In this document: piece by piece, positions 1-64,000 of the stretch
How the letters are laid out: each line of letters starts with the position of its first letter
Numbering within the stretch: the first letter of the stretch is position 1
From: Oscillospiraceae bacterium
GTDB lineage: Bacteria > Bacillota > Clostridia > Oscillospirales > CAG-272
DNA length: 64,000 nucleotides
Assembly (NCBI GenBank): GCA_015065135.1
Contig: SVQY01000001.1
Span: 10,859 to 74,858 of the forward strand
Direction: 5' to 3'
The notes under the pieces: generated by a model
Seen by the model: only the letters and a program-made list of their open reading frames with translations
The model's database searches: none
Told to the model about the DNA's origin: nothing
Translations under genes and position numbers: made by a program

Positions 1-630
1 TTGCCCTGTCATATGTCCCTTTTCCACAGCGTGGATCCCGCCCGTCACGGCACCACCACCAACGTTTATATGCCTCAGGTACGCCCCATTGACGGACTGG
101 TAGACGTGCTGGCTGCCGCCAAGAAAAAGTGCGGATTTTTCTATACGTGGGAGCAATTACGTGACATTGCGCGCCCCGGCAAATGGAATGCCGTTGAATA
201 TCTGCGTTGCTCGCAATATCAGGATGCCAACCAGTTGATCACGCCGCGCGCCATTCGCTATATCAGGGAGCAAAGCCCTGATTTTGTGTTCCTCTACCTT
301 GCCGATACCGATGATACGGGACACGCTTTCGGATGGATGGGCAAGGAGTATATGCAGGACACTTACGATGCCATCGAGTGCGTGAAGCAGGTCTATGACA
401 GCTTCGGCGACGATTACACCTTCGTATTCCTGGCCGACCACGGCGGACACGACCGCACCCACGGCACCGAGAGCCCCGAGGATATGACCATTCCGCTCTT
501 CTTCTTCGGCAAGCCCTTTGCCAAGGGCAAGGTGCTGGAGGAGGCATCCATCAAGGACGTGGCACCCACCATCGCCAAGCTGATGGAGGTAGAGCCCGCC
601 GAGGAGTGGGAGGGTACGTCCCATGCATAA
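1..630 (+). CDS. Alkaline-phosphatase-superfamily phosphodiesterase / nucleotide pyrophosphatase (3' part; 5' end probably outside window)
   Basis: ORF is open from base 1. Motifs LADTDDTGHAFGW and FLADHGGHDRTHG resemble the metal-site motifs of the type I phosphodiesterase/AlkP family. Confidence 0.6.
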   Translation: MPCHMSLFHSVDPARHGTTTNVYMPQVRPIDGLVDVLAAAKKKCGFFYTWEQLRDIARPGKWNAVEYLRCSQYQDANQLITPRAIRYIREQSPDFVFLYLADTDDTGHAFGWMGKEYMQDTYDAIECVKQVYDSFGDDYTFVFLADHGGHDRTHGTESPEDMTIPLFFFGKPFAKGKVLEEASIKDVAPTIAKLMEVEPAEEWEGTSHA

Positions 631-1423
631 GGATGCAAATGCGCAGGCCGTGCTTTCCGACATCCCTCCCTTCCGACTGTTTGAAAACATTTATTTTGTA
701 GGCAGCACCAAGGTCTCGGTCCACGTGATCGATACCGAGGAGGGGCTGGTGATGATCGATACCGGCTACCCCGTGATGCAGCAGCAGATCCTGCACAGCT
801 TGGCCGCGCTTGGCCTTGATCCTAAGCGGATCTGCGCCATTCTGCACTCTCACGGGCACTACGATCACATCGGCAACACGCAGTTTTTTGCTGCGCAAGG
901 CGGTGCCAGGACCTATATCAGCCGCGCTGACAACGAGATCGTCAACGGCACGCTGGATCTCTCCTGGGCAAGAGAGCTTGGCGAGGAGCCGCTACCCTTT
1001 TTCAACTGTGACACATTGGTCGAGGACGGCGACGTTTTCACCTTCGGCAGTACACGGGTGCGCTGTCTGCTGACACCCGGTCATACCGACGGTGTGCTTT
1101 CCTTTCTCATCACGCTGCCAAGCGGCAGGATCGCCGCAATGCACGGCGGCATTGGCCGAAACAGTATGGCCGCAAAGTTCCTGCAAAGCTATGGGCTTTC
1201 TCTTGATTGCCGCGAGCGCTTTCGCGAGGGGTTACACCGCCTTGCCAGCGAGCACGTGGATCTGGTGCTGGGCAACCATCCGCAGCAAAACGACACCGAG
1301 GGCAAACGCCTTGCCGTGCTGCAAGGGCGTTCTCCGCTGGATGCTGCCGAGTGGCAGCGCTTTCTTGCAAACGCCGAGAAAAAACTGGACGAGATGCTGA
1401 AAAAGGAAGCTTCTGAAAACTAA
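623..1423 (+). CDS. MBL-fold metallo-hydrolase
   Basis: HSHGHYDH zinc-binding motif and a later TPGHTDG motif. Overlaps the upstream ORF by 8 nt, suggesting an operon. Confidence 0.75.
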   Translation: MHKDANAQAVLSDIPPFRLFENIYFVGSTKVSVHVIDTEEGLVMIDTGYPVMQQQILHSLAALGLDPKRICAILHSHGHYDHIGNTQFFAAQGGARTYISRADNEIVNGTLDLSWARELGEEPLPFFNCDTLVEDGDVFTFGSTRVRCLLTPGHTDGVLSFLITLPSGRIAAMHGGIGRNSMAAKFLQSYGLSLDCRERFREGLHRLASEHVDLVLGNHPQQNDTEGKRLAVLQGRSPLDAAEWQRFLANAEKKLDEMLKKEASEN

Positions 1424-1451
1424 AAAAGGCGAGCATTTGCTCGCCTTTTTT
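1424..1451. terminator. Bidirectional intrinsic terminator between convergent genes
   Basis: Hairpin GGCGAGCA-tt-TGCTCGCC is flanked by an A-run and a T-run. Confidence 0.8.
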
Positions 1452-1470
1452 GCTGAAAAACGATACCGTT

Positions 1471-2325
1471 TCACTTTTTTTGAAACCGCTTGGCATATCC
1501 GCAGCGGCGGCAAAGCGCCTCCACGGCTCTTCTCTTGGTAAAGCCGTCATACATCGCACACGCCCGCGCACCCTCCAAAATCTCCTGCAGCGGTGTGTCA
1601 AACAGATTACCGAGCGCAAGTGACCCCTCGGCATCCAAACAGCAGGGCACCACCGTGCCATCGCATAGCACACCGATCTGATCACGCAGACCATAGCAAA
1701 AGATAGCCTCATCCAAAGGCGCCTCCGGCGCGGCTGCATCCGGCCAGTCAAAGCGCTGTCCCCATTCCAGAAAGAGCCTGTCCGCCAGGCGCATGCTGCT
1801 GCCGCCGCGCACCGCCCCCCACTCTCCGGGAAAGGCTGCGTGCAGCTGCTCCAGAACGGCAGCATTGCTCCGCTCATCCTCGCTTTGCAGGTTCCATAGT
1901 CTCAACGCCACGATGCAGCCGCCGGCAGCTGCCGCCTTGGCGAAGGCAATGCACTGCTCCAGATATTCCGGTGCCGCAAAGGCAGGGTTCGCAGCCGGTG
2001 CGTGCAAAGAGATGCTGATCTTATAAGGCAGCTTTTCCAATACCGTCCGGCCACTTTTTTGCAGCAATGCGCCGTTGGTGGTGATCATTGGGCGAAAGCC
2101 CTTTTCCCATGCGCGTTTCACAAATTGCCCCAATAACGGGTGGAGAAACGGCTCACCCATCAAATGAAAATAAAGGTAGGTGACCTGCCCGGCAAGCGCA
2201 TCGGTGAGCTGCTCGAACTCTGCCTCGGTCAGCATCCGCCTTTCTCGGCGCGTGCCGTGACAAAAGCTACATTGCAGATTGCAGATATTGGTGATCTCTA
2301 AAAAAGCCTTGTCAATATGCCGCAC
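1471..2325 (-). CDS. Radical SAM / SPASM-domain protein
   Basis: CNLQCSFCHG (CxxxCxxC) cluster near the N-terminus and C-terminal Cys motifs (PCCLD, CRRCGY). GTG start is preceded by GGGAGGGG. Confidence 0.75.
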   Translation of the reverse strand: MRHIDKAFLEITNICNLQCSFCHGTRRERRMLTEAEFEQLTDALAGQVTYLYFHLMGEPFLHPLLGQFVKRAWEKGFRPMITTNGALLQKSGRTVLEKLPYKISISLHAPAANPAFAAPEYLEQCIAFAKAAAAGGCIVALRLWNLQSEDERSNAAVLEQLHAAFPGEWGAVRGGSSMRLADRLFLEWGQRFDWPDAAAPEAPLDEAIFCYGLRDQIGVLCDGTVVPCCLDAEGSLALGNLFDTPLQEILEGARACAMYDGFTKRRAVEALCRRCGYAKRFQKK

Positions 2326-2402
2326 GCTCTCCCCTCCCTTCCTTTTTTCCTATTATATCACGCGCAGAGTGGATTGTAAAGCGCCGACAGTCTTAAAACG
2401 TC

Positions 2403-2431
2403 TTGACATTTTCCAAAAGCTTTTTTATAAT
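2403..2431 (+). promoter_or_regulatory. Sigma-70-type promoter of TIM-barrel paralog 1
   Basis: TTGACA (2403-2408), 17-nt spacer, TATAAT (2426-2431). The spacer contains the palindrome AAAAGCTTTT (2415-2424). Confidence 0.7.
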
Positions 2432-2490
2432 GATAGCAGATACAAGCGAGAGTGCTCTCTTGCAAAGTCCATGTTATTTGGGAGGTCAAA

Positions 2491-3417
2491 ATGCTGAAAA
2501 TCAGTGTACAGTCTGCCGGTTGGTACAAAAAGGACGATCCCGACGGCTCCTTTGCCTTTATCAAGAAATGCGGCTTTGAGGCCGTAGACTTTAACATCGA
2601 CCATTACCTCTCGGTCAAAGCACTACTCAAAAGCGAGGCGGAGCCGATCTCCTTTTTCGATCAGCCCACCGAGGATATTCTGACATTCTTCACCCCTTTG
2701 AAGGAGGCGGCCGAAAGGCACGGCATCAGCTTTGCCCAGATGCACGCCCCCGCACCCGTTTGGATCCCCGACCGCCCCGAGCTGACCGATTACATTCTTA
2801 TGTCTGTGGAAAAGTGCCTGGAGGTATGCCGCTTTGTGGGCTGCCCCGCCCTGGTGGTGCATCCCGACCGTCAGCGGAACAAGGACGACGAGTGGGAGCA
2901 CAATATGAGTATGTACCGCAAGCTGATCCCCGCCGCCGTGCGCACCGGGGTCAAGGTCTGCCTGGAAAATCTACCCACCCACTTCAACGGGCGGCTGACC
3001 GACGGCGTTTGCAACAGCGGCGAGGAGGTCTGCCGCTACATCGACACCCTGAACGCAGAGGCCGGTGCGGAGGTCTTCGGCTACTGCTTTGACGTGGGTC
3101 ACGCCAATATGATGGGCAACAACCTCTACGACCATATCACCAAGGTAGGGCATCGCCTCACCTGCCTGCACATCCACGACAACAACGGCACCGCCGACTG
3201 GCACACCGCCCCCTACACCTGTGTAGCGCCTGCGGGCCTGCAGACCGACTGGGAGGGCTTTATCCTCGCGCTGCGGGAGATCGGCTATCGGGGCGATCTG
3301 AACTTTGAGACCTTCCGCGTCATGCGCCATCTGCCAAAGCCCCTGCACGAAAAAATGCTTTCCTATATCGCCGAGGTGGGTCGCTACTTCCGCGATCAGA
3401 TCCTTGCGGAGGAATAA
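2491..3417 (+). CDS. Sugar phosphate isomerase/epimerase, xylose-isomerase-like TIM barrel (paralog 1 of 4)
   Basis: GGAGG lies 6 nt before ATG 2491. Motifs VVHP, CLENL, DVGHAN, LHIHDN and FETF match the metal-ligand pattern of the AP-endonuclease-2/xylose-isomerase-like fold. Confidence 0.8.
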   Translation: MLKISVQSAGWYKKDDPDGSFAFIKKCGFEAVDFNIDHYLSVKALLKSEAEPISFFDQPTEDILTFFTPLKEAAERHGISFAQMHAPAPVWIPDRPELTDYILMSVEKCLEVCRFVGCPALVVHPDRQRNKDDEWEHNMSMYRKLIPAAVRTGVKVCLENLPTHFNGRLTDGVCNSGEEVCRYIDTLNAEAGAEVFGYCFDVGHANMMGNNLYDHITKVGHRLTCLHIHDNNGTADWHTAPYTCVAPAGLQTDWEGFILALREIGYRGDLNFETFRVMRHLPKPLHEKMLSYIAEVGRYFRDQILAEE

Positions 3418-3423
3418 CGGCTT

Positions 3424-3459
3424 CAAGCAGCCGCGCATAGCGTGGCTGCTTGTTTTTTT
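3424..3459 (+). terminator. Intrinsic terminator after paralog 1
   Basis: Hairpin CAAGCAGCC...GGCTGCTTG followed by T7. Confidence 0.75.
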
Positions 3460-3478
3460 ATAAAATTTTCCGAATGCC

Positions 3479-3507
3479 TTGACATTCGGAAAAAGCTTTT
3501 TTATAAT
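3479..3507 (+). promoter_or_regulatory. Sigma-70-type promoter of TIM-barrel paralog 2 (duplicate of the 2403 promoter)
   Basis: TTGACA (3479-3484), 17-nt spacer, TATAAT (3502-3507). The spacer palindrome is AAAAAGCTTTTT. The inverted repeat CCGAATG/CATTCGG (3470-3489) straddles the -35 box. Confidence 0.7.
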
Positions 3508-3570
3508 GAAGGTAACTGCAAGGAAAGGGCAATCCCCTTGCGGAATTTATAACCCTTGGAGGTTTTTATT

Positions 3571-4503
3571 ATGCTGAAAATCGGTGTGCAGTCCGCCGGC
3601 TGGTACAATAAGGATGACCCCGACGGCTCCTTTGCCTTTATCAAATCCTGCGGCTTTGATGCAACGGACTTCAACATTGATCACTACCTTTCCACCGGCG
3701 CGCTAGCAAAAAGCCCCGACGCCCCCCACTCCTTCTTTGACAAGAGCATTGAGGAGATCCTGGAGTTCTTCACGCCCCTGAAGGAGGCATCCGAAAAGCA
3801 CGGCGTTGCCATTGCGCAGATGCACGCGCCCTTCCCGGTCTGGGTCAAGGACCGTGAGGACATCACCGATCACGCGCTGATGGCTGTGGAAAAGTGCCTG
3901 CAGGTCTGTGAGTACGTGGGCTGCCCTGCCATCGTGGTGCATCCCGTGGGTCGCTCCACCAAGGAAAAGGAGATCGCCTGCAATCTGGAGATCTACCGCC
4001 GTCTGATGCCCATGGCCGTTAAGACCGGTGTGAAGATCTGCCTTGAAAATCTGTTTAGCGGTTATAAGGGCCGTGTGACCGAGGGCCCCTGCTCCGACGT
4101 GAGCGAGGCCTGCTGGTATATCGACACCTTGAACGCAGAGGCCGGCTGCGACGCCTTTGGCTTCTGCCTTGACGTGGGTCACGCCAATCTGCTTGGTCGC
4201 AACATAAAGGAATACATCAAAAAGCTGGGCAAGCGCCTGACCGTTCTGCACATTCACGATAATGATGCCAGATACGACCTGCACGGTATGCCCTACACCT
4301 TTACCCGCAACTGGGGCGCAGACTGGATCTGCGACTGGGACGGCTTTGTGGAGGGGCTGAAGGAGATCGGCTATGAGGGCGCCCTCGGCTTTGAGACCTT
4401 CCGTGTGATCTGCTCCAACTTCCCCCGTCCCCTCTGGCCCGAGGCTCTGAAGCTGATCAGCGCCACCGGCCGCTACTGGGCAAGCCGCATCGAAGCGAAA
4501 TAA
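3571..4503 (+). CDS. Sugar phosphate isomerase/epimerase, xylose-isomerase-like TIM barrel (paralog 2 of 4)
   Basis: GGAGG precedes ATG 3571. Roughly half of the residues are identical to paralog 1 by eye, and the motif set is the same (VVHP, CLENL, DVGHAN, LHIHDN, FETF). Confidence 0.8.
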   Translation: MLKIGVQSAGWYNKDDPDGSFAFIKSCGFDATDFNIDHYLSTGALAKSPDAPHSFFDKSIEEILEFFTPLKEASEKHGVAIAQMHAPFPVWVKDREDITDHALMAVEKCLQVCEYVGCPAIVVHPVGRSTKEKEIACNLEIYRRLMPMAVKTGVKICLENLFSGYKGRVTEGPCSDVSEACWYIDTLNAEAGCDAFGFCLDVGHANLLGRNIKEYIKKLGKRLTVLHIHDNDARYDLHGMPYTFTRNWGADWICDWDGFVEGLKEIGYEGALGFETFRVICSNFPRPLWPEALKLISATGRYWASRIEAK

Positions 4504-4515
4504 GGAGAAGGAACT

Positions 4516-5442
4516 ATGCTGAAGATCTGTGTACAAACGGGCGGCAGCGGCTACAACCCCTACGATCCCGCCCCCGGCTTTGCCATGCTGAAAAAATGCG
4601 GCTTTGACTCGGTGGACTACAACACCGGCTATCTGCTGCCCGGCTCTGCCATCACCAAAGGGCCTCTCACCGAGTTCTTTGATCAGGATAAGGAGGGCAT
4701 CCTGGCACACTTTGCCCCCATCAAGGCTGCCGCTGAGGAAAACGGCATCGACTTTTCTCAGATGCACGCACCCTTCCCCGTCTGGGTCAAGGACAAGGAG
4801 GACGTGAACGCCTATATGATCACCGTGGTGGAAAAGCTCTGCCGCGTCTGCGCGTTTCTTGGCTGTCCCGCCCTTGTGGTGCACCCTATCAGTCGCACCC
4901 TGAAGGAGGACGAGATCTCCACCAACTTCGCTCTCTATCGGGCGCTGATCCCCGTGGCCAAGGAGACCGGTGTCAAGATCTGCCTGGAGAATATGTTCGT
5001 GAACTTTAACGGACATATGCTGGAGGGCTCCTGCGCCGATGCCGCCGAGGTATGCAACTATATCGACACCCTGAACGCAGAGGCAGGCGCGGATTGCTTC
5101 GGCTACTGCCTGGACGTGGGTCACGCCAATCTGATGGGCAAAAATCTCCGCCGCTTTGTCCGCGCACTGGGTCACAGACTGACCGTGCTGCACATCCACG
5201 AGAACAACGGCATTCTGGATCAGCATCTGGCGCCCTACACCCAGACCGCTGTCTCCACCACCAAGAACGCCATGGACTGGGAGGGCTTTCTCCTGGGTCT
5301 GCGGGAGATCGGCTACAAGGGAGACCTCAGCTTTGAGACCTTCCACGCAACCGACCTGACCCCCGCTCCCCTCCGCCCCGCTATCCTGACCTACATTGCC
5401 GCCATCGGCCGCTACTGGGCGGACCGCATTACGGCGGAATAA
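4516..5442 (+). CDS. Sugar phosphate isomerase/epimerase, xylose-isomerase-like TIM barrel (paralog 3 of 4)
   Basis: Starts 12 nt after paralog 2 with AAGGAGAAGG upstream. Same conserved motif set as the other paralogs. Confidence 0.8.
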   Translation: MLKICVQTGGSGYNPYDPAPGFAMLKKCGFDSVDYNTGYLLPGSAITKGPLTEFFDQDKEGILAHFAPIKAAAEENGIDFSQMHAPFPVWVKDKEDVNAYMITVVEKLCRVCAFLGCPALVVHPISRTLKEDEISTNFALYRALIPVAKETGVKICLENMFVNFNGHMLEGSCADAAEVCNYIDTLNAEAGADCFGYCLDVGHANLMGKNLRRFVRALGHRLTVLHIHENNGILDQHLAPYTQTAVSTTKNAMDWEGFLLGLREIGYKGDLSFETFHATDLTPAPLRPAILTYIAAIGRYWADRITAE

Positions 5443-5447
5443 CCCCT

Positions 5448-5476
5448 TCCCCCGAGCAAAACTCGGGGGAATTTTC
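5448..5476 (+). terminator. Hairpin (weak terminator or attenuator) between paralogs 3 and 4
   Basis: Stem TCCCCCGAG/CTCGGGGGA with a 5-nt loop, followed by ATTTTC. Confidence 0.45.
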
Positions 5477-5523
5477 AAAAAACGCATACCGTTTTCACTT
5501 TTTGATGCAAGGAGGAGCTTTTT

Positions 5524-6450
5524 ATGCTCGAGATCAGCGTGCAGACCGGCGGTCTGCAATATGACGATCGCAACGCCGATGAGGTGTTCGGCATGCTGGC
5601 AGCCGCCGGCTTTGAGGCAATGGATTTCAACATTGATCCCCACCTGCCCCCCAATGCCATTTCCAAGGGGCCGCTCACCGACTTTTTCGATCAGTCGGTA
5701 GAAAGCTTGATCGACTATTATCGCCCCGTAAAGGCAGCGGCGGAGAAGCACGGCATCGCTTTCGGGCAGATGCACGCCCCCTTTCCGCTTTGGGTGGAGG
5801 GCAAGCCGGAGGTCAATGACTATATGATCACGGTGGTGGATAAGTGCGCCGCCCTCTGTCAATTCTTAGGCTGCCCCCAGCTGGTGGTGCATCCCATCAC
5901 CCGCCCCACCAAGGAGGAGGAGTGGGAGGTCAACATGGCCATGTACCGCGCCATGATCCCTACGGGCAAGAAATACGGTGTGAAGCTCTGCCTGGAGAAC
6001 CTGCCTCACGGCGCACGCGGTCGCACCGTGGAGGGCGTCTGCTGCGATGCCGCCGAGGTCTGCCGCTATCTGGATACCCTCAACGCCGAGGCGGGGGAGG
6101 AGGTCTTCGGCTTTTGCTTTGACCTTGGCCACGCCAACATTCTGGGGCTGCGCATCCGCGATTATCTGAAGGGCATCGGACAACGCCTCACCTGTCTGCA
6201 CCTGCACGACAACAACGGCACCTCCGATTGGCACACCGCCCCCTACACCTGCATTGGCGGCGCTTACTACTCCACCGACTGGGAGGGGCTTTTGCAGGGG
6301 CTTGACGAGATAGGCTACCGCGGCACCCTCAATTTTGAGACCTTCCGCGCCACCAAGGGGCTGCCCCGCCGTCTGCAAAGGGAGATGCTCCACTACATTG
6401 CCGAGGTGGGCCGCTATTTCCGCGACCGCTTGCTCGGAAACGAGGTCTGA
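5524..6450 (+). CDS. Sugar phosphate isomerase/epimerase, xylose-isomerase-like TIM barrel (paralog 4 of 4)
   Basis: AAGGAGGAG RBS. Same motif set (VVHP, CLENL, DLGHAN, LHLHDN, FETF). Confidence 0.8.
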   Translation: MLEISVQTGGLQYDDRNADEVFGMLAAAGFEAMDFNIDPHLPPNAISKGPLTDFFDQSVESLIDYYRPVKAAAEKHGIAFGQMHAPFPLWVEGKPEVNDYMITVVDKCAALCQFLGCPQLVVHPITRPTKEEEWEVNMAMYRAMIPTGKKYGVKLCLENLPHGARGRTVEGVCCDAAEVCRYLDTLNAEAGEEVFGFCFDLGHANILGLRIRDYLKGIGQRLTCLHLHDNNGTSDWHTAPYTCIGGAYYSTDWEGLLQGLDEIGYRGTLNFETFRATKGLPRRLQREMLHYIAEVGRYFRDRLLGNEV

Positions 6451-6480
6451 TATCCGCAAAACACCCCCAAACGGGATGAA

Positions 6481-6517
6481 AAAACGCGCTCTGCCGAGTC
6501 GGCAGAGCGCGTTTTTT
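6481..6517. terminator. Bidirectional terminator between paralog 4 and lacI-family gene
   Basis: Hairpin AACGCGCTCTGCCGAGTCGGCAGAGCGCGTT with flanking A- and T-runs. Confidence 0.8.
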
Positions 6518-7493
6518 ATAGCTTCATGATGCTCTTACCCGCGTGGAACAGAGTGGGGATGGTCAAGGTCAACGGGCTATTGCTGCGCCCCTCCACCAGA
6601 CGGGTCTCGATCTCCCGCATGGCAAGGGCGCAGACCTCCTCGATCCGCCCGTCGATATACGCCACGTCCAGCTGCTCGTCCAAGGGGATGGGCACGCCGT
6701 CCATAGAGACCACCGAAAGGTCGTCGGGCAAAGCAAGTCCCCGGCGGCGCGCCTCCGCAATGATCCCTTGGGTCACATTGCCGTAAGCACCGAACACGGC
6801 GGTGGGCGGCTCGGGCAGCGCCATCAGCTGCGCCACGCCGTCGATGCCCGCCTCCTCAAACCGCTTTTGCGAGCGGATGAAATAGCGATCCTCTAAAAAA
6901 AGTCCGCAGTTTTTCAGACACGCATCCAATTTTTGCGCTTTTTTTAGGGTCAGCGGCTCGCTGACGTAGGCAATGCGACGGTGCCCGTTTTCCACCAGAT
7001 AGGACACCGCCTCGGCAAGCCCCGCCTGCAGCTCCGCGTTCACGCAAACGCCGTTTTCCCCCGCACCGTGACCGATATTGATGAAAACGGTCTTGCTGCC
7101 GCAGGGAAACTCGGTATAGCCCGAAACGGAGATCAGCGCATCCACCTTGCCGTGCTCGCTGTGATACTTGATCAGGGTATTTTCCATCTGCGGATCAAAA
7201 TTACTGATGGAAAGCAGCATGGTATAGCCGTTGCGATCGATGGCACGCTTGAATTCCTCAATAAATTTAATGTAGCATCGGCTGTCGATCTCGGGCACGA
7301 TCAGCGCCACCACAGGGCGCTCGTAGGGCGCGTTATAGAACTTCGCAAAGCAGCCGTGCTCTCTTGCCACCGCAAACACGTGCTCCCGCATGGCATCGCT
7401 GACACCCTCCTTGCCCGAAAAGGCCTTGGATGCCACAGAGACCGAGACGTTTGCAAGCTTGGCAAGACGGCTGAGCGTCATTTCACCGGACAT
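6516..7493 (-). CDS. LacI-family transcriptional regulator
   Basis: N-terminal HTH (MTLSRLAKLANVSVSVASKAFSG) followed by a periplasmic-binding-protein-like sugar-binding domain. The start was moved to ATG 7493, which has a GGAGG RBS; the 5' extension in the track has no RBS. Confidence 0.85.
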   Translation of the reverse strand: MSGEMTLSRLAKLANVSVSVASKAFSGKEGVSDAMREHVFAVAREHGCFAKFYNAPYERPVVALIVPEIDSRCYIKFIEEFKRAIDRNGYTMLLSISNFDPQMENTLIKYHSEHGKVDALISVSGYTEFPCGSKTVFINIGHGAGENGVCVNAELQAGLAEAVSYLVENGHRRIAYVSEPLTLKKAQKLDACLKNCGLFLEDRYFIRSQKRFEEAGIDGVAQLMALPEPPTAVFGAYGNVTQGIIAEARRRGLALPDDLSVVSMDGVPIPLDEQLDVAYIDGRIEEVCALAMREIETRLVEGRSNSPLTLTIPTLFHAGKSIMKL

Positions 7494-7523
7494 AGCGCAC
7501 CTCCTTTTGATAAGCTCCCTTTG

Positions 7524-7608
7524 ATTATAGCACGCCCCTTGCCCTTCGTCAAGAACAGAAAATTTTTCTGCGGGTTTTGCATTGACTTTCACGCCCGAGC
7601 ATTATAAA
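7524..7608. promoter_or_regulatory. Divergent promoter region with a central perfect palindrome (candidate operator)
   Basis: Minus-strand lacI promoter: TTGACG (7547-7552), 17 nt, TATAAT (7524-7529). Plus-strand GH promoter candidates: TTGCAT-17-CATTAT or TTGACT-15-TATAAA (7577-7608). The palindrome CAGAAAA-T-TTTTCTG (7556-7570) lies between them. Confidence 0.55.
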
Positions 7609-7641
7609 ATGGAGGTAACGACAGACAAGGAGGGTTCCCTT

Positions 7642-8928
7642 ATGGCAACCATCAGGCTTGACACAAGCAAACAACTGAAAAGCATAAAGCCCCTGCACGC
7701 AGGCGGTCAACCGCCCGTCACATCTGCGGCAAAGGACACCTATTTTCACTATCTCACCGAGGCGGGCATTCCCTACTCCCGTCTCCACGACGTGAGCGGT
7801 TCCTTCGGCGGCGGCAAGTATGTGGACATCCCCAATATTTTCCGCGATTTTGATGCGGACGTCAACGACCCCGCAAGCTATGACTTCACCTTCACCGACC
7901 TGCTTATAAAGCAGCTGGTCGAGGCAGGTGTCGAGCCCTACTATCGACTTGGCGTGACCATCGAAAACGCCGCACGTGTCAAGGCCTATTACGCCCACCC
8001 GCCGAGGGACTATGACAAATGGGCGCAGATCTGCGAGCATATCATCCGCCACTACACCGAGGGGTGGGCAGACGGTTATCACCACAAGATCGCCTATTGG
8101 GAGATCTGGAACGAGCCCGATAACGGTCGCCAGATGTGGTCGGGCAGCTTTGAGAACTACTACCGCCTGTACGATGTGACCGCAAAACACCTGAAAAAGT
8201 GCTTTGGCGACAAGATCAAGGTCGGCGGCTTTGCCTCCTGCGGCTTTTACGGCGTGGCAGGCGGCAACGATCCCTTCAACATGAAGCCCGAGCATTATCA
8301 AAGATATCTCGACTTCTTCCACGGCTTTATGGCATACGTAAAGGAGCAGAGCTCCCCCATCGACTTCTTCTCCTGGCACAGCTATGCCCCCACCATGAAC
8401 ACGATCCGCATGGACAAGTGGGTGGCTGAGCAGCTGGACACCTACGGCTACGGACACATTGAGAGCCACCTCAACGAGTGGAACCCCTTCCAGGAGGAGG
8501 CAGGCAACGGCCATCACGCCGCAGAGGTCGCCTCTACGCTGCTGGCCCTGCAGAACGGTCGCGCCGACATGACCTGCATCTACGATATGCGCATCGACGG
8601 CCCCGACTATTCCGCCTTCTTTGATGCGAAGACCAAGCTCCCTCACCAGACCTACTACACCTTCGTGGCATTCAATACCCTTTACAAATTGGGCACGCAG
8701 GTGGAATGCGTCAGCGACACCGACGGCGTCTTTGCCATCGCCGCCACCGACGGCAAGAAAAACGCCCTGATGCTCTCCAACATCAGCGGCACCAACCAAG
8801 CCCTCTCCATCGAGGGTGTTGACCTCACCGAGGCACGTGTCTCGTATATTGACGACCACCGTATGCTCTCCTGGGCGCCGAACGCGAGGGAGCTGAAAAA
8901 CAACAGCGTGGTGCTGATCGAATGGTGA
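7642..8928 (+). CDS. Clan GH-A (beta/alpha)8 glycoside hydrolase, GH39-like, cytoplasmic (paralog 1 of 3)
   Basis: AAGGAGGG RBS before ATG 7642. YWEIWNEPD (NEP acid/base) and SHLNEWN (candidate nucleophile Glu) motifs. No signal peptide. The family assignment is tentative. Confidence 0.65.
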   Translation: MATIRLDTSKQLKSIKPLHAGGQPPVTSAAKDTYFHYLTEAGIPYSRLHDVSGSFGGGKYVDIPNIFRDFDADVNDPASYDFTFTDLLIKQLVEAGVEPYYRLGVTIENAARVKAYYAHPPRDYDKWAQICEHIIRHYTEGWADGYHHKIAYWEIWNEPDNGRQMWSGSFENYYRLYDVTAKHLKKCFGDKIKVGGFASCGFYGVAGGNDPFNMKPEHYQRYLDFFHGFMAYVKEQSSPIDFFSWHSYAPTMNTIRMDKWVAEQLDTYGYGHIESHLNEWNPFQEEAGNGHHAAEVASTLLALQNGRADMTCIYDMRIDGPDYSAFFDAKTKLPHQTYYTFVAFNTLYKLGTQVECVSDTDGVFAIAATDGKKNALMLSNISGTNQALSIEGVDLTEARVSYIDDHRMLSWAPNARELKNNSVVLIEW

Positions 8929-8993
8929 GCACCGCGCCTCAACAAATCACGAACACGACCAACGACCGATCAAAAAAGCAGATCTCCGCAGCC

Positions 8994-9094
8994 GCTTTTC
9001 TTTTGACCCTATAGGCGCAAAAGAAAAGCTATCAAAAGAAAACGCCGTTTTATGGGGCGCCGCCCCATTCCCCGCCACCTTTTGAAAAAGGTGG
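8994..9094 (+). repeat. Three consecutive stem-loops in the spacer between GH paralogs 1 and 2
   Basis: Stems GCTTTTCTTTT/AAAAGAAAAGC (8994-9029), ATGGGG/CCCCAT (9052-9068) and CCACCTT/AAGGTGG (9075-9094). Confidence 0.6.
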
Positions 9095-9122
9095 ACGAAA
9101 ACCTTTCACAAAGGAGCAAATT

Positions 9123-10484
9123 ATGGCAACCATCAAGATCGACACAAGCAAGCAGCTGAAGGCCATCAAGCCCATGCACGCCGTGGGTCAGCCCCCCTTC
9201 GGCGGCGGCTTCCGCAAGTTCAATTTCACCCCCATGAAGCACCTGCAAAACTCCAATATCCCCTATTCCCGCCTCCATGACGTGAGCGGCGCCTTCGGCG
9301 GCAACCGCTTTGTGGACATCGGCAATATCTTCCGCGATTTCGATGCGGACGAGACCGCCCCCGCATCCTACTCCTTTGCCTTTACCGATCATCTGCTTGA
9401 GGCAATGGCTTCTTATGACCTAAAGCCCATTTTCCGTCTGGGCGAGACCATTGAGAACCAGATGACGGTTGAGGCCATCCGCATCCACCCCCCGAAGGAC
9501 TATGCAAAGTGGGCGCGCATCTGCGAGCATATCATCCGCCACTACAACGAGGGCTGGGCAGACGGCTTCCGCTACGGCATTGAGTACTGGGAGATCTGGA
9601 ATGAGCCGGAAAACGGCCCCACCCCCGAGCTGAACCAGATGTGGACGGGCACGGCGGAGGAGTATTACCGTTTGTACGATGTGACGGCAAAGCACCTGAG
9701 ATCCTGCTTTGGGAACAGCATCAAGGTGGGCGGCTACGGCTCCTGCGGCTTCGGCGGCATCTTCTATCACCCCCAAAAATACGGCATCAACTATCCTGCA
9801 AAGGAGATCGGGCCCAACTATGAAAAGGACACCTACCGCGTCACCTTCCTGCTTGATTTTCTGAAATACGTGAGGGAGCATAACTCCCCCATCGACTTCT
9901 TCTCCTGGCACAGCTATTACAACGTGGAAAAGACCGTGATCATGGATGAGTTCCTGCACCGCACTCTGAACGACTACGGCTTCAAGGGGCTTGAGACCCA
10001 TCTCAACGAATGGAACAACGCCAACGGCACCACCTACGGGCCCGAGGCTCACGGTAGCTCCTTTGCCTCCGCATCGGTAGCCTCCATGATGCTGGCCCTG
10101 CAGGATGCCCACACGGATATGCTCTGTTATTACGACGCCAAGCTGCAGGCATCCGCCTACGGCGGCCTTTTCGCCCCCCTTACCGGGGAGCCCGTTTGTA
10201 CCTACTATTCCTTTGTGGCATTCGGCCGCCTGTACGCCCTCGGCACACAGGTAGCGTGCAGGCTCGACTGCGCGCAAAAGGGGCTCTACGCCGTGGCAGC
10301 CACCGACGGCCGTAAAAACGCCCTGATGATCTCCAATCAGACGGGCGAGGCTCAGCCCTTGCAGATCGAAGGTGTAGATCTTTCCGAGGCGCGCATCTAC
10401 ACGATCGATCAGCGCCATCTGCTTTCTATGGCGTTTGATGCGGACGAGATCAAAAACGATACGGTACTGCTGGTGGAATGGTAA
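9123..10484 (+). CDS. Clan GH-A glycoside hydrolase, GH39-like (paralog 2 of 3)
   Basis: AAAGGAG RBS. Motifs YWEIWNEPE and THLNEWNN. Clear full-length similarity to paralogs 1 and 3. Confidence 0.65.
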   Translation: MATIKIDTSKQLKAIKPMHAVGQPPFGGGFRKFNFTPMKHLQNSNIPYSRLHDVSGAFGGNRFVDIGNIFRDFDADETAPASYSFAFTDHLLEAMASYDLKPIFRLGETIENQMTVEAIRIHPPKDYAKWARICEHIIRHYNEGWADGFRYGIEYWEIWNEPENGPTPELNQMWTGTAEEYYRLYDVTAKHLRSCFGNSIKVGGYGSCGFGGIFYHPQKYGINYPAKEIGPNYEKDTYRVTFLLDFLKYVREHNSPIDFFSWHSYYNVEKTVIMDEFLHRTLNDYGFKGLETHLNEWNNANGTTYGPEAHGSSFASASVASMMLALQDAHTDMLCYYDAKLQASAYGGLFAPLTGEPVCTYYSFVAFGRLYALGTQVACRLDCAQKGLYAVAATDGRKNALMISNQTGEAQPLQIEGVDLSEARIYTIDQRHLLSMAFDADEIKNDTVLLVEW

Positions 10485-10519
10485 TATCCCCCAAAACGGT
10501 ATTGAAAAAGGAGTAAATT

Positions 10520-11833
10520 ATGGTAACTATCAAGATCGACACAAGCAAGCAGATCAAAAAAATGAAGCCCATGCACGGCGGCGGTCAGCCCCCCATCGGC
10601 GGCAAGGATATGACTGAGTTTTTTCACTACATGACCGAGGCGGGCATTCCCTACTCCCGCCTGCACGACGTGGGCGGTGCCTTTGGCGGCAATCGCTTTG
10701 TGGATATTCCCAACGTGTTCCGCAACTTTGATGCCGACGAAAACGACCCCGCGAATTACGACTTCACCTTCACCGACCATCTGCTGAAGGCCATCGTCGC
10801 CGCAGGGGTAGAACCCTATTACCGCCTGGGCATCACCATCGAAAATCAAGCCTACATCAAGCCCTATCACACCTATCCCCCCAAGGATTACGAAAAATGG
10901 GCGCGCATCTGCGAGCATATCATTCGCCATTACACCGAAAAATGGGCCGACGGTTACGAATTCCCCATTACGTATTGGGAAATTTGGAACGAGCCCGAGG
11001 TGCAAAACGAGATGATGTGGTGCGGCACCTTTGAAGAATACTACCGCCTTTACGACGTGACTGCCAAGCACCTGAAGGCCTGCTTCGGGGACAAGATCCG
11101 CGTGGGCGGCTATGCCTCCTGCGGCTTTTACGCCATTGCTCCCAAGACCGCCTTTTCGGCCGAAAACAATATGATCGGCACCGTGCCCCCCAGCGAGCAT
11201 GAGGAAAAGCTGATGCGCTTTTTCTACGGCTTCTTTGACTACATCAAGGCACACGGCTCCCCCATCGACTTCTTCTCCTGGCACAGCTATGCCAATGTGG
11301 CCCGTGTGGCAAAAATGGACGCCTGGCTCCACGGGGAGCTTGCAAAGCTGGGCTACGCAGGCCTTGAGACCCACCTGAACGAGTGGGACCCCGTGGCCAA
11401 GGAGTTTGGCACCGCCCATCATGCCGCCGAGGTGGCAGCGATGATCATAGCGCTGCAGCAGGGGCACACCGACATTGCCTGCATTTACGATATGCGCACC
11501 AACACCGCCCCCTACTGCCCTCTCTTTGACATTAAGACCCACAAGCCCATTCACGCCTACTATGCGCTGGTGGCCTTCAATCTCCTCTACAAGCTGGGTT
11601 GGCAGGTGGAATGCACCGCCGACACCGAGGGGGTGTATGCCCTTTGCGCCTCCAACGGCAAACAGAGCGCCATGATGCTGACCAACCTGACGGGCGCAGA
11701 GCAAGCACTTTCTATCGAGGGTGTGGACCTCACCGATGCCCGTTGGCACGTGCTGGATCAGGAGCGCCTGCTTTCCTGGTCTCCTGCCGTCCGCAAGCTG
11801 GCGCCCAACGACGTCGTGCTGGTGGAGTGGTAA
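10520..11833 (+). CDS. Clan GH-A glycoside hydrolase, GH39-like (paralog 3 of 3)
   Basis: AAAGGAG RBS, 35 nt after paralog 2. Motifs YWEIWNEPE and THLNEWDP. Confidence 0.65.
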   Translation: MVTIKIDTSKQIKKMKPMHGGGQPPIGGKDMTEFFHYMTEAGIPYSRLHDVGGAFGGNRFVDIPNVFRNFDADENDPANYDFTFTDHLLKAIVAAGVEPYYRLGITIENQAYIKPYHTYPPKDYEKWARICEHIIRHYTEKWADGYEFPITYWEIWNEPEVQNEMMWCGTFEEYYRLYDVTAKHLKACFGDKIRVGGYASCGFYAIAPKTAFSAENNMIGTVPPSEHEEKLMRFFYGFFDYIKAHGSPIDFFSWHSYANVARVAKMDAWLHGELAKLGYAGLETHLNEWDPVAKEFGTAHHAAEVAAMIIALQQGHTDIACIYDMRTNTAPYCPLFDIKTHKPIHAYYALVAFNLLYKLGWQVECTADTEGVYALCASNGKQSAMMLTNLTGAEQALSIEGVDLTDARWHVLDQERLLSWSPAVRKLAPNDVVLVEW

Positions 11834-11860
11834 GCACCGCACTTGAACATATCGCGGATA

Positions 11861-12063
11861 CTACTCTTCCGTCTTTTTCGCTTCGCTCAAAATCCACCTT
11901 CCCTCACAAGGGAAGGCCAACAGCTTCCGCAGTCTCATCAACGGACGGGACGAATACTGCTTTTGAGCCAAAATACACTTTTGCCCTCTACTGAAAAAAG
12001 CGGCGACTTTAGCAGCCTTCCCTTGTGAGGGAAGGTGGCACCCGCAGGGTGACGGAAGAGTAG
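11861..12063. repeat. MITE/REP-like element bounded by inverted repeats
   Basis: CTACTCTTCCGTC (11861-11873) pairs with GACGGAAGAGTAG (12051-12063). CCACCTTCCCTCACAAGGGAAGG (11894-11916) is the exact reverse complement of 12016-12038. Each inner block is itself a CCTTCCC/GGGAAGG hairpin. Confidence 0.6.
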
Positions 12064-12275
12064 TCTATCCAAATAAAAGCTTTCTGCAAAGAAGAACTCC
12101 CACAGAGCAGCCTGCTCCACCGAGGAACGCCTTTCCTCTTACCCCACCTACTGTCAGAAAATTTACGATACGGATCTAAAAAAATCGCTCATTTGCATCG
12201 ATCCTGCCACAAAGAAGTGGGTGGATGCCATGGGCAACGAGATCTGATTCCGTAGCATCAGAAAGGAGAGCACAT

Positions 12276-12683
12276 ATGCAAAACGATCTGCTGCGAACCA
12301 TACTTACCATACTGATCTGCCTGGCCGCTTTCGCCATCGCCTTTCTCATCCAGGCGCTTGCCGCCTTCAAGGCCAAAAGCCGCATTGTGAAATGCCTGCC
12401 TCTCATTCCCGTAGCGCTGTTGCTACTCTTTTGCGTGATCCTTCTCATTTCCTGCATCACCACGGTGAACGCACCCGTTGAGGGCGACAGCTCCGCTCAA
12501 CTGGGCCAAGGGATCGGCAAGGCAATCATACTGATTTTGACCATTGCCGTCTGTGTTCCCTCCGGCTGCATCATACTGGGAGATGCCGCCGCCTGGATCA
12601 CCTATGCGATCGTCATCTCCAAACGGCGAAAAGCAGAAAAAGCACTGCCGGAAAGCAGCGAAACCGATCCGGAAAACAGTTGA
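12276..12683 (+). CDS. Hypothetical integral membrane protein
   Basis: GAAAGGAGAG RBS before ATG 12276. Four hydrophobic segments. No recognisable family. Confidence 0.55.
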   Translation: MQNDLLRTILTILICLAAFAIAFLIQALAAFKAKSRIVKCLPLIPVALLLLFCVILLISCITTVNAPVEGDSSAQLGQGIGKAIILILTIAVCVPSGCIILGDAAAWITYAIVISKRRKAEKALPESSETDPENS

Positions 12684-12702
12684 AAAGTACCATAACGGTA
12701 TC

Positions 12703-12740
12703 AAAAAAGCACGGAATCTTCATTCCGTGCTTTTTCTTTT
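12703..12740. terminator. Bidirectional intrinsic terminator
   Basis: Hairpin AGCACGGAAT-cttc-ATTCCGTGCT flanked by an A6 run and T-runs. Confidence 0.8.
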
Positions 12741-13214
12741 TCACTCGCGGATGGCGCACACGTCCACCCAAGCAGCAGGGCTTGTGATCTGCTCCAACTC
12801 GGTGGGAGTCAGCCCTACCGTGGTATTATGGCTACCGCCGGAGGCGTGACTGACGGCAAATCGCTTCAGAGTTTCATCCAAATACACACGCACGCCCTCC
12901 TTCAAAGCAAAGGGGCAAACGCCACCGGGGGCGTGACCGGTCAGCTCCTCTACCCGATCGAAGGGCAGCATCTGCGCCTTGCAACCGAAGGTCTCCTTGA
13001 ATTTGGCGTTGGCGATCTTGGTGTCACCCGAGGCAACGATCACGATGACCGTGTCATCCTTCAGCATAAAGGACATGGTCTTGGCGATCTCCGCCTCGGT
13101 ACAGCCGATAGACTCCGCCGCGTGAGTCACCGTGTCGGCGGTCATTTCTCTTGTCACAAAGCGATCACCAAAGCCAACGCTTTCCAGATATGCTTTTACA
13201 TTTTCGCAGGACAT
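12741..13214 (-). CDS. YbaK/EbsC-type aminoacyl-tRNA editing (deacylase) domain protein
   Basis: About 157 aa with the motif HAPGGVCPF and a SGG..N region typical of the YbaK/ProX family. The start was moved to ATG 13214. Confidence 0.7.
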   Translation of the reverse strand: MSCENVKAYLESVGFGDRFVTREMTADTVTHAAESIGCTEAEIAKTMSFMLKDDTVIVIVASGDTKIANAKFKETFGCKAQMLPFDRVEELTGHAPGGVCPFALKEGVRVYLDETLKRFAVSHASGGSHNTTVGLTPTELEQITSPAAWVDVCAIRE

Positions 13215-13233
13215 ATTCGTTTTTTCCTTTTCT

Positions 13234-13962
13234 TTATTGTTTTTGCAGAATTTCACAGACCGAGCGGATCACGCACTCCCGCTCTGCAGGGGTCACCTCA
13301 ACGTCAAAATCGTCAAAGGCATCGGCGGATACATCCTTTCCCGTCAGCACCGCATACCAGAGCAGCGCCAACCCGTAGCGTCCTGCGCCAAGGGAGGCGT
13401 GGAAGGTGTCGCGGTGGACCTTCTCCAGTCCGTTTGCCAGCATTTTGGCCATCAGCTCGCCCGAGGGAATGACCGCATCCGCCCCGATATCGGCGGCAGC
13501 TCTTGCATAAGCGGCAAGGATGTCGGCGGTCATCTGCTCCGGCCTTTCGTATTTCATCAGCACCGTCAGCTTTTCACTATCCTTCTCATAGGCCCAGGTC
13601 TGATGGATCACCTGCTTTGCCTTGGGGCAAAGGCGGTGCACGTAGGCGGAAAGCTCATTCAGATAGGGCTGATAGGTCTCGTATTTGGGGCTGGAGGGGC
13701 TGGCCTGCTGCATAGTGATCACATCCCAGGGGCGGTTGAGCAGCGCCTCCTTCAAGGAGACCTTAAAGCCGCTGCTCTCTCCGTTGATCTGCAGCTCGTA
13801 GGCCTGCTCCTCGCTCAGCATATTGCGGAAATGCCGCTCCAGCGTGCAGCCGCCGATATACAGGTTCACAACGGTCAGCTTCTCCCCTGCCGCACGCGCG
13901 ATCTTGTGCAGATAGCGTGTCGCATCAGAGGAAAAGCTGTTGCCAATGGCTAAAATTTTCAT
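13234..13962 (-). CDS. DUF4886/SGNH-like hydrolase family protein
   Basis: N-terminal MKILAIGNSFS block typical of SGNH-type esterases. A 4-nt overlap with the upstream gene suggests an operon. Confidence 0.6.
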   Translation of the reverse strand: MKILAIGNSFSSDATRYLHKIARAAGEKLTVVNLYIGGCTLERHFRNMLSEEQAYELQINGESSGFKVSLKEALLNRPWDVITMQQASPSSPKYETYQPYLNELSAYVHRLCPKAKQVIHQTWAYEKDSEKLTVLMKYERPEQMTADILAAYARAAADIGADAVIPSGELMAKMLANGLEKVHRDTFHASLGAGRYGLALLWYAVLTGKDVSADAFDDFDVEVTPAERECVIRSVCEILQKQ

Positions 13963-15293
13963 ATACGTATCCTCTTTTCTGTGTTTTGCAGCACAAAATT
14001 TCGCTCTGCGAGCCGCTCGCGCAGCATCGCCTTATCCGGTGCGTAGACAGGCATTTCGGTATCGCAATAAAGGGCTGCGGCAATGCCTGCCGCCTCTCCC
14101 GTGCTCATAGCCGTTGCCTGCACGCGGATGGAGGCGTATGGCTCACGCTCGGCGGAAATGCACCGCCCCGCAGCGATCAGGTTGGCAAATCCGTTTGCCA
14201 CCGTCGCCTCGTAGGGAACGTAGCAATCACCCGGCAGGGCGGTCAGCTGCTGACCTGCGCCCTTGGCGGCGTGGATATCCATAGGGTGGGCGCAATGAGC
14301 CACCGGGCAATCCACCTCTCTGCCCTCGATCACATCCTGCAGGGTCATGGTCCGTACACCCTTGATGTGCCGCGTTTCCCGCACGCCTGCGTTCACGCCC
14401 GAAAAGACGATCTCGCAATTTTTAAATTCGGGATATTCCTGCCGCAAAAGCTCCACTAAGGTAAACATATCCTCCCGAAGCTTCATCTCCGCCTCGGTAA
14501 AGGCGGCGCGATCGGTGGCATCCACCTGCGCCCTGGTGATATTGACCGCAAGGCTATCCCCCTTCAGCAGCACGTTGAACCAAGGGCCGCAAAAGCTTGT
14601 GACGCCCGCCTTTTCGGCGATCTCCAGCAATCGGTCACGGATCACCGCGTTGCAGGATCGCTTTCCGCCCTTGCCGTCGTGATGGATGCAATCCCGCAGC
14701 AAGGGGGTGGTGGCGTCTACACCGCTGAGAATAAAGCAGCGAGAGACCGGCTGCAGCTCCTGCGCCGCTGCCAGCATCGGCACCCCTGCCATATGGCAAA
14801 GATCCCCGTCGCCGGTAGCATCAATAAAGCATCTGCCCCCGATGGCCTCGGTGCCGTTCTTGCTCTCGATCACGGCATAGGTCACGCGCTCGCCCTCCTG
14901 CAGGCAGCCCGACAGATAGGCGTTTGTATACAGCGTCACGCCGCTCTCTCGCAGCATCCGCTCCGCCACCAGCTTGTAATATTCCAGATTGACCGAAATA
15001 TGCCCTGCGGGCATTTCGGGCAGGGCGGCGTCCGACTGCATCAGCCGTTCTACAAATTCCCAAGCAATGCCGCCCACTACGCGCTTGCCGCGAAAGTAAA
15101 AGCCGCTGATCGGCACCACCGCGCAGCCTGTAGCGGTGCCACCAAAGAAGCCGAGCCTCTCGATCAGCGCCACGCGCTTGCCGCACCTGGCCGCCGACAC
15201 GGCGGCCACCCATCCGGCAGGACCTCCGCCGCAGACAACTACGTCATATTCCCCTACGGCAGGGATCCTTTTTTCGATTTGAAGCATCTTCAT
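13959..15293 (-). CDS. FAD-dependent oxidoreductase
   Basis: N-terminal Rossmann dinucleotide motif DVVVCGGGPAGWVAA. 444 aa. Confidence 0.7.
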   Translation of the reverse strand: MKMLQIEKRIPAVGEYDVVVCGGGPAGWVAAVSAARCGKRVALIERLGFFGGTATGCAVVPISGFYFRGKRVVGGIAWEFVERLMQSDAALPEMPAGHISVNLEYYKLVAERMLRESGVTLYTNAYLSGCLQEGERVTYAVIESKNGTEAIGGRCFIDATGDGDLCHMAGVPMLAAAQELQPVSRCFILSGVDATTPLLRDCIHHDGKGGKRSCNAVIRDRLLEIAEKAGVTSFCGPWFNVLLKGDSLAVNITRAQVDATDRAAFTEAEMKLREDMFTLVELLRQEYPEFKNCEIVFSGVNAGVRETRHIKGVRTMTLQDVIEGREVDCPVAHCAHPMDIHAAKGAGQQLTALPGDCYVPYEATVANGFANLIAAGRCISAEREPYASIRVQATAMSTGEAAGIAAALYCDTEMPVYAPDKAMLRERLAERNFVLQNTEKRIRI

Positions 15294-15414
15294 GCAACTA
15301 CTCCTTTTTGTTTGTTACTGATATTATATAGCCGCGTGAGCGAAAAGTCAAGAGCCGCGCCAAGTCTGATTTCCTGCCTCGAAAGCGCCAAAGACTCCTT
15401 TTTTTTAAAAAACT

Positions 15415-15444
15415 ATTGACAAGCCCACCGCCGCGTGCTATAAT
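15415..15444 (+). promoter_or_regulatory. Promoter of the T-box/trpB transcript
   Basis: TTGACA (15415-15420), 18 nt, TATAAT (15439-15444). Confidence 0.7.
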
Positions 15445-15450
15445 CTAACC

Positions 15451-15702
15451 ACATCAAACCGTTGATGCGGAGATAACGGCAAGAAAGCCTGCACAGAGAG
15501 CCCACGTTGCTGCGAGTTGGGTCGGATACTGCTTGTCAAATGGACCGCGGAGGGCACAGTCAAAGGGAGACCGAGTATTCTGTGACGGCAGGCGCACGTT
15601 AGTCGCCAAGGGTATGACCGTACCCAACGAGTGATAAATCAAGGTGGCACCGCGAGCGTATCGCCCTTGATAAGGACTTTGGTCTTTGTCAGGGGATTTT
15701 TT
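15451..15702 (+). promoter_or_regulatory. T-box leader (tRNA-Trp specifier) with terminator
   Basis: AGAGAG box, GCUGCGA (GNUGNGA) motif, candidate specifier AAA-UGG-A, T-box sequence AAGGUGGCACCGCG, then a terminator stem and T6 ending near 15702. Sits directly upstream of trpB. Confidence 0.8.
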
Positions 15703-15720
15703 GTTTCAAGGAGGCACTTT

Positions 15721-15786
15721 ATGTTTTTACTGACAAAACGATGGCGGCAGGAGACCGGCTTAGGATCCACCACCCCAAACATATAA
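15721..15786 (+). CDS. Possible 21-codon upstream ORF (MFLLTKRWRQETGLGSTTPNI)
   Basis: Strong AAGGAGG sits 6 nt before ATG 15721. The stop TAA (15784-15786) overlaps the trpB RBS. There is no homology evidence. Confidence 0.25.
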   Translation: MFLLTKRWRQETGLGSTTPNI

Positions 15787-15801
15787 AAAGGAGAAAGAAA
15801 A

Positions 15802-17022
15802 ATGAAGCTTGGAAACGTAGATTTTGATACTTATTTTAATAACTACCCGGATAAGGACGGCTATTTCGGCAAGTACGGCGGCGTTTTTGTTGACGACAAG
15901 CTGAAGGCTGCCATGAAGGAGATCACCGAGGCCTATTACTCTATCTGCCAGTCCCGCAAGTTCATTGCGGAGCTGCGCCGCATCCGCAAGGAGTTTCAGG
16001 GCAGACCCACGCCTGTTACCCATCTGGAGCGCCTTTCCGATGCCCTTGGCGGCAAGGTACAGCTGTACGCCAAGCGGGAGGACCTGAACCACTCCGGCGC
16101 CCACAAGCTCAACCATTGTATGGGCGAGGCACTGCTTGCCAAGTATATGGGCAAAAAGAAGGTGATCGCCGAGACCGGTGCCGGTCAGCACGGCGTGGCC
16201 CTTGCCACCGCCGCCGCCTACTTCGGTCTGGAGTGCGACATCTATATGGGCAGCGTGGATATCAAGAAGCAGGCCCCCAACGTGGCGCGCATGAAGATCC
16301 TGGGCGCCAACGTGGTGGAGGTCACCCACGGTCTGAAGACCCTGAAGGAGGCCGTTGATGCCGCCTTCGAGGCATATAGCAAGGAGTACAACGATGCTAT
16401 CTACTGCATCGGCTCGGTTCTGGGCCCCCATCCCTTCCCCATGATGGTCCGCGATTTCCAGAGCGTGGTAGGCATTGAGGCAAGAGAACAGTTCATCGAA
16501 ATGACCGGTCACCTGCCCTCCGCTATCGTTGCCTGCGTGGGCGGCGGCTCCAATGCCGCAGGCCTCTTTGCGGGCTTCCTCAACGACCCTGTTGACATCT
16601 ACGGCATCGAGCCCCTCGGCAGAGGTCCCAAGCTGGGCGATCACGCCGCCAGCCTGAAGTACGGCACCGAGGGCATCATGCACGGCTTTAACAGCATCAT
16701 GCTCAAGGATGAGAACGGCGAGCCCGCTCCCGTTTACTCGGTGGCAAGCGGTCTGGATTATCCCTCCTCCGGCCCCGAGCACGCCTTCTTGCAGGAGATC
16801 GGCCGTGTGAAATACGACGTGATCGACGACGAGGAGACCATCGACGCCTTCTTCAAGCTCTCCCGTATGGAGGGCATCATCCCCGCCATCGAAAGCGCCC
16901 ACGCGGTGGCGTTCGGCATGAAGCTGGCAAAGCAAATGGAGCACGGCTCGGTGCTGATCAATCTCTCCGGCCGCGGCGACAAGGATATGGACTACGTGAT
17001 CGAGAATTACGGCATTCGTTGA
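15802..17022 (+). CDS. trpB: Tryptophan synthase beta chain (stand-alone)
   Basis: N-terminal GYFGKYGG motif, PLP-lysine region [15 protein letters not shown] loop. 406 aa. Confidence 0.9.
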
Positions 17023-17025
17023 TCG

Positions 17026-17056
17026 AAAAAAGAGGTAGCAATGCTACCTCTTTTTT
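17026..17056 (+). terminator. Intrinsic terminator after trpB
   Basis: Hairpin AGAGGTAGCA-at-TGCTACCTCT followed by T6. Confidence 0.85.
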
Positions 17057-17122
17057 ATTGACAAAATCCTCGCATATAAGATATAATAAAAACAGATACT
17101 TTTTATCAAAGGAGGGGTGCGC

Positions 17123-17884
17123 GTGACAATGGTCCTTCTGACCGCCCTTGGGGTGGGTGGCGCCACGATGGTCGGCGCTCTGATCGGCTTTATCTTTAAA
17201 AAGCTGTCGCATCAATTTTCGGATATCGTGCTTTCCTTTGCGGCAGGCGTGATGCTGGCCGCTGCCGTGATCGGGCTGATATTGCCCTCTCTGGAGTACG
17301 GTGATTACGCCATCGGATGGCGGCTGCTCGTTACTGCGGTGGGCATCTTTGCCGGTGCCGTTTGCCTCAATCTTATTGACAGGCTGGTACCCCATCTGCA
17401 CAAGCTGGCCGGCGCGGAGGAAGAAACACATCGCAACAAAAACTTGAACCGTGTGCTGCTTTTTGTGCTCGCGATCGCGATCCACAACCTGCCGGAGGGC
17501 ATTGCCGCAGGCGTTGGCTTTGGCACCGGTAACACCACGCAGGCTCTGATCATTGCCGGCGGTATCGCCCTGCAGAACGTGCCGGAGGGTATGGTGATCA
17601 TCGGCCCGATGCTCTCGGCCGGCATCTCTGCCAAAAAAACCATTCTGATCGCTCTCGGCACCGGCCTCATTGAGGTAGTAGGCACCCTGATCGGTTATTT
17701 CGCGGTCAGCCTTGCCGCCGTGATTCTGCCCTTCGCCCTCGCCTTTGCGGGTGGCACGATGCTCTATGTGATCAGTGATGAAATGATCCCCGAGACTCAC
17801 GCGCACGGACATCAGCGAGGCGCCACCTATGCGCTGCTGGTGGGCTTTTGCGTGATGCTGGCCACCGATTTTCTGCTGGGATAA
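17123..17884 (+). CDS. ZIP-family divalent metal (zinc) transporter
   Basis: HNLPEGIA and QNVPEG motifs of ZupT/ZIP permeases and multiple TM segments. The start is uncertain: GTG 17123 is 7 nt after GGAGG, or ATG 17129. Confidence 0.8.
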   Translation: MTMVLLTALGVGGATMVGALIGFIFKKLSHQFSDIVLSFAAGVMLAAAVIGLILPSLEYGDYAIGWRLLVTAVGIFAGAVCLNLIDRLVPHLHKLAGAEEETHRNKNLNRVLLFVLAIAIHNLPEGIAAGVGFGTGNTTQALIIAGGIALQNVPEGMVIIGPMLSAGISAKKTILIALGTGLIEVVGTLIGYFAVSLAAVILPFALAFAGGTMLYVISDEMIPETHAHGHQRGATYALLVGFCVMLATDFLLG

Positions 17885-17934
17885 AAAAGGTGTCGCGGCA
17901 GCATTGCCATAACGATTACCCCACAAACGGTATC

Positions 17935-17973
17935 AAAAAAGGCCTTGGACACAATGTGTCCAAGGCCTTTTTT
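17935..17973. terminator. Bidirectional intrinsic terminator
   Basis: Hairpin GGCCTTGGACAC-aa-TGTGTCCAAGGCC flanked by A6 and T6 runs. Confidence 0.85.
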
Positions 17974-18016
17974 ACTTTGTTGAGCGATAGGAAAGACACG
18001 CATTCAGCGCATCATT

Positions 18017-21000
18017 TTATCTTCCTCTTTTCTTTTTCATTCTGACGATCACGATGGATGATATCGCGCCGAGCGCCACCACTACAGTGCCGGCAGCAAT
18101 ACTGATCATAACGACCTGATCGCTGACCTCCCCCTGCTTATCGGCGCCTTGCGCGTTGCCGTTCGCATCGGGCGCATTACCCGTGCCGACACCGGTCGCC
18201 TCAATCTTTTCCTTTTCGGCCTTGCCGCAGACCAAGCATTTGTGCTGCTTGATGCCCTCGGCGGTGGCGGTGGGCTGCGTGATGATCTCCCACTCACCGA
18301 AATCATGCGCGGAGGTGGGCTCAACAGCGGAGCCACAGCCATATTGGCAAACAACGGAGCAAGCGTACCGGCCGGCGTGAGGCGTAGGTGTGACCGCCTC
18401 GCCGCAAAGCAAGCACGCGGTGTCACGGCAGACCACGTGGACACGATGCGCACTTTCCGGCTCCTTGGGTTCTCCGCAATACTTGCAGACAGAGGAGCAT
18501 TCGTGCAGACCAACATGACCCTCAGCGAAGGTCAGGACAGTGCCACAGCCATATCGACAGGTCGTGGAGCAAGCCTTTTTGCCCACGTGCTCTACGTGAG
18601 CGACTGCCTCGCCGCAGGCGCGGCAGCCGGCATCGCACTCATACAGGGTGGTATGATCCGCGGTAGGCGCGATCGCCGTACCGCAGCCGTGCTTGCAAAC
18701 GGTGGCGCAAGCGGCAACGCCCTCGTGCTCGGCGTGCTCAACCGCCTCGTTACAGCTCTTACAAAAGGCGTCGCAAGCATGATCGGTCTCATGCTCGGCA
18801 GTAGCCTCAATAGCAGTACCGCAGCCATACTTACAGGTGGTGGAGCAGGCCTTTTCGCCGACATGCTCCTCGTGCTCGATATCGATGCCGCAATGCATAC
18901 ACTTTGCAGAGCAGCGCTTCTCCCCCTCGTGGGGCTGCAGGGTCACCTTTTCACCGCACACATTACACTCGTCATCAGTGCAGACAGCGTCCTGCGTATG
19001 ATCTGCAGGAGCATCGGTTCTGATCTCACCGCACCACTTACAAATCGTGGCACAATCATGATCATATTCGTGCGCGCAGTCAAGCCATATGCGATAATAT
19101 GCGCCGGGGATCCACTCACCGTTGCGGAAATCGCGACCGCGAAGCTCGATACAATTCTCATAAACGGTTACAAAATAGCCCTGACTGCCGGGATCCGTGC
19201 CGACGCCGCCGTAAAGCTCGTCATTATCGGTCCAGAGATAGGAGACCGATGCGGTGTTGAACATATAGTTGGGCTGGGCTGCGGTAGCCTCGTAGATGTT
19301 ACCCACCGACTGCATGATCCAATGGCTGTGACCGCCAAACATCATGGCAGAGGGATACTGCTTCAGAATGTCGCGCAAAGGCGCCTCATACTGACCGTAC
19401 ATCTTACCGTGATCACTGAGGTTGCCGCCGCTCTCGGCCTGCCAGAGCTCAAAATTGACATCTCCTGCGATCACGCCGTGCCAACCCTGCCGTTTGCTGC
19501 CGTCCTCATTGGCAAGGCCGCCCGCGATCGTGTTATAAAGGGGCTGGTGGAGCATAATGAACACGGGTGCGCCGTCAGCGGCAACCGCCGCCAGCTTGCT
19601 TTCCAGCCAGGAGAGCTGCGCATCGCTGAGGTAGGCGTGGGTACCGCAGTACTCGGTTGCAAGAAAGATGAAATGCTGACCGCCGCGGTTGACGTAGTAA
19701 TAAGGGGTAGTGGTCTTCTCCGCCTCCGCAAGGCTCTTGTTGGCGTAAATGAGGAAGCGGTTCATCTGGGCTTCATAATCACTGCTGTAGTTATGACCGG
19801 CGGTGTCCTTCATCATCTCGTGGTTACCAACACCAATGTAAAGCTGCGGCTTCAGGCCGTTTGCATTGGCAGCGACCCACAGCTCAAGGAGCCGCTCATA
19901 CTCGGCCACCTGACCGTGATCGGCAGCATCGCCTGCCACAAAGATACCAACGCTGTCAGGGTCAAGCGCCATGATATCCGCAAACATCATATTGGCGTGC
20001 TTTTCGCTCATCACGTCGCCTTCGCCATCGGTATTGGTCCTGCCGATGTGCATATCGCTGACGATCTGGAAGGAGGTCACCTTGTCACCTGTCACGCGAT
20101 AGCTGCGGTCTGCGGGAAGTGTCGCGCCAACGGCATCGGCGCTGCCTGCGCCGTTATAGGCGCGTACCATCAGCTGCTTGGCGCCCTCGGGGATCACCAT
20201 ACTGTCGGTCAGCTCGATCACCGTCGTTGTGCCGACGACCTTACGGCTGCAGATCTCACCAAAGCCATCCAGCGCATTGCCCTCGGCATCGCCCCAGAAG
20301 AGCGCCACGTGAGTGGCTTTTTTGTACATCTCCATAGCGCTCTCCGCAAAGGTCACGGTCAGCTTGCCACCCGCAAGACCGGTGCTCTTGTCATCGAGCT
20401 CGTACTTCACCTCAGCAGGCTGCTCCGGCTTTTCGGCAGTAACGGTGATCGGAATATACGTATAGGGAGACGCAGCGGGAGCATCGCAATTATTCAAGCC
20501 CACGAAAATCACGTATTCGCCAACAGGAATATCGGCCTTGCTCGCGCCGCCACCGGTCAGCTTTGCCTCACGGATGTCAAAGGCCACACCCGATCCCAGC
20601 CCCTGCTCCTCTGCGTTGGCAGAGTCGGCTACAACATATCTCCAACGAATGGAGGTGCTTACCTTTTCGCCCGCCTTGGGAGCGACACCGATACCGACCC
20701 AGTCCTTGCCCGATCCGTAGCCCTTGACCATAATGGGCTCACCGTACTTGAACTCGGTCTTTTCCACGGTGGCACCGAGGATGTCGATATAAAGCTCGGT
20801 GCTCTTGTCTCTGTTTGCAAAAGCGCCGTTGTTAGGAACAAAATAGAGCACATAGCGACCTGCGGGCAGGTGCTTGATCGGCTCTGCAGCATTGCCGTTG
20901 ACAATACCCGCGCGAATATCATTGGCAACGCCAATACCCCTGCCGCCATTGGCGGTATCAATGTAGATGTAGCGAGTAGAGCGATTGATCGTTCCGTCAT

Positions 21001-21565
21001 CGGATACGGGAGAAATGCCGATCCAATCTGTGCCCGAGCCGGCCACAGGGATAACGTTGATCGCCTCGCCGTAGGTGAAGGCGGTCTTTTCCAGATGGAA
21101 CTTGTTCGCCACGGTAAAGGGCTTATAGATCACGTCGCCTGCCTTCACCGCACCGGGCAATCCCAGACTTTCGTCGGATACATAAAAAGCGAAATAGTCG
21201 CCGGCGGGAACAGCCAGCAGCGCAGCCCCGTCGGCAAGGCCAAGCTCGCCGGCGAGCGTATTGACATTATTGGCCTTCATCGCCGTTCCGGTGGTGATGG
21301 AGGTGTCATCCAGATCCCTCACATATTTCCAATAAAGACCGCCGTGATCGGTGATGGGTTCTCCGTCAGCATTGGCAGGCACAATACCGACCCAACCGGT
21401 GGTCGCGCCCTCCACGGAAAGCTTGATGCCGTCACCGACGTTATAGATCTCTTTGTCGGTGAAGATCGTAACGGAAGCGGTCGTTGCACCTGCGCTGAAT
21501 ACCATGGCAAGCACCATAGGCAATACCATACACAGGCATAGCAGCATAACAGCGATGCGTTTCAT
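18017..21565 (-). CDS. Large membrane-anchored surface protein: signal peptide, DW(I/V)GI beta-sandwich repeats, calcineurin-like metallophosphoesterase, Cys3His repeat stalk, C-terminal TM anchor (paralog A)
   Basis: Signal peptide MKRIAVMLLCLCMVLPMVLA. Three ~110-aa repeats carry YGE.I.V....DW(I/V)GI. MPE motifs are IVSDMHIG, GDAADHG, GNHE and GGHSHW. The C-terminal hydrophobic segment ends in KKKRGR. Confidence 0.8.
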   Translation of the reverse strand: MKRIAVMLLCLCMVLPMVLAMVFSAGATTASVTIFTDKEIYNVGDGIKLSVEGATTGWVGIVPANADGEPITDHGGLYWKYVRDLDDTSITTGTAMKANNVNTLAGELGLADGAALLAVPAGDYFAFYVSDESLGLPGAVKAGDVIYKPFTVANKFHLEKTAFTYGEAINVIPVAGSGTDWIGISPVSDDGTINRSTRYIYIDTANGGRGIGVANDIRAGIVNGNAAEPIKHLPAGRYVLYFVPNNGAFANRDKSTELYIDILGATVEKTEFKYGEPIMVKGYGSGKDWVGIGVAPKAGEKVSTSIRWRYVVADSANAEEQGLGSGVAFDIREAKLTGGGASKADIPVGEYVIFVGLNNCDAPAASPYTYIPITVTAEKPEQPAEVKYELDDKSTGLAGGKLTVTFAESAMEMYKKATHVALFWGDAEGNALDGFGEICSRKVVGTTTVIELTDSMVIPEGAKQLMVRAYNGAGSADAVGATLPADRSYRVTGDKVTSFQIVSDMHIGRTNTDGEGDVMSEKHANMMFADIMALDPDSVGIFVAGDAADHGQVAEYERLLELWVAANANGLKPQLYIGVGNHEMMKDTAGHNYSSDYEAQMNRFLIYANKSLAEAEKTTTPYYYVNRGGQHFIFLATEYCGTHAYLSDAQLSWLESKLAAVAADGAPVFIMLHQPLYNTIAGGLANEDGSKRQGWHGVIAGDVNFELWQAESGGNLSDHGKMYGQYEAPLRDILKQYPSAMMFGGHSHWIMQSVGNIYEATAAQPNYMFNTASVSYLWTDNDELYGGVGTDPGSQGYFVTVYENCIELRGRDFRNGEWIPGAYYRIWLDCAHEYDHDCATICKWCGEIRTDAPADHTQDAVCTDDECNVCGEKVTLQPHEGEKRCSAKCMHCGIDIEHEEHVGEKACSTTCKYGCGTAIEATAEHETDHACDAFCKSCNEAVEHAEHEGVAACATVCKHGCGTAIAPTADHTTLYECDAGCRACGEAVAHVEHVGKKACSTTCRYGCGTVLTFAEGHVGLHECSSVCKYCGEPKEPESAHRVHVVCRDTACLLCGEAVTPTPHAGRYACSVVCQYGCGSAVEPTSAHDFGEWEIITQPTATAEGIKQHKCLVCGKAEKEKIEATGVGTGNAPDANGNAQGADKQGEVSDQVVMISIAAGTVVVALGAISSIVIVRMKKKRGR
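18203..19081 (-). repeat. Region encoding about 11 tandem 21-24-aa Cys3His units of paralog A
   Basis: Repeated pattern H-x-G-x3-C-S-x2-C-x2/3-C-G-x8-H, for example HVGEKACSTTCKYGCGTAIEATAEH. The region ends with HDFGEWEIITQPTATAEG....KCLVCG. Confidence 0.75.
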
Positions 21566-21725
21566 AGACTTTTCTCCTTTTTTGTCATAAAAACACGCAC
21601 ACGTACGTGTTATTTAAGTTCATTGTAGCATAGTTGATGTAAAGTTGCAAGGATATTTGCGTTGGCATTTTATACGAAAAGAAAGCTTGAAAAATGGAAA
21701 ATTTTACAAAAAGCTGTTTGGAGAC

Positions 21726-21766
21726 AAAAAGCACCGCACCCCCGAACCTTCGGGGGTGCGGTGCTT
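21726..21766 (-). terminator. Intrinsic terminator after the DUF4097 gene
   Basis: Hairpin AGCACCGCACCCCCGAA...TTCGGGGGTGCGGTGCT with a T-run on the minus strand. Confidence 0.8.
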
Positions 21767-21781
21767 GTATACCCAAAAATA

Positions 21782-22744
21782 TCAACCGATCGTGATCCGG
21801 ATATCACCCGTATCGGTGGTGATCTCACATCTGCCGCCGGCGGTCGTGGCCGGCACCTCCTTGCTGCCCGTGTTGGTGTCAACGATGAACACCTTATCCG
21901 AACGAAGGCTGCCTATCACGTCACCCGTATTGGTCATCACCGACAGCTCGTCAGCATCGCAATGCTCAAAGCGTACATCACCGGTGCTTCTTTCCACTAA
22001 GAGCTTTTCTGCAACGATCACGTTTTTCAGCGAAATATCGCCGGTGCTGCCATCAGAGGTCAGGCCCTTGCAGGTCAGCTCCGAAAGAATGACCTTGCCC
22101 GTGGAAACGCTGATCGTCACATCCCCTGCGCAGGTTGTGGAAGTAACGGTAACGTCTCCCGTTGAGACCGAAAGCGCCAGCGAGGCAGCGGAAAGACCTT
22201 CCAACCGAATATCTCCTGTGCTCGCCGCGATCCGGATCGCCTGCGAGGCAGAGGCCTTGCACGACACATCCCCCGTGCTGAGTGCTATGTCGATGCTCCC
22301 GAAGCTGAGATCCTGCGGCAGCTCCACATCTCCCGTGCTGCCCTCGATCTTCAGTGTCGCATATGCCGTTTGGGGCAGGTAGACCGTCAGCCGTTCCCCT
22401 CTATCGTACCAGGAGATGTGCTCGTACCACTTTCTGCTATCGTTCGCACGCACCGTCAACGTACCGTTCTCCACAAGGACCGTGTGCTTCATATTGGTCT
22501 CCTCATAGCAGACCACACGGCACTTTTCATCCTCAGAGGGCAGGAACAAAACATCTGCCGTGTCGATTTTCAGCGATACGTTATCAAAATTTTCGATTAT
22601 TTCATAGGTATTGGTCTCATACTCCTTGCCGCTGAGCTTGGCAAAATCCCAGCTGGCAGATCCTGCCGCCACCAGAAAGATCACCGCGCCAAGCAAAATG
22701 AGAGAGACCGCCACCGCGATCCATACAGCCGTTGTCTTATTCAT
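21782..22744 (-). CDS. DUF4097-family beta-strand repeat protein (putative adhesin-like), N-terminal TM anchor
   Basis: Repeated STGD(V/I) strands and an N-terminal hydrophobic segment. Confidence 0.7.
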   Translation of the reverse strand: MNKTTAVWIAVAVSLILLGAVIFLVAAGSASWDFAKLSGKEYETNTYEIIENFDNVSLKIDTADVLFLPSEDEKCRVVCYEETNMKHTVLVENGTLTVRANDSRKWYEHISWYDRGERLTVYLPQTAYATLKIEGSTGDVELPQDLSFGSIDIALSTGDVSCKASASQAIRIAASTGDIRLEGLSAASLALSVSTGDVTVTSTTCAGDVTISVSTGKVILSELTCKGLTSDGSTGDISLKNVIVAEKLLVERSTGDVRFEHCDADELSVMTNTGDVIGSLRSDKVFIVDTNTGSKEVPATTAGGRCEITTDTGDIRITIG

Positions 22745-23342
22745 CGCCTTCCCTCCTTCTCAGCAAACACCTTTTGGCACCCAGAGCCATTCCCTTTGCC
22801 AAAAGCGCCGCGCCCTTGGTTGCCGCCTTGCATCCGAAAAAGAGCAGGATCGCAAGCCCGGCCAAAACAAGTCCCGCACCGATCATGACCAGTCCGGCTA
22901 ATGCGTTGCCGGTAACTATATACACGCAGCCGACCGTCACACCGCCGGCAGCTCCCGCAATGAACGAGCCGAATGCTGCCCAAAGCGAGACCACCACCGA
23001 CCACAGCGCTACATATAGCGAGAGTACTACAGCCAGCGCGGCAACGGCCAGCGAGAGCCAAATGGGAGAGCCGACTGCCAGCAGCACGATCTCCCAGGTA
23101 TTCAACCGCCGTTTCGGCTTGATCCTCTCCTTGGCAAGCCTGACAAAGGGGGTCTCGGCTATGATCTGCGCCGCGATCTCCTCTGCATCTCCCATTGCCG
23201 CAACAGCATCCGCCTCGCTCTGCCCTTCCTCCATGCGGTCCTCTATCATTTCGCCATAAAAGGCAAGGCGCTCCTCTATATCCCCCTCCGGCAGACCGGC
23301 AAGTCTTTTGCGCAGAAGATCGAGAAATTCGGCTTTATTCAT
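22737..23342 (-). CDS. DUF1700-family membrane protein
   Basis: N-terminus MNKAEFLDLLRKRLAGLPEGDIEERLAFYGEMIED is typical of DUF1700, followed by TM segments. The start was moved to ATG 23342, which overlaps the padR stop. Confidence 0.7.
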   Translation of the reverse strand: MNKAEFLDLLRKRLAGLPEGDIEERLAFYGEMIEDRMEEGQSEADAVAAMGDAEEIAAQIIAETPFVRLAKERIKPKRRLNTWEIVLLAVGSPIWLSLAVAALAVVLSLYVALWSVVVSLWAAFGSFIAGAAGGVTVGCVYIVTGNALAGLVMIGAGLVLAGLAILLFFGCKAATKGAALLAKGMALGAKRCLLRRREGDE

Positions 23343-23655
23343 TTTCCGCTTCCTCCTTTGTGATAAATTGATAGATCGACACGACCTCACGCCATTCGGC
23401 CTTGAATGCCTCGATGCGCGCAAGCCCCGCATCTGTGATATGATAGTATTTGCGCAGTCTCCCACCGTATTCGGCGGTCTGCACCGTCAGCATACCGGCA
23501 AGTTCCAGGCGCTTTAATATGGTATATAACGTGGACTCCGACATTTCTATATACGGCTTCATATCCTTGATGATCTGATAGCCGTAGGAATCCCTGCTCT
23601 TGATGGCGGTCAGCACCGAGACGTCCAGCAGACCGCGCTTCAATTGAATATCCAT
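23335..23655 (-). CDS. PadR-family transcriptional regulator
   Basis: 106 aa winged helix (SYGYQIIKDM...TLYTILKRLE). First gene of a PadR-DUF1700-DUF4097 operon. Confidence 0.85.
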   Translation of the reverse strand: MDIQLKRGLLDVSVLTAIKSRDSYGYQIIKDMKPYIEMSESTLYTILKRLELAGMLTVQTAEYGGRLRKYYHITDAGLARIEAFKAEWREVVSIYQFITKEEAENE

Positions 23656-23719
23656 AGCATACTCCTCCTTGCGTAATACATCATATCACGAAGTATTGTG
23701 ATTGTCAATAGGGGAAATA

Positions 23720-23761
23720 AAAAAGCGGCAGAAAGCTTTCGCTCCTGCCGCTGCTTTTTTT
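23720..23761 (-). terminator. Intrinsic terminator downstream of the GMP synthase subunit gene
   Basis: Stem AGCGGCAG/CTGCCGCT with T-runs on both strands. Confidence 0.6.
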
Positions 23762-23836
23762 AATTTAGCGGTCAAACGGTATCAAAAATCCACATCGAAC
23801 TTGAAAACCCTTGACTCAAAATTGCACTTGCGTTTA

Positions 23837-24844
23837 TTATTCCCACTCAATGGTGCCGGTGGGCTTGGGAGTCAGATCGTACAGCACGCGGTTGATGCCC
23901 TCCACCTCGTCGGTGATGCGGGCAACTATCTTGTGCAGCACCGCGTAGGGGATCTCTTCGATGGTGGCGGTCATTGCATCCTTGGTATTCACGGCACGGA
24001 TGATGGCGGGCCAGCCCTCATAGCGGCTTTCGTCCTTGACGCCGACGCTCTTGATATCGGGAATGGCAATAAAATACTGCCACACCTTCTCTGCAAGGCC
24101 GTTCTTATCAAACTCATCACGCAGGATGGCATCTGCCTCGCGCAGCGCGTGGAGACGATCACGGGTGATGGCGCCAAGGCAGCGAACACCGAGGCCGGGA
24201 CCGGGGAACGGCTGACGGTAGACCATAGCGTGGGGCAGACCCAGCGCCTCGCCAACCACACGGACCTCGTCCTTGAAGAGCAGCTTCAGCGGCTCGACCA
24301 GTGCAAACTTCAGATCCTCGGGCAGACCGCCCACGTTGTGATGGGACTTGACGGCCTTTTTGCCCTCTGCCTGCTTGATGCTTTCCAGAATGTCGGGATA
24401 AATGGTGCCCTGTGCGAGGAACTCAACGCCCTCCAGCTTGCGGGCCTCGTCAGCAAAGACCTCAATGAACTCCTTGCCAATGATCTTTCTCTTCTTTTCA
24501 GGCTCGGCCACGTCCTTCAGCAGATCCAGGAAGCGATCGGTTGCATCGACGTAGATCAGATTAGCATTCAGGGATTTGCCAAAAACATCGATCACCTGCT
24601 CGCTCTCACCCTTGCGCATCAGACCGTGATTCACGTGCACGCAGTAGAGCTGCTTGCCGATGGCCTTAATGAGCAGTGCGGCAACGACAGAGGAATCCAC
24701 GCCGCCGGAAAGTGCCAAAAGAACCTTCTTGTCACCCACCTGTGCGCGAACGGCAGCGACCTGCTCCTCGATAAAGGCGTTTGCCAGGTCAAAGTTGGTG
24801 ATGCGCTCCATATTCTCGGGGCGTTTGTTGCTGTTAAAATCCAT
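23837..24844 (-). CDS. guaA: GMP synthase ATP-pyrophosphatase (PP-loop) subunit; no glutamine amidotransferase domain
   Basis: PP-loop LALSGGVDSSV about 45 aa from the start and C-terminal ...PTGTIEWE. GGGAGG RBS before ATG 24844. 335 aa, against roughly 510-525 aa for fused GuaA. Confidence 0.8.
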   Translation of the reverse strand: MDFNSNKRPENMERITNFDLANAFIEEQVAAVRAQVGDKKVLLALSGGVDSSVVAALLIKAIGKQLYCVHVNHGLMRKGESEQVIDVFGKSLNANLIYVDATDRFLDLLKDVAEPEKKRKIIGKEFIEVFADEARKLEGVEFLAQGTIYPDILESIKQAEGKKAVKSHHNVGGLPEDLKFALVEPLKLLFKDEVRVVGEALGLPHAMVYRQPFPGPGLGVRCLGAITRDRLHALREADAILRDEFDKNGLAEKVWQYFIAIPDIKSVGVKDESRYEGWPAIIRAVNTKDAMTATIEEIPYAVLHKIVARITDEVEGINRVLYDLTPKPTGTIEWE

Positions 24845-25099
24845 ATTCCATTCCTCCCACACAAAAATTAAAATTTCTATGCACTTTATCATACCACAAA
24901 AACCGACATTTTGCAAGTGGTACAGCAAAGAAAATCCTTTGAAAATATAGAGAAATTTTGCTACTCTTCCCCCCTCTCTTTCGGCAGCATGAACAAAACC
25001 GTGAGCACGCAAAAAAGCGGTGGCGCCTGTTGACTTTTCCATAGAAAAGTATTATACTGTTTTCATTGTCGAAAATGGTGAAAAAGGAGGGAGAGGACC

Positions 25100-26461
25100 G
25101 TGAAAAGCACCGGGAACGATGCCGCATTTCTCGGCAACGAGAGCATTGGTCGGATCATGTGGAAGCTGGCGCCACCCGTGATGCTGGCGCAACTCGTCCA
25201 GGGGCTTTATAATATTGTAGACAGCGCCTTTGTGGGCAGATATGCCGGCGAAGGGCTCACCGGGCTTTCGGTCATCTTCCCCCTCCAGCTGATCATCTGC
25301 GCCCTTGCTGTTGGCACCGGTGTTGGCGTAAACACCTATATGGCCCGCCTTTACGCGCAAAACGATGTGAAAAAAGCGCAGCGGGTGGGCGGCATCGGTA
25401 TTCTGCTGGCCATCGGCACCTGGGCGATCTTCGCTCTGGTCTCCGCCCTTATTATGCGTCCTTATGCTATGACCGGCGCACGCGCTCCGGAGGCCATAGA
25501 TGCCGCCGTTATTTACGGCAACATCGTTTGCATCGGCAGCCTTGGTACCTTTCTGGAAAGTATGTTTTCCAAGATCCATCAATCCCGCGGCAATATGCGC
25601 CTGCCCGTCATCGCGCAGATCGTCGGTGCCGTGGTCAACATCATTCTGGACCCCATCCTGATCTTCGGCTTTGCCTTCATTCCCGAAATGGGCGTTGCCG
25701 GCGCTGCCATTGCCACCGTTGCGGGGCAATTCACCACCGCCGCCATTACCGCCCGCGGCGCCATCAGCGCCCCCGGCCCGCTCCGGGAGGCGTGGAAGCA
25801 TATCAAGACCATCTATCTGCTTGGCTACCCCTCTATTCTGATGCAGGCGCTCTACACCGTCTACATCGTTTTTCTCAACGCTATCCTTGCCACCTTCTCG
25901 GATGCGGCCGTAACCGTGCTGGGCCTTTACTACAAGCTGCAGACCTTTTTCTTCATTCCCATCAACGGTCTGCAGATCTGCATCGTACCGGTGCTCAGCT
26001 ACAATTTTGCGCAAAAAGCCTACAGACGGTGCCGGAAGATCATGTATTACTCCCTTGCCATCTGCCTCATCGTCATGTCCATCAGCCTGATCTTTTTCGT
26101 CTTTATGCCCCACACCATCATCTCGATGTTTTCCTCGGATGCGCTGGTACACGAGATCGGTGACGTAGCCTTCCGCATCATCGGCTGCGGCTTCCTTTCC
26201 GCTTGCTTCTCACTGATGCTGCCCGTCTTTTTTCAAGCCATCGGTCGCGGTGTACCCAGCGTGCTGCTTTCCCTGTGCCGCCAGATCTTCTGCCTGCCCA
26301 CTCTCTTCTATCTTTTCTCGCTGATCGGTCTCAACTACACCTGGATCGCCTTCCCTGCCGCCGAGACCATTGCAGGCGGCCTTGGCCTGCTGCTCTACCT
26401 CCGCACGGTGCGCCGCTGGCAACAGGAAACGGTTGACAAAGGGCTGCCGGACAAGGTATAA
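25100..26461 (+). CDS. MATE-family efflux transporter
   Basis: 453 aa, about 12 TM segments, N-terminal MWKLAPPVMLAQLVQGLYNIVDSAFVG motif. GTG start after AAAGGAGGGAG. Confidence 0.8.
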   Translation: MKSTGNDAAFLGNESIGRIMWKLAPPVMLAQLVQGLYNIVDSAFVGRYAGEGLTGLSVIFPLQLIICALAVGTGVGVNTYMARLYAQNDVKKAQRVGGIGILLAIGTWAIFALVSALIMRPYAMTGARAPEAIDAAVIYGNIVCIGSLGTFLESMFSKIHQSRGNMRLPVIAQIVGAVVNIILDPILIFGFAFIPEMGVAGAAIATVAGQFTTAAITARGAISAPGPLREAWKHIKTIYLLGYPSILMQALYTVYIVFLNAILATFSDAAVTVLGLYYKLQTFFFIPINGLQICIVPVLSYNFAQKAYRRCRKIMYYSLAICLIVMSISLIFFVFMPHTIISMFSSDALVHEIGDVAFRIIGCGFLSACFSLMLPVFFQAIGRGVPSVLLSLCRQIFCLPTLFYLFSLIGLNYTWIAFPAAETIAGGLGLLLYLRTVRRWQQETVDKGLPDKV

Positions 26462-26494
26462 TAGTAACAGACCATTTTGAAAGGAGGAATTCCC

Positions 26495-27526
26495 GTGGAG
26501 ATCATTACCGAAGCCGAATACCGCAAGCTGATCGGCAAGACCGCCGGACGCGCATTCCTCTTTTTTGGCGAAGAGGATTATCTCAAGGCCTACGACATCA
26601 AGGCTACCCGGGAGCAGGTCTGCCCCGATCCCTCCTTTGCGGTCTTTAACGATATCACGCTGGATGCCATCGATTTTACCGCAGATAAGCTGCTGGATGC
26701 GATGACACCGCCCCCTATGATGGCCGACGAGCGACTGATACTGGTGCGCGGTCTGGATTTTACCACCATCAAGACCGCCGAGCTGGACGCTCTCATCGAG
26801 GCGCTGGCCCTGCTCTCCGAATACGACTACAATACCGTGATCCTGCACGCCGCCGCAGGTATGCTGGACGAGGGCTATTTGCCAAAAAAGCCGGGAACGG
26901 TATTGAAAAAGCTGAGCGAGGTCGCCACGCCCGTACAGTTCCCCGTCTCCACGCCTGCCAGGCTGACCGCATGGGCGGGCAAGCATTTTCAGCACCTCGG
27001 CGTGACCGTTTCTCCTGCCGATTGCAGCTTTCTCATCTCCTTTGCGGGCAAGAGCATGTATCTGCTGGCAAGCGAGATCGAAAAGATCGCCTACTACGTG
27101 CTGGCAAACGGCCGCAGCATCGCTACCACCGAGGATATCCGCCTTTGCGCCGTGGCCGCCAACGACATGGACGCCTTTGCTCTCTCCAACGCCATTCTGG
27201 CAGGCAAGACAGACGAGGCGTTGGGCGTGCTTGGTGTGATGAAATTCGAGCGCATCGAGCCGGTGATCATCCTGGGAGAGCTTTCGCGCACTCTTTGCGA
27301 TATGCAGGCAACACGCCTGTACCTGGATGTCGGCAAAAGCGTGAAGGAGATCGCCGCGCTGTTTAAATGTCACGAGTACAAGGCAGGGCTGCTGGTCAAG
27401 GCAGTAAGCCGCGTTTCCCATGCGCGCCTTGTGCGTGCGGTCAGCCTATGCGCCGAGGCAGATTTCGCCCTCAAGCGCTCCTCCGGCGACTATGCCGCTC
27501 TGGAAAAGCTGATCTGCTCACTTTGA
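26495..27526 (+). CDS. holA: DNA polymerase III delta subunit
   Basis: Length and N-terminal pattern (FLFFGEEDYL) typical of HolA. The start was set at GTG 26495, 7 nt after AAGGAGG. Confidence 0.7.
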   Translation: MEIITEAEYRKLIGKTAGRAFLFFGEEDYLKAYDIKATREQVCPDPSFAVFNDITLDAIDFTADKLLDAMTPPPMMADERLILVRGLDFTTIKTAELDALIEALALLSEYDYNTVILHAAAGMLDEGYLPKKPGTVLKKLSEVATPVQFPVSTPARLTAWAGKHFQHLGVTVSPADCSFLISFAGKSMYLLASEIEKIAYYVLANGRSIATTEDIRLCAVAANDMDAFALSNAILAGKTDEALGVLGVMKFERIEPVIILGELSRTLCDMQATRLYLDVGKSVKEIAALFKCHEYKAGLLVKAVSRVSHARLVRAVSLCAEADFALKRSSGDYAALEKLICSL

Positions 27527-27534
27527 AGCATATT

Positions 27535-27579
27535 GCGAGATAGAAAAAGCCGCCCGACGGGCGGCTTTTTCTATCTCGC
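27535..27579. terminator. Perfect 21-bp-arm hairpin terminator after holA
   Basis: GCGAGATAGAAAAAGCCGCCC-gac-GGGCGGCTTTTTCTATCTCGC. Confidence 0.8.
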
Positions 27580-27582
27580 ATC

Positions 27583-27610
27583 TTGACAATTTCTCATAAT
27601 GAGTTATAAT
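27583..27610 (+). promoter_or_regulatory. Promoter of the PRTase-aspS unit
   Basis: TTGACA (27583-27588), 16 nt, TATAAT (27605-27610). Confidence 0.6.
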
Positions 27611-27641
27611 ATAATTATCTATGTAATAAAGGAGGCTCCTC

Positions 27642-28196
27642 ATGAAAGCCTATCACATGACCATCGCAGGTCTGGAACGCGACCTGCCTCTTTGCCCCTT
27701 GAACGACAAGCTGCAGATCGGTGCCTTCGTCATTTTCGGTGATCCCGAGCTGACCACCGCTGCCGCAACCGAGCTTTTGAAGCGCGCTCCCGACTACGAC
27801 TACCTCATCACCGCTGAGGCCAAGGGCATTCCGCTGGTGCACGAGATGGCACGCCTTGCCGGTAATCAGAGGTACTTTCTTGCCCGCAAAGCGCCCAAGC
27901 TCTATATGACCGGTGTACTGGAGGTCAACGTACACTCCATCACCACCGCCAAGGAGCAGCACCTGTATCTGGATACCGCCGATGCCGAGATGATGCGCGG
28001 CAAGCGCATCCTTGTGGTGGATGACGTGATCTCCACCGGCGAGTCGCTCCACGCCATCGAGGAGCTGGTACACGAGGCAGGCGGCATCGTCTGCGGCCGC
28101 ATGGCCATTCTTGCCGAGGGAGACGCCACCGAGCGCCCCGATCTCATCTATCTGGAAAAGCTCCCTCTGTTTGATGCCGAGGGTAATCCCCTTTGA
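27642..28196 (+). CDS. Phosphoribosyltransferase-family protein (purine/adenine PRTase-like)
   Basis: PRPP-binding loop ILVVDDVISTGES. 184 aa. Confidence 0.7.
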   Translation: MKAYHMTIAGLERDLPLCPLNDKLQIGAFVIFGDPELTTAAATELLKRAPDYDYLITAEAKGIPLVHEMARLAGNQRYFLARKAPKLYMTGVLEVNVHSITTAKEQHLYLDTADAEMMRGKRILVVDDVISTGESLHAIEELVHEAGGIVCGRMAILAEGDATERPDLIYLEKLPLFDAEGNPL

Positions 28197-28214
28197 TCTG
28201 AAAGGAAAAAGACA

Positions 28215-30008
28215 ATGGCTGAATTTTTGACTGAAAAAGATCGCCGCACACACTATTGCGGCACTCTGAACGAGAGTAACATCGGCGAGACCGTCACGGT
28301 GATGGGCTGGGTACAGCGCTGCCGTGACCTTGGCGCGCTGGTATTTATCGACCTGCGTGACCGCACCGGCATTCTGCAGCTGGCCTTTGACAGCGACGGT
28401 GATGCCGAAATGTTTGAAAAGGCAAAGCGCTGCCGCGCCGAATTTGTCATCGCCTGCCACGGCACCGTCCGCGCCAGAGGCGAGAGCGCCGTGAATAAAA
28501 ACATCCCCACCGGCGGCATCGAGATCGCCGTCACCGAGCTGAAGGTGCTTTCCGCCGCCCAGACCCCGCCCATCGAGGTCTCGGACAGCAAGCGCGCCAA
28601 GGACGAGACCGCCCTCAAATACCGTTATATCGACCTGCGCCGTCCCGAGCTGCAGCGCAACATCAAGATGCGCCACGACCTCGCTCGCGTTGCCCGTGAG
28701 TACTACTACGAGAACGGTTTTTACGAGATCGAGACCCCTATGATGATCAAGGCCACCCCCGAGGGTGCCCGTGACTATCTGGTCCCCTCCCGTGTACACA
28801 AGGGCAGCTTCTATGCCCTGCCCCAGTCTCCCCAGATCTACAAGCAGCTGCTGATGCTCTCCGGCTTTGACCGCTACATTCAGATCGCCCGTTGCTTCCG
28901 CGACGAGGATCTGCGCGCAGACCGTCAGCCCGAGTTTACCCAGATCGACCTGGAGATGTCCTTTGCCACTCAGGAGGACATCATGCAGATGAATGAGGGC
29001 TTTATCGCCAGAGCCTTCAAGGAGATCCTGAACATTGAGGTGCCGCTGCCCATGCCGCGTATGACCTTTGCCGAAGCGATGGAAAAATACGGCTCGGACA
29101 AGCCCGACACCCGCTACGGCATGGAGATCATCAACATCTCCGAGGCCGTGAAATCCTCCGAGTTCGTGGTATTCAAGTCCGCTATTGAGAATGGCGGTAG
29201 CGTGCGCGCTATCGTTGCCAAGGGTGCGGCAGCGACCCTGACCCGCAAGGAGATCGACAAGCTGACCGAGCACGCCAAGGGCATCGGTGCCAAGGGCCTT
29301 GCCTATGTGCGCTGGGTAGAGGATGCCCCCAACTGCTCCTTTGCCAAGTTTATGACCGAGCAGGAGCTTGCCGACATTTACGCCGCCGTTGGCCTCGAGA
29401 AGGGCGACGTGCTGCTGATCTGTGCCGATAAGGATAAGGTAGTGCTGCCCACCCTCGGCGCACTCCGCCAGATCGTTGCCAAGAAGCTGGACCTCATCCC
29501 CGAGGGCAAGTTCAACTTCCTTTGGATCACCGAGTTCCCCTTCTTCGAGTGGAACGAGGAGACCCAGCATTGGGATGCCATGCATCACCCCTTCACGATG
29601 CCGATGGAGGAATGCCTGCCGAGCTTAGAGAGCGATCCCGGCTCGGTCCGCGCCAAGGCCTACGATATGGTGCTGAACGGCACCGAGCTGCTTTCCGGCT
29701 CTATCCGCATCACCGACTGGCAGCTGCAAGAAAAGATGTTCAACGCCCTGGGTCTTACCAAGGAGGACATTGAGAAGAAATTCGGCTTCCTGGTGGAGGC
29801 TTACAAGTACGGTGCACCGCCCCACGGCGGCTCCGGTATGGGTCTGGACCGTCTGGCCATGGTCATGACCGGTGCCGACTCTCTGCGCGACGTGATCGCC
29901 TTCCCCAAGGTGCAGAACGCCAGCGAGCTGATGTCCGGCTGTCCCGCTCCCGCCGATCCCAAGGCTTTGGAGGATCTCTCCATTGCCGTTGTGGAGGAAG
30001 ACAAGTAA
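28215..30008 (+). CDS. aspS: Aspartate--tRNA ligase
   Basis: 597 aa class IIb synthetase with motifs FRDEDLRADRQPEFTQID and GGSGMGLDRL. Confidence 0.95.
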   Translation: MAEFLTEKDRRTHYCGTLNESNIGETVTVMGWVQRCRDLGALVFIDLRDRTGILQLAFDSDGDAEMFEKAKRCRAEFVIACHGTVRARGESAVNKNIPTGGIEIAVTELKVLSAAQTPPIEVSDSKRAKDETALKYRYIDLRRPELQRNIKMRHDLARVAREYYYENGFYEIETPMMIKATPEGARDYLVPSRVHKGSFYALPQSPQIYKQLLMLSGFDRYIQIARCFRDEDLRADRQPEFTQIDLEMSFATQEDIMQMNEGFIARAFKEILNIEVPLPMPRMTFAEAMEKYGSDKPDTRYGMEIINISEAVKSSEFVVFKSAIENGGSVRAIVAKGAAATLTRKEIDKLTEHAKGIGAKGLAYVRWVEDAPNCSFAKFMTEQELADIYAAVGLEKGDVLLICADKDKVVLPTLGALRQIVAKKLDLIPEGKFNFLWITEFPFFEWNEETQHWDAMHHPFTMPMEECLPSLESDPGSVRAKAYDMVLNGTELLSGSIRITDWQLQEKMFNALGLTKEDIEKKFGFLVEAYKYGAPPHGGSGMGLDRLAMVMTGADSLRDVIAFPKVQNASELMSGCPAPADPKALEDLSIAVVEEDK

Positions 30009-30013
30009 AACAC

Positions 30014-30054
30014 ATCGGGGTTTTGACAAAATTTACGTCAAAGCCCCGATTTTT
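30014..30054 (+). terminator. Intrinsic terminator after aspS
   Basis: 14-bp stem ATCGGGGTTTTGAC/GTCAAAGCCCCGAT followed by T4. Confidence 0.8.
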
Positions 30055-30092
30055 CAAATACGTATCGGGATTTTCCCGAAAAAGGAGACTGT

Positions 30093-30830
30093 ATGCACAA
30101 AAAGATCCTTGCGCTGCTTCTGGCGCTTTTGCTCCTGCTGACCCTGGCAGCCTGCAAGCCCACGCCTGATGACGGCCCTACCGATCCTACCGATCCCGAG
30201 ACCCCTGCAGGCCCCCAGGAGCCGGAGGACACCCTACTCAATTCGGGCAGCATCAGCGGCACCGATATCACCTGGGAGGTCCATACCGACCGCGTACTGT
30301 ATGTCAAGGGCTCCGGCGCTCTGCCCGACTACGACATCCCCAACGATCAGCCGTGGTATGAGCACGGTGGCAAGACCGGTGTGGAGCGCAGTGATAAGGA
30401 GGGTGGCTCTGTACTGGTCACGCGGATCGTGATCGGGGAGGGCATCACCGCTCTTTCGGAAAACGCCTTCCGCGATTTCCAACCGCTGGTATCCGTATCT
30501 CTTCCCTCTACGCTACAGGTCATTCCCTTCAAATGCTTTGCGGAGTGCCCCAATCTGCGCGAGGTAACGGGCGGCACCGGCGTGACCGTGATCGAATCCG
30601 AGGCCTTTCGCAGCTGCGCCTCTCTGGAGCGTGTGATGCTTTCCCCCTTGCTCACCAAGGTGGAGGACAGCGCCTTCGGCGATGTGATTCCCAACAATAG
30701 CAGTCGTCAGCTGAAGCTGAATATTGAGGGCACCGCCGCAGCCTGGCAGACCGCTCTGGACGTTATGAGCATCGGTCTTGACAACGATGCCTTCCGCCAG
30801 GCCACAACGACCTTCTCCAAGGAGCAATAA
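30093..30830 (+). CDS. Lipoprotein with BspA-type leucine-rich repeats
   Basis: Lipobox LTLAAC. Repeated LRR pattern (I.EGITALSENAF, LPSTLQVIPFKCF, VTVIESEAF, LTKVEDSAF). Confidence 0.7.
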   Translation: MHKKILALLLALLLLLTLAACKPTPDDGPTDPTDPETPAGPQEPEDTLLNSGSISGTDITWEVHTDRVLYVKGSGALPDYDIPNDQPWYEHGGKTGVERSDKEGGSVLVTRIVIGEGITALSENAFRDFQPLVSVSLPSTLQVIPFKCFAECPNLREVTGGTGVTVIESEAFRSCASLERVMLSPLLTKVEDSAFGDVIPNNSSRQLKLNIEGTAAAWQTALDVMSIGLDNDAFRQATTTFSKEQ

Positions 30831-30859
30831 AAAAAGACCCCGAACGGGGGTCTTTTTTT
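30830..30859. terminator. Bidirectional intrinsic terminator
   Basis: GACCCCGAACGGGGGTC flanked by A7 and T7 runs. Confidence 0.85.
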
Positions 30860-30874
30860 ATTGCTTTCGGGGCA

Positions 30875-31657
30875 TCAACGCGCGGCGAAATAGGTGCCCA
30901 CGCGGTTGCCATCCAGGATCTCATAGAGCACGGTGGGATCCTGACCGTTCAGGATGAACATCGGAATGCCCTGATCCAGCACGATCTTGGCGGCCAGCAG
31001 CTTGGTCGCCATACCGCCGGTGCCACGCGCCGTACCGGCACCGCCGGCCATAGCCAGCACACTATCATCAATAGCGCTCACCTCGGGGATCAGCCTTGCG
31101 TCAGCAAACTTGCGAGGATCCTTATCATACAGACCATCAATATCCGAAAGATTGATCAGCAGATCTGCGTGGCAGACCAACGCCACGTACGCGGAAAGCG
31201 TATCGTTACCGCCAAAATTCAACCCTTCGGTAGATACCGAGTCGTTCTCGTTGACGATCGGAATGCAGCCAAGTCCCAGCAGGGTGCTGAAGGTATCCTC
31301 GGCAGCGGCGCGGCGATCCGGCTGATCGATCACATCCTTGGTGAGCAGGATTTGCGCCACCGTATGACCGTAATCCGAGAAAAGGCGGGAATACAGCTTC
31401 ATCAGCTCACTCTGGCCAATGGCGGCCATCGCCTGCTTTTCGGCGGTGTTGATCGGGCGACGGGTGCTGAGCTTTGCCACACCGGCGCTGACCGCGCCGG
31501 AGGACACAAGGATCACCTGGCGACCTGCATTTTTGAAATCCGACAGCACCTTGACCAACGCCTCGATTCGGCGCAGATTCAGATGCCCTTCGTCATGTGT
31601 CAGGGTAGAGGTGCCGATCTTGACGACGATGCGGCGGAATTTGGAAAGATCCGACAT
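30875..31657 (-). CDS. proB: Glutamate 5-kinase (no PUA domain)
   Basis: N-terminus RIVVKIGTSTLT and motif LVSSGA. 260 aa. Confidence 0.9.
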   Translation of the reverse strand: MSDLSKFRRIVVKIGTSTLTHDEGHLNLRRIEALVKVLSDFKNAGRQVILVSSGAVSAGVAKLSTRRPINTAEKQAMAAIGQSELMKLYSRLFSDYGHTVAQILLTKDVIDQPDRRAAAEDTFSTLLGLGCIPIVNENDSVSTEGLNFGGNDTLSAYVALVCHADLLINLSDIDGLYDKDPRKFADARLIPEVSAIDDSVLAMAGGAGTARGTGGMATKLLAAKIVLDQGIPMFILNGQDPTVLYEILDGNRVGTYFAAR

Positions 31658-31807
31658 AAAAAGTGCCTCACTTTTGAAAAAAATATTTGAAAAAATCGCT
31701 ACGATGTATTATAATGATATTATAATAGCCGTAAAGTTACCCAAAACAGGGGTGTTGCTCCTATTATACACCCAAAATCCTCCCTTTGCAAGAGAAAGGA
31801 GAACATT

Positions 31808-32575
31808 ATGAGACAAAAATTTGCCATTACCGTTGCCGACGTGCCGATGAACATCGTTTGCGACGAGAAGCAGGAGACGGTGGATACCGCCGTTACAATG
31901 CTGGATCGCCAGGTCCGCGCTCTGACCTCGGATAAGGCGCATTCCTGTACCAAGACCGAGGCTGCTCTGCTGACCGCGCTGGATTATGCCACCAGAGGCC
32001 TCAATCTGCAGGCCAGACTAAAGGAGTTGGAGGAATTCGTACACGCCTCCGATCCTAACGGCGGCAATTTTGAGGCCAGCCTGCTTCGCGGCGAGAATGA
32101 GACGCTGCGCGCCGAGCTGCAGGTCAGCCGCGGTGCCTATGATGCGCTGCTACAGGATAACGCGACTCTTTTTCAGCTGAACGCCAAGCTGGTGCGCCAG
32201 AACAGCGAGGCCAACGCCCGCGCTGACCGTATGCACGATCAGGTGCTCTCTATCCTCACCGAGGTGCGTGAGCTGCGTGAGCGGCTGGCAGCTATGTGCG
32301 TAGAGACCAGAGCACCCTCCCCCAGCTACGGACAGTATGAGGCCGAGCCTGCCATCGAGATCACGCCAAACGAGCAGCAGACCACCAAAAAATATGAGCA
32401 GATGGACCTCAACGAGATCCTGACCACCGCGCCTCGCCCTGCTGCCCGGCCTACACCTCCTACCGGTCACCCGTTGGAGGGCACGACCGCAGAGGGTGCC
32501 GTTCCCACCATCAGCGAGCCCTCCCGCATTTCGGATATGCTGGATTTTGAGGGCAAGAACAATTACAATGGCTAA
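31808..32575 (+). CDS. zapA: ZapA-family cell division protein with coiled-coil extension
   Basis: The N-terminal ~90 aa resemble ZapA (I.V.......VCDE......A...LD). The rest is coiled-coil and low complexity. Confidence 0.55.
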   Translation: MRQKFAITVADVPMNIVCDEKQETVDTAVTMLDRQVRALTSDKAHSCTKTEAALLTALDYATRGLNLQARLKELEEFVHASDPNGGNFEASLLRGENETLRAELQVSRGAYDALLQDNATLFQLNAKLVRQNSEANARADRMHDQVLSILTEVRELRERLAAMCVETRAPSPSYGQYEAEPAIEITPNEQQTTKKYEQMDLNEILTTAPRPAARPTPPTGHPLEGTTAEGAVPTISEPSRISDMLDFEGKNNYNG

Positions 32576-34568
32576 CAGACCCTTGCCCGAGCTGTTGGCC
32601 CCTGCCGGCTCACCCGAGGCGCTGCGCGCCGCCATTGCAGCGGGCGCTGATGCCGTTTACTTCGGTGGCGGCGCCTTCAACGCCCGTATGCGTGCGCAGA
32701 ACTTTGACGATGAGGCCACGGAGGCCGCCATCCGCCTTTGCCACGCCTATGGGGTCAAGGCCTATATGACATTTAACACGCTGATCACCGATCGCGAGAT
32801 GCCTGCCTTTCTGGTCGCCGCCGAAAAGGCATACCTGGCCGGTGTTGATGCATTGATCGTGGCTGATCTCGGCGCTGCCGCCGTTTTACGACAGGCATTG
32901 CCTCTGCTGCCGCTGCACGCCAGCACCCAATGCTCGGCACACAATGCCGCCGGCGCAAGGGCCCTGGCAGAACGCGGCTTTTGCCGCGTAGTGCCTGCCC
33001 GAGAGCTTTCTGCCGCAGACATCGCCACCATCAAAAGAGAGAGCAATACCGAGATCGAGATCTTCATTCACGGCGCGCTTTGCGTATCACACTCAGGTCA
33101 ATGTCTCTTTTCCTCGCTGGTGGGAGGCCGCAGCGGAAACCGGGGCGAATGTGCCCAGCCCTGCCGCCTGCCGGATGCAAACGGAAAATATCCGCTTTCT
33201 CTAAAGGATCTCTGCCTCGCGCGCGAAATCCCCTTTTTCATTGAGAACGGCATCGACTCGCTGAAGATCGAGGGACGCCTGAAATCACCGCAATACGTAT
33301 ATGAGGTGGTCTCGATCTATCGTCGCCTGCTGGACGAGCGGCGTGCCGCCACCGACCGTGAAATGGCAGCTCTTGCCGCCATCTTTTCCCGCTCCGGCTT
33401 TACCGACGGCTACTTCAAGGGAAAAGTCGGCCGCGAGATGCTGGGCGTACGCACCGAGGCGGACAAGCAACAAAGCGCCTCCAAGGAGACCACGATCACA
33501 CTCCCACCTGTACCCCTCGCCCTGCGCTTTCGGATGAAGGCAAACGAGCCGGTAGCGCTCACGCTGCAAAAAGGCGAGAAAACCGTTACCGTTACGGGGG
33601 ATATTCCCCTTGTGGCGCAAAACGCACCAATGGATGCCGCCGCTGTCTCTAAAAACCTTTGCCGCTTTGGCGGCACACCTTATACGGTAGCTGAAACCGA
33701 TATCGACGTGGATGCAGGACTGATGATGCCTGTCTCCCGACTCAACGCGCTGCGCCGCGCGGCCTTGGCTGCATTGGAAACAGAGCAAAGAGCATCGGCC
33801 GCGCAGCTGCCGCCTCTGCCACAGCTGCAGGGCACGGCAACCGCCCCCACGGCCAGCTTTACCTCCCTTGCGCAGCTCACGCCGAAGGCACGCCATTATT
33901 TTGCGCGCTGCTACCTGCCGTTGGCCCTTTATGACGACCGTGCCGCCGCGCTGACCGACAGCGTGGCGATCCCACCGGTGATCATGGATCACGAGTGGCC
34001 GGACATCACCAAAATGCTGCAAAAAGCCACCGAACGGGGTGCAAAACACGCTCTTGTGAGCAACATTGGGCACCTGGCCGCGGTCAAGGCCGCAGGCCTT
34101 ATTCCCCATGGAGATCTGCGCCTGAATATCTGCAACAGCTATGCCGCTGCCGACTATCTGGCAAACGGTATGACCGATCTGCTGCTTTCTCCTGAGCTGA
34201 CCCTGCCACAGATGCGTGATATCGGCGGCGCGCGGCGCGCCGTGATCTATGGAAGTCTGCCGCTGATGCTGCTGGAAAAATGCGCCGGGCGCGAGCTTGG
34301 CGGTTGCACGGCCTGCGATGCAGGAAAGGTTCGATTAGTGGACAGACGGGGCGAGAAATTCCCCGTTTTGCGCCTGCCGGGCAGCCATCGGAGCGTGATC
34401 TATAACAGTCATCCTACCGTTATGAGCGACCGCCCCCGGGAGCTTATGGGCGCAGGACTTTCCAACGGTCATTTTCTCTTTACCACCGAAACTGCCGATC
34501 AGGTAGATGCCGTGATCAACGCCTATCAGCGCGCAACACCGCTTTATCAAAAAATCAGAAGAATGTGA
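32568..34568 (+). CDS. U32-family peptidase-like protein (long form)
   Basis: N-terminus ELLAPAGSPEALRAAIAAGADAVYFGG and E.F.HGALC motifs of family U32. The start ATG 32568 overlaps the zapA stop. Confidence 0.8.
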   Translation: MANRPLPELLAPAGSPEALRAAIAAGADAVYFGGGAFNARMRAQNFDDEATEAAIRLCHAYGVKAYMTFNTLITDREMPAFLVAAEKAYLAGVDALIVADLGAAAVLRQALPLLPLHASTQCSAHNAAGARALAERGFCRVVPARELSAADIATIKRESNTEIEIFIHGALCVSHSGQCLFSSLVGGRSGNRGECAQPCRLPDANGKYPLSLKDLCLAREIPFFIENGIDSLKIEGRLKSPQYVYEVVSIYRRLLDERRAATDREMAALAAIFSRSGFTDGYFKGKVGREMLGVRTEADKQQSASKETTITLPPVPLALRFRMKANEPVALTLQKGEKTVTVTGDIPLVAQNAPMDAAAVSKNLCRFGGTPYTVAETDIDVDAGLMMPVSRLNALRRAALAALETEQRASAAQLPPLPQLQGTATAPTASFTSLAQLTPKARHYFARCYLPLALYDDRAAALTDSVAIPPVIMDHEWPDITKMLQKATERGAKHALVSNIGHLAAVKAAGLIPHGDLRLNICNSYAAADYLANGMTDLLLSPELTLPQMRDIGGARRAVIYGSLPLMLLEKCAGRELGGCTACDAGKVRLVDRRGEKFPVLRLPGSHRSVIYNSHPTVMSDRPRELMGAGLSNGHFLFTTETADQVDAVINAYQRATPLYQKIRRM

Positions 34569-34578
34569 GGATCTTATT

Positions 34579-35220
34579 ATGTATGAGCATCTGAAGGGCA
34601 AGACCCTGGTCGCCATCGGCGACTCTCTCTTTGAGGGCAACAAGCTGGGCAAGGCCTACACCTGGGTCAACAAAATGGCCACCGTTTACGGTATGTACGT
34701 CTACAACTACGGCAAAAACGGTAACACCCTGGCAAAGCAGGATCGCGAGCCCAAGGTTCCCCCTATGTGCGAGCGCTATGCGGATATGAAGGATAACGCT
34801 GACTACGTAGTGGTGCTGGGCGGTGCCAATGACAAGCGCCTTTCGGTGCCGATCGGCACAAATGAGGATACCGATCCCACCACCTTCAAGGGTGCGCTGC
34901 GACAGATGATCCTGGGGCTTACCGCCAAGTATCCCAAGGCAAAGATCCTCTTTATGACCAACTACAACCGCTGGCCCTCCAAGAACGAGCTGGGACTTTC
35001 GGACATCGACTACGTGCTGGCCATGGAGGAGATGTGCCGCATCTATTCCATCCCCTGCTTTAACAACTACTATAACGCCGGTATTTCCTTCTTTAATCCA
35101 AATCAGCTTGCCTGGGTGGATGAGGGCGTGGTGCTGGGTCTGCCCGAGAACCATCACTTCTCTGAGGAGGCCTACGATTGGCTGCTGCCCAAATACGCCG
35201 CCCTGATCGCGGCGCTGTAA
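34579..35220 (+). CDS. SGNH/GDSL hydrolase-family protein
   Basis: GDSLFEG block I near the N-terminus and a GGANDK block. 213 aa. Confidence 0.7.
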   Translation: MYEHLKGKTLVAIGDSLFEGNKLGKAYTWVNKMATVYGMYVYNYGKNGNTLAKQDREPKVPPMCERYADMKDNADYVVVLGGANDKRLSVPIGTNEDTDPTTFKGALRQMILGLTAKYPKAKILFMTNYNRWPSKNELGLSDIDYVLAMEEMCRIYSIPCFNNYYNAGISFFNPNQLAWVDEGVVLGLPENHHFSEEAYDWLLPKYAALIAAL

Positions 35221-35228
35221 AAAACACA

Positions 35229-35270
35229 AAAACCAAGGGCAACCCCGTTTCGGGTTGCCCTTGGTTTTTT
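35229..35270. terminator. Bidirectional intrinsic terminator
   Basis: Long hairpin AACCAAGGGCAACCC...GGGTTGCCCTTGGTT followed by T6. Confidence 0.85.
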
Positions 35271-35273
35271 ATG

Positions 35274-36641
35274 TTATTTCCCAACGCAAAAATGGGAAAA
35301 GATAGAGGCAACGATCTCCTCATCCACCGCTCTGCCGTCCACCTCACCCAAGGCCTGCAGCGCCAGCTCCGCATCCACACAGGCGGCGTCCAACGGGATG
35401 CCCCCCTGCAGAGAGTCGATGGCGACAGCCAGCCCTTCGGCGCAACGGGAAAGAGCGCCGTACTGTCTCGCATTGGAGACTACCGCATCCTCCCAAAGAG
35501 AGATGCCGTCACACAGATACAGCCGTTCTACCAGCTCGCGCAGGGCGGATATTTCTCCACTTTGTGCCGAAATTTGCAAAACGTGTTCAAAATTTTCAAA
35601 CATTTTTGCCTGCAAGGCACTTTTCCGCTCGCTTTTGTTCAGCAGCAGGATCACGGTGCCGGGCAAGCGCTCCAGCTCGGCCAAAAAGGCGCTTTCCGCC
35701 TCTCCCAAGGGCTTAGTGGCATCCAACACCGCCAGGATCAGCTCGGCCTCTTGCATGGCCTCCTTCGCCCGTTCCACACCGATGCCCTCCACGGCATCAT
35801 CGGTCTCCCGCAGGCCTGCGGTATCATAGAGCCGCAGGGTCACGGTGCCCAGCGCCACAGTCTCGGTAAGGATATCTCTGGTAGTACCCGCCACGTCGGT
35901 GACGATGGCGGCGTTTCTGCCCACCAGCGCATTATATAGGGTGGATTTGCCCGCGTTCACGGGGCCGCAGATCACGGTGGAAATGCCCTCCGCCACCGCG
36001 TGTCCGGTGCGGTAGGTAGCAAGCAGCGCCTCGATATGCGCCCGTTCCTCGATCAGCGCCTCGGTCAGCTCCTCGCGGCTCATCGTATTCAGATCCTCAT
36101 CCGGAAAATCGATCTTCGCATAGGCATCTGCCAACAAAGCGGTCAACCGCTCAAAACGCTCACTGACGGCTGCCGAAAGCTTGCCGGCCATACCGCCTCG
36201 TGCCAGAGTCATCTGCCCGGTAGTGGCCGCCTCCAACATAGCGCCCAGCGCCTCGGCAGCAGATAGCGTGATCTTGCCGTTCAGCAGCGCACGCTTGGTA
36301 AACTCCCCGGCAGGCGCTGCGGCGGCACCTGCCGCCAGCACAGCGCCAAGCACAGTCTCGGTGAGCAACGCACCTCCGTGACAGGAAAGCTCGGCTACGT
36401 CCTCACCCGTAAAGGAGTGGGGCGCCGGAAAGTAGATCGCCAGCCCCTCATCCAGCACGCGTTCCCCCTCCACAATCTGCCCAAAGCAGGCGTGGCGCGG
36501 ATGCGAAACGGGATCCCGCTTGCCCCGGAACACTCTGCCGAGCACGGCGGCGGTATCCGGGCCGGAAATGCGGATCACGGCGATACCGCCCTTTCCGCGA
36601 GGTGTGGAAATGGCGGCAACGGTATCGGAAAAATGCAACAT
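35274..36641 (-). CDS. mnmE: tRNA modification GTPase MnmE
   Basis: N-terminus DTVAAISTPRGKGGIAVIRISG, G-domain GPVNAGKSTLYN, C-terminal FCVGK. Confidence 0.95.
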   Translation of the reverse strand: MLHFSDTVAAISTPRGKGGIAVIRISGPDTAAVLGRVFRGKRDPVSHPRHACFGQIVEGERVLDEGLAIYFPAPHSFTGEDVAELSCHGGALLTETVLGAVLAAGAAAAPAGEFTKRALLNGKITLSAAEALGAMLEAATTGQMTLARGGMAGKLSAAVSERFERLTALLADAYAKIDFPDEDLNTMSREELTEALIEERAHIEALLATYRTGHAVAEGISTVICGPVNAGKSTLYNALVGRNAAIVTDVAGTTRDILTETVALGTVTLRLYDTAGLRETDDAVEGIGVERAKEAMQEAELILAVLDATKPLGEAESAFLAELERLPGTVILLLNKSERKSALQAKMFENFEHVLQISAQSGEISALRELVERLYLCDGISLWEDAVVSNARQYGALSRCAEGLAVAIDSLQGGIPLDAACVDAELALQALGEVDGRAVDEEIVASIFSHFCVGK

Positions 36642-36644
36642 AGC

Positions 36645-37700
36645 TTACTCCAAATCGGTAAATTCGCGGTATTTGACCGCCAGGGTCCTGCCGTCCTCGC
36701 CCACCGTCAGATTAAGCTTGTTCCAGCCATCCGAGGTAAGATAGCCGTCCAACAGCAGCTGACAAAAATGCTTGTCAAAGCGGAAGTCGCTGCCAGCGGT
36801 CACGGTCAGCACCACGCTCTCGCTCTCGTTATCAAAGGTCGCCGTGTAGGGCAGCTGATGATACGCATCCGCGCGCTCCAACGTAATCGGCTTGCTGCTC
36901 ATCCAGTAGGAGAGATCCACACAGCCGGAAAGGATGTTGGAGAAATAGCGCAGCTCCTCGGCGGTATAGGGCGAATAGCGATCCCCTACCTGATGGATAT
37001 GAGTCGCATCCGCCGTTTCGGTGCGGTCGCCGTGAGCGGAAAGTGCCGTATCGTAGGGTATGACGGCCGCAGAGGGCGTGGCTGCCACATAGGCGGTCTG
37101 CCCGTTGGTATAGCTGATCTGCAGGTAGCCGGCACCGCAGTAGGACTGCTTATAATTCTTTGCCAGCAGCGAGACCACAGAGCCGGAAAGCACGTAAACG
37201 GTATCGGTTTCCGCCAAAAACGTGTCGGCCTTCGCCTCCAGATATTTGCTCTTGCCGGCTGCGGCAAGGGCCGCAGGGGTCAGCACGCCGCCCGCCGCCT
37301 GCACATAGGAAAGCGGCGCGATCAGCGTACCGTAAGCGGGCGTGGTGTAGGCCTGCAGCGCCTGCAGGTCTGCCTTATTGATCTCGGTGAGAAAGCGCAG
37401 GCCCTTCTTTTCGCCAAGGCGCACCTCTCCCTCGGTCTCCATCCCCACAAACAGGGCTGTCAGCGTGACAGGCTCGGTGCCGCTGTAAACGGCATTGGCG
37501 GGCAGCAGGACACCGCTTGCAGCCCAACCGACAAACACCTTCCCCTCGGGTGCATCGGGAGCAGGCAGCGGCTGATCGGCCGCATGTGACGTGCTATCCG
37601 TTCCCACCTGCAGCGTCAGCGTAGGGGTAGCGCTTGCGGTTAAAGACAACAGCGGCACCAGCATCAGACATACAAGCACAAGGGGTAAAAAACGACGCAT
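36645..37700 (-). CDS. Secreted hypothetical protein with a Listeria-Bacteroides-type (InlB B) repeat
   Basis: Signal peptide MRRFLPLVLVCLMLVPLLSLTASA and a GKVFVGW...Y repeat motif. Inserted between jag and mnmE. Confidence 0.55.
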   Translation of the reverse strand: MRRFLPLVLVCLMLVPLLSLTASATPTLTLQVGTDSTSHAADQPLPAPDAPEGKVFVGWAASGVLLPANAVYSGTEPVTLTALFVGMETEGEVRLGEKKGLRFLTEINKADLQALQAYTTPAYGTLIAPLSYVQAAGGVLTPAALAAAGKSKYLEAKADTFLAETDTVYVLSGSVVSLLAKNYKQSYCGAGYLQISYTNGQTAYVAATPSAAVIPYDTALSAHGDRTETADATHIHQVGDRYSPYTAEELRYFSNILSGCVDLSYWMSSKPITLERADAYHQLPYTATFDNESESVVLTVTAGSDFRFDKHFCQLLLDGYLTSDGWNKLNLTVGEDGRTLAVKYREFTDLE

Positions 37701-37792
37701 AAGAACCTCCTTTTCGGGTGAAAAAGGGAGGGCATACGGTTAGGATACCGCAGGCTCTCCCTTGTTCGGGTCACCCACAGGTGTGGGATCTG

Positions 37793-38482
37793 TTAAAATT
37801 CGCCAAACTCCTCGCGACGGGGCTCAGCTACGGGTGCAGCGACCTCTTCATCCAGGTAAAGCACGACCTTACGGTTGTTCTCGCTGCCGATCGAGTTGGT
37901 GGAAACGCCCTCGATCTTCTGTACCTCAGAGTGGATGATGCGACGCTCATAGGGGTTCATAGGCTCCAGCATCACGCTCTTCTTGTAGCGCAGGACCTTG
38001 TCTGCCATACGGCGAGCCAGAGCGCGGAGGGTATCCTCACGCTTCAGACGATAATTCTCTACGTCCACAGTCACGCGGCAGAACTCGCGCTTCTCGCCTG
38101 CCACCTTCTTGTTGGCGGCCAGATTTGCCAGGTACTGGAGAGAATCCAGCGTATCACCGTGATGACCGATCAGCACGCCGGCGCTCTCGCCGTCCACGCG
38201 GATCAGCTTGTTGTCACCCTCACCGTCGGAGAGAGTTACCTTGGCATCCAGCCCCATGCTGTCTACTAAATTTTTAATGAAGTCATAGGCGACCTCGGCG
38301 CCCTTCAGGGTGTAGCTGAACGCATACTTGCCGGGGGCGGCGCCAATACCCAGGAAGCCCTTCTTGGGAGCCTCGATCACAGTACATTCCAGAGCCTCTG
38401 CATTGGGAGCGCCCAGCTCGGCAACGGCCTTGGCGGCGGCCTCCTCCTGGCTCTTTGCGGTTACGATTAACTCTTTTTTCAC
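37793..38482 (-). CDS. khpB: Jag/KhpB RNA-binding protein (Jag_N, KH, R3H)
   Basis: C-terminal R3H motif (LEPMNPYERRIIH). Conserved position after yidC. Confidence 0.85.
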   Translation of the reverse strand: MKKELIVTAKSQEEAAAKAVAELGAPNAEALECTVIEAPKKGFLGIGAAPGKYAFSYTLKGAEVAYDFIKNLVDSMGLDAKVTLSDGEGDNKLIRVDGESAGVLIGHHGDTLDSLQYLANLAANKKVAGEKREFCRVTVDVENYRLKREDTLRALARRMADKVLRYKKSVMLEPMNPYERRIIHSEVQKIEGVSTNSIGSENNRKVVLYLDEEVAAPVAEPRREEFGEF

Positions 38483-38503
38483 AGTCTTTTCCTCACTTGA
38501 TCA

Positions 38504-40384
38504 TTACTCTTCTTCGTCATCGGCGGTCGTGTTATCGAGAGAGCCCTTGGGGGGCAGGTCGTCTTCATCGTCGATATGATGGAGCGAGCGATAAACGCGG
38601 CCGTCATCAGCAGCGGCCAGCGCTGCGTCGCTCTTGCCCTTGCTCTTGGCCTTCATTTCCTTTTCAGCGCGCTTGTAATCCTCCTCCGTAAAGGTGGGCA
38701 TCGGCATTGCCTTATGCAGAATGAACTGCTTGAGCATACCGATCAGGCACTTGAAGATCCAGTAGATACCGATAGCGGCGGGCGTGATGAAGGCGATATA
38801 CACACTCATCAGAGGCATGGTGATATCCATCATCTTGTTGGAGCAGCCCATCTGGGGATCCTGCTGGGCCGCAGGCTGATAGCTCAGCTTGCGAGTGACC
38901 TTCATGCTAAGGAAGTAAGCGACAAAGGTCAGGATCGGCACCAGGATCAAGGGCCAAAGCTGTGCGGTAGGCACAAAGCCGGTATTCATACCGAGGAATC
39001 TGAAGTTCGGCAGCAGCTCAACGTTCAGCGCATCGTGCACCTCAACGGCATTAGAGAAGTAGCTGAAGCTCTTCATAGCGCCCCAGTTACCGCTCTCCTG
39101 GATCTTGGTAAGCAGCTCGATGGTACCGCGCTTAGCGGCATCTGCGCCAAGGCCAAGACCGCCTGCGGCACGGGAGGTCTGTGCAAATCTTGCCAGATTT
39201 GCGGAGTAATCGGGACCCATACCCAGCATATAACGCAGGGGATCGATCACGATCTGATACAGGAAGATCACGATAGGCATCTGAATGAGCAAAGGCAGGC
39301 AGCCGCCCATAGGATTGAAGCCCTCATCCTGATACAGCTTCTGGATCTCCTGCTGCATCTTCTGCATCGAGGGCTGGTCGGTACGACCGGCGTACTTTTT
39401 GCGGATCGCTCTTTCCTTGGGAGAGAGCTTTGCCTGCTTGATCGAGTTCTTCTGCTGTCTGATGCCGAAGTAGATGAGCAGCAGCTCAACCAGTATGGCA
39501 AACCACAGCAGGCCGATCACATAATTATTAAAGGAAAGGTTCTTGGTCATCCAACCAAGGAACTTACCTACCCATACCAACAGGATCTGGGGGAAGCCGT
39601 CCTTGCCCATATTGGCGTTCTCACGCATAGTGCCGACGATCAGGCCGACCTGCTCGGCACTCAGAGCGTTCTTCCACTCATCAAAGCGCTCGGCATGCAT
39701 GGGATCGGTGGGGCGCAGACCCTCCAGTGCCTTTCTGGCAGCGGTCATATTTACTGCCAGCACGATACCGTCGCCGGAAAGGGCTACGGACACGGCCTCG
39801 CCGTTCTCCTTGTAATAGGTGAAGGTGGGGGTGTTATTACCGCTCTCGCTGGGGAGAGAGACGATATCGTTTGCGGTAACGTAAAGCTTGCTGGCGTTCA
39901 GGGCGTCCTTCTGGCCGCGTGCCGCATTGGCAAGTCGGTAGATGGTATTCTCTGCCCAGTTGGTCTCGGCAGCGATCTTGGCGCTCCACTGGTCATCCGG
40001 CAGGTTGACCCAGTAGATCACATCCAGCACCTGCTCGGGGGTAAGACCGGCGATCGCGGTCACCTCGGCAGGGGCACAAAGCACCAGCACGCCTCTGGCT
40101 GCGGTCATATCCACGGCCACGGCCTTGGTGGGATCCACCTCGGCATCGTTGAAGCCTTCCTTATATACGTTGTATCCGCGGAAGGCGGCAACGAAATTCT
40201 GCCGTGCGGTCTCATCCATTTTCAGAATGCGGGAGAAATACTTAACAGCATTTCCCTCATCCTCGTCTACCAGCTTGGTGTCGAGCGCAACAGAGCCGCC
40301 ACCGCAGGAGACCAGGCTGATCGTCAGAAGCAGAACAGCCAGCAAAAGAGCAAATGCTCTTTTGAAAATTTTCGTATTTTTCAT
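38504..40384 (-). CDS. yidC: YidC/Oxa1-family membrane insertase with a ~270-aa N-terminal extracytoplasmic extension
   Basis: Lipobox-like LVSCGG after the signal sequence. Core motifs QQKNSIKQAKLSPK, NPMGGCLPLLIQMPI and GIYW. The start was moved to ATG 40384 (MKNTKIF). Confidence 0.85.
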   Translation of the reverse strand: MKNTKIFKRAFALLLAVLLLTISLVSCGGGSVALDTKLVDEDEGNAVKYFSRILKMDETARQNFVAAFRGYNVYKEGFNDAEVDPTKAVAVDMTAARGVLVLCAPAEVTAIAGLTPEQVLDVIYWVNLPDDQWSAKIAAETNWAENTIYRLANAARGQKDALNASKLYVTANDIVSLPSESGNNTPTFTYYKENGEAVSVALSGDGIVLAVNMTAARKALEGLRPTDPMHAERFDEWKNALSAEQVGLIVGTMRENANMGKDGFPQILLVWVGKFLGWMTKNLSFNNYVIGLLWFAILVELLLIYFGIRQQKNSIKQAKLSPKERAIRKKYAGRTDQPSMQKMQQEIQKLYQDEGFNPMGGCLPLLIQMPIVIFLYQIVIDPLRYMLGMGPDYSANLARFAQTSRAAGGLGLGADAAKRGTIELLTKIQESGNWGAMKSFSYFSNAVEVHDALNVELLPNFRFLGMNTGFVPTAQLWPLILVPILTFVAYFLSMKVTRKLSYQPAAQQDPQMGCSNKMMDITMPLMSVYIAFITPAAIGIYWIFKCLIGMLKQFILHKAMPMPTFTEEDYKRAEKEMKAKSKGKSDAALAAADDGRVYRSLHHIDDEDDLPPKGSLDNTTADDEEE

Positions 40385-40428
40385 TGATACATTCCTTTCA
40401 ACGGTCATCAATGCAGGACTTAACGAAG

Positions 40429-40815
40429 TCAGTTTTCTTCGCTGTCCTTGGTGTAAGACGCTTCTTCGTTGCGGTGAGCAGCCTGCTCGCCGCCTTTGCC
40501 GTCGTCTTCCCGGCAAGGATCCGGCTGACTGTGACAGTCGCACAGATCTACGTTTTCATCGTCGATCGGTATCTCCCGAGAGCCCTTATAGCGCAAGCCT
40601 CGCTCCGGTACCGGGTCATAGCCGCCCACACAAAGGGGATTGCAGCGCAATATCCGCCAAACGGTCAGGACCAGTCCGACAAAAAAGCCTCGCTTTTGAA
40701 AGGCCTCCATCGCGTAAGCGGAGCAGCTGGGCACAAACCGACAGCAGGAGCCGCCCTTGTGGGGAGATATAAACCTTCTGTAAAATTTGATCAGTAGGAT
40801 ACAAAGATGCTTCAT
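40429..40815 (-). CDS. yidD: Membrane protein insertion efficiency factor YidD with a ~50-aa acidic/Cys-containing C-terminal extension
   Basis: Motifs [25 protein letters not shown] and RCNP. Its ATG overlaps the rnpA stop (ATGA). Only this part of track ORF 40429..41562 is credible. Confidence 0.8.
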
Positions 40816-41195
40816 ACCGTCTCCTGCGGGATCATTTCCAAGCGACGGAAGAGCCGCAGCATTTCTGCCGTGACATCCTGCGCCTTCTTTTCTCTGATCT
40901 CCTCTCTCGCCGCCAGGATCACCAAAAATCCCGACTTGACCCCCGCTGCCTTTACGGCGCGGTAGCCCTCGCGCAGCAGCCGCTTGGCGCGGTTGCGCTG
41001 CACGGCACCTCCGATCTTTTTGCCGACCGAAAGTCCCACACGATTGAGATATTGCTTTTGCGGATTGGCCTCGCGTAATCGCCGCGCGGCATAGTCGCGC
41101 AGCACGTATACCGCCACCAGCTTGCCCACAGCGCGCTGCCCCTTGGCAAACGCCTTGTTGTAAAGATGGTGTTCTTTGATCGCATACTCTTTCAT
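40812..41195 (-). CDS. rnpA: Ribonuclease P protein component
   Basis: Basic 127-aa protein with the RNR-like motif [18 protein letters not shown]. Conserved position between rpmH and yidD. Confidence 0.85.
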
Positions 41196-41340
41196 GAATC
41201 CTGTACCTTTTGCTTCCGTTTGTGTTGTTTTTTTCTTTTTTGTGCGAAAATTCCCGCAACGTGTCCGGGTTTTTGTGTTTTTGCTCACACCGCTTGTCCG
41301 GATCCGGGATCCGGCAGCACCGCAGCTCTTGCTTTTGCAT

Positions 41341-41750
41341 GCAGACGGGCGACGGCGTACTTAGCGTACGGCAAGCTCGGCTGAGGAGCAACAAAGCATC
41401 GCGCCGCTTCTCATCTCGGAAGAAAAGAGCAAGCGAGGCAAGGCGCACCGCAGCAGGCGGACGATGGCGTACTTGGAGTACGGCAAGCTCGGCTGCGAGG
41501 AGCAACAAAGCATCGCGCCGCTTCTCATCTCGGAAGAAAAGAGCAAGCGAGGCAAGGCGCACCGGAGCAGACGGGCGACGGCGTACTTAGCGTACGTCGA
41601 GTTCGGCTGCGAGGAGCAACGTAGCATCGCGCCGCTTCTCATCTCGGAAGAAAAGAGCAAGCGAGGCAAGGCGCACCGCAGCAGGCGGACGACGGCGTAC
41701 TTGCCGTACGTCGAGTTCGGCTGCGAGGAGCAACGTAGCATCGCGCCGCT
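41341..41750. repeat. Tandem direct repeat, about 3.6 copies of a 112-114-bp unit
   Basis: The anchor GGCGTAC recurs at 41354, 41466, 41580 and 41694. A 56-nt core (AGCATCGCGCCGCTTCTCATCTCGGAAGAAAAGAGCAAGCGAGGCAAGGCGCACCG) is identical in three copies. Confidence 0.9.
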
Positions 41751-41761
41751 ATTTTCTTTCG

Positions 41762-41798
41762 AGAAAAATGACCGATGAGCGGAACTGCATCATCGGTC
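41762..41798 (-). terminator. Intrinsic terminator directly after rpmH
   Basis: 9-bp stem GACCGATGA/TCATCGGTC followed by ATTTTTC on the minus strand. Confidence 0.7.
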
Positions 41799-41832
41799 AT
41801 CCTTCTATGTGAGCAAGTGAGACCGATTGAAA

Positions 41833-41967
41833 TTAGTAGGTCAGTCTCTTTCTGCCTTTTGCACGTCTTCTCTTAAGAACGTTTCTGCCGTCAGCAGTTC
41901 TCATTCTCTTTCTGAAACCGTGCTCCTTCTTTCTCTGACGCTTTTTGGGCTGATAAGTTCTGAGCAT
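41833..41967 (-). CDS. rpmH: 50S ribosomal protein L34
   Basis: Translated by hand because it falls below the track cutoff: [55 protein letters not shown]. Confidence 0.95.
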
Positions 41968-42046
41968 AGTGGCACCTCCTTGATATTTGGATTCGGAAGC
42001 GTATCGGACAGTGACCCAATGGACGCTTTTTACAGTGACATCGTTT

Positions 42047-42076
42047 ATTATACACGGATGCCCGGGTGTTTGTCAA
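42047..42076 (-). promoter_or_regulatory. Promoter of rpmH
   Basis: On the minus strand: TTGACA (42071-42076), 18 nt, TATAAT (42047-42052). Confidence 0.65.
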
Positions 42077-42176
42077 GAGTTTTTTTGATTTTAGGCAATT
42101 TTTTCTTATTTATATTAATAAAAAGATGAAAAAATGTTCGGTTTTGGGCAGTTTCACGCAAATCGGGTCTTTTTTC

Positions 42177-42488
42177 TCACGCAAAAGGGATCAGCTCTAC
42201 GAGAAAGACCGTGACGCAGGCAGCCAATGCCACCACGGGGAGCTTGCATCGAAGCAGCGAGAGCACCACCGCCACCAGCAGCGCAGCCAGCGCCGACCAG
42301 ATCACATTGGTGGCAAACAAAATGGCGGGAAAGGTCATTACCGCAAGCGTAACGTAGGGCACGTAGTAAAGGAAGGAGCGCACGAAGCGATTGGTGATCT
42401 CCCGACGGATCAGCACCAAGGGCAGCACACGGATGATGTAGGTGACCAATGCCATCAGCAAAATGGCGAAATAGATATTATTCACCAT
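42177..42488 (-). CDS. azlD: AzlD-family branched-chain amino acid transport protein
   Basis: 103-aa hydrophobic protein overlapping the upstream azlC-like gene. Confidence 0.75.
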   Translation of the reverse strand: MVNNIYFAILLMALVTYIIRVLPLVLIRREITNRFVRSFLYYVPYVTLAVMTFPAILFATNVIWSALAALLVAVVLSLLRCKLPVVALAACVTVFLVELIPFA

Positions 42489-43248
42489 TTTCGCTCACCT
42501 CCTCCTTCTCCTGTGTTTCCTTGACCGGGAACAGCAGCGCCGCTACCGCAGCGATCGCCACGGTGAGGAAGATGATCTGGAAGCCGTCGGTAAACCAGCT
42601 CCAGGAAAGCCCCTTGACCAGGTAATGCAGCCCTGCGCCGGCCGCCATCGAGATCACCACAACACCGGCGATCACACGGCTTTTGCGTGCAGGGGGCAGA
42701 ATAATGGCAAGAAACATGGCATACAATGCCACGCTGAGCGCGCTGACCGCTCTTGCCGGCAGGGCATTGCCCAGCAGCGCACCGAGCAGCGTGCCAAGTG
42801 TCCAGCCCGGCACCGCCACCGCAATGGCTCCGTAGCTGTAGGCAGGCCGCAGTCTGCCCTCTACCGCCATAGAAATACCAAAGATCTCATCCGTCACGCC
42901 GTAACCGATAAGGAAACGGTGCAGCATCGAGGTCTCGGGCGCGATCTTTTGCGAGAGCGAGCAGGACATCAGCAGATACCGCATATTGATAACCAGCTGG
43001 GTAAAGGCCAGCTCCACATAGGTGGTGCCGACGCCAAGCAGTGCAATGCCTGCCGCTTCACCCGCAGAGGTCACATTGAGAAAGGACATTAAGGCCGCCT
43101 GAAACGCAGTCATCTCCGCTCGCATGGCATTGATGCCGAGCGCAAAGGCTACAGCAAAATAGCCAAGTGCGATGGGAAGGCCGTCACGCATACCCCGTAA
43201 GAACCATCCGGCTCCTTCTTTTTTCACACGATCATCCCTTTTTAACAT
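42478..43248 (-). CDS. azlC: AzlC-family branched-chain amino acid permease component
   Basis: Multi-TM protein with GLPIALGYFAVAFALG near the N-terminus. The exact start is uncertain: ATG 43248, GTG 43227 or ATG 43191. Confidence 0.75.
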   Translation of the reverse strand: MLKRDDRVKKEGAGWFLRGMRDGLPIALGYFAVAFALGINAMRAEMTAFQAALMSFLNVTSAGEAAGIALLGVGTTYVELAFTQLVINMRYLLMSCSLSQKIAPETSMLHRFLIGYGVTDEIFGISMAVEGRLRPAYSYGAIAVAVPGWTLGTLLGALLGNALPARAVSALSVALYAMFLAIILPPARKSRVIAGVVVISMAAGAGLHYLVKGLSWSWFTDGFQIIFLTVAIAAVAALLFPVKETQEKEEVSENGE

Positions 43249-43360
43249 AATACCCTATTATTGTAGTCCAATCCACATAGAATGTCAAGAGGGATCGCGA
43301 CTTTTACGGCGCACGGCTATTTTGCCAATACAGAGCCATACTAAAGGGGGAGGTGCGCCT

Positions 43361-44314
43361 ATGATTTTTTATTGTTTTTCCGAAAAAAACCATACCGTTA
43401 CGGGGGATATGCCGGATCCCGCCCTGCTGGGGCGCGAGATCCGCCTCCTTGTGGGAATGCTGACGGTGGAGGAACTGGAGGCAGTAGCACCACGCCTTTC
43501 CCTGCCCCCGGACACTCTGCGCCAATGCCGCGAGGAGGTGCGCTATTTTCGCAATAGCTTAGAGGTAGGTGAGCAGGTCAGCTTTGCTACCGTCAAGCGC
43601 ACCGCCGGCGGCGAGACCGGTGAGGATTGCATCGCACTTTATCTGCAAAAAAGCTGTTTTTTGGTGGTAGACATCCGGGATAGCGACGGCAGCGTGCAAC
43701 GGGGGCTGGAGGCCGCCATAGGGCGGTGCCAGCCCTCCGCCGGCAAGGGACAGCTGATCGCCGCCTTTCTGGATACGCTGATCGAAGGGGACGCACGGCT
43801 TTTGGAGGAGCTGGAGTTCACCTTTTCGGGGCTCGAGGAGGAGGTGCTGCGAGATACGCTTGGCGGCGAAGATGATTTTATCATCCGCCTGCTGCATCAC
43901 AAGCAGTATCTGCTTTTGCTGCACAATTACTACGGTCAGCTATGCGAGATCGCCACCTCGTTGGCCGAGGACGAGAACCGCCTGTTGGTGCGGGGCGAGG
44001 CGCGTGCGCTGCGACGCTTTGCTGACCGCGCCGAGCGGCTTTCCCGTACCGTTTCCACCCTGCGCGAGCAGCTGGGGCAGCTCCGCGAGGCATATCAATC
44101 GATGCTGGATCAACGGATGAACGCCATCATGAAGACCTTTACCGTGCTTTCCGCCATCTTTCTTCCCCTCTCACTGATCGTTGGCTGGTACGGCATGAAT
44201 TTTACCGCCATGCCCGAGCTGCATTGGCGCTTTGGCTATCCTATGGTGGTGCTTTTGTGTGCCGCGGTAACGCTGATTTGCATAAAAATTTTCAAAAAGC
44301 ACCATTGGATCTAA
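43361..44314 (+). CDS. corA: CorA-family magnesium/cobalt transporter
   Basis: GWYGMNF signature before the last TM segment. AAAGGGGGAGG RBS before ATG 43361. Confidence 0.85.
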   Translation: MIFYCFSEKNHTVTGDMPDPALLGREIRLLVGMLTVEELEAVAPRLSLPPDTLRQCREEVRYFRNSLEVGEQVSFATVKRTAGGETGEDCIALYLQKSCFLVVDIRDSDGSVQRGLEAAIGRCQPSAGKGQLIAAFLDTLIEGDARLLEELEFTFSGLEEEVLRDTLGGEDDFIIRLLHHKQYLLLLHNYYGQLCEIATSLAEDENRLLVRGEARALRRFADRAERLSRTVSTLREQLGQLREAYQSMLDQRMNAIMKTFTVLSAIFLPLSLIVGWYGMNFTAMPELHWRFGYPMVVLLCAAVTLICIKIFKKHHWI

Positions 44315-44478
44315 GTAAACCCCCGTGAAAAAGCGGTTTTTCGGGGGGAATACCAAAAACAATGAAATTTTTTGATTTGCGTCTTGCAAAATCCTCTCCC
44401 TTGTGATATAATAATAAGAACTTATTGAAATAGGAAAAGATTTGCGCTTTCAAACCGCCAAAAGAGAGGTGTTATCCC

Positions 44479-45861
44479 ATGACGCATTTGAATATAAACG
44501 ATACGTTTGATGCCGAGAATGCCGAGATCCTGGAGGAGCTCGTTGCCGTATCGCAAAAAGAGTACCAGATCCCCAGCTCCACCTTCGACAACTACCGCGT
44601 AAAGCGCGGCCTGCGCGAGCCGGACGGCACCGGCGTAATGGCCGGCGTTACCCGTATCTGCAACGCCCACGGCTATATCATTGATGAGGGTGAGCGCACC
44701 CCCGTTGACGGCCGCCTGTACTACCGCGGCTACCGCATGAGCGATCTGTGTGAAAACTTTGTAAAGGAGGGGCGCTTCGGCTTTGCCGAGTGCTGCTATC
44801 TGCTCTTCTTCGGCCATCTTCCCACCGCCGAGCAGCTCACGCGCTTCACCACCCTGCTGGATCGCTACGCCAGACTTCCCTCGCGCTTTGATGAGGATAT
44901 TCTGATGAAGGCGCCCACGCCCTCGATCATGAACAAGTTGGCCACCGGCGTGCTTTCGCTCTATGCTTATGACGACAATCCCGACGAGACCAGTCTTGCC
45001 AATATGATCCGCCAGAGCATGCAGCTGGTTGCCCGTCTGCCGGTGATCGCCGCGCACACCTATGCGGTCTACCGCAACGTTTACGGCGGCCATAGCCTGA
45101 ACCTGCACAATCCCAAGGAAGGTCTTGCTACCGCTGAAAACTTTCTGCGTATGCTCCGCCCCGACAAGCAGTACACCGAGGAGGAGGCCAGACTGCTGGA
45201 CCTCTGCCTTGTGATCCACGCCGAGCACGGCGGCGGAAACAACTCCTCCTTTGCTTGCCGCGTGCTTTCTTCCTCCGGCACCGACACCTATTCGGCCATC
45301 GGCGCAGCCATCGGCTCGCTGAAGGGCCCCCGTCACGGCGGTGCCAACCTGAAGGTGCAGGAGATGTTCGATTGCATCAAGGAGAACGTGCACGATCCCA
45401 AGGACGATGAGGAGATGATGGCATTCCTGGCCAAGATCCTGCGCGGTGAGGCCAACGACCACTCCGGCCTGATCTACGGTATGGGCCACGCCATTTACAC
45501 CAAGTCGGATCCCCGTGCGGTGATGCTGAAGAAGCACGCCCGCGATCTGGCAGAAAAGAAGGGCTACGGTGATGACTTTGCCCTGCTGGAGAGCATCGAG
45601 CGCCTGACCCCCGAGGTCTTCCGCCGCTATAAGGGCGTGAACCGCGAGATGTGTGCCAACGTGGATCTGTACTCCGGTCTTATCTACCGGATGCTGAACA
45701 TCCCCACCTGCATGTATACCCCCCTGTTCGCCATCGCCCGCGTTTCCGGCTGGTGTGCCCACCGCATCGAGGAATACGCCACCGCGAAAAAGATCATCCG
45801 TCCTGCCTACAAGTGCATCACCGAGCGGCAGGAGTACATTCCTTTGAAAGAAAGAAAATAA
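44479..45861 (+). CDS. Citrate synthase
   Basis: 460 aa with motifs HAEHGGGNNS and YGMGHAIY..SDPR of the citrate synthase family. Confidence 0.85.
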   Translation: MTHLNINDTFDAENAEILEELVAVSQKEYQIPSSTFDNYRVKRGLREPDGTGVMAGVTRICNAHGYIIDEGERTPVDGRLYYRGYRMSDLCENFVKEGRFGFAECCYLLFFGHLPTAEQLTRFTTLLDRYARLPSRFDEDILMKAPTPSIMNKLATGVLSLYAYDDNPDETSLANMIRQSMQLVARLPVIAAHTYAVYRNVYGGHSLNLHNPKEGLATAENFLRMLRPDKQYTEEEARLLDLCLVIHAEHGGGNNSSFACRVLSSSGTDTYSAIGAAIGSLKGPRHGGANLKVQEMFDCIKENVHDPKDDEEMMAFLAKILRGEANDHSGLIYGMGHAIYTKSDPRAVMLKKHARDLAEKKGYGDDFALLESIERLTPEVFRRYKGVNREMCANVDLYSGLIYRMLNIPTCMYTPLFAIARVSGWCAHRIEEYATAKKIIRPAYKCITERQEYIPLKERK

Positions 45862-45863
45862 CG

Positions 45864-45903
45864 CAAAAAAAGAACACGGTTTGCAAAACCGTGTTCTTTT
45901 TTG
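45864..45903. terminator. Bidirectional intrinsic terminator
   Basis: AGAACACGGTTTGCAAAACCGTGTTCT flanked by A7 and T7 runs. Confidence 0.85.
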
Positions 45904-45905
45904 TT

Positions 45906-47024
45906 TTAAGCCTGATAATCGGTGCAAACGTCAAGCAGCTTGGCGCCCACGTTCTTGCCGATCTGATAGCAGTCCGCCTGACCCCAGTGCGCACTATCCG
46001 TACCGCCGGGTACGACGACCGCCTCGTTTTTCGCTTCATCCCAGACCATTACATCATAGACAGAATTATCTATAATGTAGCAGTTCGCATTGTCCTCGGC
46101 CAGCTTCTTCTGCATCGCAATAAAAGGCAGGTTTCTGGCCTCGGTTGCAGCCACGCCGGTATCCAGACGGTAGGTTCTGGAAATCGTGCCGATGAAGAAT
46201 GGCATATCCTGTGCGCCGCCGTAGTTGCCCTGCAGGTCACGCATGATCTCCTTGAGATCGTTGCGCCAGTCGGTCACCAGGCACGCGAATGCGGCCGGAT
46301 ACCAACGAGAGCTCTTGGAGGAGGTGGACTCACCGGTGGTGTAACGCCAGGTATCGTTACAACCCTGCATCCAGTACAGACCCTTGATATTGATCTTGGT
46401 ATAGCCCATTTCCTTCAGCTCGTAAAGGCGCTTCTCTGCCTCCTCCACAAAGCCACGGTAAAGGAAGCCCTTGTAGGCAAGATCGGGATCGTCGGGGTCA
46501 TGCTCGGAGTAGGAAGGGGGAGACCAGTTGCCGTCGCGGTTGCCGTTGGCCTCGGTGTTGGCAAGGCCGGTGCCGCCGTGGGCATATTTGATGATGCCGG
46601 CGACCTTGCCTGTCTCGGCATTATAATACTTAGAAAGCTCCTTGGCCATACCGACCTCGGGACCCATCTTGGTGCTGCTGGCACCAAGGCCAAGCTTTAC
46701 ACTGCCCCAATCATAGGTCACCGTATTGTTCGGGCTATTGCCGGCAGAGTTACCCGCATACAGAATGTAAGGGTTGGTGCCGGTCTTCAGCTCGGGATAA
46801 TCGGCATAGATCTCGTCAGCATTCTTGATAACGGTGGATCCGGCCGCATTGGACTGACCTGCAATGAAATAGATGTCGATCTCCTTTTCGGTGCTTTCGG
46901 TCTTACCGTCATCAGGGCCGCCTTCAGGAGGCGGATCCTCGCCCTCATCACAGGCGACCAGTAGCGGAAGGATCATCAGCATTGCCAAAAGCATAGCCAA
47001 AAGTCTTCTTTTCCAATTTCTCAT
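45906..47024 (-). CDS. Lipoprotein, SASA/DUF303-type carbohydrate (sialate O-acetyl)esterase-like
   Basis: Lipobox LLVAC and a GQSNAAG catalytic-serine block. The start was moved to ATG 47024 (GAAAGGAGAA RBS). Confidence 0.65.
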   Translation of the reverse strand: MRNWKRRLLAMLLAMLMILPLLVACDEGEDPPPEGGPDDGKTESTEKEIDIYFIAGQSNAAGSTVIKNADEIYADYPELKTGTNPYILYAGNSAGNSPNNTVTYDWGSVKLGLGASSTKMGPEVGMAKELSKYYNAETGKVAGIIKYAHGGTGLANTEANGNRDGNWSPPSYSEHDPDDPDLAYKGFLYRGFVEEAEKRLYELKEMGYTKINIKGLYWMQGCNDTWRYTTGESTSSKSSRWYPAAFACLVTDWRNDLKEIMRDLQGNYGGAQDMPFFIGTISRTYRLDTGVAATEARNLPFIAMQKKLAEDNANCYIIDNSVYDVMVWDEAKNEAVVVPGGTDSAHWGQADCYQIGKNVGAKLLDVCTDYQA

Positions 47025-47156
47025 ATCACATTCTCCTTTCATGGATATAGGGATACAATTTCATTGTATCATATCTTTATTTGAAATGCAATTATTCTCG
47101 GAAAATATCCCCTCAAAAAATTTTTTAGAATTTTTCTAATTTTTTCGAAAAACCTA

Positions 47157-47185
47157 TTGCAATTTTCAAAAAAGTATGCTAAAAT
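47157..47185 (+). promoter_or_regulatory. Promoter of the rubrerythrin gene
   Basis: TTGCAA (47157-47162), 17 nt, TAAAAT (47180-47185). Confidence 0.6.
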
Positions 47186-47264
47186 AGAATCAATCTAAAA
47201 AGCAGATGCGGTCGAGTGACATCACCGACCGGAAAATTCAACATAAAAAAAGGAGATCTTTGAT

Positions 47265-47810
47265 ATGAAAAAGTTTGTATGTTCCGTTTGCGGTTATGTT
47301 CACGAAGGCGATGCTGCCCCCGAAAGATGCCCCCAGTGCAAGGTTCCTGCCGAAAAGTTCAACGAGGTCAAGGAGACCGAGAGAGCTTGGGCAGCTGAGC
47401 ACGTTGTAGGCGTTGCAAGCGGCGCTCCCGAGGCTATTCTTGAGGGTCTGCGCGCAAACTTTATGGGTGAGTGCACCGAGGTCGGTATGTATCTTGCTAT
47501 GGCAAGAGTTGCTCACCGCGAGGGCTATCCCGAGATCGGCCTTTACTGGGAGAAGGCAGCCTATGAGGAGGCTGAGCACGCCGCAAAATTCGCTGAGCTT
47601 TTGGGCGAGGTCGTAACCGACTCCACCAAAAAGAACCTGGAAATGCGCGTTGAGGCCGAGAACGGCGCAACCGCAGGCAAGTTTGAGCTGGCCAAGATGG
47701 CAAAGGAGCTGAACCTGGATGCTATCCACGACACCGTTCACGAGATGGCACGCGACGAGGCTCGCCACGGCAAGGCATTCGAGGGCCTGCTTCAGAGATA
47801 CTTCGGCTAA
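47265..47810 (+). CDS. rbr: Reverse rubrerythrin (N-terminal rubredoxin-like CxxC..CxxC, C-terminal diiron ferritin-like domain)
   Basis: CSVCGY...CPQC at the N-terminus. EGE..E and E.EH / EA.H diiron motifs follow. Confidence 0.85.
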
Positions 47811-47951
47811 TCATCAACCAAAGGATCAATAATTTGCAAATTATGACGATACCCTTCATCACCGCCAAAGACGGTTTATAAGGAGGATACGCCAATGAAC
47901 AAAAGTGCCTAAGTTTTAGGCAAAGCAAAAACCATTAGTCAAAAAAGCAAA

Positions 47952-47979
47952 GGGCATCCGCCGTCGACAGCGGATGCCC
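47952..47979. terminator. Hairpin GGGCATCCGC-N8-GCGGATGCCC (copy 1 of a direct repeat pair)
   Basis: 10-bp GC-rich stem flanked by A- and T-runs. About 42 nt, including flanks, recur at 48712-48753. Confidence 0.7.
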
Positions 47980-48205
47980 TTTTTATAGGATCGAAATATC
48001 CTCCGTATAGGCGTGTTATCCTTATGAAGAACACGCCTAACTAAGTTTGCTCTGCGAATAATGAGTTTTTGAATTTGGCAAAGTGGGCAAGCTTCACTTT
48101 TCTCGTGCGATAGCACGGGCTTTATCGCAAAGCAACTTCACTTTTGCAACAACGAAAGCTTTGCCAACAGTAAAGAGAGAGTGTTTCTAAGCAAGCTCGC
48201 TCTTT

Positions 48206-48418
48206 TTATTTTTCGTTTGGAACGTATTCGGCGATGTCCTCAAGTCTGCAGTTCAATACAGCACAAAGCTTGGCAAGCGTTTTGGTTTCAATGTTATCGT
48301 TTGATCGTAGACGGCGCACGGTTTTGCTATCAATTCCACACTTTTCGCGCAATACATAAGTGCTGATGCCCTTTTCACGCATCGTTTCCCACAATTTATC
48401 AAACACAATCATTTTCAC
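48206..48418 (-). CDS. XRE-family helix-turn-helix transcriptional regulator (70 aa)
   Basis: The whole protein is a Cro/C1-type HTH (GISTYVLREKCGIDSKTVRRLRSN...TLAKLCAVLNCRLEDI). Confidence 0.8.
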   Translation of the reverse strand: MKMIVFDKLWETMREKGISTYVLREKCGIDSKTVRRLRSNDNIETKTLAKLCAVLNCRLEDIAEYVPNEK

Positions 48419-48424
48419 ACCCCC

Positions 48425-48480
48425 TTGACAAATATTATTATGGGGGTTATAATCTTTTTTGATAAGGGGATATAATCCCC
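48425..48480 (+). promoter_or_regulatory. Promoter and palindromes in front of the AbrB-type gene
   Basis: TTGACA (48425-48430), 17 nt, TATAAT (48448-48453). The palindrome GGGGAT-ATA-ATCCCC lies at 48466-48480. Confidence 0.6.
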
Positions 48481-48531
48481 ATATTAAGTTTTGAAGAACA
48501 GACGTGCAATTAAAACGATAAGAGGTGGGTA

Positions 48532-48705
48532 ATGATGATTGGCATAATAAAGGAATTTGACAAACTGGGAAGAATTGTTATTCCCAAAGAATTGCGGGAC
48601 CGTTATGGCCTTTGGGGCAAAGTGGAAATTGTTGCAACCCAAAACGGCATTTTGATACAGAACCCCCAATATGTGTTGACAGAACGAAATAATAAAGATT
48701 TATAA
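48532..48705 (+). CDS. AbrB/SpoVT (MazE-like swapped-hairpin) domain protein, 57 aa
   Basis: Translated by hand because it falls below the track cutoff: MMIGIIKEFDKLGRIVIPKELRDRYGLWGKVEIVATQNGILIQNPQYVLTERNNKDL. LGRIVIPKELR is the AbrB-fold signature. AGAGGTGGG RBS. Confidence 0.75.
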   Translation: MMIGIIKEFDKLGRIVIPKELRDRYGLWGKVEIVATQNGILIQNPQYVLTERNNKDL

Positions 48706-48718
48706 TTTATAAAGCAAC

Positions 48719-48746
48719 GGGCATCCGCCGTCGGCAGCGGATGCCC
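48719..48746. terminator. Hairpin GGGCATCCGC-N8-GCGGATGCCC (copy 2)
   Basis: 27 of 28 positions are identical to 47952-47979, with similar flanks. Confidence 0.7.
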
Positions 48747-48784
48747 TTTTATATACCAAGTCCAACTAAAATCCGTTAAAGCAC

Positions 48785-48813
48785 TTGACAAAATAACAGT
48801 TATTTTTTATAAT
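48785..48813 (+). promoter_or_regulatory. Promoter of the riboswitch-controlled unit
   Basis: TTGACA (48785-48790), 17 nt, TATAAT (48808-48813). Confidence 0.7.
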
Positions 48814-48824
48814 AGACTTACAAA

Positions 48825-49095
48825 ATCAATGAAACACAGTTCGGCGTGGGAGCTCCGCTCACCGCGCTGTCGGTCGGGGTCTCCCCGGGCGAAGATGAGG
48901 AAAGTGCGGTGCAAATCCGCCACAACAGCCATTGCCGTGATCGCGCCATAGCGCGTCAGCCGGAATGCTCATCGTCCTGTGCCGTAAAAGCCTCTCGGGC
49001 AAATGGAGGGCGCTTGCGGGAAGTTCGGTGAAGTTCCGTCATCGTCTTTCGTCGCGCTCTCTCGGTTGCCACGGCAGCTGTGGAGGGCGTTTTTA
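48825..49095 (+). promoter_or_regulatory. Probable cobalamin (B12) riboswitch with terminator
   Basis: AGGAAAGTGCGGTGCAAATCCGCCACAACAGCC resembles the GGGAA..GGTG.AAATCC..CAGCC core. GTCAGCCGGAATGC is a B12-box-like element. A hairpin CCACGGCAGCTGTGG plus T-run ends the leader. Downstream genes are DUF4430 and an ECF S-component. Confidence 0.6.
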
Positions 49096-49138
49096 CATTC
49101 ATTCTTTTTGTAAATTTTTACGAAAAGAGGAAGAAAAA

Positions 49139-49561
49139 ATGAAAACGGTATCAAAAATTCTGCTCATCTGTCTGGCCTTGCTGACGGTCGTATCCCTAGT
49201 CGCCTGCGCCGACGTAGAAAAAAGCGGCTCCTGGGAAAGTGCCACCTACCTCTCCGACAAGAGCTTCGGCAATGGTGCCAAGACCATTGAGGTGGAGGTC
49301 AAGGCAGACCAGCAGTCGCTGACCTTTACCATCAAGACCGACAAGGCGTTTTTGGGAGAAGCGCTGGCAGAGCACGACCTGATCGAGGGAAAGGAAGGCG
49401 CATACGGCATATTCATAACCTCCGTCAACGGCATTACCGTCAGCGAAGCAGATCGCACCTATTGGGCGCTCTACAAGGATGGCGCCTATTCCATGACCGG
49501 TGTGGACACCACCCCCATCGCCGATGGCGAACACTATGAGCTTGTCAAAGAAAGTTACTGA
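49139..49561 (+). CDS. DUF4430-family lipoprotein (transcobalamin-like fold; B12-associated family)
   Basis: Lipobox LVAC and the motif FITSVNG....YWALYKDG......DGEHYEL typical of DUF4430. Confidence 0.7.
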   Translation: MKTVSKILLICLALLTVVSLVACADVEKSGSWESATYLSDKSFGNGAKTIEVEVKADQQSLTFTIKTDKAFLGEALAEHDLIEGKEGAYGIFITSVNGITVSEADRTYWALYKDGAYSMTGVDTTPIADGEHYELVKESY

Positions 49562-50150
49562 TCAAAAAGCGGCGCAGGCGACGGAACCGTCTGCGCCCCC
49601 ACCTGCACGGAAAGCGTCAAAAAGGTGGCTAACGGTGCGAGAAATGACGGTTTTTGCCATGCTCGGCACCCTGCTTTTTTGCTCCAAGCTGCTGATGGAA
49701 TGGGCGCCGAACATTCATTTTGTAGCCCTCTTTATCATCGTCTATACGCGCGTCTATCGCGCCAAGGCGTTGATCCCCATTTACCTCTTTGTGCTGCTCA
49801 CCGGCGTGTACGGCGGCTTTAACGTCTGGTGGATCCCCTACCTGTATATCTGGCTGCCCGTGTGGGTACTGACGATGCTGCTGCCGCGCAAATGCCCCAA
49901 ATGGCTTTTCGTGACCCTTTGCATCCTCATCGGCGGCGTACACGGCATGGCCTACGGCACGCTTTACGCGCCGGCGCAGGCGCTCTTTTTCAAGATGGAT
50001 GCTCCGACCACCGTGGCCTGGATCCTGACAGGTCTCCCGTGGGATGCGCTGCATGCGGCAGGCAATATGGCGGCTTGTACCTTGGCTCTTCCGCTATCGG
50101 TTTTACTGCAAAAGCTGGAGAACGGTACGAAAAAATCGCAAAAAAGGTAA
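49536..50150 (+). CDS. ECF-transporter S-component-like membrane protein (candidate cobalamin-specific)
   Basis: About 200 aa with 5-6 TM segments, overlapping the DUF4430 gene. The start is uncertain: ATG 49536, or further downstream. Confidence 0.55.
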   Translation: MSLSKKVTDQKAAQATEPSAPPPARKASKRWLTVREMTVFAMLGTLLFCSKLLMEWAPNIHFVALFIIVYTRVYRAKALIPIYLFVLLTGVYGGFNVWWIPYLYIWLPVWVLTMLLPRKCPKWLFVTLCILIGGVHGMAYGTLYAPAQALFFKMDAPTTVAWILTGLPWDALHAAGNMAACTLALPLSVLLQKLENGTKKSQKR

Positions 50151-50188
50151 AAAAGAAGGATGCCTTCGCATCCTTCTTTTTCCTTTGT

Positions 50189-51004
50189 TTACTGCACCAC
50201 GTGAACGTCCATCTGGGGGAACGGAACCGAAATGCCGGCCTCGTTGAATGCAGCAAGGACCTCTTCCTTCAGGTCAAAATTTACCGGCCAGTAATCAGCC
50301 TGCTTTACCCATACACGGGTCACAAAATCCAGCGAGGATGCACCGTGCTCGGTCAGGCGGACCATGGGTTCAGGGGTCTGCAGGATATTGTCGTGCTTGG
50401 CGATCACGGCAAGGATGATCTCCTTGACCTTCTCTACGTCAGAGCCGTATGCCACGCTGAAGGTAAGATCCAGACGGCGGATATCCTTAGCGCTGAAGTT
50501 GGTCACGTTAGAGGAGGTCACGTTCTTGTTGGGGATCACGATGACCTTATTATCGCCGGTCTTCAGCTTGGTGCTGGAGATAGAAATGGACTCAACAGTA
50601 CCCGAAGCGCCACCGATGTCAACAAAGTCGCCCTCATCAAAGGGCTTATTGACCACGATCATAATACCGGATGCCAGGTTGGCGACGGTATCCTGCACGG
50701 CCAAAGAGATGGCCAATGTGAGGGTGGTGAAGATCGCGATGATCGAGGTGGTGTCCACGCCCAGTGCGGAAAGCACGACGATCAGATAAACGATCACCAA
50801 GCCCACCTTGCACAGCGAGGTCAGGAAGTTTGCGCCTGCACCCTTCAGTTTCGTTTTGTTCAAGAGCTTGCGGATCACCTTGACCAGAACGCCAACGGCG
50901 ATCGCACCGAGAACAAGGATCAGAACAAATCTGAGAATGTTGTGCCAGTTGTTCATCACGGTGTTCTTGATGGTGTTCCACAAATTAGTGAACCATTCTT
51001 GCAT
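50189..51004 (-). CDS. MscS-family mechanosensitive ion channel
   Basis: Three N-terminal TM segments followed by PFDEGDFVDIGG..GTVESI, the MscS beta-domain signature. Confidence 0.85.
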   Translation of the reverse strand: MQEWFTNLWNTIKNTVMNNWHNILRFVLILVLGAIAVGVLVKVIRKLLNKTKLKGAGANFLTSLCKVGLVIVYLIVVLSALGVDTTSIIAIFTTLTLAISLAVQDTVANLASGIMIVVNKPFDEGDFVDIGGASGTVESISISSTKLKTGDNKVIVIPNKNVTSSNVTNFSAKDIRRLDLTFSVAYGSDVEKVKEIILAVIAKHDNILQTPEPMVRLTEHGASSLDFVTRVWVKQADYWPVNFDLKEEVLAAFNEAGISVPFPQMDVHVVQ

Positions 51005-51340
51005 GTTTTCCTCCTTTTGTTATGACCCCGAACTCCCTCCAAGGTCACAACGACTTTATATGAAATTTTGAGGGACTACTTCAGCGCCGATGCTGTCATA
51101 ACCGCGCAGTCTGAAAGGTATCTATCAATATTGTAGCACCGCTGCCTGCAGATTGCAATATTTTTGCGCAAAAAAATTAAGAGAAATCCGTTTTTCTGCT
51201 TGGATGGTGAGAACCTCTCGCACAAGCATTTGCCCTTTAAACGCCTTGGCCGCTTACGAGCAAGCTCGACGCGCTTGATCGGCGTTTGTCGCACCCATGT
51301 GTGTGCTGCGCACACACCGTGTCGCTTGCGGCACAGGCCG

Positions 51341-51375
51341 CCAAAAAGGAAAAGGCACCGCGCTTGCGGTGCCTT
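51341..51375 (-). terminator. Intrinsic terminator after tRNA-Glu
   Basis: Stem AAGGCACCGC/GCGGTGCCTT followed by TTTTCCTTTTT on the minus strand. Confidence 0.8.
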
Positions 51376-51383
51376 TTCCTTTT

Positions 51384-51458
51384 TGGTGACCCGTACGGGA
51401 ATCGAACCCATGCCTTCGCCGTGAGAGGGCGACGTCTTAGCCGCTTGACTAACGGGCC
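51384..51458 (-). tRNA. tRNA-Glu (anticodon CUC)
   Basis: Reverse complement: GGCCCGTTAGTCAAGCGGCTAAGACGTCGCCCTCTCACGGCGAAGGCATGGGTTCGATTCCCGTACGGGTCACCA. It folds as a cloverleaf with anticodon loop CU-CUC-AC, T-loop TTCGATT and an encoded CCA. Confidence 0.9.
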
Positions 51459-51475
51459 TTTTGGAGTACTGCGTT

Positions 51476-51504
51476 ATTATATCATATCTTTTATCAAATT
51501 GCAA
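51476..51504 (-). promoter_or_regulatory. Promoter of tRNA-Glu
   Basis: On the minus strand: TTGCAA (51499-51504), 17 nt, TATAAT (51476-51481). Confidence 0.65.
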
Positions 51505-51544
51505 GCCCTTTTTGCAATTTTTTTAAAAATTTTTTTAAGAGACA

Positions 51545-51590
51545 CAAAAGCGAGGGCGTTTCGCGCCCGAAGCGCTTTCCCCTCGCTGCT
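51545..51590 (-). terminator. Intrinsic terminator after the Toprim-domain gene
   Basis: Stem AGCGAGGG/CCCTCGCT with an internal GC-rich stem, followed by TTTTGTGT on the minus strand. Confidence 0.65.
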
Positions 51591-51632
51591 TTTCGCAAAC
51601 TCAGAGCCGTGGAAAACACGGCCCCAAGCTTA

Positions 51633-52238
51633 TCAAATTCCATCTGTGGGGAACGCATCCAGCCTATCCACCGCTGCCTTATACGCCGCGTGGTCCAGGA
51701 TCACGCGCAACGCAGCCAGCAACGCATTGGGGGTCATTCCCTCAGGCAAGCCAAGCATCGCGCAAAGGCGATCCCGGCGGTCGGCGGCATCGGCGCAGCC
51801 GGTAAGTCGATCCTCATACAGCTCCGCCTTGGAAAGCGGATTTTCAGCATACGCCGCATCTCCCGAAAAAGGCAGCAGCAGCTCATAAAGCAATGTGCGC
51901 TCCTGCCCCTCCACGCCAAGCACACCTGCGGCAGAGGGAGCCGATTTCCGCTTTTCCACGCCCTTGATCCGAGGCACGTAAAGCGGAATGATCTGCTGCG
52001 GCGGAACGGCAGAGCCGATATGCGCACGGATCAGCGTGCCGGCGCCGTCCGGATCGGTCAGTACAATGATCGGGCTTTTTTTGGCCAGCGCGCGGAAAAG
52101 CGCCAGCTTTTCCTTCTTTTTAAAAATACCAAAGCCATCGGTGGTGAGGATCTGTCCCTCGGCTACAGACAGAAGTCGCAGCCGATCGTATTTCCCCTCC
52201 ACGATCACCGGGTATTTCAATTTCAGCTTTTCTTTCAT
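51633..52238 (-). CDS. Toprim-domain protein, RNase M5-like (DUF4093-type)
   Basis: N-terminus VIVEGKYD and IIVLTDPDGAG are Toprim acidic motifs. Confidence 0.6.
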   Translation of the reverse strand: MKEKLKLKYPVIVEGKYDRLRLLSVAEGQILTTDGFGIFKKKEKLALFRALAKKSPIIVLTDPDGAGTLIRAHIGSAVPPQQIIPLYVPRIKGVEKRKSAPSAAGVLGVEGQERTLLYELLLPFSGDAAYAENPLSKAELYEDRLTGCADAADRRDRLCAMLGLPEGMTPNALLAALRVILDHAAYKAAVDRLDAFPTDGI

Positions 52239-52248
52239 TTTACTTCCT

Positions 52249-53061
52249 TTATTTCAAAAAACAGAATACCGTTATCGCAATTCCAAGCAAAATACGATAC
52301 ACGCCAAAGGGCAAGAGCGAGTGCCGCCGCACCAGCTCCAGCAGGTAGCGGATCACCGCCAGCGATGTAAAAAACGCCACTGCCGCGCCAACGGTCAACA
52401 CGAGCCATTCGGTAGCGGTCAAGCAGTACCCTGCCGCGATCAGCTTACAGATCTTCAGCGCGCCGGCTCCCATCATCGTGGGCAGACCGAGGAAAAACGA
52501 GAACTCCGCAGCCGCCGTGGTCGAAAGCCCCAGCAGCATACCGCCGAGCATAGTCGCACCGGAGCGCGAGGTGCCCGGCACCAACGAAAGTGCCTGAAAG
52601 CAACCAATGCCGAGCGCCCCCCAAAAAGAGAGCTCGCCCACCGAACGCCCAACAGGATGGCGACGCTGCCAGCTGCCGGAAAACAAAAACAGAATGCCAT
52701 AAAAAATCAGCGCTGCTGCGATCACGGCAGGCGTGTGCAGATAGGTGTCGATCACCTCATCCAGCCAAAAGCCGATCACGGCCGCCGGCAAGGTCGCTAC
52801 AATGACCTTTCCCCACAGCGCCAACGCAGCTCGGCGTTCCGCCCCCTTTGGCGGAAAGAGCCGACGACGGTACAGCACCGCCACCGCCAGGATCGCGCCC
52901 AGCTGAATGGCGACCTCAAATAATTCCAGCGCAGCCGGAGAAAGCGGCAGCTTCAGCACACCCTCCAGCAGGATCAGATGCCCCGTTGAGGAAATGGGCA
53001 GCCATTCGGTAACACCCTCCAGCAAGCCGAAGATAACAGCCGAGAGCAAAACGTAAAACAC
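52249..53061 (-). CDS. uppP: Undecaprenyl-diphosphate phosphatase
   Basis: GLLEGVTEWLPISSTGH and PGTSRSGATM motifs of BacA/UppP. Confidence 0.9.
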   Translation of the reverse strand: MFYVLLSAVIFGLLEGVTEWLPISSTGHLILLEGVLKLPLSPAALELFEVAIQLGAILAVAVLYRRRLFPPKGAERRAALALWGKVIVATLPAAVIGFWLDEVIDTYLHTPAVIAAALIFYGILFLFSGSWQRRHPVGRSVGELSFWGALGIGCFQALSLVPGTSRSGATMLGGMLLGLSTTAAAEFSFFLGLPTMMGAGALKICKLIAAGYCLTATEWLVLTVGAAVAFFTSLAVIRYLLELVRRHSLLPFGVYRILLGIAITVFCFLK

Positions 53062-53147
53062 GGATATTCCCTCCTTGTTGGTTGCAAAAAGCGCAAACGG
53101 TGTGCGTTTTTGCGTAATTTTCTTTCAACAAGGGGGCGTCGGCATGC

Positions 53148-54404
53148 TTATGGCTTTTGCTTGCCGCCATTCTGACGCACGTGCTCAGCATAAAGCTTTG
53201 CCGCCTGCTCGGTTTTGTTTTCTCCGTATTCATAATATTTCCGATCGCGCAGATCACTTGGCAGATATTGCTGCCGCACGTAGTGACAGGTGTAGTCGTG
53301 CGGATATTTATATCCTTGAAACAGCGGGGATTGCAGATGCCGCGGTACCTCGTTGCCGCGGCCGGCATCCACATCCTCCATCGCTGCTGCCAGCGCCAGA
53401 TACGCCGTGTTGGATTTGGGCGCGGTGGCCAGCATAAGGGCAGCATTGATAAGCGGAATGCGTGCCTCGGGGAAGCCCAGCTCCATTGCCGATTCGCAGC
53501 AGGAGCGCACAACGGTGGCTGCCTGCGGATAGGCCAGGCCAACATCCTCCGAGGCGATCACCTGCAGTCTGCGGCAAAGCGAGATCAGCTCGCCTGCTGC
53601 CACCAGCTTTGCTACATAAAAGGCGGTCGCATCCGGATCCGAGCCCCGGATCGACTTTTGCAGGCAGGAAAGCAGATCGTAGTGCGTGTCGTCATTGAAA
53701 TTGCCTACACGCACGTAAAAATCATCCACATTTTCCTTAGAAATCCATACCGTTTCCTGATTTTCGTTACCGCTAGCCGCAAAATAGGCGTTCTCCAAAA
53801 GGCCGATGCCGCGGCGCACATCGCCCCGGACACCGTTGGCAATATGAGAAAGAACGGCCTCCTCGGCCTGCACGCTTGTGCCGTGCTCGGCATTGAGATG
53901 TGCCAGGGCGCGCGCCAGAGCGGGCACCATTTCGGCAGGCTTCACCGGTCGGAACTCAAACAACGAGGAACGGGAAATGATCGCGTTATAAATGTAAAAA
54001 TGAGGATTTTCGGTAGTGGAGGCGATCAGCGTAACACGCCCATCCTCCATGTACTCCAGCAGGGATTGCTGCTGCTTGCGATTGAAATACTGGATCTCGT
54101 CCAGATACAGCAGGATGCCGCCGGCGCCGAACACATTGGCAGTCTCGGCCAACACCTCTTTGACGTCAGAGAGGCTGGCAGAGGTACAGTTCAAACGGCG
54201 AAAGACCATCCCGGACTGCTTGGCAATAATAGCCGCAGCGGTGGTCTTGCCCGTGCCGGGAGGGCCAAAAAAGATCATATTGGTGATACGGCCGCTCTCG
54301 ACCATACGGCGCACGACACCGCGGGGGCCAAAGAGGTGGCTCTGCCCCACGATGGTGTCAAAGCTATCCGGTCGCAGGATATCGGCTAATTGCTCGTTTC
54401 TCAT
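53148..54404 (-). CDS. rarA: Replication-associated recombination protein A (AAA+ ATPase)
   Basis: Walker A GPPGTGKTT, Walker B LYLDEI, C-terminal MgsA domain (YKYPHDY). Confidence 0.9.
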   Translation of the reverse strand: MRNEQLADILRPDSFDTIVGQSHLFGPRGVVRRMVESGRITNMIFFGPPGTGKTTAAAIIAKQSGMVFRRLNCTSASLSDVKEVLAETANVFGAGGILLYLDEIQYFNRKQQQSLLEYMEDGRVTLIASTTENPHFYIYNAIISRSSLFEFRPVKPAEMVPALARALAHLNAEHGTSVQAEEAVLSHIANGVRGDVRRGIGLLENAYFAASGNENQETVWISKENVDDFYVRVGNFNDDTHYDLLSCLQKSIRGSDPDATAFYVAKLVAAGELISLCRRLQVIASEDVGLAYPQAATVVRSCCESAMELGFPEARIPLINAALMLATAPKSNTAYLALAAAMEDVDAGRGNEVPRHLQSPLFQGYKYPHDYTCHYVRQQYLPSDLRDRKYYEYGENKTEQAAKLYAEHVRQNGGKQKP

Positions 54405-54451
54405 ACCGTTTCCTCACATTTTTACATTTTGCGAAAGCGCACAGCACCCGG

Positions 54452-55699
54452 TCACTCGCCCGAGCGGATAATATCCCCCTCACCTGCTATATGCGGCAAG
54501 CGGCAAAAAAATGCCATTTTCGGATGGGGGGCCGATGGGATCGGTATCCCGTTTTCATCGTAAAGCTCCTTTACGTCAAAGGGGATGCCCACTCTGCCCG
54601 GCGTCAGCAGCTCCGCTCTGTCACCGAGGCTGACCTTATTGCGCTGCAGCAGGCGACAGAGCTTGCCCTCCTCATTGACGGCCTCAAGGCCTATGGGCAG
54701 CTCGCCTGTTTCCGTGACGGTAGCGAAATAAGCCTTTTCGCGAATATAACCAACATCCTCGGTAAGCTGAGGATTCTGACGGGGATCGTCAAACCAATAG
54801 CCGGTGCAATAGGCACGGTGAGAAACGCTTTCCACCTCGCGATACCATGCCTCGTTAAAGGTGTACCCCTCCGGATCGGCATAGTAGGCATCCAAAGCCA
54901 TACGGTAAGCATTGGTCACCACCGCCGTGTAATAAGCACTCTTCATGCGCCCCTCGATCTTAAAGGAGGTCACGCCCGCGCGGATCAGCTCGGGGATATG
55001 GCGCAACGCGCACATATCCTTAGAAGAAAGGATGAAGGTGCCGTTCTCGTTCTCCATCACCGGCAGCCGCTCATCGGGGCGCTTTTCCTCTACGATGGTG
55101 TAATTCCAGCGACAGGGCTGCGCGCAGCCGCCGCGATTGGCATCTCGGCCGGTAAACTCGTTGGAAAGCATGCAACGTCCACTGTAGGAAACGCACATAG
55201 AGCCGTGCACGAAGGCCTCCAGCTCCACCTTGGGATCCAGCGCCTCGCGAATGTCGCGCACCTCCTGCATATTCAGCTCTCTTGCCAGCACAAGACGGGT
55301 GGCGCCCAACGCCGCCCACGCCTTCGCCGCCGCAGGGCTGACGATGCTGGCCTGGGTGGAAATATGCACGTCCATATTGGGCAAAAGCTCCCGAACGGTA
55401 GCAAAAACGCCCATATCGCTGACGATCAGACCGTCGATGTCAAGCGGCTCCAGTCGTTGCAGATACTCGCGAAGGCGAGGATATTCGCCGCCGTGCGGCA
55501 TCGTATTGACTGTCAGATACAGCTTCTTGCCGTGGGCATGAACATACGCAGCGGCCTTGGCCAGCTCCTCGTCGGTAAAGTTATCCGCCGCCGAACGCAT
55601 ACCAAAGCTCTTTCCTGCCAGATAGACCGCATCCGCGCCAAAGCGCAGCGCGGCGACAAGCTTTTCAAAATTACCCGCAGGAGACAAAAGCTCGGTCAT
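54452..55699 (-). CDS. U32-family peptidase-like protein
   Basis: ELLSPAGNFEKL, E.FVHGSMCVSYSGRC and C..PCRW motifs. The start was moved to ATG 55699 (GGGAG RBS). Confidence 0.8.
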   Translation of the reverse strand: MTELLSPAGNFEKLVAALRFGADAVYLAGKSFGMRSAADNFTDEELAKAAAYVHAHGKKLYLTVNTMPHGGEYPRLREYLQRLEPLDIDGLIVSDMGVFATVRELLPNMDVHISTQASIVSPAAAKAWAALGATRLVLARELNMQEVRDIREALDPKVELEAFVHGSMCVSYSGRCMLSNEFTGRDANRGGCAQPCRWNYTIVEEKRPDERLPVMENENGTFILSSKDMCALRHIPELIRAGVTSFKIEGRMKSAYYTAVVTNAYRMALDAYYADPEGYTFNEAWYREVESVSHRAYCTGYWFDDPRQNPQLTEDVGYIREKAYFATVTETGELPIGLEAVNEEGKLCRLLQRNKVSLGDRAELLTPGRVGIPFDVKELYDENGIPIPSAPHPKMAFFCRLPHIAGEGDIIRSGE

Positions 55700-55862
55700 A
55701 TGATCACTCCCTTCGTGCAAAGATCGGCATTGCCGCACAGTTATATTTATTATAGTATTTTTCCGCGCTCCTGTCAAGCGGCGATGACTGCATTTGGGGC
55801 TTGTAAAACCGACCCGTCTGTGTTATAATAATTTTAACCGTACACGAAAGGAGGGCCGCACT

Positions 55863-57560
55863 ATGACAGAAGAGATCCGCGCGAGGCGATCGCCGGTCTT
55901 TTGGTTTGATCTTCTATGCCCCATTGCGCTTTTTCTGCTCTCCCTTCCGCTCATCTACCGCTTCGCGCTGGTGGATCTGGACCCTCACCACACCGGGTTG
56001 ATGTACAAGACCGCCCTTGACGTGGCAAACGGCAAGATCCTGTTTCGCGAGACCTTTACTCAGTACGGTGCGCTCACCGTTTATCTGCAATCGCTGGCCA
56101 TCCTTGTGCTGGGACCGCAGATCACCTCGATCCTCTTCTCCTCTGCCCTCTTTTACGCAGCCTCCTTTCCGCTGCTTTACCTGACGGCGCGCCACTTCCT
56201 GCGCTGGGGCTCGGCGCTGGCCGCCACCCTGCTCACGCTGGCCGTCGCGCCCTTTTACTTCTGGCAATATCATCCCTGGTCCAGCGTTTACGCACTTTTC
56301 TTTTTGCTGCTTTCCCTATGGCTCCTGCAGCATGCATTTGCACAAAAAGCCCGTAAACGGTATCTGTTTTTTGCGCTTTCAGGCCTTTGCGCAGCCCTGA
56401 CCTTCTGGTGCCGTCAGCCGGTAGGCTTCGTCACCGCGCTGGCCGGTCTGCTCTGCATTCTGTTCTGGCTGATACTGCTTTGGAAGCAGAAAAAGAGGGT
56501 GCTGCTGTTCGGCCTTCTTTCCTACACAGGTGGGATTGGACTTGGCGTGCTTTCCTTTCTCCTTCCCATTGCGGCAAGCGGCGCAACACGCGATTTTACA
56601 AGGCAGTGTCTGACCAATATGGCCTCCTTTGCCGCCGACCGCGCGGATGAGGGCACCGGCGCGTGGGGGATCCTGCAGCACGTGATCTACAGTCTCTTCA
56701 GAGCCCCCCTGTTCGCAGACATCGCCGAAGACGTCGCGCAGCAGCCTCGCTTTGATCTGCTGTGGCTGATACTGCCGCTGCTGGCCCTTGGTATGGCACT
56801 CTGGCTACCGATCAGATGCATCCTCGGCTTGCGCTGCGGCAAGGAGCGGCTCCGTCCCACCGAAAGCGACGTGCAGCTGCTGCTCTTCTGCGTATTTGCG
56901 GTAGCCGCCTGGCACCAGTACTACCCCGTCGCCTGCTACCGCCATTGGTATTGGGGCGCCTTCCTCTGCATCCCCGTTTTGGTCCACGCATTGGAGAAAG
57001 GGCTCGAAAAATGTGGCTCGCATCCCCATTTCCCCTTTCTTGCCGACCAACGCAAGCGGATCCTTGCCACAGTACTGCTGCTCACGCTGCTCTTTTCCTT
57101 TGACGTAGGCTTCCGCGCGGTCAAGGGCACGCAAAAGCTGACCGAAACCCATCGCACCGAAAAGTTCGAGCACGCGACCTATACCCATCTGAATGGCCTT
57201 TATCTGACTCCCACCGTGCGCGAGCACTATGCTGATCTTACCGATACGTTGGCTGCGCTGCAGCAGCAATTCCCCGAAGCCAATGTGGTCAACACCACCG
57301 GCAACGCGCTATATGCCGTATTCGGCAAAAACGATTACACCGCTCCCGATGACTCGGACGCGGTATTTGATGAGCTCTATGAGGATTGGCTGACCGCTTA
57401 TATCGCCGACAGCCGTCCCATCGTGATCGGGCCCGAGGCGCCCGAGGGCTATCTGCTCTATCACACCCCCAAGGGATATGCGGGCGACCCTTATGCCCAA
57501 AGCCACGGCATGCCCGCCAACATTTATCTGCCTGCTGAGCTTTACGCGCAGCTACCCTGA
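55863..57560 (+). CDS. Polytopic membrane protein, GT-C-fold (ArnT/PMT-like) glycosyltransferase candidate
   Basis: More than 10 TM segments in the first ~400 aa, then a soluble C-terminal domain. AAAGGAGGG RBS before ATG 55863. The family call is tentative. Confidence 0.45.
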   Translation: MTEEIRARRSPVFWFDLLCPIALFLLSLPLIYRFALVDLDPHHTGLMYKTALDVANGKILFRETFTQYGALTVYLQSLAILVLGPQITSILFSSALFYAASFPLLYLTARHFLRWGSALAATLLTLAVAPFYFWQYHPWSSVYALFFLLLSLWLLQHAFAQKARKRYLFFALSGLCAALTFWCRQPVGFVTALAGLLCILFWLILLWKQKKRVLLFGLLSYTGGIGLGVLSFLLPIAASGATRDFTRQCLTNMASFAADRADEGTGAWGILQHVIYSLFRAPLFADIAEDVAQQPRFDLLWLILPLLALGMALWLPIRCILGLRCGKERLRPTESDVQLLLFCVFAVAAWHQYYPVACYRHWYWGAFLCIPVLVHALEKGLEKCGSHPHFPFLADQRKRILATVLLLTLLFSFDVGFRAVKGTQKLTETHRTEKFEHATYTHLNGLYLTPTVREHYADLTDTLAALQQQFPEANVVNTTGNALYAVFGKNDYTAPDDSDAVFDELYEDWLTAYIADSRPIVIGPEAPEGYLLYHTPKGYAGDPYAQSHGMPANIYLPAELYAQLP

Positions 57561-57603
57561 AAGCGCCGCCGCACGGCGGCGTTTTTTGAAATGAGGTGAC
57601 CCG

Positions 57604-58491
57604 ATGCGCAATCCGCAAAAAGCCTTACAAAAATACGGCTGCCCGCTGAATGGCAAGACGGTTCTTGTTACCGGTGCCAATAGCGGCATCGGCTATGCCG
57701 CTGCCGTGCATTTTTTGATGCTCGGAGCTGATCTGCTGCTGGTCTGCCGCAGCGCCGAGCGCGGCCAAAGGGCTACGGAGCAGCTGCAAGCACAGTTCCC
57801 CGGTAGTCGGATCGTGCTGCTGCTCGCAGATCTGGCAAGCAATGCTTCGATCACAGCACTGGCACAAAATATCGCGGAACGTGGTGAGAAAATCGACATT
57901 TTTCTCTCCTGTGCCGGGGTATATTATCCCAGCGTCACCACAACCGAAGATGGTCTGCCTATGACGGTTGGCGTGAACTACGTGAGCACTGTGCGCCTGA
58001 CCGAGGCACTTCTCCCTGCAATGCACGAAAACACCCACATCGTTCTCACCACCAGCCTGACCGATCGCTTCGGAAGGGTGTGCCGCGCCCCGAAGCCCGG
58101 CGCACACGAAGGCTTTCGCGCCTATGCCGAGAGCAAGCTGCTGCTTTCCGCCTATATCTGCAAAAAAGCCCGCCTACGGGGCGAGAAAGAACCGATTTTT
58201 ACTGTCGCGCATCCGGGCATTACCGCCACCTCGCTGTTAGACCCTGCCAAGACCTCACACCATCCGCTTTTTTCTAAACTCGGCCACGCCTTTCTTTATC
58301 TTTTCACCCACTCCAAGGAAAAAGCAGCGCTGACCGCCATATACGCCGCTTGCCACGGGCAAAACGGCGATTGCATCGGTCCTCGCGGTCTCTTTGGCAT
58401 CAGCGGCTATCCCCGTCGCACACAATTCTGCCGCAACGTGCGTCGGCAAGCGGCGCGCGGTAGTGACCCCTACATCGCAGATGCAAAATAA
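57604..58491 (+). CDS. SDR-family oxidoreductase
   Basis: TGANSGIGYAAA cofactor motif and a YAESK catalytic motif. Confidence 0.8.
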   Translation: MRNPQKALQKYGCPLNGKTVLVTGANSGIGYAAAVHFLMLGADLLLVCRSAERGQRATEQLQAQFPGSRIVLLLADLASNASITALAQNIAERGEKIDIFLSCAGVYYPSVTTTEDGLPMTVGVNYVSTVRLTEALLPAMHENTHIVLTTSLTDRFGRVCRAPKPGAHEGFRAYAESKLLLSAYICKKARLRGEKEPIFTVAHPGITATSLLDPAKTSHHPLFSKLGHAFLYLFTHSKEKAALTAIYAACHGQNGDCIGPRGLFGISGYPRRTQFCRNVRRQAARGSDPYIADAK

Positions 58492-58527
58492 AAAGGCACA
58501 CCGCCGTGATCGGCGGTGTGCCTTTTT
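58490..58527. terminator. Bidirectional intrinsic terminator
   Basis: GGCACACCGCCG-tgat-CGGCGGTGTGCC flanked by A- and T-runs. Confidence 0.85.
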
Positions 58528-58545
58528 ATATGATTTCAGATACCG

Positions 58546-61500
58546 TTATTTGGCTTTTTTCTTTTTTGCCACCACAACGGCAGCTGCCGCGCCGCCGCCA
58601 AGTACAACGACACCGGCCACGATACCGATCACAAGTCCGGTGCTGCCACCGCTCTTTTCGGCATCCTGCGGATTCTCCTGCTTGTCGGTATTGGCACCGT
58701 TTTCGGTGTTATCGGCACCGAGAGCCTCTATTTTTTGCGTTTCTACCTTGGGGCATACCGCACATTTGTGTTTTTGCTCACCATCGGTGGTAGCAGTGGG
58801 TTCTTTGATGATCTCCCATTCGCCAAAATCATGCTCAGACGTGGGTGTCACACGCTGTCCGCAGCCATAGCGGCAGACCTCGGAGCAAGCGAATTCACCT
58901 GCGTGAGGCAACGGTGTCACGGCCGCACCACAGTTCTTACACGTTGTGGAGTGGCAAGCCACCGCTCCCTCGTGAACAGCGGTGGGGATCACAGCCGTAC
59001 CGCAGCCGTAGCGGCAAATCTCAGAGCAAGCGTGCAGGCCCTCGTGCTCCTTTCCGTTCACGGCAGTGCCGCAACCGTACTTACAGATATCCGAACAAGC
59101 ACGTGCACCTACGTGATTCTGATAGGGAATGAAATAGGTCTCGCAGTCGGTGCAATAATCCGAGCAAGGATAGGCAAGACCCTGGTGACGTGCTGTGGCC
59201 TCTACCGCCGTGCCGCAGCCGTATTTGCATACGGTGGAGCAGCCGTGCTCGCCCTCGTGGTTCTTGTAGGGCGTAAAGCTCTGATCGCATACGTTACAAT
59301 GATCCGAGCATTCCCTGTCGCCCTGGTGCTTTGCCTGCGGTGTAACAGGTGCGCCGCAATCCGCGCAAACCTCGGAGCACGGATGCTCTACACGATGCTG
59401 ACCGGGAGTCAACTCGGTGCCGCACCACCGGCAGGTGGTGGAGCAGCTGTACAGACCCTGATGCGGCTGAGCAGGCGTAATGCTCTCACCGCAGTACTTG
59501 CAGTTCTCGGAGCAAGCTTTTTCGCCCTCGTGCTCATTGGGAGCGATCTCTGCAGCCTTATTCAAGCGATACATCGCATTAGGTACCCACTGGCTGCTGC
59601 TGAATTCTCTGCCATAGATCTCGATGCAGTTCTCATAAACGCGGAGATAGTAGCCCTTGCTGTCGTCCCATTTCAGATGGGTCTCGCCGTACAGGGTGTA
59701 GGTCTGGGCGTACCAACCCTGGTTATAATCGTAGGAAACGCCATCATCGTAATAACCCGTAACCAGATAGGCCACGGCGGCGGTATTGAATAGATAGTTA
59801 GGCAACGCATTGTTGGGATCGGTGGGGGCGGTGGGATCGTAGTAGTTATTGTACTCGGTCATATCCCAGTGGGTGTGGCCGCTGAACATCATGGCCTCGG
59901 GGTATTTCTTCAAAATGTCGCGCAGACCCTGCTCATACTGGCCGCGGGTCTTCCAAACACCGGAACTCTTCCAATCCCGATACGCCGCATCGCCCGCGAT
60001 AACACCATCCCAGTCCTGACGGGGCATGCCACCGTCAATGGTGTTATACAGGCCCTGATGGATCAAAATGAAGGAGGGACGGTTCGCATCGCGATCCTCT
60101 GCCAGCATCTCATCCAGCCAGTTCAGCTGAGCATCGCTAAGATACGCATGGGTAATGGCCGCCTCGCTGGCGAGGAAAATATAATGAAAGCCGTTGACCC
60201 ACAGATCGTAATAAGGCAGACCGTTTTCAATATTTTCTCTGCCTGCGGCAGAAAGGAATTGGTTGGCATATTTGATGAAGCGCTCCTTCTCCTCATTATA
60301 GAAGGAGGTGTAGGAGTTGGCAGCATCTCCCAGCTTATACTCATGGTTACCGGTGGCCATAAAGATGGGGGCGGAAAGACCGGACTGCTCCCAAAGCTCA
60401 TACAGGTTTTCATATTCGACCTCACGGCCATCGTTCACCGCATCACCGGCAATGAAAATGCCCGCGGAATCGGGATCGTTGAGCTTGATGTCCTCCAGCA
60501 TACGCGCAATATTTTTATTAAACTGGTCGGTCTGCGCATCCTGCGTATGAACGTCACTCACGATCTGGAAGGAGGTCAGCAGCTTGCCCTTCTCCTGCTC
60601 GGTCACGACCTTGCGGTCGGCAGGCAGGGTGATCTTGACACAGCTCTCGGAGGCACCCGAGCCGTTATAGGCATAGACCAGCAGGGTCTTCGCCTCGTCG
60701 GGGATCACGGTAGCGGGCGGCACGGTGATATTGGTGGTCACACCCGTCACCTTGCGCAGACCGATATAGGTGTATTGGGGCAGCTTGTTGCCGCTTTCGT
60801 CGCCCCAGTAGGTGAGAATGTGCGTAGGCTTGTTGTAGGAATTGTTCAGCGCATCCGCATCCACCGTAACGGAAAGCGTGCCGCCCGCAAGACCGGTGGT
60901 CTTATCAAAGCTGTATTCCGCCGCCGTGGGGGCAAGAGGCCCTTCGCCGCTGATGGTAATATTCACACGGGTGGCATGGTTCGCTGCGGTGGCCTTGCTA
61001 TCCGGTGCAAAGACCATATACAGGCTGTAGTCACCGGGAGGCAGCTCCCACAGGTGGGGATAGTTACCGGAGGTGCCGCTTTTGCGGATATCAAAGGTAT
61101 TGGTGCCCGCGCTTGCGATCGTCTGCCAGCGGATGGACCAGTAATTGGTATGCACGTCCTCATGCTTAGGGGAGATGAACACGTGGCAGTTGGCCGCAGG
61201 GGTGTGGGCGGTCACGGTGATCGGCTCGCCGTAGGCATAGGTCTCCTTTACCTCGATACAGGGCTCGATCCTGATCTGAATGGCGTGGGTCACAGTCTTG
61301 CCGTCTTCACGTTGCGTTTTATACAGCGTGCTGGAGTCCCAGCAGTAGACCAGCCAGTAGGTGCCCACAGGCAGAGAGGTCAGATGCTTTTTGCTGACCT
61401 CGCCGCCCCAGTCCACGGCGCGGCCGGCCTCGTTCATCCAGGTGGCACAGTTCTGGCGCATCGCTTCACCGAAAACGCCTGTTTTGGCCGTGTCGTCTTT

Positions 61501-62148
61501 GGTTTCCCGCAGGTCGTCCTGCGTGTCATCCGCATCGCGCCAGATCATAGTACCAAAGCTCTTTTTGGGCGTGCCGTTATCATCGCAGGGCACGATGCCG
61601 TACCAGGATTTATCCTTGGCGTTCTCCTGCTTTGTGGCGGTGACCAGGATCGGCTCGCCCACCACAAAGGTGGTCTTGTTCACCGTCATGGGGCCCGCAG
61701 TCACGGTGATATCGATGGCAGAGGCTTGGTCATAATCCCTTGCGCTTCCACCGCCAACACACCAGAAAACAGTCCATTCGCCGGGAGCGATGTCCGCACT
61801 TTCGAAACGGGCCTCTACTGCCGCACCGGTGCGGATGTCCACAGCCACGTTCAGTCCCATGCCCACGGAGCCGACACGGCCGTCCTTGGAATCCTTCACA
61901 ATGCGCTTATACCGCACCGAGCCGGAGCCGACCTTGCCCTTGGGGGCAATGCCGATCCAGTCGGTGCCCTCACCGACCAGGGGCGTGACCATGATCGGCT
62001 CGCCGTAGGTGAAGGTAGTCGTGGCTTCACCGTCTGCATTGGTAACGGTAAACTTTGCGGTGGTTTCCGCGCCGATCTCGATGGGCAGTGCCGCGATCAG
62101 CGGCAGCAGCATCAGAAGGCACAGACAAACGGAAAGAAATCGTTTCAT
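58546..62148 (-). CDS. Large membrane-anchored surface metallophosphoesterase with Cys3His repeat stalk (paralog B)
   Basis: Same architecture as 18017..21565: signal peptide MKRFLSVCLCLLMLLPLIA, YGEPI..DWIGI repeats, MPE motifs IVSDVHTQ, GDAVNDG, GNHE and SGHTHW, then a Cys-rich stalk and TM segment ending in KKKKAK. The start was moved to ATG 62148 (GGAGGGAA RBS). Confidence 0.8.
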   Translation of the reverse strand: MKRFLSVCLCLLMLLPLIAALPIEIGAETTAKFTVTNADGEATTTFTYGEPIMVTPLVGEGTDWIGIAPKGKVGSGSVRYKRIVKDSKDGRVGSVGMGLNVAVDIRTGAAVEARFESADIAPGEWTVFWCVGGGSARDYDQASAIDITVTAGPMTVNKTTFVVGEPILVTATKQENAKDKSWYGIVPCDDNGTPKKSFGTMIWRDADDTQDDLRETKDDTAKTGVFGEAMRQNCATWMNEAGRAVDWGGEVSKKHLTSLPVGTYWLVYCWDSSTLYKTQREDGKTVTHAIQIRIEPCIEVKETYAYGEPITVTAHTPAANCHVFISPKHEDVHTNYWSIRWQTIASAGTNTFDIRKSGTSGNYPHLWELPPGDYSLYMVFAPDSKATAANHATRVNITISGEGPLAPTAAEYSFDKTTGLAGGTLSVTVDADALNNSYNKPTHILTYWGDESGNKLPQYTYIGLRKVTGVTTNITVPPATVIPDEAKTLLVYAYNGSGASESCVKITLPADRKVVTEQEKGKLLTSFQIVSDVHTQDAQTDQFNKNIARMLEDIKLNDPDSAGIFIAGDAVNDGREVEYENLYELWEQSGLSAPIFMATGNHEYKLGDAANSYTSFYNEEKERFIKYANQFLSAAGRENIENGLPYYDLWVNGFHYIFLASEAAITHAYLSDAQLNWLDEMLAEDRDANRPSFILIHQGLYNTIDGGMPRQDWDGVIAGDAAYRDWKSSGVWKTRGQYEQGLRDILKKYPEAMMFSGHTHWDMTEYNNYYDPTAPTDPNNALPNYLFNTAAVAYLVTGYYDDGVSYDYNQGWYAQTYTLYGETHLKWDDSKGYYLRVYENCIEIYGREFSSSQWVPNAMYRLNKAAEIAPNEHEGEKACSENCKYCGESITPAQPHQGLYSCSTTCRWCGTELTPGQHRVEHPCSEVCADCGAPVTPQAKHQGDRECSDHCNVCDQSFTPYKNHEGEHGCSTVCKYGCGTAVEATARHQGLAYPCSDYCTDCETYFIPYQNHVGARACSDICKYGCGTAVNGKEHEGLHACSEICRYGCGTAVIPTAVHEGAVACHSTTCKNCGAAVTPLPHAGEFACSEVCRYGCGQRVTPTSEHDFGEWEIIKEPTATTDGEQKHKCAVCPKVETQKIEALGADNTENGANTDKQENPQDAEKSGGSTGLVIGIVAGVVVLGGGAAAAVVVAKKKKAK
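58729..59538 (-). repeat. Region encoding about 11 tandem Cys3His units of paralog B
   Basis: Same repeated unit type as paralog A, for example HEGEHGCSTVCKYGCGTAVEATARH. The region ends with HDFGEWEIIKEPTATTDG....KCAVC. Confidence 0.75.
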
Positions 62149-62347
62149 CGTTATTCCCTCCTTGACAAAATGCATCAAGTAGATCATATCATTTTTGACC
62201 AACGCGCGCAAGCCAAAAACTGCACGCAATTCATCAAAAAGTAATATTATCCTTTTGCTGTTTTCAGTTTATCACGAACACGCTTGACTTGGCAAGCAAA
62301 AAATGGTATAATCTATAGCAAGAAATTATTGTATAAGAGGTCAAAAT

Positions 62348-63187
62348 ATGGCAGGCTCCGCGCACCATCAGGAATACAATACCCACTCCACGCTGCTGAC
62401 CACCTATCACTACAGCGCCGCCAGCAACGAGGGACCCATCGGCGTTTCCCACTTTCACAAGAATTATGAGATCCTGATCCCCACCGCAGGTAGCACCGAG
62501 GTGACCGTGGATGGGAGGGCACATACGATCCGACCCGGAGAGGCGATCATGATCCACCCCTTTCAGATCCACCGGCTGCATCTTTCGGAAAACGCGCGGC
62601 TTTGGTGCTCGGTCTTTTCGGCACAGGTGGTGGGAGGGCTGAACGCCATCCTTTTGGGCAACAAGCCGCGGGACCCCGTTTTTCACCCGTCGGGGCACGC
62701 CACCGAGTTTTTTCTGCGGGAGATGCGAGCCCATTTCAGCGACTGGAGGGCGTGGCAGACGCTGACCAAGCCTCAGCAGCTGGCCGCCAAGGCCGCGCTT
62801 TATGCCGTCGGCTGCGAATACGTGGCCCAGGTCGAGCTTCTGCCGGACGGCAAGGACGGCAAGGCGGAAAACTTAGCGGCAGATGTGGCAAGATACATTT
62901 CGCAGAATTACAAAAACGATATTTCCCTACAGGATGCGGCGCGGGAGCTGGGCTACAGCTACCAGTACCTTTCCAAGAAGTTTCACGATCTGTTTGGTCT
63001 CAATTTCAAATCCTTGCTGAACCAATACCGCATGGAGCGCGCTCTGCGCATGCTGCAGGAGACCGCCCTGCCCATCACCCAGGTGGCCTTTGAAAGCGGC
63101 TTTCAAAGCCTGCGCAATTTCAATCACGTTTGCATGGAAACATTGGGCAAATCCCCCTCCGCGCTGCGCGCACGTGGCGCAAAATAA
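62348..63187 (+). CDS. AraC-family transcriptional regulator (cupin-like N-domain plus HTH)
   Basis: C-terminal double HTH (ISLQDAARELGYSYQYLSKKF...ITQVAFESGFQSLRNFNHV). Divergent from paralog B. Confidence 0.85.
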   Translation: MAGSAHHQEYNTHSTLLTTYHYSAASNEGPIGVSHFHKNYEILIPTAGSTEVTVDGRAHTIRPGEAIMIHPFQIHRLHLSENARLWCSVFSAQVVGGLNAILLGNKPRDPVFHPSGHATEFFLREMRAHFSDWRAWQTLTKPQQLAAKAALYAVGCEYVAQVELLPDGKDGKAENLAADVARYISQNYKNDISLQDAARELGYSYQYLSKKFHDLFGLNFKSLLNQYRMERALRMLQETALPITQVAFESGFQSLRNFNHVCMETLGKSPSALRARGAK

Positions 63188-63220
63188 CGCGATTTTTATG
63201 ACACGTGTCGCCATTTTCGC

Positions 63221-63268
63221 AAAAAGCCGCCGCATAGCGAGACTCGCTATGCGGCGGCTGCCTTTTTT
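63221..63268. terminator. Bidirectional intrinsic terminator
   Basis: 15-bp stem GCCGCCGCATAGCGA/TCGCTATGCGGCGGC flanked by an A-run and a T-run. Confidence 0.85.
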
Positions 63269-64000
63269 ATTCCTTTTCAAAGACCTCGATCACGGGGGAT
63301 TTGAGGATGCCGTTCTGGAACAGCTGATATTCGTAGGAGAAATCCTTGCCCTTGGTGTACCAATAGCCGGGCCCCTTCCAATCGATATTTCCGCAGCAAT
63401 GGAGCGCGGAAAAGCTATTGACACGGGTGTTGTAAAGGGTCAGCTCCAGCAGATGCTCGCCTGCGGGGAGCCCCTCGATCTCCAGTCGGTAGGGGGCAAA
63501 CACGATCCTGCCCACGTCCTTGCCGTCCAGCTTGGCGGTGACCAGCGCGCCGGTATAGCGCTCCACGCTGACCGCAATATCGCAGTCCTTGACCTTCAGA
63601 GGGATCTTATAGGTCAGCGCCGCACCGTAGAAGGGCATGCTCTTATCGGTGATCGGACCAAAGCCGATCGACCTCGGCATAGCCGTCACACTCGCCTCGC
63701 AGCCATCCACCTTCACGCCGAAATCGCCCAGCAGGAAGTAATTTTCCAAGCTGGTGCGCTTGCCGAGCGGTGCGCGGATGATCAGCTCATTCTTGCCCCG
63801 CTTCAGATCCGGGAGCTTGGCGGTAAAGATGCGTTTATCGGCAAAATAACCGTCCTTTTGGAGCTTTACCTCCCGGCCGTTGAACCAGACGCGATCCGCC
63901 TCCTCAAAGGCAAGCTTGCAGGGGGCCGCAACGGTGCTGCTGAAGGTAAATTTCAGATAAGGGTGAAGGGCCGCCTCGGTCTCACGGAGCACCCAGGGCT
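63267..64000 (-). CDS. C-terminal part of a large protein, probably the beta-sandwich tail of a glycoside hydrolase (5' end outside window)
   Basis: The ORF is open to the window edge with no stop. There is no catalytic motif in the visible part. The call rests on context (AraC neighbour) and beta-rich composition. Confidence 0.35.
   Translation of the reverse strand, partial: PWVLRETEAALHPYLKFTFSSTVAAPCKLAFEEADRVWFNGREVKLQKDGYFADKRIFTAKLPDLKRGKNELIIRAPLGKRTSLENYFLLGDFGVKVDGCEASVTAMPRSIGFGPITDKSMPFYGAALTYKIPLKVKDCDIAVSVERYTGALVTAKLDGKDVGRIVFAPYRLEIEGLPAGEHLLELTLYNTRVNSFSALHCCGNIDWKGPGYWYTKGKDFSYEYQLFQNGILKSPVIEVFEKE

Follow-up and report, generated by a model that had tools for sequence, protein, structure and literature searches.

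The closest described counterparts of the word reported here are the uptake sequences of two Gram-negative families, the only ones from which such signals have been known so far: the USS of Pasteurellaceae, with the core AAGTGCGGT and two downstream AT tracts, and the DUS of Neisseriaceae, GCCGTCTGAA and its dialects, with ComP as receptor. In cyanobacteria, HIP1 (GCGATCGC) is a palindromic octamer that contains a methylation site. We know of no sequence-specific uptake in Gram-positive bacteria, and a literature search found none; it likewise agreed with the original prediction that no such signal has been described for Clostridia. Here we analyse a window of 64 kb (the whole stretch of DNA studied), in which the octamer AACGGTAT is strongly over-represented. 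The word lies outside the known USS and DUS families. We tentatively read it as a clade-specific "self" word at the DNA level that is kept by a biased process and acts like an uptake sequence. The host genome is that of an uncultured member of the Clostridia (Oscillospiraceae lineage) from ruminant gut.

Abundance and flanks of the octamer

Counted on both strands, the window contains 18 copies of the word, 10 in plus and 8 in minus orientation (Table 1). All 17 positions listed originally are exact matches, and an 18th copy (28619-28626, minus strand) had been overlooked. In 100 dinucleotide-preserving shuffles 0.91 +/- 0.95 copies were expected and none of the shuffles reached 18. Markov models predicted 1.8 (order 2), 3.1 (order 3), 4.2 (order 4) and 6.8 (order 5) copies, of which the higher-order values are contaminated by the motif itself because the training set was the same 64 kb. 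Under the third-order model AACGGTAT is the 8-mer with the highest over-representation in the whole window, and AAACGGTAT is the best-scoring 9-mer. Over this genome and some relatives the excess amounts to 6 to 20 times chance at a density of 0.3 to 0.5 copies per kb. In the window the intervals between copies are more regular than random (coefficient of variation 0.57 vs 0.95; P 0.007).

Table 1. Exact copies of AACGGTAT and copies with one mismatch in the window.
Copy	Position	Strand	Context
Exact	1463..1470	-	abuts TGA stop of radical-SAM gene (1471-2325, -); convergent junction; bidirectional terminator 1422-1451 at 11 nt
Exact	5486..5493	-	antisense; between two AP_endonuc_2 paralogs (both +); hairpin 5449-5469 16 nt to left; next start codon 30 nt on
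Exact	10495..10502	+	between two GH39 paralogs; stop 10 nt before, next ATG 17 nt after; extended form ATATCCCCCAA-AACGGTAT-TGAAAAAGG
Exact	12694..12701	+	10 nt past stop of 12276-12683 (+); convergent junction; adjoins A-run of bidirectional terminator 12703-12735
Exact	17926..17933	+	41 nt past stop of Zip transporter gene; convergent junction; adjoins bidirectional terminator 17935-17973; ATTACCCCACA precedes
Exact	23775..23782	+	antisense; 54 nt downstream of guaA-like gene (23837-24844, -)
Exact	26896..26903	+	within holA, sense; GGA ACG GTA TTG (Thr-Val)
Exact	28619..28626	-	within aspS, antisense; AAA TAC CGT TAT, conserved KYRY motif
Exact	34164..34171	+	within peptidase U32 gene 32568-34568, sense; AAC GGT ATG
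Exact	36618..36625	+	antisense; 16 nt inside 5' end of trmE/mnmE (35274-36641, -)
Exact	37197..37204	+	antisense; within unnamed gene 36645-37700 (-)
Exact	43392..43399	-	antisense; corA, at its 5' end or in its 5' UTR (uncertain start codon); ATATCCCCCGT before, T7 after
Exact	49144..49151	+	codons 2-5 of DUF4430 lipoprotein gene (ATG AAA ACG GTA TCA AAA)
Exact	52266..52273	-	sense; 17 nt ahead of BacA gene stop (52249-53061, -); then T6
Exact	53747..53754	-	sense; within rarA/mgsA (53148-54404, -)
Exact	54403..54410	-	overlaps rarA start codon (GAGGA-AACGGT-ATG); 41 nt past stop of upstream peptidase U32 gene
Exact	56356..56363	+	sense; within membrane protein gene 55863-57560 (AAA CGG TAT); A5 upstream, T6 downstream
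Exact	58540..58547	-	overlaps TAA stop of 1200-aa Metallophos gene (58546-62148, -); convergent junction; bidirectional terminator 58489-58527 at 12 nt
AACGGGAT	6470..6477	+	CACCCCCA upstream, G-AAAAAA and terminator hairpin 6485-6511 after; convergent junction
AACGGTAA	33586..33593	-	within gene, antisense; ATATCCCCCGT precedes
AACGGTAC	50121..50128	+	then GAAAAAA; 3' end of gene 49644-50150, ahead of convergent-junction terminator
AACGGTGT	53096..53103	+	intergenic; A5 upstream, GCGTTTTT downstream, as at 5486 copy
AACGGTAG	55394..55401	+	then CAAAAA; antisense within peptidase U32 gene 54452-55699 (-)

Of the 18 copies, 12 have an A5 or T5 run at most 12 nt downstream, compared with 3.8% in the background (P ~1e-13); the claim that such a tract nearly always follows holds for these and not for the remaining copies. 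The same runs accompany six of the ten copies called coding. A- and T-runs are interchangeable here, a hint that the shape of the DNA matters and not the sequence of an RNA. The base directly after the word is never A in the window (0/18), and some copies are preceded by ATATCCCCC-NN, so that a fuller form is approximately [ATATCCCCC-NN]-AACGGTAT-(C/G/T)-N0-3-[A5-6 or T5-7]. The longer exact repeats were found as claimed, AACGGTATCAAAAA four times and AACGGTATTGAAAAAG twice (10495 and 26896), as was the similarity of 1455-1478 to 5478-5503, the flanks of the 1463 and 5486 copies. The copy at 49144 is the only one that makes a perfect cre-like 14-mer. The one-mismatch copies retain flanks of the AACGGTAT type, which fits a decaying and renewing family; the one at 33586 and the 43392 copy agree in 18 of 19 positions.

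Position relative to genes and terminators

Inside genes the word reaches about five times expectation on both strands. Synonymous-codon shuffling predicted 2.0 coding copies where 10 were observed, with 6 vs 0.89 in sense (P 0.001) and 4 vs 1.08 in antisense (P 0.018). As predicted, several reading frames are used: three sense framings, namely xxA ACG GTA Txx (four copies), AAC GGT ATG (one) and AAA CGG TAT (one), besides the four antisense copies. Where the protein reads xxA-Thr-Val-Txx, the codons ACG GTA that build the word are chosen at four of five places. The copy in holA falls where the protein is variable, and identical codons are present in L008, L055 and L069. In non-coding DNA the excess is more than 20-fold (6 to 8 copies vs 0.26 expected), and these copies cluster at the 3' ends of genes. 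Four exact copies and one with a mismatch are located at the 10 convergent junctions of the window, and another one-mismatch copy sits just within a gene end. The intergenic copies at 1463, 12694, 17926 and 58540 are placed between stop codon and terminator hairpin as originally described; the other intergenic copies are not, and the one at 5486 sits just downstream of its hairpin. Next to hairpins the word is mostly single and does not form stems from inverted pairs.

This arrangement makes a role at transcript 3' ends a serious rival reading, if a somewhat unlikely one. AACGGUAU together with the A-run would be single-stranded between stop codon and terminator hairpin, would be recognised at the RNA level or else at the DNA level by an RNase or a termination-associated protein, and would adjust termination, the stability of 3' ends or translational coupling, with the copies inside genes being secondary. 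All four exact copies at convergent junctions lie between the stop of the sense gene and the hairpin with the A-run side toward the hairpin, the same layout counts for both one-mismatch cases, and no copy is found in the divergent promoter spacers of the window (2.1 kb). The sense-strand bias of orientation (24:7; P 0.003) is also predicted by a signal at the RNA level. The translation initiation regions with the 10495, 49144 and 54403 copies, and the form RBS-AACGGT-ATG in five relatives, are likewise in its favour. However, antisense copies are enriched within genes as well, and those at 5486, 23775 and 43392 add to them; the word accompanies only about one in three terminators of the window; and downstream A- and T-runs are interchangeable. 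No conserved RNA structure was found, since the word forms 5' arm and loop, loop and 3' arm, or is unpaired, and no Rfam family matched. Sister clades with similar terminators, moreover, lack an equivalent word.

Related genomes and acquired DNA

A further 8.1 kb of the same genome outside the window contain three additional copies, again an enrichment, and one of them is the fullest form met (TATCCCCCA-AACGGTAT-C-AAAAAA followed by a terminator). In a second species, L181, 10 copies were found in 19.3 kb (observed/expected 10) and AACGGTAT is the second-ranked 8-mer; the sample of the two enriched species comprises about 90 kb. Three related high-GC clades yielded observed/expected values of 4.1, 3.8 and 3.3, counts that take in orthologous sites inherited by descent. 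Two sister clades of lower GC content, by contrast, show no enrichment of the word (1.1 and 1.1); their terminators are of the same kind, and no alternative word was found in them. Prophage, strain-specific and low-GC DNA together hold 2 copies in 23.8 kb vs 20 in 66.6 kb of core DNA (P 0.046), and no enrichment was seen in prophage and accessory DNA, including a prophage of the same cell. Metagenomic contigs with the long form ATATCCCCC-NN-AACGGTAT showed no surplus in their flanks (2 copies in 36 kb).

Downstream of guaA the 23775 site is kept in L043 and L182; in both it forms the second member of a pair of GGTATCAA boxes spaced 11 bp apart. The boxes persist across species amid diverged surroundings, a pattern that tandem protein-binding sites typically show. 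A sequence-specific DNA-binding protein of high abundance, either a nucleoid-associated or topology factor or a regulator with many sites, would favour A-tract-flanked sites where transcription units end, a preference that gyrase and IHF show at the REP/BIME of E. coli. We regard such a protein as unlikely to be the explanation. The A/T tracts on one or both sides, the even spacing, the preference for convergent junctions and the over-representation of TTGATACC itself in L181 are in agreement with it, but selection at hundreds of sites, including synonymous ones, is hard to envisage without a drive, and there is no candidate protein. The tandem boxes are present at one locus only, and neither a palindrome nor a constant gap between the half-site-like ATA(T/C)C and GGTAT was detected (spacers 5 to 9 nt).

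Two genomes of 97-98% identity differ at three copies, always by AACGGTAT vs AACGGCAT in a Gly codon, a comparison that is not outgroup-polarised. The end of one gene presents AGC GGC, AAC GGC and AAC GGT as successive steps, and in an aspS subclade three residues unlike those of other clades result in CCCCCAAAACGGTAT in a variable loop. That all three strain differences are C/T at one position would also be in line with a word of no dedicated function, produced by context-dependent mutation or repair bias, codon-pair preferences (ACG-GTA, ACC-GTT, GGT-AT) and local copying of intergenic segments; we consider this quite improbable. Thr-Val pairs in general favour ACC-GTT and ACG-GTA, the sub-words AACGGT (2.6x) and AACGGTA (5.7x) are elevated too, and AACGGCAT is the most frequent one-mismatch variant (12 copies). 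Nevertheless, the excess is limited to the full 8-mer, with NACGGTAT starting with C, G or T and AACGGTAN ending in A, C or G near expectation. Codon effects explain neither the conserved flanks nor the long ATATCCCCC form, and both the non-coding excess and the unenriched prophage of the same cell speak against a mere by-product.

The original prediction had also offered a polar Chi/KOPS-like word. Such a Chi-like or KOPS/SRS-like word, read by AddAB or FtsK/SpoIIIE, is very improbable: an octamer at about 1 per 3.5 kb with 5- to 10-fold enrichment in core but not prophage DNA comes near to E. coli Chi, but with 10 plus vs 8 minus copies orientation tracks gene direction and not one DNA strand, GC skew is negative throughout the window without a switch, and the non-coding excess and A/T-tract flanks are foreign to Chi and KOPS. 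This reading fails for a window that has neither replication polarity nor an origin. The change of orientation claimed at rpmH was roughly right in its numbers, is not significant and coincides with no replication landmark; the window contains neither dnaA nor a cluster of DnaA boxes, hence the gene cluster on the rpmH side is not an origin here.

A possible self word resembling uptake sequences

We therefore return to the uptake-like self word as our preferred, still tentative reading. AACGGTAT would have been built up over the core genome by a sequence-biased process and not by function site by site, and the process that fits best is a biased DNA uptake or recombination comparable to the uptake signals of Pasteurellaceae and Neisseriaceae. 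We assume that a DNA receptor of a transformation machinery favours fragments with the word and a bendable A/T tract, and that alleles which create the word then spread; such a receptor and the competence of the organism are part of this assumption, and the window encodes no uptake, receptor or competence gene. Copies would gather where sequence can change freely, i.e. in the 3' flanks of genes, beside terminator A-tracts, in variable stretches of proteins and at synonymous sites, and recently acquired DNA would stay poor in the word. An uptake-driven molecular drive is expected to yield a core with AT tracts and even spacing, and to deplete the word in new DNA and in constrained genes (PMC7811141). 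The likeness to uptake sequences held in all statistical tests that were run; it does not extend to density and enrichment, which are far lower, and the sense-strand bias leaves room for a role at the RNA level.

Comparison with known systems

Like the USS, AACGGTAT combines a short exact core with A/T flanks that resemble a DNA-shape feature, occurs on both strands, within genes as well as in spacers, with non-coding enrichment at gene 3' ends and terminators, is fairly evenly spaced and rarer in newly acquired DNA, has one-mismatch variants and is common to related species (PMC7811141, PMC1852404). It is unrelated in sequence to either USS or DUS. In their classical form these reach about 1 copy per kb (USS about 0.8) and more than 100-fold enrichment. 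Inverted USS pairs form hairpins, whereas copies of AACGGTAT adjoin them, and the host is of the Gram-positive type without an outer membrane. With the DUS it shares clade specificity, a lineage-dependent density, the association with terminators and, in a single case (L181, 10799/10877), an inverted pair around a terminator; no dialect series was detected, a counterpart of the ComP receptor is only assumed, and the density is lower.

Chi (RecBCD/AddAB) is similar in its octamer scale, in occurring about once every 3 to 5 kb, in being moderately enriched and in preferring the core genome, but AACGGTAT has no replication-strand polarity, a strong non-coding excess and conserved A/T-tract flanks. 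As with enterobacterial REP/BIME elements, non-coding copies come after stop codons, either within operons or where two genes converge, and avoid promoter spacers. REPs, however, are conserved imperfect palindromes of 20-40 bp that are exclusively extragenic, whereas AACGGTAT is a linear 8-mer with flanks, the hairpins beside it all differ, and more than half of its copies are intragenic. HIP1, finally, is likewise a clade-specific octamer in strong excess in coding and non-coding DNA whose function is unresolved; compared to it, AACGGTAT is asymmetric, carries A/T-tract flanks and prefers the 3' ends of genes.

Abundance and extended form of the word

A pattern search of the window finds the 8-mer AACGGTAT or its complement (the word) 18 times, in 10 plus and 8 minus orientations. 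The 17 copies listed in the original prediction lie exactly at their coordinates and every longer shared string was found again, while one minus-strand copy at 28619 had been overlooked. The low chance expectation given there is borne out, as 100 dinucleotide-preserving shuffles contained 0.91 +/- 0.95 copies (maximum 4) and Markov models of order 2, 3, 4 and 5, trained on the window itself, predict 1.8, 3.1, 4.2 and 6.8 copies against the 18 observed. Under the third-order model AACGGTAT is the highest-scoring 8-mer and AAACGGTAT the highest-scoring 9-mer of the window, and the counts of other single-base variants of the core, such as NACGGTAT and AACGGTAN, are near expectation. The intervals between the 18 copies are more even than random (CV 0.57 vs 0.95, P 0.007). 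The DNA read comes to about 72 kb from the window's species and, from a second enriched species (L181), about 19 kb; in this sample of only about 90 kb the word reaches 0.28 copies per kb in the window, 0.37 in an 8-kb extension of the same genome and 0.52 in L181, with an observed-to-expected ratio (O/E) of 6 to 13. Uptake sequences as a kind occur in hundreds to thousands of copies genome-wide, far above expectation.

In 12 of the 18 copies a run of A5, T5 or longer starts within 12 nt downstream of the core (background 3.8%, P about 1e-13), including 6 of the 10 copies called as coding, and seven copies have an A5 run at most 20 nt upstream (P 2e-6). The base directly after the core is A in none of the 18. 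Upstream, a subset (10495, 43392, 17926 and the one-mismatch copy 33586) carries ATATCCCCC-NN or ATTACCCC-, and flanks are retained at one-mismatch copies in the window. The word has an extended consensus of the uptake type with flanking AT tracts, and these A- and T-tracts look like a DNA-shape feature. A metagenome scan for ATATCCCCC-NN-AACGGTAT gave 88 matches, most of them chance matches or one unrelated conserved gene and about 10 of canonical appearance; the scan is silent on the genome-wide count because it did not retrieve the window's species. A viral scan for the long form gave a single match.

Position relative to genes and strand

Genes in the window were mapped by scoring codon usage, with database gene calls as the training set; the stop codons match the database calls wherever such calls exist, the remaining genes were named by Pfam, and calls outside the database-annotated stretches are home-made. 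On this map, with a coding share of about 88%, 10 copies lie wholly within genes, 6 wholly in spacers and 2 overlap a start or stop codon, and the start codons of corA and trmE decide whether two 'coding' copies actually sit in 5' regions. Within genes 2.0 copies are predicted and none of 1000 synonymous-codon shuffles reached 10; the codon shuffle gives 0.89 sense copies against 6 found (P 0.001) and 1.08 antisense copies against 4 (P 0.018). Shuffled spacers predict 0.26 copies in spacers.

The layout at convergent junctions is invariant: gene, stop codon, word, A-run, GC-rich hairpin, T-run and the end of the opposing gene. Terminator stems made from inverted word pairs are not the pattern; copies are single and stand beside hairpins of unrelated sequence, the exceptions being a single flanking pair in L181 and, in other loci, two hairpins that are built from the word (Table). 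Copies occur on both strands without replication polarity, as uptake sequences do, nonetheless with a sense-strand excess of 24:7. This bias, the constant arrangement behind stop codons and the location of several copies in translation-initiation regions argue for a transcript 3'-end element, a reading that we consider possible but doubtful.

The word in related genomes and in accessory DNA

Exact-protein look-ups assign the window to contigs of a single uncultured species, found repeatedly in metagenomes of the ruminant gut, whose strains are 99.5-100% identical. The nearest species-representative genomes, metagenome-assembled genomes (MAGs) that carry the labels Oscillospiraceae, Eubacteriales or Clostridia, reach only about 86% DNA identity in aspS, and for one window gene the next protein homologue has 73% identity; footprinting in closer relatives is unhelpful because of this gap between same-species contigs and the next homologues. 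O/E was computed for each sequence set against a third-order Markov model (Table). Conservation in relatives had been proposed as a check, and the word is enriched in the related high-GC clades c2, c7 and c8 (O/E 3.3 to 10) and not in the lower-GC sister clades c9 and c12 (1.1), although some of the relatives' matches fall at sites in aspS and holA that are orthologous, so that independence between the clade figures is not complete. In L181 the word ranks second among 8-mers. A pooled k-mer ranking in relatives was discarded as not meaningful, orthologous coding blocks dominating it, and a search for an alternative 'dialect' word at convergent junctions of the sister clades found none.

Accessory DNA (prophage, strain-specific and low-GC, counting the stretch at 46-51.5 kb of the window) holds 2 copies in 23.8 kb vs 20 in 66.6 kb of core (one-sided P 0.046, small sample). 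On this small sample the word is under-represented in recently acquired DNA, as is typical of uptake-type sequences. The low-GC stretch of the window may itself be acquired DNA. Strain L176 has a different accessory block right of the radical-SAM gene.

Downstream of guaA several species keep a pair of GGTATCAA boxes, 11 bp apart, in a spacer that has otherwise diverged; in the window the pair is degenerate. The paired boxes look like a tandem protein-binding site, and they speak for the word as a site bound by an abundant DNA-binding protein, a reading that we regard as unlikely.

Signs of directional change

Where the protein and the neighbouring codons in window genes allow the word (xxA-Thr-Val-Txx), 4 of 5 sites use ACG GTA, spelling it. 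Over all window genes ACG-GTA accounts for 9 and ACC-GTT for 27 of 112 Thr-Val pairs, both well above the product of the single-codon frequencies, and each includes a piece of the word or of its complement. In holA the copy falls in a variable segment of the protein; where Thr-Val is present (the window, L008, L055, L069 and L050), ACG GTA T is found in four of five, with differing flanking codons. In a variable loop of aspS one subclade has Pro-Lys-Thr, vs Asp-Arg-Glu in other clades, which spells the word in its long form, CCCCCAAAACGGTAT. Two comparisons come without outgroup polarity: between L181 and L182 (97-98% identical) three copies differ, each as AACGGTAT vs AACGGCAT at a glycine codon, and the end of an SDR gene forms the series AGC GGC, AAC GGC, AAC GGT across genomes. 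Between genomes this SDR oxidoreductase has 92-100% protein identity and stands among quite different neighbouring genes, which suggests recent horizontal transfer of the gene. Elevated sub-words and the Thr-Val codon-pair preferences would fit a mutational or codon-context by-product, but a 20-fold spacer excess and the flanks are left unexplained and we hold this reading to be improbable.

Readings rejected or disfavoured

The original prediction had also offered a polar Chi- or KOPS-like word whose orientation flips at the rpmH locus. An orientation of 10:8 without replication-strand polarity in the window, a GC skew that is negative throughout, and the lack of dnaA and of a DnaA-box cluster in the window make such a word very improbable. 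Nor is the flip point an origin, because the rnpA-yidC-jag-trmE cluster has no adjacent dnaA, DnaA-box clusters are absent and the skew never switches; for the same reasons the window is without oriC.

Several known elements were rejected as well. REP/BIME elements (20-40 bp imperfect palindromes, extragenic only) do not fit, since the hairpin beside the word is a different one at each site and 10 of the 18 copies are intragenic, nor does a MITE or REP-like mobile element, with no terminal repeats, unrelated flanking hairpins and only about 27 nt in common. The CcpA cre operator, a 14-bp pseudo-palindrome (TGWNANCGNTNWCA), fits only the copy at 49144 (TGAAAACGGTATCA), and at other copies the four bases that precede the core are not conserved; LacI-type, LexA and CtsR operators each match a single copy on inspection of the flanks. 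Promoters (Sigma-70 -35/-10, SigB-, SigF-, SigD- or ECF-like) differ in their spacing, and the majority of copies point towards a convergent gene; perfect TTGACA-N17-TATAAT promoters occur elsewhere in this organism. With Rfam 15 covariance models only a tRNA and a T-box below threshold came out at or near significance, both away from motif sites. A conserved RNA hairpin is not predicted either: depending on the copy the word is 5' arm plus loop, loop plus 3' arm, or single-stranded, and several motif-bearing spacers fold no better than shuffles. A paralogy artefact is contradicted by flanks that differ between the copies at AP_endonuc_2 and GH39 paralogs. A literature search for the word itself returned primers only.

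Table. Enrichment of the word by sequence set, and positions of features in the window and in other loci (L-numbers)
Feature	Position	Observation
Window		O/E 5.8
8.1-kb extension of the window's genome		O/E 5.4
Four nearest MAGs		O/E 4.1
L181 species		10 copies in 19.3 kb; O/E 10
Rest of the L181 species' clade		O/E 3.8
Third high-GC clade		O/E 3.3
Lower-GC sister clade 1 (439 kb)		O/E 1.1
Lower-GC sister clade 2 (192 kb)		O/E 1.1
Three unrelated genomes with one SDR gene in common		O/E 1.3
Prophage and strain-specific DNA of the window's species		O/E 1.3
Convergent junctions (n=10, 613 nt in all)		4 exact copies
Same-direction junctions (5.2 kb in all)		4 exact copies
Divergent (promoter) spacers (n=9, 2096 nt in all)		0 exact copies
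One-mismatch copy AACGGGAT	6470	convergent-junction spacer
One-mismatch copy AACGGTAC	50121	3' end of gene flanking convergent junction
Fullest form, TATCCCCCA-AACGGTAT-C-AAAAAA	L178:2802	then terminator; same genome, just beyond window
Inverted flanking pair	L181:10799-10884 (= L046:7925-8010)	brackets terminator hairpin; ~25 nt imperfectly symmetric flanks; left copy = last codons of SDR gene
Hairpins built on the word	L046:4703; L096
GGTATCAA boxes downstream of guaA	window 23766-23789; L043:115-140; L182:15215-15245; L181:18895-18925; L067 guaA 3' flank
SDR oxidoreductase gene	L181:10001-10831; L184; L186; L187
Repeated segments	L181:8160-9830	contain CGTACGGG, top-ranked 8-mer of the locus; around tRNA gene and HNH endonuclease gene
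Partial prophage, same species	L175:1-8753	immediately left of window position 1; 0 copies; integrase, Mrr-like nuclease, SSAP/Sak recombinase, HNH, SSB
Low-GC stretch	46000-51500	GC ~0.50 vs 0.56; one copy; rubrerythrin, small unnamed genes, tRNA-Glu(CTC) at 51384-51458; two nearly identical terminator hairpins (47948, 48718)
Sugar-utilisation block	2491-11833	four tandem AP_endonuc_2 (xylose-isomerase-like), three tandem GH39 paralogs; LacI-family regulator on opposite strand
T-box leader-like match	15453-15671 (+)	74.5 bits (gathering score 93); directly upstream of PALP-domain gene 15802-17022
Usual origin-side cluster	35274-41195 (-)	rnpA, yidC, jag, unnamed 351-aa gene, trmE

Discussion

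We tentatively rank first the reading of AACGGTAT as a DNA-level, drive-maintained 'self' word that would act like an uptake sequence, because enrichment on both strands and in genes as well as spacers, A/T-tract flanks, even spacing, sharing among clades and no enrichment in new DNA match the properties of uptake signals in the literature. Such a pattern has been ascribed to molecular drive from biased DNA uptake (PMC7811141), and uptake signal sequences are associated with terminators (PMC1852404). No competence or pilin genes were found within the 64-kb window. As a candidate process, a subclade of uncultured ruminant-gut Oscillospiraceae would perform sequence-selective natural transformation, in which putative recognition of AACGGTAT and an A/T tract writes hundreds of copies into the core genomes. 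That this constitutes the first uptake-sequence-type 'self' word outside Proteobacteria is a proposal that we put forward with considerable doubt.

To our knowledge, sequence-specific DNA uptake is known from Pasteurellaceae and Neisseriaceae only. If the uptake reading is true, it would add a third case that evolved independently, this time in gut anaerobes of the Gram-positive type; self-biased transformation would be more widespread than thought, and the word would open a direct way to follow gene flow in a clade that is uncultured and ecologically important and could be used for designing DNA that transforms these organisms. Clades with and without the word allow a comparative hunt for the receptor. 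Should it instead be a transcript 3'-end element or the site of a chromosomal protein, it would still be a new genomic signal that is simple to score. On any of these readings the word is a strong taxonomic marker, useful in binning and in telling core from mobile DNA in these MAGs.

The likeness to uptake sequences of Pasteurellaceae (USS) and Neisseriaceae (DUS) that was originally predicted holds for much of the statistics and anatomy and not for family membership, since the sequence is unrelated: the core AACGGTAT has no similarity to AAGTGCGGT or ACAAGCGGT of USS, nor to the GCCGTCTGAA-type dialect of DUS. Compared with both, the word has a lower density and a lower enrichment, its copies stand beside terminators instead of forming them, and its host belongs to the Gram-positive-type Clostridia.

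Follow-up and report, generated by a model that had tools for sequence, protein, structure and literature searches.

A tandem array between rpmH and rnpA is composed of copies of a genus-wide structured repeat

In the Oscillospiraceae genome studied here, the genes for ribosomal protein L34 (rpmH) and the RNase P protein (rnpA) are separated by a tandem array of 114-bp units. What is this array, and does it serve the gene that it precedes? The stretch under analysis, called the window below, comprises 64,000 nucleotides of a genome (G000) assembled in 88 contigs (2.37 Mb, 55.6% G+C). A first-pass annotation, made from the letters alone, had proposed a structured RNA or processing array feeding rnpA expression, an origin-linked protein-binding array, or a variable-number tandem repeat (VNTR). 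We find that the array consists of three complete copies and one 5'-truncated copy of a genus-wide structured repeat, here termed the rod, and that it is not built for rnpA. Based upon the evidence below, it probably represents the tandem amplification, at an old site, of a dispersed hairpin element that is under selection. The features of the locus, in window coordinates, are as follows.

40812–41195, minus strand: rnpA, RNase P protein, 127 aa (Pfam PF00825, E = 6.3e-19)
41196–41306, minus strand: unique spacer preceding rnpA (promoter scan and fold)
41307–41423, plus strand: 5'-truncated rod copy at the rnpA-proximal edge of the array (covariance model R1, 39 bits; alignment)
41341–41750, no strand assigned: tandem array, period 114, 3.6 copies (Tandem Repeats Finder)
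41418–41537, plus strand: rod copy 3, complete (R1, 117.2 bits; G000:C86:52276–52395)
41532–41651, plus strand: rod copy 2, complete (R1, 123.8 bits)
41646–41765, plus strand: rod copy 1, complete, nearest to rpmH (R1, 118.8 bits; G000:C86:52504–52623)
41764–41800, minus strand: rpmH intrinsic terminator, 11-bp stem, 11-nt loop and T run (fold)
41833–41967, minus strand: rpmH, ribosomal protein L34, 44 aa (Pfam PF00468, E = 3.5e-22)
42047–42076, minus strand: rpmH promoter, perfect TTGACA-18-TATAAT (sigma-70 scan)

Pfam supports all four minus-strand genes of the window, namely rpmH, rnpA, yidD and yidC. Between 40700 and 42300 the rpmH promoter is the sole consensus sigma-70-type site, and an automated terminator scan of the same interval made zero calls. 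The good intrinsic terminator that had been noticed behind rpmH is confirmed by its folding energy of -27.1 kcal/mol (z = -6.7); it is kept in all 30 species of the genus compared, with the rod present or absent, and is not peculiar to the window's genome. The spacer at 41196–41306 contains neither a consensus promoter nor a significant fold. Some 60–90 nt upstream of rnpA, in this spacer and in homologous gaps (L219–L235), lies a short motif, TATGTGA or GGTGTGAGCAAAAA, which by eye is repeated in many insert-carrying species; it fails the sigma-70 consensus scan and might belong to an rnpA promoter. Along the plus strand of contig G000:C86 the GC skew stays positive over the first 10 kb, flips sign just left of window position 1, and from 10 kb as far as 116 kb is negative; a plus strand that is G-rich to the left of the flip suits a terminus or a rearrangement better than an origin.

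Tandem Repeats Finder reported the array with 92% matches and a score of 666 as the only long-period array of the window. What the first-pass annotation had described at the level of sequence was borne out: 3.6 copies of a 114-bp unit between the rpmH terminator and rnpA, unit lengths of 112/114/114 (to which we add a partial one of 70 nt), a run of 56 nt that three copies share unchanged, the loop variants ttagc/ttgga/ttagc/ttgcc, a two-state block reading GGCAAGCTCGG or GTCGAGTTCGG, and a distance of 145 nt from the array to the rnpA ATG. The small hairpin that it had singled out is the mere tip of a rod of 120–145 nt. The 3' end of rod copy 1 touches the T run of the rpmH terminator, and its folding strand is the window plus strand; the 5'-truncated copy retains the apical hairpin and 3' arm only. 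The units adjoin directly, and a CRISPR array was rejected since they lack unique spacers. An Rfam 15 cmscan of 40000–43000 on both strands, with E up to 10, returned three chance-level matches, all off the array.

The unit is not confined to this site. Blastn and nhmmer searches of its own genome revealed relatives, in part tandem, on about ten further contigs. When 11 copies were aligned, they displayed conserved blocks, an apical stem of 5–7 bp and more helices below that stem, and the covariance model R1 was built from this alignment. In the window's genome R1 detected 23 copies at 13 loci. The copies are spread over many contigs, which argues against the suggested origin-linked protein-binding array, and R1 gave no match at 51247–51270, where a partial similarity to the unit had been pointed out. 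Within the genus, which comprises uncultured gut Clostridia, 38 of 40 species carry 1–29 full-length copies each, scoring 90–125 bits, and adjacent pairs are frequent. Beyond the genus the distribution is patchy: of the genomes sampled, 9 of 301 in the order and 9 of 400 in the class have matches, those in the class being weak (40–53 bits), and none was found among 16 from the family's other genera. The top class-level matches shown represent a shorter version that retains CAAGGCG, GGGCGAAGGC-hairpin-GUCAAG and CAACGCAG. The viral contigs, plasmids and phages searched yielded no rod match. A pattern scan (TCGAG-N(8-10)-CGAGGAGCAAC) over genome contigs and viral contigs was too loose, most of its 120 genome matches being chance; covariance re-scoring retained 5 loci in 4 records, and no viral contig passed. 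The retained records are three "Clostridia bacterium RGIG" MAGs and one "Selenomonadales" MAG, and three of the four named outside records come from ruminant guts (goat colon, water deer cecum and roe deer cecum). Stem-loop repeat families are common among bacterial genomes (PMC2267715).

Each copy is an imperfect hairpin of about 120–145 nt, and whole copies with their flanks fold as a single continuous rod of 120–175 nt. In alignments that were fitted to the model, and are hence biased toward structure, standard pairs fill 95.5% of cells among 58 distinct copies and 94.0% among 83, as against 77% in column shuffles and 24–45% with slid partners; 22 of the 26 pairs are changed on both sides in the smaller set and 24 of 26 in the larger, and none of 500 shuffles matched any measure of pairing or covariation. 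The apical stem occurs as CGTAC/GTACG, CGTAG/CTACG, CGATG/CATCG, CGAAC/GTTCG and others. The outer stems are unrelated in sequence between copies, yet their pairing is always kept. Since the inner helices are of a few discrete types, each found repeatedly and at different sites, part of the covariation reflects the swapping of modules and not independent compensatory mutations. Among orthologous copies, compensatory changes affect 11 of 26 pairs at the purC site and 16 of 26 at the rpmH site. The earlier impression of a maintained structure, as opposed to neutral decay, is upheld by this very strong covariation.

The internal loops of the rod are purine-rich and conserved: CAAGGCG; ACCGGAG facing CGAGGAGCAAC; and CGA-N-GG facing UCGAG. 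To the eye, each of the two conserved internal loops could be a tandem G.A/A.G motif with one bulged base; canonical K-turns were rejected, also by eye, the bulge being 1 nt instead of 3. In about half of the copies (subtype 1) the base of the rod carries AAAAA...TTTTT. The units of the window belong to subtype 2, which has no T run, and they should therefore be poor terminators in both directions. In the 5' flanks of two rods (G000:C56 at about 6190–6320 and G000:C48 at about 53335–53460) a C-rich run is followed by a small hairpin (ccccaccccctcgcaatctttttgaaaaaagattg, ccccctcccccccaccaccttttgaaaaaggtgg), which may belong to another repeat family or type of terminator.

The position of rods with respect to genes follows rules. 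By gene calls from our own codon-usage scorer, which was trained on the window's genome, missed rpmH and mis-called one site, the gene on the 3' side lies on the strand opposite to the rod at 43 of 46 sites in one set and 55 of 61 in another. A random orientation, as obtained from the longest ORFs, was rejected as a shadow-ORF artefact after the codon-usage scorer reversed the outcome. The stop codon of the 3'-side gene usually falls between -15 and +1 nt from the model end, that is, 0–16 nt from the conserved basal helix. The partners are housekeeping genes (rpsT, purC, argJ, argF, gdhA, ftsZ, metG, glgD, yebC, rny, mutL, purN and a carB-like gene), often within operons such as argJ-argB, purC-purM and glgD-glgA. 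The first-pass annotation had foreseen that its reading would fail if the unit were a common dispersed repeat with no positional preference; the dispersal is real, but the preferences for position and orientation are strong.

The close spacing from stop codons, the fixed orientation to the gene and the housekeeping partners inside operons would all suit a REP-type mRNA element, one that works in the 3' UTR through protection from 3' exonucleases, attenuation of read-through or stalling of ribosomes. REPs located at most 15 nt from a stop codon have been reported to stall ribosomes and to reduce translation (PMC12306157), and the mRNA-sense strand of the rods is still stable, with a mean folding energy of -51.7 kcal/mol. 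We nevertheless regard this alternative, the one that survives best, as unlikely, because the other strand pairs better. For 44 copies the mean on that folding strand is -59.0 kcal/mol, and it is the more stable of the two in 37 (p = 4e-7). One clean copy reaches -50 kcal/mol (z = -3.8) on the window plus strand; on the other strand it reaches -38.7 (z = -1.2) and the rod is lost. On the folding strand G.U exceeds A.C by 144 to 19 (each A.C being a G.U on the other strand), and by 59 to 19 (p = 6e-6) when two G.U-dominated pairs are left out. By eye, the mRNA would have pyrimidine mismatches in place of the purine-rich loops.

Relative to the adjacent gene the better-pairing strand is antisense, and it is the lagging-type (C-rich) strand. 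The latter follows from the 20-kb flanks, where at 58 of 61 sites the folding strand has a negative GC skew. Deamination on the leading strand (C-to-T) should yield G.T on the opposite strand, so that the observed asymmetry would run against the mutation bias, a further point against an mRNA element. The gene rule is itself correlated with the skew rule. Where they conflict, five independent loci obey the skew and not the neighbouring gene (e.g., G000 C86:108402–108521, between fumC and the next gene), and one locus, rpsT in three species, obeys the gene. In addition, a canonical terminator stands between gene and rod at rpmH and rpsT. Upstream of the rods, sigma-70-like sites on the folding strand were found at 19 of 59 sites, with 23.8 expected from shuffles and no fixed distance; on this weak test, an independent small-RNA gene with its own promoter was rejected.

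Which molecule folds? Asymmetric pairing, purine-rich loops and skew-following loci all point to the strand that is not mRNA. It is possible that the folding molecule is an antisense RNA that halts antisense or head-on transcription in a polar manner; at gene ends such a stop would need no promoter of its own. That it is single-stranded DNA of the leading-strand template is conceivable, if somewhat doubtful, and that it is the mRNA itself, as in REPs near stop codons, seems unlikely. The balance falls to none of these, or to a rod without function. The coupling to stop codons favours action in mRNA and the pairing asymmetry favours the other strand; no single model fits both. Perhaps, and we put this forward tentatively, the rods are a new strand-specific class that folds only antisense to an upstream housekeeping gene and acts either as a polar barrier, at gene ends, to antisense transcription that runs head-on to replication, or as a recognition site in single-stranded DNA of the leading-strand template. 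Such a class would use the lagging-type strand, possibly with two tandem G.A motifs, and tandem arrays would tune its strength. On our reading of the family, the rod would function as a single-stranded hairpin at gene ends that is read by a host factor.

How the family came to be dispersed bears upon a second alternative, that of a MITE or REPIN, a selfish mobile element that is non-autonomous, owes its spread to a transposase and has no host function, the array having formed by repeated insertion. The sites at purC, mutL, rny, argJ, yebC, gdhA and metG are each common to 2–6 species. In 19 cases a copy has an orthologue as its nearest relative and in 17 a paralogue from the same genome, a split that fits neither vertical descent alone nor recent copying alone and that we read as gene conversion. 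We thus read the history of the family as probable vertical descent with gene conversion; conversion would have kept it homogeneous, and no transposase would have spread it. The multi-copy state, ends that resemble terminal inverted repeats, the patchy occurrence in the order and class, and paralogues that are in some cases 96–99% identical are features that a selfish element could share. Its many orthologous sites speak against one, as do outer "inverted repeats" that differ wholly between copies, the head-to-tail units with truncation points inside the unit, and the lack of copies in plasmids, phages and viral contigs. The Y1 transposase (PF01797) occurs in 10 of the 40 genus genomes, is absent from 29 of the 38 that bear the repeat and is present in the repeat-free G021, so there is no association. 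A selfish origin is for these reasons improbable. Judged as a MITE, the rod has no parent element that we could find, its outer stems pair but vary, and the orthologous sites oppose recent mobility. A REP/REPIN-RAYT system was rejected as well, given the lack of a Y1 link and a unit that is one rod of 120–145 nt in head-to-tail arrays, where REPs are palindromes of 20–40 nt that usually form inverted pairs. The sole inverted pair of rods seen (L284, G015:C141, 1227–1346 on the minus and 1387–1507 on the plus strand) has its members 40 nt apart with their 5' ends facing; all other neighbouring rods are head-to-tail or in the same orientation.

Rod arrays occur elsewhere in the window's genome. 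Behind rpsT there is one of 5.4 copies of 95 bp (G000:C50:2924–3423) and behind ftsZ one of 2.6 copies of 118 bp (G000:C65:24066–24388), each with its own break point; the differing periods and break points indicate that array formation recurs in the family. About ten other long-period intergenic tandem arrays are present in this genome, several very strongly structured. Five such arrays outside the window (G000 C5:15589–16275, C27:7936–8393, C43:42335–43030, C48:24856–25346 and C56:29357–29894) are unrelated to the rod in sequence, with 2.5–4.1 copies of 157–215 bp and 89–97% matches. Their units fold as multi-hairpin modules, and two are extremely stable, with -95.8 kcal/mol for C5 (z about -9) and -95.5 kcal/mol for C27 (z about -8.5). 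This lineage thus seems prone to the tandem growth of structured spacers. A CRISPR-like array, also outside the window (G000:C43:53139–53892), has a period of about 66 and at least 10 copies of the 36-nt repeat GTTATTTCATACCAAGAACTACCAGGGAGCTACAAC.

At rpmH itself, the comparison of 30 species shows how the site has been filled. In 17 the rpmH-rnpA gap is empty and measures 117–148 nt; the remaining gaps span 282–637 nt, save one of 218 nt (L226). At least 10 species have 1–4 rod copies or remnants in the gap, right behind the conserved terminator and always in the same orientation. The RnpA proteins of these species are 72–92% identical to that of the window, and the confinement of gap copies to such relatives fits one old insertion followed by decay or tandem growth according to line. 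Lines with tandem growth are the window's genome, G005, G006 and G014. Filled and empty sites are too divergent for any target-site duplication to be read. Within the 621-nt gap of G014 (L229), at locus positions of about 1873–2496, short sub-repeats (GCGCCTTGCTCCTCTGCCGATTTCCGGCGAGGACAGATC) form a secondary array and seem to descend from one arm of the rod. The 418-nt gap of G016 (L222) has an insert unrelated to the rod and without a model match; it holds other hairpin repeats, of the GTCATTCTGAGCGGAGC type, and the site therefore appears open to different structured inserts.

Metagenome contigs encoding an identical RnpA fall into two classes. The first is the same as the window, with 3.6 copies (a JGI contig; 16 more places are listed as similar), and the second is exactly 228 bp shorter, with 1.6 copies (an ENA contig; 3 more places listed as similar). 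Another strain carries a variant unit, also in 1.6 copies; one other contig breaks within the array. The VNTR proposed at the outset is thereby found: same-species assemblies contain 1.6 or 3.6 copies, a difference of exactly 2 x 114 bp, as read from short-read metagenome assemblies in which repeats can collapse. On the reading that we prefer, a single rod behind rpmH would have been amplified head-to-tail in the window's lineage, by slippage or unequal recombination, and this would have produced the polymorphism in copy number.

A cis-regulatory or processing RNA array dedicated to rnpA, supplying for example substrates for RNase P or RNase III, would also account for a site that is kept in at least 10 species and varies in copy number. 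The consensus scan revealed no separate promoter for rnpA, which is thus probably reliant on read-through crossing the array. However, the same element stands behind many unrelated genes (purC, argJ, argF, gdhA, ftsZ, metG, rpsT, glgD and others), rnpA is intact in the 17 species of 30 whose gap is empty, and the strand that would have to fold within the rnpA transcript is the poorer one, on which the rod is not kept; the better-folding strand is antisense to both rpmH and rnpA. We therefore consider a dedicated array, which heads the candidate roles of the first-pass annotation, very unlikely. With a canonical terminator upstream and units that have no T run, the local effect upon rnpA is probably limited to a longer, structured read-through leader, and most transcripts should already end at the rpmH terminator, before the array. 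Least credible of all are a repeat-containing small protein and an assembly artefact: the 114-bp period does leave several frames open, as had been noted (ORFs of 126, 126 and 104 aa), but the two array ORFs scanned (41361–41741 minus and 41464–41778 plus) have no Pfam match, substitutions track base pairing and not codons, the other periods of the family (95 and about 113–124 bp) are not multiples of three and so do not suit the proposed Met-initiated peptide repeat, and the identical array in the independent JGI assembly shows that ours is no artefact.

For the locus this outcome is deflating, in that the array reveals no new control of RNase P protein synthesis. Its interest lies in the family, retained at orthologous positions behind core genes throughout the genus and with an asymmetry that favours the non-mRNA strand. 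If confirmed, the rods would offer a tractable case for deciding whether bacterial interspersed repeats act as RNA or as single-stranded DNA, and would bear on how highly used genes are insulated from antisense or head-on transcription. The arrays are, moreover, natural strain markers (VNTRs) for these uncultured organisms.

Among known systems, integron attC sites, such as the Vibrio cholerae repeats, lie directly 3' of an ORF, measure 57–141 nt and have a folding strand that is antisense; in chromosomal integrons this strand has been placed on the leading-strand template. The rods resemble them in location, antisense folding strand, co-varying stems and size. Unlike attC, they have (by eye) no RYYYAAC/GTTRRRY core sites at their ends and form no cassette array, they accompany core housekeeping genes at orthologous positions, and their internal sequence is highly conserved. 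Identity with attC was rejected on the absence of the core sites in the alignments and on the occurrence of single or tandem copies behind core genes on many contigs. The BOX elements of Streptococcus pneumoniae are modular, A-B(n)-C, with a strain-variable number of the internal unit, and the MIRU-VNTR loci of mycobacteria are units of 40–100 bp in operon spacers, with small overlapping ORFs, that serve as VNTR markers. Both share with the rods a modular repeat of strain-variable copy number, but in the rods the whole element is repeated and coding is unsupported.

ERIC (IRU), Correia and the Bacillus cereus bcr1 elements are imperfect palindromes of about 100–155 bp in intergenic transcribed regions, for which long RNA hairpins are predicted and compensatory changes reported. 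In all of these respects the rods are similar. The known elements are found either way round and end in constant inverted repeats, whereas the outer stems of the rods vary, their orientation is about 90–95% fixed and their sites are orthologous across the genus; there is no relation in sequence (no Rfam match). REP/BIME elements of enterobacteria and pseudomonads, REPINs included, are likewise intergenic, hairpin-forming, multi-copy and clustered, and often lie directly behind stop codons within operons. They are thought to affect mRNA stability, translation termination or DNA topology (PMC12306157, PMC2817692). REPs are palindromes of 20–40 nt in alternating orientation, tied to RAYT (Y1) transposases; rods are 120–145 nt long and head-to-tail, with a strict orientation and a clear asymmetry of pairing between strands. 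The rod is a new repeat family with unusual rules, without a match in Rfam and with a well-supported structure. By analogy, its closest counterparts would be REP/BIME, ERIC and BOX, and we infer that it belongs with elements of the REP/BIME or ERIC kind and is maintained by the host.
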